Virus record (IMG/VR): IMGVR_UViG_3300012663_000495
Coordinates: 1-27,551 of that record
Length of the DNA stretch: 27,551 nt
Source of the DNA: a virus
Taxonomy: Duplodnaviria; Caudoviricetes
Reading direction: 5' to 3' (one strand)
In this document: in pieces, positions 1 to 27,551 of the stretch
Layout of the letters: each line of letters starts with the position of its first letter
Position numbering within the stretch: position 1 is the stretch's first letter
Made by a program: the position numbers and the translations under genes
The notes under the pieces: generated by a model
Databases searched by the model: none
Told to the model about the DNA's origin: nothing
What the model saw: the letters and a program-made list of their open reading frames with translations, nothing else

Positions 1-1
1 T

Positions 2-292
2 GGTGGTAACTTGGCCGCTGGAACTTATGCTCCAGATGCAACAACTGCCACAGTTCACAAGTATACCTTAACTGGTAACGTGACTATCAATGCGTTGACT
101 AATCCTGTAACCGGAACTAACGTAACATTGATATTAACACAGGACGGAACTGGATCAAGAACATTAACCAGCACTATGAAATATGCCAATGGATTTAAGA
201 CATTGTCAACATCGACCAGTGCAATTGATCTAGTTACTATATTCTATGATGGGTCACAATACTTGGCTAGTTTAACTAGAGGATTTGTCTAA
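2..292 (+). CDS. C-terminal fragment of a tail fibre/virion protein (5' partial)
   Basis: Frame is open from position 2. Thr/Gly-rich beta domain (LILTQDGTGSRTLT...IDLVTIFYDG..YLA) of the kind that ends phage fibre proteins. Its stop overlaps the next start (TAATG). Confidence 0.7.
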   Translation, partial: GGNLAAGTYAPDATTATVHKYTLTGNVTINALTNPVTGTNVTLILTQDGTGSRTLTSTMKYANGFKTLSTSTSAIDLVTIFYDGSQYLASLTRGFV

Positions 293-1797
293 TGCCAGCA
301 TTTAGTAATAAACTTGGATTAACCAGAGGGGGCCTGAGACCGTGGACCCCCAATGACTTAACTGTTAAACCATATCTATGGTATGATGCCAGTAGTGCTA
401 CTACCATTACCTTAAGTGGTTCTACTGTTACAGCAGTTAGCAATTTAGGAACAGCAAGTGCTACATTGACTGGAACTGGTGCCATTACCAATAGTGTAAC
501 ACAAAATGGTCTTAAAACATTTGGTATTGATAATACCAGCGTAACACAACGATTGGTAAACACATCAATAAGTTTGACTGGCACGACCAGCACTACTTTT
601 TCTGCTCACCTTAATAATCCTAGTGCAACTGGACGTATTATATACGGTCGTATTTTTAGTTTTGTTGCCGCTGGTGTCAATGATTATGCGGCTGATTCGG
701 GATTTGGTTTCTTATATTTCCCTACTTGGAATTTATATTATTATAGAAACAATGCAGGTATAGGTCCATCTATTACCGGTTTAACTAACACTTGGTTAGT
801 AGCAGGCACACGCCGAAATGGCACCGCTGTTATTACACAGGTCAATGGTGGAACTAGGACTACAGGCAGCACAGCCGCAGGTGCTTATAATGCAACACAA
901 GTTCGTATTGGTAATGATGCCAATGCGGCAGACTCTGGTATGCGTGGTAACATAGGTGAAAATATACATTTTAACTATGCCCTAAGTGATGATGACTTTG
1001 ATCGCGTTACAGGATATCTTGCGTGGAAGTGGGGTCTACAGGGTAGTTTGGCTGCAACACATCCTTATAAGAATGGTGCTCCATACAATGAAACTCCTGC
1101 TGATTTAACAGTCAATATTGCATCAACTGGTTCAGTCAATGTATTCTTATTAGATGCTAACAGTGACAGCACATTTAGTGATTTGGGTGGTAACACATTA
1201 GCCATTACTAAGTTTGGAACTGTTAATTACAGCACTACAATTCCATTTGCTAGCAGTTCATTGAATAGTGCAAACTTTGGCACAGGTTCAGGTTACTTGA
1301 AACCAGCAGTAAATTCAGTATTTGCATTTGGCACAGGTAACTGGACAGTTGAATGCTTTATCTATGTAACAGCCCGACCAACTAGTAGTGGTCTAACTCC
1401 GATATTTGACAGTGAAGCCAATGCCAACGGTGGCCGTCCTGACAGTATTATCATATATCTAACTGCTACTGGTATCCTACATGCTTATCAAAACGGTGCG
1501 GCACAATTGACCAGTGGAGCAAACGTAGTAGCATTGAATACTTGGACACACGTGGCAGTTGCACGTAATGGTTCAACAACCACAGCATATTTTAATGGAA
1601 CCAGTGTTGGTAGCACTACCTACTCTTGGTCTAGCATGGCTGGTAACAATGGTAACCTAGGTATTGTCAACAACGTAGGTTCAGCATCAAGCCAATATGG
1701 TATTAGTGGACTAATGAGTAATGTAAGAGTAACCAAAGGCACAGCAGTCTATACTGCTAACTTTACTGCTCCATCATCAGATCTATCAGCAAGTTAA
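292..1797 (+). CDS. Virion adhesin with two concanavalin A/LamG-like domains
   Basis: First domain WYDAS...GNIGE...YLAWKWG; second domain FGTGNWTVECFIY...NTWTHVAVARNG...YFNG...SNVRVTKGTAVYTANF. Both match LamG-like lectin folds common in aquatic phages. Confidence 0.8.
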   Translation: MPAFSNKLGLTRGGLRPWTPNDLTVKPYLWYDASSATTITLSGSTVTAVSNLGTASATLTGTGAITNSVTQNGLKTFGIDNTSVTQRLVNTSISLTGTTSTTFSAHLNNPSATGRIIYGRIFSFVAAGVNDYAADSGFGFLYFPTWNLYYYRNNAGIGPSITGLTNTWLVAGTRRNGTAVITQVNGGTRTTGSTAAGAYNATQVRIGNDANAADSGMRGNIGENIHFNYALSDDDFDRVTGYLAWKWGLQGSLAATHPYKNGAPYNETPADLTVNIASTGSVNVFLLDANSDSTFSDLGGNTLAITKFGTVNYSTTIPFASSSLNSANFGTGSGYLKPAVNSVFAFGTGNWTVECFIYVTARPTSSGLTPIFDSEANANGGRPDSIIIYLTATGILHAYQNGAAQLTSGANVVALNTWTHVAVARNGSTTTAYFNGTSVGSTTYSWSSMAGNNGNLGIVNNVGSASSQYGISGLMSNVRVTKGTAVYTANFTAPSSDLSAS

Positions 1798-1806
1798 GGA
1801 AATATT

Positions 1807-1989
1807 ATGCCCTGGATAAAAGACAATGTCAGTTTACATTATGTTCCACCCGAAGTCACAGTAGATGGCAAGACCTATACTGGACCAGAGGTCACTGATG
1901 AACTATTAGCACAGGCAGGTTGGGTATTTGAACAAGAAGAAATTATTCAAGACCCAAATGTTCTTAAAATATTAATGGGTGATGTATGA
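1807..1989 (+). CDS. Small hypothetical protein, possibly fibre-associated
   Basis: AAGGA RBS upstream; ATGA overlap with the next ORF. Confidence 0.65.
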   Translation: MPWIKDNVSLHYVPPEVTVDGKTYTGPEVTDELLAQAGWVFEQEEIIQDPNVLKILMGDV

Positions 1990-2165
1990 TACATGTTTGG
2001 ACCACTACAACCAACTGGGCACCAATGACACACTTTGTCATTGCACCAGATCGAATCGAAGAATATACTCAAACATATCTTCAAGGCACTGACTTAGATT
2101 TCCTAACACATGGTGTTAACGAAGGTTGGGCCGCACCAGCCGATGATGAAGGAAACCCATTATGA
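1986..2165 (+). CDS. Hypothetical 59-aa protein (not in ORF track): MIHVWTTTTNWAPMTHFVIAPDRIEEY...DDEGNPL
   Basis: Fills the gap exactly, with ATGA overlaps at both ends (1986-1989 and 2162-2165). Confidence 0.7.
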   Translation: MIHVWTTTTNWAPMTHFVIAPDRIEEYTQTYLQGTDLDFLTHGVNEGWAAPADDEGNPL

Positions 2166-2389
2166 CCGAAACTACAGAATTAGAACGAACAAGCCTAGAA
2201 GCACACGTAGACCTATGTGCTTTAAGATATGGTCAATTAGAAGAAAGATTAGGCAAAGTTGAGACGAAATTAGACCTATTATCCGCCGAGATCATTAAAA
2301 TGAGACAGGATTTTTTCAAGATCATGATCGGTAGTAGTGCTAGTGTTATCGTGGCAATAATCGGGGCCGTTGCAACCATTTATCATTAA
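2162..2389 (+). CDS. Coiled-coil plus C-terminal transmembrane protein, XhlA/holin-like
   Basis: LEAHVDLCALRY...LGKVETKLD coiled coil followed by a hydrophobic helix (IMIGSSASVIVAIIGAVATI); sits at the end of the structural operon. Confidence 0.55.
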   Translation: MTETTELERTSLEAHVDLCALRYGQLEERLGKVETKLDLLSAEIIKMRQDFFKIMIGSSASVIVAIIGAVATIYH

Positions 2390-2406
2390 TCGCGGTTTGT
2401 CCATTC

Positions 2407-2414
2407 TATAAGTA
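2407..2414 (+). promoter_or_regulatory. T4-late-like promoter variant TATAAGTA, probable leaderless start
   Basis: Intergenic; ATG 4 nt downstream (2419) with no SD. Confidence 0.5.
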
Positions 2415-2418
2415 AAAG

Positions 2419-2697
2419 ATGGACAAACAAGCATTACAAGAATTCTTAGATCTACATGGCGAACTTCGAGCACGTGGTGTTTGGGCTAAGAATCTTAAAA
2501 GAGAAATCAATCACAATGAAGAAACATTGAGATGGACGCCTAAGCCCAAAGAAAAAGCCTGTGAGGATTGTGAACTCACAGTAAAAGATCGTATAATAGA
2601 ATATAAGTTGATCAACATTGGACAACCCAATCAACGCTATCAGAAGAAATGTTCGGAATGTAAGCAATATTTGGGTCGTTCTAAGTCAATAGACTAA
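2419..2697 (+). CDS. Zn-ribbon hypothetical protein
   Basis: Two CxxC pairs (CEDC, CSEC). Confidence 0.7.
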   Translation: MDKQALQEFLDLHGELRARGVWAKNLKREINHNEETLRWTPKPKEKACEDCELTVKDRIIEYKLINIGQPNQRYQKKCSECKQYLGRSKSID

Positions 2698-2700
2698 ATA
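2693..2700 (+). promoter_or_regulatory. TAAATA-type promoter (ACTAAATA) for the putative sRNA
   Basis: Overlaps the upstream stop; the RNA closing stem starts 5 nt later. Confidence 0.55.
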
Positions 2701-2705
2701 TTTTT

Positions 2706-2861
2706 GTGAGTGGGCGTATCAAACTCCTTTAAGGCTGTCAATTCTTAATGGAATTCCTTGTTTTATAATTGCCATTTATATTCTCAAAAACCCCACTCAT
2801 ATCTTTCAATTTAGTTCAAACTTGAAGACGGAAAACCCTAGTGCAATACTAGGGTTTTTTT
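2706..2861 (+). ncRNA. Putative structured small regulatory (antisense) RNA
   Basis: GTGAGTGGG (2706-2714) pairs with CCCACTCAT (2792-2800). A second hairpin follows at ~2802-2828, then a terminator. The loop is complementary to 2919-2945. Confidence 0.55.
2832..2861 (+). terminator. Intrinsic terminator, possibly bidirectional
   Basis: AAAACCCTAGT-gcaat-ACTAGGGTTTT stem ending in a T7 run. Confidence 0.85.
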
Positions 2862-2898
2862 ATGGCTAAAATTCCGATATTATAGACCTGATATTTTG

Positions 2899-2912
2899 TG
2901 TTATACTAAATA
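2899..2912 (+). promoter_or_regulatory. Overlapping extended -10 (TGtTATACT) and ACTAAATA box
   Basis: Lies between the terminator and gene 2951; hairpin TGAAT-ggca-ATTCA begins at 2917. Confidence 0.55.
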
Positions 2913-2950
2913 ACATTGAATGGCAATTCACATAAAATTAAGGAAATATA

Positions 2951-3703
2951 ATGCAAAATTCACAAAAAAATCTTACAATTGGTGTAGGTTATAATAATAC
3001 AGATAACAAAGATAATAAAGAAAATAAAGATAAAGCATGTCGAACTAATAATGCTTTTTCTCTTTCTTCGTCTGGCAAAGAGGCTTACGCCTCTTTCTTC
3101 CCGGAAGAACCAATATGCGGGGAGACCCCATCTCGGGCGGAGCCGGACTTGCCTCAGTGTAATTCACAACCTACACCAATTCTAAATGAAGACCTGGTCA
3201 AAAGAGCAGTAATTCAACTTTTTGATAATGGTGAAACCAGTAGTCAACGTTATAAACTAAAACTTAAATTCAATCTGCTAGATGGGGAAAATCCGGAGTT
3301 TGTTGCAAGTCTAACCAAAGACATGCGTAATTTTATGAAGTATATTCCCGAGGATGGTAAAGATGATGTTGTTCATTTTGCCAAACAAATTACTGCAAAT
3401 ATTAAACATCAATTTAACAGCAAACCTTATATTGGTAAGTTCCATTTGAATCAAGGTAAAGGTAGACATATTCATAGTCAAACTGAACCTTATACTGCTG
3501 TAGCAGTTTGGTGGGATCCAGAACATAAAGCATGGGCAGGAGTTATAATGTTTTATGATTGGATGCATCAATTTGATCTATTCAGCGAATATATAACAGA
3601 TGCACAAGCCAAAAATGGTCTTAAAGGTCAAAGTCTTTTTATTAATCCTAAACATGATACAAGAGTAAGACCAAAGACCTGGGCAGAACAAAGGGGATTT
3701 TAA
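2951..3703 (+). CDS. Hypothetical 250-aa protein, possible replication-associated protein
   Basis: AAGGAA RBS. The N-terminal NKDNKENKDK linker is encoded by 9-nt repeats and followed by a hairpin cluster. It is the largest non-structural gene; function is inference only. Confidence 0.6.
   Translation: MQNSQKNLTIGVGYNNTDNKDNKENKDKACRTNNAFSLSSSGKEAYASFFPEEPICGETPSRAEPDLPQCNSQPTPILNEDLVKRAVIQLFDNGETSSQRYKLKLKFNLLDGENPEFVASLTKDMRNFMKYIPEDGKDDVVHFAKQITANIKHQFNSKPYIGKFHLNQGKGRHIHSQTEPYTAVAVWWDPEHKAWAGVIMFYDWMHQFDLFSEYITDAQAKNGLKGQSLFINPKHDTRVRPKTWAEQRGF
3001..3036. repeat. Four imperfect 9-nt tandem repeats
   Basis: AGATAACAA AGATAATAA AGAAAATAA AGATAAAGC. Confidence 0.7.
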
Positions 3704-3972
3704 TGGCTAAAATGAATTACAATCGACCTAACAATGGTTATGAAGTTTTAACTGGAGGTAATGGCGGTTCATTAAAAACTGGCAAAAATCTCAATAAACA
3801 ATTTGATCAATGTGACATATTAAAAAGTCGACATGATGATCATCCCAGTAAATTAATCATCAAAGATAATAAACCCTTTTTATATTGCGTTCAGTGTCGA
3901 GAAAATATTGTGCAATTATCTTGGCATATCTATAGAGATGTTAAAAAAGCCCTAGAATCGGGATCAGTATAA
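3703..3972 (+). CDS. Hypothetical Zn-binding protein
   Basis: HDDH...CVQC; TAATG coupling to the previous gene. Confidence 0.65.
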   Translation: MAKMNYNRPNNGYEVLTGGNGGSLKTGKNLNKQFDQCDILKSRHDDHPSKLIIKDNKPFLYCVQCRENIVQLSWHIYRDVKKALESGSV

Positions 3973-3975
3973 ATA
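3968..3975 (+). promoter_or_regulatory. TATAAATA, exact T4 late promoter consensus
   Basis: At a gene junction, followed by AAGGAG RBS and ATG 3994. Confidence 0.65.
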
Positions 3976-3993
3976 ATACAGAAGGAGTAATAT

Positions 3994-4413
3994 ATGGCAC
4001 ATCCATTATTCAACAAGTGGCGTAACATACGACAGGTATGTTTCAATCCCAACAGCCCGGGTTATACTAAAGACAACTATTGCTATTGGGGTGATAGCAA
4101 GAGTTTCTATAGGTATGTAGAAAATAACCTAGGCTTACCACCTACATCCACTGCTAAACTAGTTCGTAAGGACATTAATAAAGGTTGGCAACCAGGTAAT
4201 TTAACCTATATGGAACCTAAAGATCACAGCAATTACATGCCAGGTAATTGTGTATGGATGACCTATAAGCGTAAGACACAGAGTCTTAGACGTTGGTCAG
4301 AAGCCACAGGTATTCCTTATGTGACCATTTGGAATAGATATCACTTAGGTTGGCCACCTAAGTTTGTTCTAAGTCAAGAACGTTATGGTTATGGTAGGAT
4401 GCCCGCTCTATGA
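3994..4413 (+). CDS. HNH-endonuclease-like protein with C-terminal DNA-binding-like segment, probably degenerate
   Basis: W..I...C.NPN...Y; LVRKDINKGWQPGNL resembles the IDRIDNxxGYxPxN motif; C-terminal TQSLRRWSEATGIPYVTI..R...GW. Confidence 0.65.
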   Translation: MAHPLFNKWRNIRQVCFNPNSPGYTKDNYCYWGDSKSFYRYVENNLGLPPTSTAKLVRKDINKGWQPGNLTYMEPKDHSNYMPGNCVWMTYKRKTQSLRRWSEATGIPYVTIWNRYHLGWPPKFVLSQERYGYGRMPAL

Positions 4414-4727
4414 CTAGGCCTTACAAACCTAGGGGATTCAAGTATCCCGATCCAATCGAACATGAACAACACATTGCCTGGCTACGTGCCCGGGCACAGG
4501 AACACTATCTTGGTCGTGAATGGAATATCACCATAGAAGAATATATGGAGATATGGGGTCGTGATCTGTGGCTACGTCGTGGTCGCAAAAGCAATGATCT
4601 AAGTCTAGCACGAATTGATTGGAACAAGCCTTGGAGCAAGGACAATGTGCAGATCATCACACGCTATGAACAGGTGCAGATCAGCAATCAAAAACATTAT
4701 AATATAAGACATGGAAAATCCCTTTAA
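4410..4727 (+). CDS. HNH-endonuclease-like protein, probably degenerate
   Basis: EWNITIEEY..IW...SLARIDWNKPWSKDNVQIIT..EQ; ATGA overlap with the previous gene. Confidence 0.6.
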   Translation: MTRPYKPRGFKYPDPIEHEQHIAWLRARAQEHYLGREWNITIEEYMEIWGRDLWLRRGRKSNDLSLARIDWNKPWSKDNVQIITRYEQVQISNQKHYNIRHGKSL

Positions 4728-4956
4728 CGATTTTGACCCATATGACATGTTGCAAGAACTAGCACGTCAAAATGCTGAACTGGCAGAGCAGTTTCAAATG
4801 ATGGTCAAAAATCAACACGCACTTGCCGCCGCACTGAATGATCAACACAGCCAAATAGAACAGCAGACAAGAAAAATACAACAGATGCAACTGATGATAT
4901 TCAACTACCTTAGAGGAACACCAAATGAAAAAGAAAACAGCCGCCCTACTAGATAA
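4711..4956 (+). CDS. Gln-rich coiled-coil hypothetical protein
   Basis: Heptad pattern; overlaps both neighbours. Confidence 0.65.
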   Translation: MENPFNDFDPYDMLQELARQNAELAEQFQMMVKNQHALAAALNDQHSQIEQQTRKIQQMQLMIFNYLRGTPNEKENSRPTR

Positions 4957-5146
4957 CACCCAAAAGAAACTCTATCACATAGAAATAGAATGCACCACTG
5001 GCAAGAAAGCCAGCATGATATTTCAAGATAAAGAAATGAGTGTTATGACCTACAATACCATAAAGAACGCAGGCATATTCTGCGGACAGTGGGTCAAAGA
5101 TATTACAGTTTGGGAATCAGATGACACTACATTCCTTGCCACATAA
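4925..5146 (+). CDS. Hypothetical protein
   Basis: GAGGA RBS upstream; tight packing. Confidence 0.6.
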   Translation: MKKKTAALLDNTQKKLYHIEIECTTGKKASMIFQDKEMSVMTYNTIKNAGIFCGQWVKDITVWESDDTTFLAT

Positions 5147-5363
5147 TGGTTGGCACTTCTGTGCTGATCATCATAGAATAGGTGCAGGTGTCAGCATGGA
5201 TGATTTTAAGAATAATCCAGATGCACAATGGGATATGAACATGTGTGGCTTTTGGGTGCGTCCAGAAAGTAAATTATTTGTTTGGCTAGCACTCAAAGGA
5301 GTTGAAATGGGTCAGGTGTGGCATAAAACACACACTGGACCAGACTGGCGTGATCATGATTGA
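5121..5363 (+). CDS. Hypothetical protein, paralogue of 6097..6348
   Basis: Shares NGWxF, KNNPDxQ and WVRPES motifs with 6097..6348. Confidence 0.7.
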   Translation: MTLHSLPHNGWHFCADHHRIGAGVSMDDFKNNPDAQWDMNMCGFWVRPESKLFVWLALKGVEMGQVWHKTHTGPDWRDHD

Positions 5364-5388
5364 CACGGCCTAGACTTTTCTATATACT
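5360..5388 (+). promoter_or_regulatory. Near-consensus sigma70 promoter
   Basis: TTGACA (5360-5365), 17-bp spacer, TATACT (5383-5388); leader hairpin GCAGAT/ATCTGC at 5402-5423. Confidence 0.8.
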
Positions 5389-5445
5389 AATAACATGCTT
5401 TGCAGATAGTTGCTTAAATCTGCTTACTCAACCAAGGAGATAGAG

Positions 5446-5850
5446 ATGAAAGTGTTAAAGAACAAGACTATTACAGTCTACCCAAAATCAACTGGTGCCA
5501 ATACCCAGTATTATGATATGGAATCAGCAGACGAAGCCTATGTATACAATTGGCTCTACAGACTGCAAAGTGACATGGGTGAACTATGCACCTATGATCC
5601 AGAACTGCAACGTGATTGGTTCAAACGCCGTCCTGGACAATTCCCCAAAGGCAAACAAGGCCCTAACAGTTACGCAAGTATGTTGGGTGGTATTTGCTCT
5701 GCCAAAATACAAAATGCCAACAAGAATCTCAGTGAAGCACAGTTGGATGCAGTAGAACACCTGTTTACCATTATTGCAGACTACTATTCAGGTGAAGAAA
5801 CGCCACCCGAATCAATCCGCTTTACTAAAAAACTTTTCTCAGAGGTATAA
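5446..5850 (+). CDS. Hypothetical early protein, 134 aa (start re-assigned from 5410)
   Basis: AAGGAG RBS before ATG 5446; first gene after the sigma70 promoter. Confidence 0.7.
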   Translation: MKVLKNKTITVYPKSTGANTQYYDMESADEAYVYNWLYRLQSDMGELCTYDPELQRDWFKRRPGQFPKGKQGPNSYASMLGGICSAKIQNANKNLSEAQLDAVEHLFTIIADYYSGEETPPESIRFTKKLFSEV

Positions 5851-5851
5851 T

Positions 5852-6100
5852 ATGTTTTTAACACGAGAACAAACTGATTTGTTGACCGCAGAACAATGTG
5901 AACAACACCTAAAGAAGATCAGTAAAACCTATAATCTAGACAAACCATTAACAGAACAATGGCAACTAGTTTGGCCCGATCTTGATGAAATAGTCAATAC
6001 AATACTTTACTTGGAAGATCAACTAAAATATCTACAACAAAGTGAAACAATGACCAGAGTAAATCTAGCACGTTGGGCAGATAAGAAAGAATTAGAATGA
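5852..6100 (+). CDS. Hypothetical helical protein, 82 aa (start re-assigned from 5774)
   Basis: GAGGT RBS; ATG 1 nt after the previous stop. Confidence 0.7.
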   Translation: MFLTREQTDLLTAEQCEQHLKKISKTYNLDKPLTEQWQLVWPDLDEIVNTILYLEDQLKYLQQSETMTRVNLARWADKKELE

Positions 6101-6348
6101 CCCAGCATACAGAACCCAATGGATGGAAGTTTGTTCACAAAACATTCTTTCAAACACGTCCGGATCTATTGGCACAAATGAAAAACAATCCAGATGTGCA
6201 ATATTCAGTAGAACATCATGTCTATTGGGTGCGTCCAGAATCAGCAACACATACCTTGTTGATATTGGCCAATGCATTTCCCACTATACCCCCTTACACG
6301 GGTGGTGGACCAAGTGTATTAGGTATTCCTAGAAATCAATTACGTTAA
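6097..6348 (+). CDS. Hypothetical protein, paralogue of 5121..5363
   Basis: Shared motifs; ATGA overlap with the previous gene. Confidence 0.7.
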   Translation: MTQHTEPNGWKFVHKTFFQTRPDLLAQMKNNPDVQYSVEHHVYWVRPESATHTLLILANAFPTIPPYTGGGPSVLGIPRNQLR

Positions 6349-6357
6349 GGTTCTAAC

Positions 6358-6645
6358 ATGAAATTAATTATTAGTCTATTAGCCGTAGTCGTATTGTCAG
6401 GTTGTGCCGCAGGATGTCCTAGTGGATTTTGCCCCGGACAGCCAGCATTTGAACTAGTGGCCAACTATTATGATCGTCGTGATCCATGCCAAGGTGACTA
6501 TAGATCATCAACAGCAGAACGCCGAGCAGAATTGGGACGAGCAGACAACTATACACGCCCTGATTGGTGCTTTGCATCCCGTGGTAAAAATATCCGAATT
6601 GATAGGAATGCCAGCCCTAACTCCTATACAATTACTAAATACTAA
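6358..6645 (+). CDS. Lipoprotein, possible superinfection exclusion factor
   Basis: MK + hydrophobic stretch + lipobox LSGC; four further Cys. The exclusion role is inference. Confidence 0.7.
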   Translation: MKLIISLLAVVVLSGCAAGCPSGFCPGQPAFELVANYYDRRDPCQGDYRSSTAERRAELGRADNYTRPDWCFASRGKNIRIDRNASPNSYTITKY

Positions 6646-6672
6646 TAACAATAAAAAAGTTTCGTTCATATT

Positions 6673-6699
6673 AGGCCCCTTTATCCGGGGCCTTTTTTT
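6673..6699 (+). terminator. Intrinsic terminator
   Basis: AGGCCCC-tttatcc-GGGGCCT followed by a T run. Confidence 0.85.
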
Positions 6700-6705
6700 A
6701 TGGTC

Positions 6706-6713
6706 TATAAATA
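6706..6713 (+). promoter_or_regulatory. TATAAATA late promoter for the packaging operon (leaderless terS)
   Basis: Directly after the terminator; in-frame ATG 5 nt downstream with no SD. Confidence 0.7.
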
Positions 6714-6718
6714 ATGAC

Positions 6719-7174
6719 ATGGACCAATCCAATAGTATTCCCACCTCCGATGAACAGCCTGAATATGATCTAGTGCCACTGCCACCTGAGGAACCCGTTA
6801 ATCCCAGCAAGACTGGTAACAAACCTAAACGACTCAAAGCCGTTGAAGCATATGGATATGAAATAGGTCGAGGCTTACGCAAGAAGGTTGTAACCCCAGA
6901 AGACGTATATAAATTGGCTGCAATTGGCTGCAATAACAATGAAATAGCACGTTGGTTTGACATTGATGAAAACACACTGACCTACAACTTTAGCGATATC
7001 CTAGCAAAGGGTCGCGAGGATGTTAAGATGGCTCTTAGACAGGCCCAACTTAAACTAGCACTGGGTGGCAATGCTGTCATGCAGATATGGCTGGGTAAGA
7101 ACCTATTAGGACAAAGTGATAACCCTGTAGGCAGTGAAGCCAATGCTCCATTACCTTGGTCAGACGACGAATAA
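6719..7174 (+). CDS. terS: Terminase small subunit (start re-assigned from 6470)
   Basis: HTH (LAAIGCNNNEIARWFDIDENTL) and GNAVMQIWLGKNLLGQ motif; immediately upstream of terL. Confidence 0.8.
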   Translation: MDQSNSIPTSDEQPEYDLVPLPPEEPVNPSKTGNKPKRLKAVEAYGYEIGRGLRKKVVTPEDVYKLAAIGCNNNEIARWFDIDENTLTYNFSDILAKGREDVKMALRQAQLKLALGGNAVMQIWLGKNLLGQSDNPVGSEANAPLPWSDDE

Positions 7175-8409
7175 TGCCACTTAGTCCCGCACAACAAACA
7201 ATAGTAGAAAGCCCACAGCGATTTAAGGTAGTAGTTGCTGGCCGACGTTTTGGTAAAACACATCTAAGCATACGTGAACTCTGCTATCACGCACGTATTC
7301 CAGATAGAGAAATATGGTATGTGGCCCCTACGTATAGACAAGCCAAGATGATCACTTGGAAGAAACTACGTAAGAAGTTATTAGAACTTAAATGGGCACA
7401 GAAGATCAACGAAACAGAACTATCAATCCTACTTAAGAACGGTAGCACCATAAGCCTTAAAGGAGCAGACAACTATGATTCACTTAGAGGTATTGGCTTG
7501 GATTACTTGGTCATCGATGAATTTGCAGATATCGATCCTGAAGCATGGTATGAAACTCTTAGACCTACCCTGGCAGACAAACAAGGTGGTGCTTTATTCA
7601 TCGGAACCCCAAAAGGACTCAACTGGGCACACGATCTATATACGCAGGCGTTAGACTACCCTGAAGAATGGGCATCATTCCAATATACCACAATTGAAGG
7701 TGGCAATGTTGCACCAGAAGAAATAGAAGCAGCCAGACGCAGCCTAGATGAACGCACATTCCGCCAGGAGTTTATGGCAAGTTTTGAAACATTCAGTGGC
7801 CGTGTGTTCTATGCATTTGATCGTAAGTATAACCTTAGAGTGTGGGAAGATGCAATACCACAAGAACTACACATAGGCTGTGACTTTAACTTGGATCCCA
7901 TTACAGCAGTAGTGGCCATCAAGTTGGGCACAACACTACAGGTCATAGATGAAATAAAGATATTTGGGAGTAATACAGATGAATTGGTCGATGAAATTAA
8001 AACTAGATTTCCACAAAAAACTATTATTGTTTATCCAGACCCAGCAGGGGCTGCTAGAAAAACGTCGGCTGGCGGTAGAACAGACCATACAATCCTTAGA
8101 GCGGCAGGATTCACAGTAAAATCACCACATGGACACAATGCTGTGCGTGATGGAATCAACGCTGTTAATGCTAAACTACGCAGTTCTGCAGGTATTACAA
8201 GTCTCTATATAGACCCCAAGTGTAAATACGTTATTGAGTGTCTTGAGAAGCAGACATACAAAGAAGGCACCAGCATACCAGATAAGGATAGCGGGTTTGA
8301 TCATATGAACGATGCACTTAGATATATGACAGACTATCTATTCCCCATTAGGCAACCAATACAAAGACCTCCGGTTGCAACCTGGGGACATAAACTCGCT
8401 AGAGTATAA
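7174..8409 (+). CDS. terL: Terminase large subunit
   Basis: Walker A AGRRFGKT, Walker B LVIDE, GTP coupling motif, nuclease acidic motifs GCDFN and DHMNDALRY; TAATG overlap start. Confidence 0.95.
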   Translation: MPLSPAQQTIVESPQRFKVVVAGRRFGKTHLSIRELCYHARIPDREIWYVAPTYRQAKMITWKKLRKKLLELKWAQKINETELSILLKNGSTISLKGADNYDSLRGIGLDYLVIDEFADIDPEAWYETLRPTLADKQGGALFIGTPKGLNWAHDLYTQALDYPEEWASFQYTTIEGGNVAPEEIEAARRSLDERTFRQEFMASFETFSGRVFYAFDRKYNLRVWEDAIPQELHIGCDFNLDPITAVVAIKLGTTLQVIDEIKIFGSNTDELVDEIKTRFPQKTIIVYPDPAGAARKTSAGGRTDHTILRAAGFTVKSPHGHNAVRDGINAVNAKLRSSAGITSLYIDPKCKYVIECLEKQTYKEGTSIPDKDSGFDHMNDALRYMTDYLFPIRQPIQRPPVATWGHKLARV

Positions 8410-8423
8410 AGGACAATAAACAA

Positions 8424-9914
8424 ATGAGTAATCAAACCCTATTAGACGACTATAGAGCACTTAGTTCAACACACTGGCTTTATACAAGGAACCGTGACCG
8501 TTGGCAATTTCTATATGAATCATATGTAGGTGGTGAAGAATATCGTCGTGCTGGACACCTAACCAAATATGTGTTAGAAACAGAAGGTGAATACAATGCA
8601 CGTCTACAGAATACACCGTTAGACAATCACTGCCAAAGTGTTATTGCAACCTATATCAGTTTCCTATTCCGTGAAGAACCAGATCGTGAATTTGAATCTT
8701 GGGAAGGTCAACCTGATGTAGAAGACTTCCTTAAAGATGCAGACATGGAAGGTCGTAGTTTTGATGCATTTATGAAACAGGCCGCAGTATGGTCTAGCGT
8801 ATTTGGTCATGCTTGGGTATTGGTCACAAAGCCTTATGTAGGTGCTGACACACTGGGACAAGAACAAGCCATGGGCATTCGTCCATATGTTAACCTAGTA
8901 AGCCCATTGGTAGCCAGTGATTGGCGTTGGGAACGTAGCCCCAATGGCCGCTATGAATTGGCCTACTTCAAATATGTAGAAGAAGTTATTGACAAGATCA
9001 CTGTGATCAAAGAGTGGACCAAAGAGTCTATTAAAACTTGGGTCATGGATGATGTTAAGAAAGAAGCATATCTACAGTTAGAAGAAATCAACATGTTGGG
9101 CATGATCCCAGCAGTCCTAGTCTACAATCAGCGTGGCATTACCAAAGACATTGGTGTTAGTGATATCACTGACATTGCTGATCTACAGCGTCAAATCTAT
9201 AATCTAACAAGTGAGAATGAACAGGCTATTAGACTGGATGGACATCCTAGCCTAGTTGTTCCACCTACTGCACAATTGGGTTCAGGTGCTGGTGCCATTA
9301 TTCAATTGCAAGAAGGCAGTGATCCAGGACTTAATCCCTACTACTTAGAGTCGGGTGGAACCAGTGTTGGTAACATTCACACCAGCATTGACAAACTTAT
9401 TGAAGCCATTGATCGTATCAGTTTCACAGGTGGTGTGCGTAGCACAGTGACCAAGACTATGAGTGGTGTTGCTATGGAAACAGAATTCCAATTACTCAAC
9501 GCTAAACTAAGTGAAAAGGCTGATCAAATGGAAGTGGCTGAAGAACAGATATGGCGTCTGTTTGGCATCTATCAAGGACGTGAATGGGATGGTGAGATTG
9601 ACTATCCATCAAGTTTCAACGTGCGTGATACACAACGTGAGTTTGCACAGTTAGGACAGGCCCGAGCAGCCGCAACCGATCCTAGAGTATTCACAGTAAT
9701 CGATCATGAAATACTAGAGTTACTAGGTGAAGATCCATTGCTAGTCTTAGGCACCTCTGAATACTTGCCACCCGCACAGATACCTGCTGAAGAGCCATTT
9801 GAGCCACACACTATGATTGACCTTGCAACAGGTAAAGAATACATTGCCCGCACAGAACAAGAGCACTTAGATTATGCAGCCATGGGCTATGTTCACAAAC
9901 AAGAGGAATATTAA
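8424..9914 (+). CDS. Portal protein
   Basis: Follows terL; 496 aa; acidic and helical; SGVA motif as in SPP1-like portals. Confidence 0.88.
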   Translation: MSNQTLLDDYRALSSTHWLYTRNRDRWQFLYESYVGGEEYRRAGHLTKYVLETEGEYNARLQNTPLDNHCQSVIATYISFLFREEPDREFESWEGQPDVEDFLKDADMEGRSFDAFMKQAAVWSSVFGHAWVLVTKPYVGADTLGQEQAMGIRPYVNLVSPLVASDWRWERSPNGRYELAYFKYVEEVIDKITVIKEWTKESIKTWVMDDVKKEAYLQLEEINMLGMIPAVLVYNQRGITKDIGVSDITDIADLQRQIYNLTSENEQAIRLDGHPSLVVPPTAQLGSGAGAIIQLQEGSDPGLNPYYLESGGTSVGNIHTSIDKLIEAIDRISFTGGVRSTVTKTMSGVAMETEFQLLNAKLSEKADQMEVAEEQIWRLFGIYQGREWDGEIDYPSSFNVRDTQREFAQLGQARAAATDPRVFTVIDHEILELLGEDPLLVLGTSEYLPPAQIPAEEPFEPHTMIDLATGKEYIARTEQEHLDYAAMGYVHKQEEY

Positions 9915-9915
9915 T

Positions 9916-9993
9916 ATGTCAAACCCATTACCAGTCCGCGGCATGAGAACTGCCAAGAACAAAAAGAAATATCCTAAGCCACCAAAGAAATAA
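9916..9993 (+). CDS. 25-aa basic peptide MSNPLPVRGMRTAKNKKKYPKPPKK (not in track)
   Basis: GAGGA RBS; 1-nt spacing from both neighbours. Confidence 0.6.
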   Translation: MSNPLPVRGMRTAKNKKKYPKPPKK

Positions 9994-9994
9994 C

Positions 9995-10141
9995 ATGCCT
10001 ATACACAAAGCAACAGGCCCTAAGGGCGGCAAAGGTTATCAATATGGCACACATGGTAAGGTATATCCTACCCGTGCCCAAGCAGTGAAACAGGCACAGG
10101 CCATCAAAGCCAGTCAGGCTGCGGCAAAGAAGAAGAAATAA
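9995..10141 (+). CDS. 48-aa basic peptide MPIHKATGPKGGKGYQYG...AAAKKKK (not in track)
   Basis: Tight packing; Lys/Ala/Gly-rich with no acidic residues. Confidence 0.7.
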   Translation: MPIHKATGPKGGKGYQYGTHGKVYPTRAQAVKQAQAIKASQAAAKKKK

Positions 10142-10172
10142 CTGCAATATATAATGGTAATATTACTCGTTG

Positions 10173-10204
10173 AGTAAATAACCGTATGGGTGGCTTGCCA
10201 CCTA
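10173..10204 (+). promoter_or_regulatory. AGTAAATA promoter plus 5' hairpin of the scaffold/capsid transcript
   Basis: Intergenic motif followed by GGTGG-CTTG-CCACC. Confidence 0.6.
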
Positions 10205-10240
10205 AGAAACAACTAACTCTGAAAGGGAGGTGAGGCTACG

Positions 10241-10909
10241 ATGTCCGACAATACATTGGCTGGTGATGATACTGATTCATCCTTAAACACAAATCAGGTA
10301 ACAGAGAAAACCTATACACAGAAAGAAGTAGACGATATGATGGCACGCACCAAAAGTGCAGTCCAAAAGCGTGTTGCTTCAAAGTATGAAGACCTAGGCG
10401 ATCCTGAAGAACTTCGTCAATTGAAAGCAGATTACGAACAACGCAAGTTGGAAGAACAAAAGAAGCGTGGAGAATTTGATTCTATTATCGCTAACTTGGC
10501 TGCTAAGAAAGATGAAGAAATACGTAAACGTGATGAGATTATAAGAAATTATACTGTGGATCTTCCATTGGTTAATGCGGCTGCTCAATATGGTTCTGTG
10601 AACCCTAGTCAAGTAAAAGCATTGTTAAAGTCTAATGTAAGAATCGGCGAAAGTGGAGACGTTGAAGTGCTTGATGAAAAAGGCACAGTCAGATATTCAG
10701 ACAAGGGCCAACCTTTCAGAGTAGAGGACTTAGTCAAAGAATTTTTGGATACCAATCCCCACTTTAAGGCCGCTGGTCCTAGCACCACACAGTCAAAGAG
10801 TAATGTAAGCCAGTCACGAGAAAAACTAGATATAACCAAACTAGACATGAAAAACCCAGCAGACAGAAAACTATATGCGGAATACCGCAAGACTGCTGGA
10901 ATAGCCTAA
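10241..10909 (+). CDS. Capsid scaffolding protein
   Basis: KTYTQKEVD motif, charged coiled coil, directly upstream of the capsid gene. Confidence 0.85.
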   Translation: MSDNTLAGDDTDSSLNTNQVTEKTYTQKEVDDMMARTKSAVQKRVASKYEDLGDPEELRQLKADYEQRKLEEQKKRGEFDSIIANLAAKKDEEIRKRDEIIRNYTVDLPLVNAAAQYGSVNPSQVKALLKSNVRIGESGDVEVLDEKGTVRYSDKGQPFRVEDLVKEFLDTNPHFKAAGPSTTQSKSNVSQSREKLDITKLDMKNPADRKLYAEYRKTAGIA

Positions 10910-10928
10910 CAAATTAAGGAGAATTATT

Positions 10929-11789
10929 ATGGCTGGATCTACAATGACAACCCTAAATGACCTATTGCCAACTATTGTGCAAGAGGCATTATTCGTAGCA
11001 AGCGAACGCAGTATCATGCGTGGTCTTGTAAAAAATTATACTTTGGCCCCAAGCCAAGGTAAGACAATTCAAGTTCCAATTTACCCACGTCAAACTGCTG
11101 CCGCAGTGACAGAAGGTGATGAAGTAACTAACACCGCTGTGTCTACTGACGTTGCAACATTTGATGTTGCTCAAGTTGGTCTACGCACATTGGTAACTGA
11201 CATGGCTATCAACGCCAGTGCCAGCAACGTAGTAAGTGACTTAGGTCGTTTATTCGGTGAAGCAATTGCTACCAAAATGGACCAAGACTTGATCGCCAAG
11301 TTCAGTGGTTTCACAACCAACACCGTTGGTAACACCAGCACTGTTGTTACTCCAGCATTGTTGATGCAAGCCATCACCAAGTTGAAGAACAACGCTGTTC
11401 CAAGCGATGGTTTAGTAATGGTTCTACACCCAAGTATCGCTTATGACCTAAAGGCTAGTTTAACAACTACTGGCAACACTGCTTTTGCGGCTGGTGCATT
11501 TGGTCCTACTGCTAACGAAGCAATGCAAATGGGCTATGTTGGTCAATTGTTTGGTGTTCCAGTATTTGAAACATCTAACTTCTCCAACACTGGTGCCGCT
11601 GGTGACTACGTTGGTGGTGTATTCCATCGTGACGCTTTAGGCCTTGGCATTATGCGTGACATTCAGATCGAAACACAAAGACGTGCTTCTTATCTAGGCA
11701 CAGACATCGTTGCTTCCGCAATGTATGGAACTGGTGTCGTTTACGAAGGTTATGGCTGTGCCGCAACTTTCGACTCTAGCGTTCTTTAA
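10929..11789 (+). CDS. Major capsid protein (HK97 fold)
   Basis: GKTIQVP, VTEG, GQLFGVPVFET, DIVASAMYG; strong RBS; synteny. Confidence 0.9.
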   Translation: MAGSTMTTLNDLLPTIVQEALFVASERSIMRGLVKNYTLAPSQGKTIQVPIYPRQTAAAVTEGDEVTNTAVSTDVATFDVAQVGLRTLVTDMAINASASNVVSDLGRLFGEAIATKMDQDLIAKFSGFTTNTVGNTSTVVTPALLMQAITKLKNNAVPSDGLVMVLHPSIAYDLKASLTTTGNTAFAAGAFGPTANEAMQMGYVGQLFGVPVFETSNFSNTGAAGDYVGGVFHRDALGLGIMRDIQIETQRRASYLGTDIVASAMYGTGVVYEGYGCAATFDSSVL

Positions 11790-11810
11790 TCTAGTATAAG
11801 GAGATCAGCG

Positions 11811-12338
11811 ATGGCTTTTATTTTATCAAATGGCAATGTAGTAGCATTTGCAGAATATGAAGATGTTACTGCCTGCGATCAAAGGCTTTTCGAAGCCAAC
11901 GAAGGCATCGCTGTCGACGTCACTGTAGAAGATTTAACCACCAAGGCTACTGCACGTATCCTACAGTTAATTCGTAATACAAGTTGGTGGAGACGCTACT
12001 ATCTAAGCGAAACTAATGATGCAGGCAGATTGGCTGCTCAAACTCGTTCAACACCTGATGTTCCACTACCCGTTGGTGCGAAGATCAAAGTGCGTAGAGC
12101 CGATTTTACTGACCTATGCGTTTATTTTACCCTGTATGAATATTTGTTACCACGAGTAGCAGACTTTTCAGCACAGGACAACGCAGAAGTTCAGAAGATT
12201 GGAGTTTACAGAACCAAGTTTGATCAGTTATTTCGTGAACTTATTGATGATGGCACTTGGTATGACTTTGATGGTGATGGAACAGTATCCACACTTGAGA
12301 AGATGCCAACACGTCAGAATCTAGTGAGAGCAAGATGA
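11811..12338 (+). CDS. Head-tail adaptor/connector
   Basis: Position after the capsid gene, size, C-terminal YDFDGDG. Confidence 0.6.
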   Translation: MAFILSNGNVVAFAEYEDVTACDQRLFEANEGIAVDVTVEDLTTKATARILQLIRNTSWWRRYYLSETNDAGRLAAQTRSTPDVPLPVGAKIKVRRADFTDLCVYFTLYEYLLPRVADFSAQDNAEVQKIGVYRTKFDQLFRELIDDGTWYDFDGDGTVSTLEKMPTRQNLVRAR

Positions 12339-12730
12339 GATCAGAATTACTCACAGCAGTAACCACAGCGATCAGCACACTTACCCAGTTTGCTGTTAGC
12401 CTGGAATTGCCTTGGGAACAAAATGGTCAACCCCTGTTCCGTAAGAATATGAAAAAGATCTACTTTGATCGTGATGTCCTTGAGGAAACAACATTATTAC
12501 CTACCCTGGATAATACTGATGTTATGCAAAATGATCTCATAGTCACAGCATACTTGGCCGTGGATGCTAAAAACACTCCTAGTCAATTAGATGGTGCAAT
12601 CTCAAAAATATTGGGTGCAAAGGATTCAGTCAGTCTAGTCAACTTCGGATTCGAAAGCGATTATACTGTGGATAAAGATGAAGACGTTCTTGTCTATACT
12701 TTCGAGTTTAGAATGAACACAATTAAATAA
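12335..12730 (+). CDS. Tail terminator-like protein
   Basis: Acidic 131 aa just before the major tail gene. Confidence 0.5.
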   Translation: MRSELLTAVTTAISTLTQFAVSLELPWEQNGQPLFRKNMKKIYFDRDVLEETTLLPTLDNTDVMQNDLIVTAYLAVDAKNTPSQLDGAISKILGAKDSVSLVNFGFESDYTVDKDEDVLVYTFEFRMNTIK

Positions 12731-12744
12731 AAAGGAACAAGCAA

Positions 12745-13191
12745 ATGGCTTATATTAACGTATCAAGTCCTACAAGCAGAGCAGTCCTTCAGATCAGCAC
12801 AGCGACTATCGCGTCGACTAGCACTGGAGTAATTGTTCCTGCACTACAGGACATCACAATCAATAATGCAATGGGAACATTCAACTGGACACAGTTGGAT
12901 GAGTCGGCTCAATTGACAGTGGCAACACCTGCTACAAACAGTATTGCTGGTAACATTGTTGTAGATTCTACAACATTCTTTGCCGCAACTACTGGTTTAT
13001 TTGCTCTTAGCAACAACGCAACATTGGTATACTTCCGTGTATATTTCAATGGTGTTGGATCTGGAGCAAAGTATGTAAGTGGTCAAGGTTATATTACTAA
13101 CCTAGCACCTACTGTCAATCCAACAGCACCTGTTTGGGTAACACCAATTCAGATCAGTGTTGATGGAGCATTGGCTGCAAGTGCAGTTTAA
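12745..13191 (+). CDS. Major tail tube protein
   Basis: 148 aa, beta-rich (YVSGQGYITNLAP); followed by a terminator and chaperone genes. Confidence 0.75.
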   Translation: MAYINVSSPTSRAVLQISTATIASTSTGVIVPALQDITINNAMGTFNWTQLDESAQLTVATPATNSIAGNIVVDSTTFFAATTGLFALSNNATLVYFRVYFNGVGSGAKYVSGQGYITNLAPTVNPTAPVWVTPIQISVDGALAASAV

Positions 13192-13207
13192 TTAAACATT
13201 AAACAAG

Positions 13208-13235
13208 AAAAAGGCTCTTTGATGGGGCCTTTTTT
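13208..13235 (+). terminator. Intrinsic terminator
   Basis: AAAAAGGCTCT-ttgat-GGGGCCTTTTTT. Confidence 0.8.
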
Positions 13236-13242
13236 CTTATCA

Positions 13243-13250
13243 AGTAAATA
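13243..13250 (+). promoter_or_regulatory. AGTAAATA promoter for the tail assembly operon
   Basis: Directly after the terminator and before the GGAGGT RBS. Confidence 0.6.
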
Positions 13251-13268
13251 CAATGGAGGTTAATAGAT

Positions 13269-13439
13269 ATGATAGATTTAGAAGATTTGACAAGTAAAGA
13301 TTTGTTGGAAAGTCTTGAGGCAGAAGTTGCCAAGAGTCTAAATGAACTAGCCCACGCTCGTGGTGACCTAGACAAGATTAATGGACGTTTGAGATTTGCT
13401 CTAGCGGCCATTCACATATTAAAAGGTAAAAAGGAATAA
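13269..13439 (+). CDS. 56-aa coiled-coil protein MIDLEDLTSKDLLESLEAEVAK...KGKKE (not in track)
   Basis: GGAGGT RBS; fills the gap. Confidence 0.75.
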   Translation: MIDLEDLTSKDLLESLEAEVAKSLNELAHARGDLDKINGRLRFALAAIHILKGKKE

Positions 13440-13443
13440 AGAT

Positions 13444-13743
13444 ATGAAGTTAACACAATTAGTAAAAGCCCCCCAGTTAGTAAAAATTATGCTTGATGAT
13501 GAAGAAGTCATCAAGGAGTTCGGCGAGAGTTTAGAATTCTGGGTATGGGATCGTCAACCAATCGACAAGTTTGTTAGGTTGGCCACAATGAAGAATGAAG
13601 ACTTTGGTGAGTTGGTCAAGGCTGTTAATGAAATGGTTCTTGATGAGGAAGGTAACAGTATTCTTAAGTCAGAGCAAGATACACTACCCACTAACATCAT
13701 GACCAAAGTCATTGGTAAGGTTGTAGAAACATTGGGAAAGTAA
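13444..13743 (+). CDS. Tail assembly chaperone (lambda gpG-like)
   Basis: Between tube and tape measure genes; ends G GGA AAG TAA. Confidence 0.8.
   Translation: MKLTQLVKAPQLVKIMLDDEEVIKEFGESLEFWVWDRQPIDKFVRLATMKNEDFGELVKAVNEMVLDEEGNSILKSEQDTLPTNIMTKVIGKVVETLGK
13734..13740 (+). other. -1 programmed ribosomal frameshift site GGGAAAG
   Basis: Same heptamer as lambda G/T; the -1 frame is open (VTQEAIDPDGIE) into 13776..13982. Confidence 0.85.
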
Positions 13744-13982
13744 CGCAAGAGGCTATTGATCCCGATGGTATTGAGATGAGTATGATTATGGCAGTGGACA
13801 CAATGGCCTCTAGATACGGGATGTTACCCAGTAGAGTGATGCAGGATGCAAACACATTTGACTTGGTAATAATGGACGCTGCCTTAGGTTATCAAAATTA
13901 TCTACGTGATAAAAATGATCCTAATCATATTCCCGATGTTTCTGAGGATGAATTACTTAGGATTAAGCAGGGGTTATTATGA
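13740..13982 (+). CDS. Frameshift extension of the tail chaperone (gpT-like)
   Basis: Open -1 frame from the slippery site; includes track ORF 13776..13982. Confidence 0.75.
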   Translation, partial: VTQEAIDPDGIEMSMIMAVDTMASRYGMLPSRVMQDANTFDLVIMDAALGYQNYLRDKNDPNHIPDVSEDELLRIKQGLL

Positions 13983-14272
13983 TATCAGTCACAGTAAGTG
14001 TTAAGAATACAATGGTCAAAGACCTACAGAAGAAAGCGGCGGCCCTGGCCAAGGTCCCTCAACAGGCCTATACTTTCTTCAAAGCACACACACCTATTGA
14101 CACTGGTAATGCACGTAGTAGAACCAGTTTGAACAAAGATACCATACATGCGGCTTATCCTTATGCTCGTAGATTAGATCAAGGATACAGTAAGCAGGCT
14201 CCAGATGGTATGAGTAAACCAACAGAAGCCTACGTCCAAAAGACAGTAGATCAAATAATAAGGAAGAAATAA
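13979..14272 (+). CDS. HK97 gp10-like tail completion protein
   Basis: TPIDTGNAR...YPYARRLDQGYSKQAPDGM motif. Confidence 0.75.
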   Translation: MISVTVSVKNTMVKDLQKKAAALAKVPQQAYTFFKAHTPIDTGNARSRTSLNKDTIHAAYPYARRLDQGYSKQAPDGMSKPTEAYVQKTVDQIIRKK

Positions 14273-14273
14273 T

Positions 14274-16712
14274 ATGGCTGATTTAACCTATGACATTAAG
14301 GTCAATGCCACAGATGCAGAACGTAATCTAAAAAATCTACAGACCAGTGTTGGTGGATTAAGCACAGCCTTTGACAAATTAAAAGTAGCCCTGGCCAGTA
14401 TTGCATTTGGTGCGGCAATTAATAATGCTCTACAGTATGCTGATGCTATCAGTGACCTAAGTGATGCTACTGGTATTGCAATTCAAAACATCATCGGCTT
14501 TGGTAAGGCTGTTCAAGCCAACGGTGGTGATAGTGAAACAGCACAAAAGGGTATTCTAAGATTAGTTCAGACCATAGGTGATGCGGCCAATGGTAGTCTA
14601 GAAGCACAAAATGCTTTTGCTGATGTTGGAGTAAGTCTAAGAGACCTACGCATGTTAAGTGAGCAGGATATTCTTGCCAAAGCCATCAAGGGTCTAGGTA
14701 ATATAACCAGTGCCAGTGAACAAGCAACATTAAAAGCCAAACTATTCGGTAAGGAATTCCGTAAGGTTGCTGTTGAAGATCTAGGTAATAGTTATGAAAT
14801 TGCCACACAAAAGAGTTTGGCCTACGCGGCTGCTGTAAAATCGGCTGCTGAAGTGCAGGATAGATTAGATGAAGCATCAGGTAATTTTAAGATTGCCCTA
14901 TTGGATGTTCTAAAACCAATTAGTGATCTTGCTAGAGATATCAGCACCAATATTGAAACAACAAAGAATTGGATCAAAGCATTATTGGCTATTGGTGCAG
15001 TGGTAGTTAGTTTTACATTGTTTGGTAGAATTGCCGCAGGACTACAAGCATTGTTTGTAAGCCTTGCCACTGCTGGTGAAACATTAGGTGCAGTATTTCT
15101 TAACATTGCAGTAAGGTTTAGTTCCTTTGGTGCAGGAGTAACCGCAGCCGGTGCATTTGTTCGCAGCCTAATTGCAGATTTCTTTGCATGGTTGGGTGTT
15201 ATGTCATCCAGCCTGGCTAGATTATTAGATCTAGTAGCCAAGTTAACTGGTTTAGGTGCTGTGTTTCAAAGTGTTGGTGCCATAATGGCGGGCGTTGGTG
15301 CTACATTGGTCTTATGGTGGGATGACATTACCAAAAGTATTGGCAATGCCTACGATAAAGCACTGGCATTCTTTGGTATTCAAAATAAAACAGCACCTGT
15401 TGCCCAAGGACCTAATGGTGGTGCAGGTCGTGGTGGCAATGCAGAAACCCTACGCTTACAACAACAGCAAGGTGAGGCCATGCGTAGAGAAGCAGAAGCC
15501 GCACGTGAAGTTGTTGATGCATTGGCCAAACGTCGTCAAGAAATTGAAAAGACTGCTAAAGCATTCCAATTATCAAATCAAGATCAAATTGCCGCAATTG
15601 ATTTAGATAGACGTCTAGTTGGTCAAAGTGAACAACTTGCTGAGATTGAAAAGGCTCGTGCTGAAATACAAAAGAGAACACGTGATGAAGTTCAAAAGTT
15701 ACGTGATGCCAAAGCCGCACTAAGCAAAGATGAACAAGGACTTGCTGGAACTTATGACAGTCAGATTTCTAAGGTTCAAGCACTAGGCAAGGCTGATGAA
15801 AAGAGATTAGTTGCCAGTATTACTGGTCTACAGTCAGTTAAGATGTTGGAAGAATTCCGCATTAAGAATCTTGAGAATATGGTTAAGGCCACTGAAGATG
15901 CTGAGAAGCGTAGTCTAGCACTAGGTGATGCACAAAGAGCAATTATAGGTCAACAAAAAGACATTGAATTCCAACGCAATACAATTGGTATGGGTGCAAT
16001 GGAAAAAGAAATTGCCAACATACAGGAAAATGCTCGTAAGGCCGCATTAGAAGCAGGTCGTGCCTATGCCCAGGCATTTGAAGACACTGGTGATGGTATG
16101 ACTCCAGCAAAGGCACAGGAGTTTGCTGATGGATTGGCTAAGATCACAGAAGGCTACAAAGCCATTGCTGAAGCACAGATTGCCAATCTAGAAGCCAGTA
16201 GAAGTTGGGAAGCAGGTTGGAAAGAAGCATTTAAGAATTATGTTGATGATGCCAGCAATGCGGCAAACACAGCCAAAGATATGTTCCAATCTATGACTAG
16301 CAATATGAATTCAGCATTGGACAAGTTTGTTGAAACAGGTAAACTTAACTTTAGTGACCTAGCACGTAGTATCATATTAGATCTATTAAAGATTCAATTG
16401 AAGAAAGCAGCCGCAGGATTTGTTGGTAGCCTATTTGGATTTGCCAATGGTGGTAGCCCTCAAGTAGGTGTCCCAAGTATTGTTGGTGAACGTGGTCCAG
16501 AATTATTTGTGCCTAATGTTGCAGGAAAGATTATTCCAAACAATCAACTTGGTAGTTTAGGTGGTGGCGGTGCTGTGGTTAACAATTATACCTACAATAA
16601 TAATGTTACTGCTATGGATGCCAAGAGTGTTGCACAGTTGTTCTATGATAATAGACATACAATGTTCGGAACAGTAGAAGCGGCTAAAAAAGAAATGCCA
16701 ATGAGGAGATAA
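14274..16712 (+). CDS. Tape measure protein
   Basis: 812 aa, Ala-rich and helical, with a central hydrophobic segment; lambda-like C-terminus (FVETGKLNFSDLARSII, FANGG, VGERGPELFVP). Confidence 0.93.
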   Translation: MADLTYDIKVNATDAERNLKNLQTSVGGLSTAFDKLKVALASIAFGAAINNALQYADAISDLSDATGIAIQNIIGFGKAVQANGGDSETAQKGILRLVQTIGDAANGSLEAQNAFADVGVSLRDLRMLSEQDILAKAIKGLGNITSASEQATLKAKLFGKEFRKVAVEDLGNSYEIATQKSLAYAAAVKSAAEVQDRLDEASGNFKIALLDVLKPISDLARDISTNIETTKNWIKALLAIGAVVVSFTLFGRIAAGLQALFVSLATAGETLGAVFLNIAVRFSSFGAGVTAAGAFVRSLIADFFAWLGVMSSSLARLLDLVAKLTGLGAVFQSVGAIMAGVGATLVLWWDDITKSIGNAYDKALAFFGIQNKTAPVAQGPNGGAGRGGNAETLRLQQQQGEAMRREAEAAREVVDALAKRRQEIEKTAKAFQLSNQDQIAAIDLDRRLVGQSEQLAEIEKARAEIQKRTRDEVQKLRDAKAALSKDEQGLAGTYDSQISKVQALGKADEKRLVASITGLQSVKMLEEFRIKNLENMVKATEDAEKRSLALGDAQRAIIGQQKDIEFQRNTIGMGAMEKEIANIQENARKAALEAGRAYAQAFEDTGDGMTPAKAQEFADGLAKITEGYKAIAEAQIANLEASRSWEAGWKEAFKNYVDDASNAANTAKDMFQSMTSNMNSALDKFVETGKLNFSDLARSIILDLLKIQLKKAAAGFVGSLFGFANGGSPQVGVPSIVGERGPELFVPNVAGKIIPNNQLGSLGGGGAVVNNYTYNNNVTAMDAKSVAQLFYDNRHTMFGTVEAAKKEMPMRR

Positions 16713-16713
16713 T

Positions 16714-17379
16714 ATGGCTGGTTTACAAGATATCATAAACAACGCAACGACATTGCATATCAATCGTCGTAAAATGGTTGGCATTCAATATAGCCGTAAC
16801 CAAATTGCCAAAGTAGGTGAAACACCCACACGTAACCCTTGGCGTTTTACAGTCAAGCATGATCGTATGATTCCATATGCACAGGCTCGACAGTTGATTG
16901 AAGAGTTAGACACATTGGATCGTGCTACTCCACAACAGATCACAATGAGCAATAACACTGCATTAAGTTTTCTATTTGCCTATCAAGGTGTTATGAATGC
17001 CGCACAAATAAATGCATTGAGAGTAACCAGTTTCAATGGTAACCAATTGGTGTTAAACTCATTGACTAACATTACCCCACAGGCTATAATGTTTAAGAAG
17101 GGTGACTTTATACAACTTGCAGGACATCCTTATCCATTCACAGTCACTGCGGATGTCACAAGACCACTCAGCGGTGATACGGTTACTATAACTACTCACA
17201 GAGGAAACTTCATCAGTGACAGTGTAGTTGGTAACAGTTTAATTGTTGGCAATGCCGTAAACTTTTATATGTTATGCACCAACATGCCAAGTTACACACT
17301 ACAACGTGGTGGAGCAAACGCATTGATAACCTTTGATGCTGACTTTGAACTATATGAATATACAGGATTAGAACTATGA
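16714..17379 (+). CDS. Distal tail protein-like
   Basis: Directly after the tape measure gene; synteny only. Confidence 0.55.
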   Translation: MAGLQDIINNATTLHINRRKMVGIQYSRNQIAKVGETPTRNPWRFTVKHDRMIPYAQARQLIEELDTLDRATPQQITMSNNTALSFLFAYQGVMNAAQINALRVTSFNGNQLVLNSLTNITPQAIMFKKGDFIQLAGHPYPFTVTADVTRPLSGDTVTITTHRGNFISDSVVGNSLIVGNAVNFYMLCTNMPSYTLQRGGANALITFDADFELYEYTGLEL

Positions 17380-17957
17380 GCACTATAATTCCAGAAGTTG
17401 TAGCAACTCCAAAAGTTAAGAGTGCGGAGTTTATTAAATTAACTGTCAATACCAGCACCTATACTTTTAGTTCAAGTTATCGTGCAGAAACAATCAACGG
17501 ACAAAGATACACTCCAGTTGGCGGTCTACTACAGATTGGCCAACAAAACCGGGACTTAAGAGCGACATCAGCGGATACTACCATATCACTAAGTGGACTA
17601 GACCCTGATAACATTTACCTTGTATTAGGACAACCTATTAGAGGTAGTGAAGTAGAGATCTATCGTGGTTTCTATACAGCACAAGACATATTAAGCACAG
17701 CCACAGTGGTCAAACGATTCACAGGCATTGTAACCAGTTATAACATCAGTGAAGAATTTAACAATGAAGCAAACGCGGATTTATTCTCAGTAAGCATCAG
17801 TTGTTCAAGTTATAAGACTGTATTGGAAAACAATGTAGGTGGACGTAGAACCAATCAAGACACTTGGGATTATTGGTATGCGGGCACAGATACTTCAATG
17901 GTCAATGTATCTAAACTTAACGGAGCGTATTTCGACTTTGGAGTTCCTGTTAAATGA
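17376..17957 (+). CDS. Minor tail/hub protein (gpL-like position)
   Basis: TTISLSGLD, GSEVEIYRGF, RFTGIV motifs; synteny. Confidence 0.6.
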   Translation: MSTIIPEVVATPKVKSAEFIKLTVNTSTYTFSSSYRAETINGQRYTPVGGLLQIGQQNRDLRATSADTTISLSGLDPDNIYLVLGQPIRGSEVEIYRGFYTAQDILSTATVVKRFTGIVTSYNISEEFNNEANADLFSVSISCSSYKTVLENNVGGRRTNQDTWDYWYAGTDTSMVNVSKLNGAYFDFGVPVK

Positions 17958-18421
17958 AAATAAGAATAGCCGATAAGTGGGATACTATTGCTATCATCGA
18001 TATGCTCAAGCATTATCGTCTAGCAACCCCATGGGATCGTTTGGCCCGTTGTGATAATGAACCACACATCAGAGGTCTACTACAACATGTCTATGCTGGT
18101 GCAGGTGTGATATTCCTTGCTGAAAAGGATGACGAGGTAGTGGGCATGTTGGTTGCACTTAAGAACAACAACATATGGGATCCAGACCTTTGGGTAATGG
18201 ATGAACTATGCTATTGGGTAGAACCAGAACATAGGGGCAGCACAGCAGGCTATAGATTAATCAAAGCCTATGTAGAATATTGTGATTATCTTGTTGAACA
18301 AGGTAACATTGAAAGTTATACAATCAGTAAAATGATTAATAGTCCAGATTTAGATTACGCTAAGTTTGGATTTACAAAATTAGAAGAACAGTGGAGGAAT
18401 ACAGAATGCCAGCAACCATGA
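17954..18421 (+). CDS. GNAT-family N-acetyltransferase
   Basis: MKIRIA, IFLAE..DEVVGML, acetyl-CoA motif WVEPEHRGSTAGYRL, terminal YAKFGF. Confidence 0.8.
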   Translation: MKIRIADKWDTIAIIDMLKHYRLATPWDRLARCDNEPHIRGLLQHVYAGAGVIFLAEKDDEVVGMLVALKNNNIWDPDLWVMDELCYWVEPEHRGSTAGYRLIKAYVEYCDYLVEQGNIESYTISKMINSPDLDYAKFGFTKLEEQWRNTECQQP

Positions 18422-21400
18422 TAGCGGCCTACTTTTTTACAGCAGGCACAGTGGCCTATTATGCAACAGTATTGGCTGTGCGTCTTGTAACCACTTTAGT
18501 AATTTCTAGCATTATTGCCAAACGTATGGGTGATCCAGGTGATCCAGGCGTAAGTGGTGCAAGCCTAGGCAATCGTGTGCAACTACCACCAGCCACTGAT
18601 AACAAAATTGGTGTTGTCTATGGTAGTGCTTATATGAAACCCATCATCACTGATGTTAAGATATCCACTGATCAAAAGACCATGTGGTATGTCACAGTAT
18701 TCAGTGAAGCCATGGACACGGACGCTATCGGAACATTTAGTTTCGGTGATATCTATTGGGGTGACAAACTATTGACCTTTGATGGCACTGATCTTACCAA
18801 GGTAGTAGGATGGACTGACAGCAGTGGACAAAATGATACCAAAGCCTCTGGCAAATTAAACTTCTATCTATATCGTGATGGCAGTGAGAAACCAATTAAC
18901 ACAGATCTAAAGGCTTGGCAAGTCCTACAAGATTCAGGTATTGCTGAAGCCAATCGTTGGGATACCAGCAAAAAAATGACAGGTTTAGTGTTTGCCATTG
19001 TTAAATTAAGTTATGATCAGGATGCAGGCATTACAGGTCTTGCTGATATTTCTGCAGTGATTACCAATTCATTGACCAAGCCAGGATCAGTGATCAAAGA
19101 CTATCTAATGAACACACGTTATGGTGCAGGACTTGCCATTGAGCGTGTCAATACTGCAAGTCTAACAGCCTTAGATACCTATAGTGATGAAACAATTTCT
19201 TACACTAACATTAACAATACAACCAGCACAGCACCACGTTATCGTATAAATGGTCCTATTGATACCACAAAGAACTTTCTTGATAATCTAAATCAATTGG
19301 CAGACTGCTGTGACAGTTGGTTAAGTTTCAATGAGAAAGAAAACAATTGGGCTATTGTTATCAATCGTAGTGTCTATGATCTAGATCCAACTGGTGCGGC
19401 CATTCCTATTATTGACGCTACCAATATCATGGGTGGCATTAATATAACTCCGATGGATTTGAATCAAAGTTATTCCAGCGTAGAAGTGCAATTCCCTAAC
19501 ACACGTCAACGTGATCAACCAGGTTACTATAGACTTGATATTGAAAGTTTTCCTAATATTGTTCGTTCAGCCAATGAACCAGATAACAGCCTAAGCATTG
19601 CATTGCCATTCACTAATAACATTGTTGAAGCACAATACATTGCTGGACGTAGATTATTACAAAGTCGTGAAGACCTAAGTGTAACATTCACTATGGACCA
19701 CAGTGGTATCCAAATTGATGCTGGTGATGTTATTGCCATTACACATGAACGTTATGATTGGGAAAACAAGTTCTTCCGTGTTAATCAAGTTCAAGAAGGC
19801 AAGAATGAAGATGGAAATCTTTATGCACAGATCACAGCCAGTGAATATAATGATGGCGTTTATGATGACGATAATATAGATCTACAAGATTTTACATTGG
19901 ATCTAAACACAGGCATTACTGATCCTAATTATTTGGCCAGTCCATATGCCCCATACATTACTAATCAATCGCCAAATGCGGCTGTTCCTAGTTTTGATGT
20001 AAACAATGTGGTGCCAGCAGGCGGCACAGTGGTTGCTGTGGAATATTGGTATGCTACCACTGCCACTATCAATCTAAACAATTATACCCTATATCAAACT
20101 GCATTACCTAGTAGCAGTAGCATATGGGCCGCCAACACCACAGCCACTATCACTGTTAGTGGACTTGGCCTAGGTGATTATTATTTTAGAACACGCTTGG
20201 TTGGTCTAAGACGCAAGAGTGAATATTCATCACCAACTGATGTGATCAATTGGTTACCAAACCCTATTGGAACCTTAGTTGGACAAAACTTCCAAAGTGA
20301 ATTTGTTCCCAACACCCTAACTGTGCGTAGAGATACTACCGGCACAGTTTATTATTCTTCAGCAGTGGCTAGACTCTATGGTCAAAGTGGCGGTGCATTG
20401 ATCAACTATTCTGGAGCAACCAGTGACGTTGATGCCCGCTTTGTCAATAACTCATGGCGTATTGGTGCAACAACCAGCACATGGTTACAGGGTATTACTA
20501 CCGATGGTCTAACAATAACCTTATCTACCAGCACGGTGGTAGATGCTGGAGTCAATGCACAATTTAATTCACCTAGTTTTGTCAACACTGTCACAGGTGG
20601 CACAATGGTTGTGCCTGTTCGTTATAAGAATTCATTAGGACAGGTTTATCAAGGTATTCCTGCATCACAAAAGTATCAAGTGTTAAGTGATGGTATCAAT
20701 GGAACTAATGGATTTAATGGATCTGCTGGCACCGGAACAAATGGATTAAATGGCTTTGTAAACTTTGCCTATATACCAATTGGTGTTGAACCAGAAAGTG
20801 CTAACAATGCACAAAAGACTGCGGCTTGGATCAGTGCTGTAAATCGTGAACCTGTGTATAATGACAACGGAACATTCTGGGGTCCTACCACACATAAGAA
20901 TTACAGTTATTATGGAACTAGCACACAATGGACTTCGGCAACAGTATTCATCGATGGTGACCTAGTATCAACCGGAACTATCCGTGGTGCGGCCCTAGTT
21001 GCTGATGCTATCTATGGTAAGACATTCCAAAGTAATAATGGTTATGTGGGCAGTTACGGCAGTCCAGGAACTTGGATTGATGGCAATAATGGTAATGCAC
21101 GTTTTGCCGGCACAATGAACATTGGCAATAATTTAACCATTGGCAATAGTGCTACAATTGGTAACAGTTTAACCATTGGAACATCGGCATTTATTGGATC
21201 AAGTTTAACCATAGGTGATGATTTACGTGTAGGTAACAATGCCACAATTGGTAGTGATGTTTATATTGGCAATAACTTAACTGTTGCTGGTCTAATCACC
21301 AATGGTGCATTGGGCATAGGTGTTGTTACCAGTTCAACATTGGCCACCGATGTTCGTGCATTGATTTCAGCAGGCACTGGTGGAACTACGGGCACACAAT

Positions 21401-21933
21401 TAGGCACACCACATATAGCCGCTAGCAATAGTTGGAATAGCACACAATATGATTGGCATTGGACCAGTGGATTCAGTGTAGGATTCTGGAGAACAATAGG
21501 TTACAGTGATGGACTAGATGCACAAGCGGGCTCTGGTAGCATTACTGTAAGTTATAGTTGTAGCAACCTAAGTATTACTGGTGCACCAGCCTATCCTAAT
21601 GGTCCACAGTTCTATTTGTTTATGAATTATACACCACAGATGGGATCTACACCACAACTTGTCTTTATTCCTGCAGGCGGAAGTCCATTACCTTCAGGTG
21701 CCACATCAGGAACAGGCAGTAGTGTTTACCCTCAATTTGGCGATTATCCTTGCGGCACCAGTGGCGGCACCAGTCATACTGGACCATACAGTCTAAGTGC
21801 AACATTCAATATACCAAGTAGCAAGACTAATGTTGTCATAGGTGTAGGTTTCTTCAATGGTAACAGCAATGTAAATTCTAATACAGGTTCGTTCTCAGTA
21901 ACAGGCAATACCTGGTCACTAACAAGGACATAA
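18406..21933 (+). CDS. Central tail fibre / tip attachment protein (gpJ-like)
   Basis: GGAGGA RBS before ATG 18406; IGVVYG, DYLMNTRYGAG, GDVIAIT, FN3-like YYFRTR; ~1175 aa. Confidence 0.85.
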   Translation: MPATMIAAYFFTAGTVAYYATVLAVRLVTTLVISSIIAKRMGDPGDPGVSGASLGNRVQLPPATDNKIGVVYGSAYMKPIITDVKISTDQKTMWYVTVFSEAMDTDAIGTFSFGDIYWGDKLLTFDGTDLTKVVGWTDSSGQNDTKASGKLNFYLYRDGSEKPINTDLKAWQVLQDSGIAEANRWDTSKKMTGLVFAIVKLSYDQDAGITGLADISAVITNSLTKPGSVIKDYLMNTRYGAGLAIERVNTASLTALDTYSDETISYTNINNTTSTAPRYRINGPIDTTKNFLDNLNQLADCCDSWLSFNEKENNWAIVINRSVYDLDPTGAAIPIIDATNIMGGINITPMDLNQSYSSVEVQFPNTRQRDQPGYYRLDIESFPNIVRSANEPDNSLSIALPFTNNIVEAQYIAGRRLLQSREDLSVTFTMDHSGIQIDAGDVIAITHERYDWENKFFRVNQVQEGKNEDGNLYAQITASEYNDGVYDDDNIDLQDFTLDLNTGITDPNYLASPYAPYITNQSPNAAVPSFDVNNVVPAGGTVVAVEYWYATTATINLNNYTLYQTALPSSSSIWAANTTATITVSGLGLGDYYFRTRLVGLRRKSEYSSPTDVINWLPNPIGTLVGQNFQSEFVPNTLTVRRDTTGTVYYSSAVARLYGQSGGALINYSGATSDVDARFVNNSWRIGATTSTWLQGITTDGLTITLSTSTVVDAGVNAQFNSPSFVNTVTGGTMVVPVRYKNSLGQVYQGIPASQKYQVLSDGINGTNGFNGSAGTGTNGLNGFVNFAYIPIGVEPESANNAQKTAAWISAVNREPVYNDNGTFWGPTTHKNYSYYGTSTQWTSATVFIDGDLVSTGTIRGAALVADAIYGKTFQSNNGYVGSYGSPGTWIDGNNGNARFAGTMNIGNNLTIGNSATIGNSLTIGTSAFIGSSLTIGDDLRVGNNATIGSDVYIGNNLTVAGLITNGALGIGVVTSSTLATDVRALISAGTGGTTGTQLGTPHIAASNSWNSTQYDWHWTSGFSVGFWRTIGYSDGLDAQAGSGSITVSYSCSNLSITGAPAYPNGPQFYLFMNYTPQMGSTPQLVFIPAGGSPLPSGATSGTGSSVYPQFGDYPCGTSGGTSHTGPYSLSATFNIPSSKTNVVIGVGFFNGNSNVNSNTGSFSVTGNTWSLTRT

Positions 21934-21936
21934 CAA

Positions 21937-22149
21937 ATGGCTATTAACAATGATAATATTACAATAAATGAATATGTTGAAGGGTTTCAACAACTACCTG
22001 AATTGGCAAGACTCAATGCCTATAAGCCAGGAGAGCAATTAAATGCTCTCTATGATGACATACAAGCAGGACTATTTGGTGAAGCCGCAAAGACAGGCAA
22101 GTTCTGTTCTTACGTTGAGAGCGTAAAAGCGGCATATCCCAAGGCATAA
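21937..22149 (+). CDS. Small tail-associated hypothetical protein
   Basis: EQLNALYDDI...VKAAYPK; follows the fibre gene. Confidence 0.65.
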   Translation: MAINNDNITINEYVEGFQQLPELARLNAYKPGEQLNALYDDIQAGLFGEAAKTGKFCSYVESVKAAYPKA

Positions 22150-22160
22150 AGTCAACCTGA

Positions 22161-22207
22161 GTTAAATATACTTGATGTGTAGGGCCTCAGCATTGCACAC
22201 GTTCATC
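22161..22207 (+). promoter_or_regulatory. GTTAAATA promoter plus structured 5' leader
   Basis: Intergenic; stem GATGTGT/ACACGTT starts 5 nt after the motif. Confidence 0.5.
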
Positions 22208-22224
22208 CCTTAGGAGTTATAGAT

Positions 22225-22725
22225 ATGGCTGGCGTATTAGATTTCTCATCGTGGCTTGGTGGCCCTGATGAAGTTAAAGTAGAATCAACATTCCCAAGTA
22301 GTGCAAAGACTTTAGTTTATAACTTCGGTCAAAACATTACCAACTGGACTTTCAAACTAGATTGTCAAACGGTTATTGCAGATCCAATTGCATTTGATCG
22401 CAACACTGGACAACCTAACTTTGCCAACAGTCAAGTTATCGGATTTACTCCCTATACCTTATTGAGCACCGCTACACATATTACTGTGGTCAGCACTGCC
22501 TCTGGTATCGTGAATGTTACTCATCCAGCAAGTATGTATAATGGTCCAATCCTTCCTGATGCTCGTGCTAAAGTGCCCTTAACAGTAGTAAGTTTTACTT
22601 GGGCAGATGGTGCGACTCCTCCGCAGGTCAATACTCACCGTATCGTGAAGTTAATGGCTTGGGAGCCACAGGTTCCTACGGGCGATCCAACCACTGCTAC
22701 CAATTATACTGCAATTTCAGCATAA
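22225..22725 (+). CDS. Virion structural protein, possible fibre attachment
   Basis: AGGAG RBS; beta-rich; precedes the fibre genes. Confidence 0.6.
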   Translation: MAGVLDFSSWLGGPDEVKVESTFPSSAKTLVYNFGQNITNWTFKLDCQTVIADPIAFDRNTGQPNFANSQVIGFTPYTLLSTATHITVVSTASGIVNVTHPASMYNGPILPDARAKVPLTVVSFTWADGATPPQVNTHRIVKLMAWEPQVPTGDPTTATNYTAISA

Positions 22726-22734
22726 TGAGTAACC

Positions 22735-25700
22735 GTGGCCTATACATTTACAGTAACTGAAGTTACCCCTACTATTGGTTTGACCGTCAGTCCGGCGGCC
22801 AACTTCACTGTGACCAATGCAGTGAACAGTCTCACCATTGCTGAAACAAATCCGCAGTTTACAGTAACCGATGTTCCAGACAATGCCATTACCATCAATG
22901 ATGATGGTTATGTATTCACACTGACCAATGTTGATAGTTTAGTTACACTGACTAACAGTCCTGCATTTGTAGTCACTGCTACCAATAGTGTTCAAAGTAT
23001 TGCGGTTACACAGAACACAAACAATTTCAACTTCAGTGCTACCAACATTACCTTTACAGCCACTACGGCTATCGGTCAAATACAGACTGAGAATATGGCT
23101 ACCATATTCAAAGGTGAGTTTACCAGCACAGCAGGAATAATTTACTATCGCGGACACATTGTTCGCCACAATCAAAATATCTATGTGGCCAATGTTGAGC
23201 CTAGTGAGAGAGTTACAAACCCTGCCGCACCTCCTGGCAATGATCAATGGCGATTGATATTCAGCCAAACTGGTCTACAAGGTTGGCAAGTTACTGCCAT
23301 GGAAAAGGCCTACAATCAAGGTCCTTGGAATGCAGGTGCAACCTATGCTCCTTATACTTGGGTTGAGCATCAAGGTTATATCTGGGAACTAGAAAATCAA
23401 AGTGGTTCCTATAATAGCGAACCTACTCGTAACAATCCTTATTGGAAGCAAATTGGTAGTCAAGGTGATCAAGCCTTATTCACTACCAGTTCAGTAACAT
23501 TCCAAAACTTAACAGTCACAGATAGATTTGTTGCCAGCCGTGGTGTTGTCACTAACTTTACTGTGACCAATAGACTGCAAGCAGGTGCAATCAAGTATCC
23601 ATTAGGTGCTGGTCTATATGGACAAGTATTAACCACTAACGGTGTTAATGAAGCCAACTGGGTTGATGCCAGTGCTGTTACCACTGCCACAATACGTCCT
23701 GCCACTAGAGAAAACCTAGGTGGTGTTATTATTGGCACTGGTCTAAATGTAACGGCTGGTGGTGTTATCAGTATTACCACTGGCACCAATGGAGCCAACA
23801 TTGGTTGGAACCTAACTGATGATCTAACCACAAATGGATTTGGTATCTACACAGGTGCACCAGATCCAATTAACATAAACTTTCCTGTTCCAAGATTAGA
23901 AATTGGTTCAGGTGAACGTAATGCTGTTGATGCAAGTCTATTATTTGAATCAAGGACTAGTTCAACCAGTGTTGTAAAACTTGTTGGTGATACAGTTCGT
24001 ATTGGATCAGGCAATCCTACATTCAATACAATCAATTATGAAGTGCGTGTCAGCACCAGCGGCACAAACATAATTGGTCCTACTACATTCTCAGGCGGAG
24101 AAGTTAGAATCAATCCTGCCAATGCTCATGTGTATCTTGGCAGCACCAGCACATCATTTGGCACAGCAACTAGTCGCATTTATGTTGGTGCACCTATCTA
24201 TGGTGAATTTAGACCATATTCAGGTAGTTACATAGACATTCAAAGTAAAACATATTTTACTGAAGGCGTCTATGGTGCAGCCAGTATATTACCAGTTAAG
24301 ACTCCAGCCGGTATACAATTTAATGATGGCACCATTCAACGAACTGCCGCATATTCACAAACTTTTGTATTAACCACTGCTACCAGCACTAGTTTAGGTG
24401 GTATTAAAGTTGGTAGTGGATTGGCTATTAATTCAACCACTGGCGTATTGAGTGTTACTGCTGTTCCAACAGATTATACATTGCCTACCGCTGACACCAA
24501 TGTTAAAGGTGGTGTTAGATTAGGCACAAGTTTTTATATTGGTGAAACACCCGGCATTGGTGTTTATGAAACATTATATCTAAGAACTGCAACATCATCA
24601 AGACTTGGTGGTATCTATGTAACAGAACCATTCTTTACTCAAGAAGGTCAGGGCGGTGTTTTAGATATTCGATATGCCACAACATCAACCAAAGGTGTTG
24701 TTAAAGTAGGTTTTGGTCTTGCTATTGATGCTGAAGATAGATTATATGTCAATACCAACACTGGCACCAATGCTGTCTATGCTGATGGTCTACATGGTAT
24801 TGAACTAGTTGGCAGTGAAGTTAGATTAAAAACAGCCACTAATACCACTATCGGTGGTGTTAGGATTAGCAGTAATCAAATATATGGTCTTGTATTAAAC
24901 GGGGATGAATTAAGAGTAAGACCTGCTACCTATAACGAAATAGGCGGTGTTAAAGTAGGCAATGGATTTAGTGTTGACGGTGTGGGAACACTAAATCTTG
25001 CACCAGCCAGCACCTCAACATTTGGTGGTGTTAGATTAGGTTATGGACTTGCACTAGATGAAAACGGATTAACCTATGTTACCATCTCAGGTAGCACTGG
25101 CACAACCAGCACCTACACATTGCCTATTGCTTCAACCAGCACACTAGGCGGAGTTAAGATTGGTCGAAACATTACCATTGATGCTGATGGCACAATCAAT
25201 GCGGCAACCACTGCTAGCGGAACTACTGGACAATTTAATTTAGATAGAGAAAGTTATACCAATGGTTATAGAATTTCCTATAATAATACAGCCACTGGTT
25301 ATTTTACAAATCTAACATTAACTGCTAATACAGCCACAATGACTGCTGAACGTGGCTATGTTAATCTATCCAGTCCAGAAGTTAAGATAGGCACATCATA
25401 CTATGGTGGTGATGGGGCAGATAGATATCTAAGTATTAATTCATCTGGTTCTACATTATATAGTAATCAATACAATTATCTAACTGTTGGCACGGGTGCA
25501 GTTAGCATTGCCAGTAGTATTATAGGACTTGCCACTACAAATAATAGTGCAAGTTTAAGATTAAGTGATAACGGAAGTTTAATTGCCAAGTCAAGCGTAA
25601 ATGGATTCAAGTTTGAACTTACTGACAGTTTAGCCCGGATGTATGTTACAACTTCCACTGGATCCGCTAAATTAGTATTACAGGCGGGTGAAAGCACGTT

Positions 25701-25992
25701 AGAAGCAGATGATACATTGACATTGTCTGCTCCGGTTATCACTAAGATGACCAGTCCGTTTATACAAATGGGTAATCTATATAACAGTAGACTATTTGTA
25801 GGAACAATACAAAACTTTTCAGGAACAGGTCCTCCACTATTAGCCGATGGTGTTCAATATGGTGACTTGTCAGTGCAAAGAACAGCATATCCTGGATATG
25901 ATTACGGTCAAATTATAAGAGGTGCGGCCTACGGTCCAAATGTGCCTTTGGATTTTAATAATACAAGTCTCGGCGTAGACTTTAACAGATAA
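22735..25992 (+). CDS. Long tail fibre with CBM-like modules and A(T/S/D)xxxxG(G/V) repeats
   Basis: Two Trp/Tyr CBM5/12-like units (e.g. WNAGATY...WVEHQG...EP.....WKQIG); nine ATxxxLGGIKVG-type repeats; GTG start. Confidence 0.8.
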   Translation: MAYTFTVTEVTPTIGLTVSPAANFTVTNAVNSLTIAETNPQFTVTDVPDNAITINDDGYVFTLTNVDSLVTLTNSPAFVVTATNSVQSIAVTQNTNNFNFSATNITFTATTAIGQIQTENMATIFKGEFTSTAGIIYYRGHIVRHNQNIYVANVEPSERVTNPAAPPGNDQWRLIFSQTGLQGWQVTAMEKAYNQGPWNAGATYAPYTWVEHQGYIWELENQSGSYNSEPTRNNPYWKQIGSQGDQALFTTSSVTFQNLTVTDRFVASRGVVTNFTVTNRLQAGAIKYPLGAGLYGQVLTTNGVNEANWVDASAVTTATIRPATRENLGGVIIGTGLNVTAGGVISITTGTNGANIGWNLTDDLTTNGFGIYTGAPDPININFPVPRLEIGSGERNAVDASLLFESRTSSTSVVKLVGDTVRIGSGNPTFNTINYEVRVSTSGTNIIGPTTFSGGEVRINPANAHVYLGSTSTSFGTATSRIYVGAPIYGEFRPYSGSYIDIQSKTYFTEGVYGAASILPVKTPAGIQFNDGTIQRTAAYSQTFVLTTATSTSLGGIKVGSGLAINSTTGVLSVTAVPTDYTLPTADTNVKGGVRLGTSFYIGETPGIGVYETLYLRTATSSRLGGIYVTEPFFTQEGQGGVLDIRYATTSTKGVVKVGFGLAIDAEDRLYVNTNTGTNAVYADGLHGIELVGSEVRLKTATNTTIGGVRISSNQIYGLVLNGDELRVRPATYNEIGGVKVGNGFSVDGVGTLNLAPASTSTFGGVRLGYGLALDENGLTYVTISGSTGTTSTYTLPIASTSTLGGVKIGRNITIDADGTINAATTASGTTGQFNLDRESYTNGYRISYNNTATGYFTNLTLTANTATMTAERGYVNLSSPEVKIGTSYYGGDGADRYLSINSSGSTLYSNQYNYLTVGTGAVSIASSIIGLATTNNSASLRLSDNGSLIAKSSVNGFKFELTDSLARMYVTTSTGSAKLVLQAGESTLEADDTLTLSAPVITKMTSPFIQMGNLYNSRLFVGTIQNFSGTGPPLLADGVQYGDLSVQRTAYPGYDYGQIIRGAAYGPNVPLDFNNTSLGVDFNR

Positions 25993-26004
25993 GGAATAAA
26001 GATT

Positions 26005-27551
26005 ATGGCGTTACAATTTAGACGAGGCCCAACTGGTGATTTAGAGCAAATTACACCTCTTGAAGGCGAACCATTATGGAACACAGATACCGATGCACTC
26101 TATGTAGGCGATGGTTCCACACCTGGTGGTATTTTAGTTGCTGGTGCAGGTAGCGGTTATTCTGGATCAACAGGATTTGCTGGCAGTCGAGGTTTTACTG
26201 GATCGGCAGGATTCAATGGTTCAATTGGATTTAGTGGTAGCCTAGGTTACACTGGATCATTTGGTTTCACTGGATCAAAAGGCGACACTGGCTTTGTCGG
26301 TAGCACTGGCTTTGTTGGATCACAAGGTAACTTAGGCTACACTGGCAGTAAAGGTGACACTGGAGAATTTGGTGCATTGGGCTATACTGGCTCAAAAGGT
26401 GATACTGGTTTTATTGGCAGTAAAGGTGACATTGGATTCACTGGCAGCAAAGGCGATACTGGTTTTATTGGGTCACAAGGAATTCAAGGTTACACTGGAT
26501 CTGATGGTAGCGTTGGCTACAGAGGTAGTCAAGGTTTTACTGGATCACAGGGTATACAAGGTAATATTGGATTTACTGGTAGCAAGGGCGAACAAGGATA
26601 TAATGGATCACAAGGTATCCAGGGCTACTTTGGTAGTAAGGGCGATACTGGCTATGTTGGATCACAAGGCATTCAAGGCTATGATGGTAGTAAAGGTAAT
26701 ATTGGTTACACTGGTTCACTTGGTAATCCAGGTGCCGATGGCGATCGTTATCATACCACAAGTGTTAGCAGCCTAACAATTACAAACAATGGTCAATTGA
26801 CCTTATACACAGTTGACCTAAACTTAGATTATAGTGTTCAACAAACATTGTTAATTGCATATAATTCTAACAATCACATGCATGCCACTGTTGACACATA
26901 CAATCCTGCAACTGGACAATTGGTTGTTACTGTTAACAGCAAATCCGGTAGTGGCACATACTCAAATTGGGAAGTTAACCTAGATGGTGCTGTTGGTATA
27001 CAAGGTTATACTGGTAGCAAGGGTGACACTGGATTTATTGGATCACAAGGCATCCAAGGCGATATCGGATTTACTGGCAGCAAAGGCGACATTGGCTTTG
27101 TAGGCAGTAAAGGTGACATTGGATTCACTGGTAGCAAGGGTGATATTGGTTATGTAGGATCACGTGGTGACCAAGGCTTTACTGGAAGTAAAGGAGATCA
27201 AGGTTACATAGGTAGTCAGGGTGATATTGGCTTCTCTGGTTCAAAAGGTGATATTGGTTACACTGGTAGTGGTTATGTAGGTAGTCAAGGTGTTGTTGGT
27301 GATCAAGGATTTACTGGCAGTAAGGGCGACATTGGATTTACTGGAAGTAAGGGCGATATCGGTTACACTGGTAGTGGCTTCATTGGCAGTCAAGGCGATA
27401 TTGGTTATGCCGGTAGTAAAGGCGATCAAGGATTCACAGGTAGCCAAGGATTTACTGGTTCAAAAGGCGACGCTGGCTTTGTAGGTAGTCAAGGTGATCT
27501 AGGTTACATTGGTAGCCGAGGCAGTATTGGTTTTACTGGATCACAAGGAGA
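26005..27551 (+). CDS. Collagen-like fibre protein (3' partial; not in track)
   Basis: AAGGAA RBS. MALQFRRG...GEP...DT..LYVGDG N-terminal domain (Mtd-N/hyaluronidase-like), then long Gly-X-Y tracts split by a ~80-aa globular insert. Open to the window end. Confidence 0.9.
   Translation, partial: MALQFRRGPTGDLEQITPLEGEPLWNTDTDALYVGDGSTPGGILVAGAGSGYSGSTGFAGSRGFTGSAGFNGSIGFSGSLGYTGSFGFTGSKGDTGFVGSTGFVGSQGNLGYTGSKGDTGEFGALGYTGSKGDTGFIGSKGDIGFTGSKGDTGFIGSQGIQGYTGSDGSVGYRGSQGFTGSQGIQGNIGFTGSKGEQGYNGSQGIQGYFGSKGDTGYVGSQGIQGYDGSKGNIGYTGSLGNPGADGDRYHTTSVSSLTITNNGQLTLYTVDLNLDYSVQQTLLIAYNSNNHMHATVDTYNPATGQLVVTVNSKSGSGTYSNWEVNLDGAVGIQGYTGSKGDTGFIGSQGIQGDIGFTGSKGDIGFVGSKGDIGFTGSKGDIGYVGSRGDQGFTGSKGDQGYIGSQGDIGFSGSKGDIGYTGSGYVGSQGVVGDQGFTGSKGDIGFTGSKGDIGYTGSGFIGSQGDIGYAGSKGDQGFTGSQGFTGSKGDAGFVGSQGDLGYIGSRGSIGFTGSQG

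Follow-up and report, generated by a model that had tools for sequence, protein, structure and literature searches.

The DNA analysed here, a linear stretch of 27,551 nucleotides (hereafter the window), is a near-complete siphophage of roughly 28 kb from a lake and a member of a large family; its capsid gene has 456 matches in IMG/VR. The sequence points to a small tailed phage that encodes its own complete virion and probably cannot multiply without a T4-like freshwater jumbo phage in the same cell. Borrowing of jumbo-phage machinery is the likely reading because no initiator, late sigma factor or lysin was detected, and because the same TAAATA signal is used by the jumbo phages. The preliminary description had proposed a virophage-like satellite, and this proposal is supported by circular relatives that lack the same functions, by a jumbo-phage clade with the same hexamer and promoter geometry, and by one common gene.

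Gene content of the window and its relatives

The virion and packaging genes recognised by PHROGs and Pfam matches encode terS, terL, portal, scaffold, major capsid, neck, tape measure, distal tail, hub-like and fibre proteins, while the adaptor, terminator, tube and chaperones were named by position alone; with this proviso, the claim of a complete head, tail and packaging set is borne out. A LamG-domain virion or fibre protein (PF13385, PHROGs) is encoded at 292..1797 (all feature ranges are on the plus strand). The terS, terL and portal genes occupy 6719..9914, with a TAAATA box inside terL (8223) that is conserved in relatives, and are followed by a TAAATA box (10175), the scaffold and major capsid genes and two head-completion genes (10175..12730). 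The segment 12724..14272 contains a TAAATA box, the probable tail tube gene, a further box (13245), chaperone-like genes and the neck gene. The tail module continues with the tape measure, distal tail, a tail protein, a GNAT acetyltransferase and a 1175-aa hub/tip protein (14274..22149), and then with a TAAATA box, a 166-aa gene, a 1085-aa fibre and a collagen-repeat fibre open at its 3' end (22163..27549). With head genes and a tail module of its own, from tape measure to fibres, the window differs from PICI, cf-PICI, P4 and PLE, which take tail or capsid from their helper. The fibre domains also match jumbo phages. As described earlier, the non-structural block is flanked by structural genes, namely by fibre genes and terS (2419-6645, 4.2 kb).

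The same layout was found in four DTR-closed relatives of 27-31 kb (G001, G007, G018, and G019) and in three relatives with terminal redundancy. On the capsid tree, which has long branches, the TAAATA-type genomes do not form one clade. The nearest GenBank relatives, the HTVC111P-type pelagiphages and DSL-LC06, are similar in size and gene order, with capsid identities of 45-47% and 37%, respectively, and a terminase identity of about 50%; the HTVC111P type has a homologous head and packaging module in common with the window. The cultured phages HTVC111P and HTVC026P encode a DnaD-like initiator and a lysin (2/2) and show no TAAATA bias, whereas neither gene was detected in the window. The uncultured DSL-LC06 (proposed 'Nanhuiviridae') resembles the window family in that eight of its nine plus-strand boxes are intergenic, and it also has small genes in common with this family; the main text of its paper uses neither 'satellite' nor 'promoter'.

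Searches against PHROGs and Pfam gave no match to a polymerase, helicase, primase, SSB, initiator, integrase, endolysin or sigma factor among 40 window ORFs, and the same functions were absent from a re-scan of 29 window ORFs, six of them on the minus strand. A six-frame search of the window for the gp55 family was negative, and the same search was positive in 2/2 jumbo phages. The non-structural ORFs of 14 relatives were scanned likewise: none of these eight functions was found in eight genomes (150/153 ORFs scanned) or in six further ones (114/120 ORFs). As positive controls, the PHROG library detected the DnaD-like initiator and endolysin in 3/3 phages (HTVC111P, HTVC026P, and G025); phrog_12791, sought in 10 small records by searches with no positive control, gave no match. 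Since most small ORFs have no family, the absence of replication, sigma and lysis genes rests on profile searches. At this level the claimed absence holds for replication, sigma factor, integrase and endolysin, but 'no lysis gene' was too strong a statement, given the holin-like gene described below. Neither the window nor the 14 relatives encode a detectable integrase, unlike PICI, cf-PICI, P4 and PLE; long persistence in the cell fits less well than co-entry or brief waiting, as neither an integrase nor a plasmid Rep came to light.

The TAAATA signal and the jumbo phages

The window contains 10 TAAATA sites, all of them on the plus strand, against 29 expected on both strands. Within genes, two were seen on the plus strand versus 11.4 expected, and none on the minus strand versus 15.8 expected (minimum of 7 in 200 codon shuffles). 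The hexamer precedes five of the seven genes with an upstream gap of at least 70 nt. The earlier claim of TAAATA boxes at most operons is therefore confirmed by 5/7 operon leaders, by the location of all boxes on the coding strand and by their avoidance inside genes. In contrast, the T4 late promoter octamer TATAAATA invoked in the preliminary description is not enriched (2 seen versus 2.44 expected), the signal being the hexamer; among 121 family TAAATA sites, 24 carry the octamer. The control phages HTVC111P, HTVC026P, and G025 show no strand bias (37/42, 36/45, and 34/36, respectively).

TAAATA occurs at orthologous positions across the relatives. Promoter geometry was judged by leaderless start codons. 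A start codon follows the box after 5 nt in 20 and after 4 nt in 8 of the 121 family sites, and after 4-5 nt in 25 of 202 jumbo-phage sites; neither set has a conserved -35. For example, at 6673..6713 a terminator is followed by a box (6708) with the terS start codon 5 nt downstream, so that terS is leaderless. T4 late promoters are described, in the parts of the sources consulted, as a -10-like box alone, with no -35 element and a start about 5 nt downstream (PMC2988020, PMC7892883), and the geometry in the family is of this T4 late type. The available accounts of T4 late transcription by gp55/gp33/gp45 give TATAAATA as the core, whereas the core in the window is TAAATA and the matching sigma factor, of the longer PA5oct/Atu_ph07 type, is on another phage.

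The candidate helpers form a clade of T4-like jumbo phages of ~350 kb with a PA5oct-related late sigma factor, a full replisome and endolysins. Comparison of one of them, the 330-kb G012, with the window and its 14 relatives revealed that it encodes functions not detected in them: a late sigma factor, polB, primase, helicase, SSB and endolysins were found on scanning 150 of its 233 mid-sized ORFs. In three jumbo phages, TAAATA was found no more than 70 nt from a start in 86/345, 50/94, and 57/233 cases, compared with 4-12% for five control hexamers, and it has the same start spacing as in the window family and no -35 box. The nearest cultured phage by sigma factor is PA5oct (47%), which has TAAATA upstream of 11 of 21 genes checked, including virion operons; the main text of the PA5oct paper does not mention TAAATA. 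The helper foreseen in the preliminary description is thus supported in its essentials by a jumbo T4-like clade with a gp55-like sigma factor and the same hexamer, but would be PA5oct/Atu_ph07-like rather than T4 itself. The common gene (2162..2389) encodes a 75-aa protein with a coiled coil and a hydrophobic tail, possibly holin-like (IMG/VR, PHROGs); 70 of its best 80 IMG/VR homolog loci belong to the jumbo clade, and its tree, with few columns and long branches, gives no direction of transfer. Jumbo capsid-like contigs are present in 4/4 sequencing runs, including a run without window sequence, so that co-occurrence does not discriminate. The Moraphages were also considered as helpers, and the portion of the source consulted (PMC12619734) yielded no link.

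Non-structural genes and competing explanations

No non-structural family is common to all 17 genomes clustered. The most conserved one, in 14/17 genomes, is an HNH-like protein (4410..4727) that follows an HNH-family protein (3994..4413; phrog_3377, E 3.5e-15) in an operon with a TAAATA box upstream (3970..3975); the HNH-derived genes alluded to earlier are thus present. A CxxC...CxxC zinc-finger protein (2419..2697), with no clear PDB relative, belongs to a family in 13/17 genomes. These frequencies make it conceivable that the HNH-like protein and the zinc finger could be the phage's own activator or initiator. An autonomous lytic phage would then use one of them to recruit host RNA polymerase to TAAATA and to start replication with the host replisome; lysis would be carried out by the small membrane protein with the lipoprotein or by an unrecognised lysin, and the sharing of motif and gene would reflect a common host. 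We consider this explanation unlikely, although several observations agree with it: none of the best 80 loci of the second HNH-like gene is on a contig longer than 34.9 kb, cultured HTVC111P-type phages also propagate although they encode no polymerase (bioRxiv 10.1101/2019.12.14.876532), and the relatives' versions of gene 2162 have weak holin-, hemolysin- or XhlA-like PHROG matches, so that this gene may be a holin. The lipoprotein (6358..6645), which has a weak Cor superinfection-exclusion match (phrog_1119, E 8e-4), may be spanin-like. On the other hand, neither candidate activator is universal, the terminally redundant G005 and G006 lacking the HNH-like family, and the HNH operon itself lies downstream of TAAATA. 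For the model of the second HNH-like protein, the nearest likeness is to HNH nucleases (PacI, TM 0.52, E 0.14), below significance, and not to a sigma domain. Moreover, apart from the box, which occupies the -10 position, no further element is conserved, and the autonomous kin retain a recognisable initiator and lysin. A family-specific, beta-barrel-like protein of 250 aa (2951..3703, in 8/17 genomes) does not look like a sigma or replisome fold; Foldseek gave no PDB match for it at E 0.001, and the best Z was 5.4.

Much less probable is that the phage is helped by, but does not depend on, a jumbo phage, or that an unknown sigma factor of the host (e.g., a stress sigma) recognises TAAATA and the jumbo phages use the same host signal. 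A role of the host agrees with the capsid gene in the GTDB genomes searched, where it occurs on two short MAG contigs from different phyla, and with the host-type promoters of the window. One of these, an extended -10 element (TGnTATACT, 2899-2907), overlaps a TAAATA box (2899..2912), as it also does in G001, G005, G006, and G007; the best sigma70-type promoter (TTGACA-17-TATACT, 5360..5388, 11/12 matches) lies upstream of the operon 5446-6645 and ranks top of 38 such sites, the number of which is not above chance. Against this explanation, the motif tracks the phage sigma factor across hosts, and PA5oct, grown on Pseudomonas aeruginosa, has TAAATA before its virion operons. To our knowledge, no bacterial sigma factor reads TAAATA without a -35 element.

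That an unassembled part of the genome carries the replication, sigma and lysis genes is highly improbable: although the window is linear, with a CheckV completeness of 92%, and none of the contigs from four runs spans its left part or closes the genome, the DTR-closed G001, G007, G018, and G019 also lack these genes, and the two ends of the window fall within fibre genes of one type, so that the gap is likely within a single one. The left end (2..292) is the C-terminal end of a tail-fibre gene open at its 5' side (PHROG tail fibre), likely the same gene as 26005-27549; its product is 52% identical to residues 449-542 of the 542-aa fibre of G007 and 56% identical to residues 1460-1544 of the 1544-aa fibre of G001.

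Predicted small RNA, proposed mechanism and known systems

Downstream of a TAAATA promoter box (2695..2700) we predict a small non-coding RNA (2703..2865) with a long closing stem, a GGCTGTCA hairpin, an anti-start-codon loop (GCCATT) and a terminator hairpin. Its fold z-score is -4.19 (0/200 shuffles) and it has no Rfam match; counterparts occur in 13/19 genomes, where the stem sequences differ and the pairing is kept. A predicted structured RNA of the SviR-like kind alluded to earlier is thus present. The window loop pairs 10/10 with the phage's own 24-aa ORF at 2920, and no full pairing was found with 26 sheath and 19 tube starts. The 24-nt complement of the loop region has no exact match in IMG/VR, and comparison of the loops with the starts of three jumbo genomes by longest match and duplex ranking gave no consistent target, the sheath ranking outside the top five duplexes. 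A degenerate start-site pattern retrieved eight jumbo tail-sheath starts among 120 loci listed, together with many unrelated ones; a promoter-plus-loop pattern retrieved mostly unrelated loci, with family proteins at 8 of 120 listed. G024 and G025, retrieved via the RNA pattern, are not members of the family. As a separate observation, GCA is rarer as second codon in genomes with the U-type loop (30/83 versus 34/55), which hints at self-avoidance and is not counted as evidence, the genomes being related.

For a phage dependent on a jumbo helper, the following course may be proposed. The phage would enter alone or with the helper, and host RNA polymerase would express two small operons, including that of the possible exclusion lipoprotein. 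Once the late sigma factor of the helper appears, all operons for packaging, head and tail would be switched on via TAAATA, together with the HNH operon and the small RNA. The polymerase, helicase and clamp of the helper would copy the genome, perhaps, speculatively, from a nick or R-loop in 2700-4700, and its lysins would open the cell. The anti-start loop would probably dampen translation of selected helper late genes, the tail sheath being the best candidate in some members. We put forward only tentatively the full reading, in which a widespread family of 27-31 kb tailed phages is the bacterial counterpart of virophages, has given up its initiator, lysin and late regulator, lets a jumbo late sigma factor run its virion programme, and uses an RNA loop that mimics a ribosome-binding-site partner to shut down helper tail-sheath and similar late genes.

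Virophages (Maveriviricetes) have a double jelly-roll virion and a giant eukaryotic-virus partner, with which they share promoters. Their hosts are eukaryotic and their capsid is unrelated, whereas the window belongs to an HK97-type tailed bacterial phage; it would thus work like a virophage but is not one. The likeness, in the window family by inference and for virophages as presented in the part of the source consulted (PMC13359090), lies in an own virion, the use of the partner's expression and replication machinery, and gene exchange. By comparison of gene content, the closest known systems are the Streptomyces satellites MiniFlayer and MulchRoom, and by logic the virophages. According to the portion of PMC10690885 consulted, these satellites, like the window, encode their own terminase, portal, scaffold and capsid and an HNH gene and have no primase or replicase; their helper is large and virulent, with a G+C content close to theirs. 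They differ in having 15-17 kb genomes with ~1-kb terminal repeats, in contrast to 27-31 kb and a full long-tail module in the window family; the same portion attributes short fibres to MiniFlayer and long tails to MulchRoom, names no tail module for the latter, and describes no sharing of a helper late promoter, unlike our reading of the window family. MiniFlayer, moreover, attaches to the virion of its helper. Among 50,697 phage records, the window capsid matched five, none of them MiniFlayer or MulchRoom. Vibrio PLEs with the sRNA SviR, in the parts of the reports consulted (10.1101/2022.04.08.487710, PMC13595925), are comparable in an activation tied to the helper transcription programme, in a trans-acting sRNA that lowers helper translation (predicted for the window) and in HNH-derived proteins; PLEs, however, integrate and take helper virion parts, whereas no integrase was detected in the window and the virion genes are its own.

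In the literature searched, we found no small tailed phage that borrows the late sigma factor, replication and lysis functions of a jumbo phage. Most known satellites of bacteria take virion parts from a helper, and MiniFlayer provides a precedent, known from two isolates, for a replicase-less satellite with its own capsid. If the proposed dependence is true, many of the genomes regarded as 'complete phage genomes' in viromes from water would be parasites of jumbo phages, missed by satellite finders keyed to integrases or missing tails. Such parasites could be sought by a simple sequence rule, the late box of the helper together with the lack of a sigma factor. The dependence would also bear on the question, open in the part of PMC13359090 consulted, of whether large phages attract more hyperparasites.

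Gene content of the window and of related small genomes

The window phage is probably a satellite with its own virion, for which a co-infecting jumbo phage would supply the late programme, replication and lysis. The main rival reading, an autonomous phage whose activator and lysin escaped recognition, appears rather unlikely. All long ORFs of the window are carried by a single strand. Matches to PHROGs and Pfam identify terminase, portal, scaffold, HK97-type capsid, neck, tape measure, distal tail, tail and fibre genes, and the tube, adaptor and chaperones were named by position. The same searches found no polymerase, helicase, primase, SSB, initiator, integrase, endolysin or sigma among the window ORFs, in agreement with the preliminary description of a head/tail/packaging set without recognisable replication, integrase, endolysin and sigma genes. 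A six-frame search for the gp55 family, which gave a match in 2 of 2 jumbo phages, gave none in the window or in two small relatives (G001 and G007). The 4.2-kb block 2419-6645 consists of small ORFs with matches only for two HNH-like genes and a lipoprotein; a paralogous pair of ~80-aa ORFs (5121-5363 and 6097-6348, 37% identical) belongs to no family. A very basic 48-aa peptide (9995-10141, phrog_31267), possibly DNA-binding, is encoded between portal and scaffold. The tail-tip module contains a GNAT acetyltransferase (17954-18421) shared with the cultured pelagiphage HTVC111P and the uncultured DSL-LC06, a likely member of the same family that is treated as an ordinary phage in the available text of its paper (PMC10611076). 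The contig is linear and 92% complete (CheckV); since its first ORF matches the C terminus of the kind of fibre that the last ORF begins, the assembly gap likely interrupts a single collagen-repeat gene.

IMG/VR contains 456 relatives of the capsid protein, and 18 of the 20 fetched records belong to the family of small tailed phages. Direct terminal repeats delimit four members (26,994-31,034 bp), and three others show terminal redundancy. Gene order is conserved within the family, the non-structural block is short and variable, and TAAATA precedes the terS, scaffold, chaperone and fibre operons. Scans of the non-structural ORFs of 14 relatives (150/153 ORFs, plus 114/120 with PHROGs only) revealed HNH, endonuclease VII, methyltransferases, glycosyltransferases and an AAA ATPase. 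In these scans neither an initiator nor a replisome gene, integrase, endolysin or sigma came to light. With the same library, a DnaD-like initiator and an endolysin were detected in HTVC111P, a second cultured pelagiphage, HTVC026P, and G025, a control from outside the family, which argues against autonomy. Autonomy would be favoured by a possible holin, by cultured kin without a polymerase gene, and by the conservation of the HNH-like and zinc-finger genes, which form the widest non-structural families (14 and 13 of 17 clustered genomes, respectively); no non-structural family is present in all 17. The predicted model of the HNH-like protein (pLDDT 88.8) has no significant match in the PDB, the weak ones including PacI and colicin HNH domains. 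Homologs of the 75-aa gene 2162-2389 in the relatives show weak holin/hemolysin and exonuclease matches, and the 250-aa protein (2951-3703), found in 8 of 17 genomes, has a predicted beta-barrel-like domain without a clear relative.

On the capsid tree, the window falls within a 15-row clade adjoining the HTVC111P type. Three TAAATA-type genomes lie outside this clade on long branches, thus the tree is no evidence for a single origin. The capsid proteins of G017 and G023, both TAAATA-type genomes with the small RNA described below, are just 25-27% like that of the window, pointing to capsid swapping or separate origins. Another relative, G003 (36,627 bp), has two different tail-module versions and is probably a chimeric or over-extended assembly.

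TAAATA promoters and the jumbo phages

The octamer TATAAATA, named in the preliminary description as the T4 late promoter, occurs in the window at chance level. The shorter TAAATA, said to precede most operons, holds up: it is found before 5 of the 7 genes that follow a wide gap, and one of the two remaining starts sits behind the best sigma70-type promoter (5360-5388). All 10 TAAATA sites of the window are on the coding strand, compared with 29 expected over both strands. Inside genes the motif is depleted relative to codon-preserving shuffles (2 vs 11.4 on one strand, 0 vs 15.8 on the other), as expected if the signal works alone. One site within terL (8223-8228), kept in G001, G002, G003, G004 and G007 at 176-195 nt upstream of the portal gene, is likely an internal promoter. 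In HTVC111P, HTVC026P and G025, TAAATA has no strand bias, and lower G+C raises its chance count there.

Homologs of gene 2162-2389 led to large contigs: among its best 80 loci, 70 are accompanied by at least five jumbo-clade genes and 10 belong to the small family. Jumbo phages of this clade are the candidate helpers. G012 is a T4-like jumbo phage (330 kb, 93% complete) that encodes a late sigma (phrog_12791, phrog_234), polB, primase, helicase, SSB, recombinase and endolysins. In three such jumbo genomes, 24-53% of TAAATA occurrences lie just upstream of a start, vs 4-12% for control hexamers. The cultured sigmas nearest to the jumbo late sigma are those of Pseudomonas phage PA5oct and its kin (47%), followed by Atu_ph07. 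TAAATA precedes 11 of 21 PA5oct genes checked; the main text of the PA5oct paper gives only TATAATA/TTGAC promoters (PMC7318152). Small and jumbo phages share a promoter geometry without a -35 element and with leaderless starts 4-5 nt past TAAATA, in agreement with the T4 late promoter, an 8-bp box starting at -13 without a -35 (PMC2988020); this geometry also speaks against autonomy.

Matches to these jumbo phages also exist for fibre domains and for a few further genes of the relatives. The portal genes of G005 (2293-4053) and G006 (23646-25418) are ~90 aa longer than that of the window and match in part a 141-aa gene of jumbo phage G011 (29% and 50%), perhaps representing a mobile insertion shared with the candidate helper clade. 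Three neighbouring genes in G010 (20132-22843) match G011 genes, one at 70% identity, and may reflect recent exchange. A phrog_1250 AAA-type protein is common to the non-structural blocks of G006, G008 and G019 and to G012 (221057-222055). A GTDB search for the host returned two short MAG contigs from different phyla; the window DNA occurs in freshwater and lake metagenomes, including one run with at least half its words.

A conserved predicted small RNA

The segment 2703-2865, flanked by a TAAATA box on one side and by a terminator hairpin on the other, folds far better than shuffled sequences and has no match in Rfam. Counterparts were identified in 13 of 19 genomes, where the closing stems vary in sequence and retain pairing. 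The loop, NANNGCCATT, is complementary to the start context A-ATG-GC(A/G)-NTN and is often followed by an anti-Shine-Dalgarno stretch. A second conserved element, whose hairpin loop carries GGCTGTCA or CTGTCA, is present in 9 of 13 copies (2731-2740 in the window). The loop of three genomes pairs at 10/10 positions with 19 of the 26 distinct tail-sheath starts of jumbo phages, that of three others fits a start form found in 8 sheath loci among the matches listed, and that of six genomes reaches 10/10 with a GroES-like jumbo gene and not with the sheath. For the window's loop, 10/10 pairing is seen with a single jumbo ORF and with the start of a 24-codon ORF of the window itself (2920-2994), which begins 7 nt past the TAAATA box at 2907; 8 of 19 tube starts reach 9/10. 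In several relatives the position of this ORF is taken by a longer gene whose start is similar. No called gene in the 13 RNA-bearing genomes pairs 10/10 to its own loop, and in some the next gene pairs 9/10. Given this mixed pairing with jumbo and own starts, interference with the helper is plausible on sequence grounds; alternatively, the RNA may act in self-regulation.

Life style and relation to known satellites

Long idling in the cell is unlikely, because neither an integrase nor a plasmid Rep was detected; entry together with the helper, as for MiniFlayer, or brief waiting would fit better. MiniFlayer and MulchRoom are already known as own-capsid satellites without replicases (PMC10690885), and a 2026 review, in its available text, names for large phages only these two, PLEs and one transduced island (PMC13359090). 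Our literature search, largely outside subscription journals, found no description of a fully tailed satellite using helper late promoters. The proposed satellite relationship is specific, broad in scope and cheap to test.

Follow-up and report, generated by a model that had tools for sequence, protein, structure and literature searches.

Between the late genes and the early module of the phage genome studied here lies an RNA element that represents a real and previously undescribed family, probably a satellite-type antisense control with new features. The window, as we call the whole 27,551-nt stretch of DNA that was analyzed, carries one copy. The reading that we favor, at a probability of about 0.6, is that a two-loop small RNA is transcribed from a TAAATA promoter by means of a gp55-type sigma factor of a jumbo phage, and blocks translation of both the phage's own message and the head messages of the jumbo phage. 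It draws on the sequence and its predicted fold, on how the element is conserved and how it covaries with the phage's own leader, on its match to the jumbo leader, and on the finding of gp55 in the jumbo genomes and not in the small ones. No prior description of the element was found in the literature searched, coverage of which was partial.

The window is the genome of a small tailed phage of 27.5 kb with nearly all genes on one strand, and it encodes its own structural set: terminase, portal, scaffold, capsid, tape measure and fibres. CheckV estimates its completeness at 92%, and both cut ends share one reading frame, which suggests that nearly the whole circle is present. Searches with 36 proteins of the window and 67 of its relatives gave no match to polymerase, helicase, primase, integrase, endolysin or sigma families, and no lysogeny module was recognized in the window. 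The majority of the non-structural proteins of the window and its relatives belong to no family, so that they could include a sigma or replication factor too divergent to be recognized. The nearest named genomes are DSL-LC06 and the HTVC111P-type pelagiphages (TerL 48-52%, capsid 37-47%). DSL-LC06 belongs to the proposed 'Nanhuiviridae' (PMC10611076); the words 'satellite' and 'promoter' are absent from the available main text of that paper on DSL-LC06. TerS patterns matched about 2,000 IMG/VR stretches, and most of those checked were relatives. In GTDB host genomes the 250-aa gene described below was absent and TerS matches were distant and partial, with no close relative; the small-phage family was not found integrated in these genomes, unlike classical satellites.

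The element is flanked by the last late-region gene (2419..2697, + strand), which encodes 92 aa with two CxxC pairs, and by the first gene of the non-structural module (2951..3703, + strand), which encodes a 250-aa protein with 66 homologues. This protein gave a confident model over residues of about 75-250. It has no family in Pfam, PHROG or NCBIfam, and the model had no PDB match (best VIA Z 5.3), resembled uncharacterised viral proteins only, and found no usable match in the Atlas. BLAST searches of GenBank phages with the element region and with the 250-aa domain gave no match. Neither family nor fold searches produced a Rep match for the 250-aa gene.

The element begins with a TAAATA box (2695..2700, + strand), a T4-late-type core and the predicted promoter of the RNA, the first half of which is the TAA stop codon of the upstream gene. 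An earlier reading made from the sequence alone (the sequence-only reading) had credited the RNA with a promoter box of its own; the TAAATA is indeed present, but there is no sigma-70 promoter beside it. The closing stem (2705..2801, + strand) is predicted to pair 2705-2714 with 2792-2801 by nine Watson-Crick pairs and one G-U pair and encloses 77 nt. This agrees with the earlier proposal of a 9-10 bp stem and a loop of ~77 nt in size, but rather than one open loop two inner hairpins are predicted, with seeds in their tips. Module A (2724..2743, + strand) consists of an anti-SD block, CTCCTT (2724-2729), followed by a seed (2730-2743), the CTGTCA of which is placed by the predicted fold in a hairpin tip at 2735-2742. 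Module B (2754..2776, + strand) is composed of TTCCTT, TTTTAT and AATTGCCATT, complements the phage's own leader at 2919-2945, and has GCCAT in its predicted hairpin tip at 2769-2775. A second, weak hairpin (2804..2827, + strand), with similar sequence in locus L003, is followed by an intrinsic-terminator-like hairpin and T run (2830..2861, + strand), at which an RNA of about 155 nt is predicted to end; both had been correctly anticipated. The terminator is a perfect 11-bp inverted repeat (2832-2842/2848-2858) followed by a T run, and was not reported by a consensus terminator scan of the window. The segment 2702-2863 folds at -41.4 kcal/mol (z -4.0), and 1 of 200 shuffles was equally good. 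The family search that had been suggested as a check yielded no Rfam match in the window at gathering score, C4 (RF01695) included; at E values up to 5 there were seven matches, all far below threshold and none of them C4.

Related loci were retrieved by means of the 250-aa gene, the small membrane protein and TerS. Box, stem and terminator occur together in 18 of the 21 distinct loci that are anchored on the 250-aa gene and have enough upstream DNA; L005, L027 and L038 do not fit the element, and L019, L025, L026, L029, L030 and L037 are cut or rearranged. Scans that also required a seed contributed a further 20 elements, for a total of 38 distinct copies. The closing stem starts 4-10 nt past the TAAATA box in the 18 loci, and 16 of these 18 elements have a stem score of at least 19, compared with 9.5% of 432 TAAATA boxes of jumbo phages. 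All 29 non-redundant 5' stem arms differ in sequence and all still pair; since the elements were chosen for having a stem, this pairing documents free sequence change and not an unbiased rate. The element lies past the last late gene and ahead of the first early leader, and the first downstream gene varies among loci, so that the element belongs to the position and not to the 250-aa gene. The seed GCCATT is found in 15 of the 18 loci, which were collected blind to the seeds (0.85 expected), and CTGTCA in 10 of them (0.6 expected), while the sense versions of both are found in none. The seeds lie in predicted loops, with P(unpaired) of 0.85 (n=20) and 0.86 (n=15) versus 0.42. The order of the modules varies (GCCAT first in 13, CTGTCA first in 6), and CTGTCA is missing from 13 of 29 RNAs. 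An exact-pattern scan of IMG/VR for module B gave no matches.

Several related units were seen. Two contigs of related phages have the terminator, the promoter (window 2854-2914) and the leader start AATGGCA in common and differ in their downstream genes. TAAATA boxes with long stems and without known seeds occur in the early or packaging region at L007:4285-4381 and L020:5611-5672. DSL-LC06 resembles the window in having TAAATA before genes and a box-plus-stem at 1635 (L121:1635-1720; 12-bp stem), but its loop motifs differ, with TTTGCCT present twice. AGGCA-type motifs are found in the leaders of L045, L076, L126, L127, L165 and L200, and also before the jumbo gene for a protein with the motif LEAHVDLC; perhaps these and the TTTGCCT of the DSL-LC06 loop form a second seed-target pair. 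In small genome G009, the first gene past the element encodes a 548-aa protein with no PHROG match (L215:9514-11157, minus strand) and is preceded by short direct repeats, making a candidate replication protein and origin.

The targets of module B in the phage's own leader are the blocks 2919-2928, 2932-2937 and the SD at 2940-2945 (+ strand). The sequence-only reading had described three loop blocks as exact colinear reverse complements of three leader blocks, and all six stand at the positions that it gave; module B thus covers the entire SD of the gene at 2951. The AATGGC at 2919 does not begin the 250-aa gene; it holds the AUG of a putative 24-codon upstream ORF (2920-2994, + strand) that lacks an SD and overlaps the 250-aa start out of frame. 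The small ORF sits right at the predicted 5' end of the leader, and its start is similar to the first gene, of the MAITKLK type, in the relatives L016, L017, L020 and L032.

In 300 dinucleotide shuffles of the loop, carried out for the window alone, a block of at least 10 nt arose in 2% and equal coverage in 6%, and a duplex as stable as -23.7 in 0 of 300. For the window alone, then, the block match is modestly beyond chance, and the duplex stability is rarely reached by chance. Among 5,455 genome windows, taken from both strands, segment 2750-2782 pairs best with 2911-2955, and this start also comes first among the 38 gene starts; when the full 77-nt loop is used, the own leader start comes 3rd of 38.

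Covariation across relatives, the other check that had been proposed, was positive. Each RNA was scored against every leader, and in the 38 loci cognate RNA-leader pairs stood out on four measures (z 5.9-8.1). After L140, the leader of which was mis-defined, and 8 near relatives were dropped and terminators trimmed, 29 loci remained (z 7-8), in which blocks of at least 7 nt covered 14.6 nt of the own leader versus 5.7 nt of foreign leaders (z 8.0). Same-sense, reversed, upstream-coding and downstream-coding controls were null in this set. Independent subsets agreed (z 5.0 for 14 loci anchored on the 250-aa gene, z 6.0 for 15 others). With untrimmed regions the same-sense (direct-repeat) control was also positive in the former subset (z 2.4-3.3); it fell to z 1.2-1.8 on trimming and to between -0.8 and 0.5 in the first 40 nt of the leader. 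Cognate matches are densest within the first 20 nt past the box. Other TAAATA leaders of the same locus, added as targets, gave no significant result (p 0.06-0.28). These data support the prediction of an antisense RNA against its own downstream leader and RBS. The earlier claim to that effect is thus supported among relatives, but it captured about half of the story; module A was missed.

TAAATA occurs 10 times on the + strand of the window and not at all on the - strand. Boxes precede early and structural genes at 2695, 2907, 3970, 6636, 6708, 10175, 12724, 13245 and 22163, and this map recurs in small genomes G005-G009 and in DSL-LC06. The strand bias in the loci of 80 relatives is 386:83, the most skewed of 15 permutations of the hexamer, and in complete small genomes it is found ahead of terS, the scaffold gene and the first early gene. 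In G005, 5 boxes lie before gene starts and the best permuted hexamer has 6, so there is no excess; in HTVC111P, a cultured distant relative, TAAATA is not enriched before genes (8, permutation mean 10). Behind the box at 10175, the leader of the scaffold gene (10175-10240) is long and structured-looking, and is similar in G008 and G009.

According to the available text of PMC3014915, T4 late promoters of the TAAATA form (TATAAATA) require the phage sigma factor gp55. The box of the window RNA has no sigma-70 score and has the features of a T4-type late promoter, a coding-strand TAAATA without a -35 element; however, no member of the gp55 family was found in the window (G000) or in the five complete small genomes G005-G009. 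The family is present in jumbo genomes G001-G003 (E 1e-19 to 1e-25) and was not found in G004, which is 32% complete. The target leader has a tandem promoter (2899..2912, + strand), in which an extended -10, TG-N-TATACT (2899-2907), overlaps TAAATA (2907-2912). A sigma-70-like promoter stands before the target leader in 19 of 29 loci, and at the RNA box in 4 of 29.

The jumbo phages, T4-like genomes of 200-330 kb with TAAATA before many genes, were found via the small membrane protein. In the window this protein (2162-2389) has a LEAHVDLC motif and ~50% identity with a protein of the jumbo clade, and the LEAHVDLC protein pattern matches about 2,100 IMG/VR stretches. The capsid of cultured jumbo relatives is at 67-72%. 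The jumbo head operon encodes, in order, an acidic 335-aa protein without a family, the protease, a coiled scaffold-like protein and the major capsid protein. Its leader starts with TGACAGCC(TT), which keeps a constant distance of 4-5 nt from the box upstream (G001 leader at L222:18529-18556). In 47 distinct leaders, from which duplicates and L274 were left out, we counted TAAATA in 46, GACAGCC in 44, AGGAG in 46, AATGGC in 22 and AGCCTT in 39. These motif data cover loci L244-L323 plus G001 (L222); the 45-47 jumbo loci are related to one another. The leader motif occurs in about 1,100 IMG/VR stretches. An independent IMG/VR scan for the box plus TGACAGCCTT led to the jumbo head leader in 94 of 120 loci, and 63 of these 94 begin Met-Ala.

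Module A complements the 5' end and the SD of this leader. The perfect match of window module A to the 47 leaders averages 10.6 nt (longest 14 nt), and its pairing with them has a mean of -22.4, compared with -11.8 +/- 3.2 for 295 other jumbo starts. Module B, at -9.6, has no match to the jumbo head leaders, and each module is near background on the target class of the other. When the RNA family was compared with 450 gene starts of G001 the head-operon leader ranked 1st, and with the 18 seed-blind RNAs alone it ranked 2nd. Over 29 RNAs the longest match averaged 7.8 nt to head leaders and 6.6 nt to other starts (Wilcoxon p 2e-7, for leaders that are mutually related). Within the window genome, module A (AAGGCTGTCA) has no target leader, and the coding strand lacks TGACAGCC. 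Inside terL, 13 nt (7452-7464) are perfectly complementary to module A, which may be chance; immediately after them come an SD-like sequence and, in a different frame, an ORF of 59 codons (7475-7654).

A target is present in the own first leader for 5 of 21 carriers of GCCATT, 7 of 16 carriers of CTGTCA and 1 of 10 carriers of GGCTGTCA, and some seeds track a variant of the own leader (L126, L149). The 7 CTGTCA carriers, together with L126 and L149, argue that seed A is not purely anti-helper. One may ask whether the RNA is directed at the phage itself and its siblings only, as an early-to-late switch or a C4- or CI-like immunity, with a leader motif common to both phage groups and TAAATA read by the host or by an unrecognized factor of the phage's own. 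Covariation with the own leader, the strongest statistic that we have, speaks for this; so do the start TGACAG of several small-phage leaders (those of the 7 of 16 seed carriers) and the pairing, at -17 to -19, of module A with the leaders of the siblings L173, L003 and L004. We nonetheless consider it unlikely. The seed reaches AAGGCTGTCA in 7 of 38 RNAs, and none of their loci has GACAGCCTT on the coding strand (the whole genome for the window, L002/G005 and L004/G006; the loci for the rest). AGCCTT is present in 39 of 47 jumbo leaders, and the best sibling leader, at -19.1, falls short of the jumbo mean of -22.4.

About 1.0-1.3 kb past the jumbo head leader, the protease gene has the codons AGG-GCT-GTC in 40 of 45 loci and GCT-GTC in 44 of 45, against background codon use of 0.12, 0.30 and 0.10 for AGG, GCT and GTC. 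Of 31 conserved positions, the Ala and Val codons vary least, and the Arg codon ranks fourth. This codon site is the complement of the leader motif (G001 site L222:19738-19748), and the two change in step in L284 and L295 and are both lost in L321. No local fold around the protease site is conserved among the jumbo loci. The simplest reading is that leader TGACAGCC and the protease site would form a native long-range pairing in the jumbo head mRNA. The small-phage seed is a copy of the jumbo protease site AGGGCTGTCA. No RNA encoded by the jumbo phage itself with the same seed was found in G001 or G002. Among cultured jumbo relatives, PA5oct and Vibrio phage 2.275.O have TAAATA and neither TGACAGCC nor the fixed codons, and Phosso has a different gene order.

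That the jumbo phage keeps a complement of its own leader under synonymous constraint suggests a beneficial pairing, and raises the question of whether pairing with the 5'-terminal TGACAGCC stabilizes or activates the message, as the jumbo protease site may do, with the RNA tuning up some of its targets. The density of cognate matches in the first 20 nt past the box would fit such an effect. The modules also cover the SD, however, GCCATT complements the AUG context, and module B of the window spans the whole SD of the gene at 2951, all of which make activation improbable. The repressive sign of the effect is itself deduced solely from the coverage of the SD.

It is also conceivable, if quite improbable, that no free RNA is made, and that module B pairs in cis with the leader on late transcripts that run through the terminator, silencing the early gene on late messages as in T4 gene e (available text of PMC3014915). 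The MFE fold of 2700-2960 does form this long-range helix, and the box coincides with a stop codon. But a cis fold leaves module A unexplained, as well as the closing stem 4-10 nt behind TAAATA in 18 loci, and a strong terminator separates the element from the target. It is very improbable that TGACAGCC is instead a DNA site for a jumbo-encoded protein, with the inverted copies in the protease gene and the small phage as operators or decoys: the motif's fixed distance of 4-5 nt behind the box and the absence of a conserved RNA fold at the protease copy are in its favor, and the matched changes in L284 fit a DNA or an RNA model alike, but the small phages have the antisense orientation only (10/18 vs 0/18), in hairpin tips beside anti-SD and anti-AUG blocks.

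Under the favored reading, a two-loop RNA aimed at both phages, events might proceed as follows. The small phage would be a satellite that needs a co-infecting jumbo phage for late transcription from TAAATA. On entry it would express its early module from a sigma-70-like promoter of the host type. The RNA would be made only once jumbo gp55 is present, while the own early leader could also fire from its sigma-70-like promoter. The loop seeds would nucleate pairing, which would extend over the SD. The phage's own first early gene would be shut off and the core-protease-scaffold-capsid operon of the helper damped, and resources would be diverted from helper capsids. The seed would imitate the jumbo protease site, which probably pairs with the same leader, and escape by mutation should thus be hard for the helper.

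C4 of phage P1 has a closing stem and exposed short seeds that act in trans on the RBS region, and is in this like the element; it lies before the icd/ant antirepressor genes of a temperate phage. Among the genes downstream of the element, most of which have no family, no match to icd or ant was found, and the element differs from C4 in giving no Rfam match, in its seeds and in their varying order. C4 antisense RNA of P1/P7 is Rfam family RF01695 (available text of PMC2864571). P4 CI, as described in the accessible part of PMC4825925, is likewise short and has two separate seeds; it pairs with the phage's own leader and restrains early genes. It is processed from the target transcript, however, and pairs with the flanking seqA (upstream) and seqC (downstream) on that one transcript, with premature termination in lysogens. 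The element comes with a box and a terminator of its own, and its target has a separate promoter further downstream; the segment upstream of the element is coding, and the target lies past the terminator. Copy-control countertranscripts of plasmids come from the opposite strand, are fully complementary and lie upstream of rep, whereas the element is on the same strand, at a separate locus and only partially complementary; moreover, its downstream gene varies and gives no Rep match. The likeness to P1 C4, P4 CI and copy-control RNAs drawn in the sequence-only reading thus does not amount to membership, and nothing indicates copy control.

The closest parallel in function may be SviR of the Vibrio cholerae satellite PLE, an RNA of 160-210 nt that lies between genes, ends in an intrinsic terminator and is induced by helper infection (available text of bioRxiv 10.1101/2022.04.08.487710). 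According to the same text SviR has separate seeds for its own and for helper transcripts, and lowers translation of a gene of the helper capsid region by covering the RBS; in the element both are predictions. The function of SviR has been shown and that of the element is predicted, and we saw no homology between them. As far as that text goes, the element differs in its T4-late-type promoter, in carrying seeds in shuffled hairpin modules, and in a seed that reproduces a site native to the helper mRNA. PLE sits in the chromosome as an island and is packaged with parts of the helper, whereas the element resides in free genomes of 25-36 kb with their own head and tail genes. PLE and PICI satellites are integrated islands with an integrase and borrowed virion proteins; the window has its own virion genes and no integrase match. 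The promoter type of the element and the missing gp55 are consistent with helper-induced expression as in SviR, as judged from sequence. For T4, no small trans-acting regulatory RNA had been characterised, according to the available text of PMC3014915.

We put about even odds on a wider proposal: that a widespread group of free phages of 25-36 kb, which encode their full virion, are satellites of an abundant clade of T4-like jumbo phages, depend on its late sigma factor, and use a modular RNA to silence its capsid operon. The RNA would mimic a hitherto undescribed native pairing of 5' leader and protease gene (~1.1 kb apart), at a site where any change would cost the helper control of its own message. 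If true, this would be a second RNA weapon in the conflict between phages and satellites, after SviR, here in a phage that packages itself. The analysis exposes a constrained pair of sites in the jumbo head mRNA, and provides a sequence-level link between abundant uncultured small phages and the giant phages on which they may depend. Matching of seeds to leaders could pair satellites with their helpers in metagenomes.
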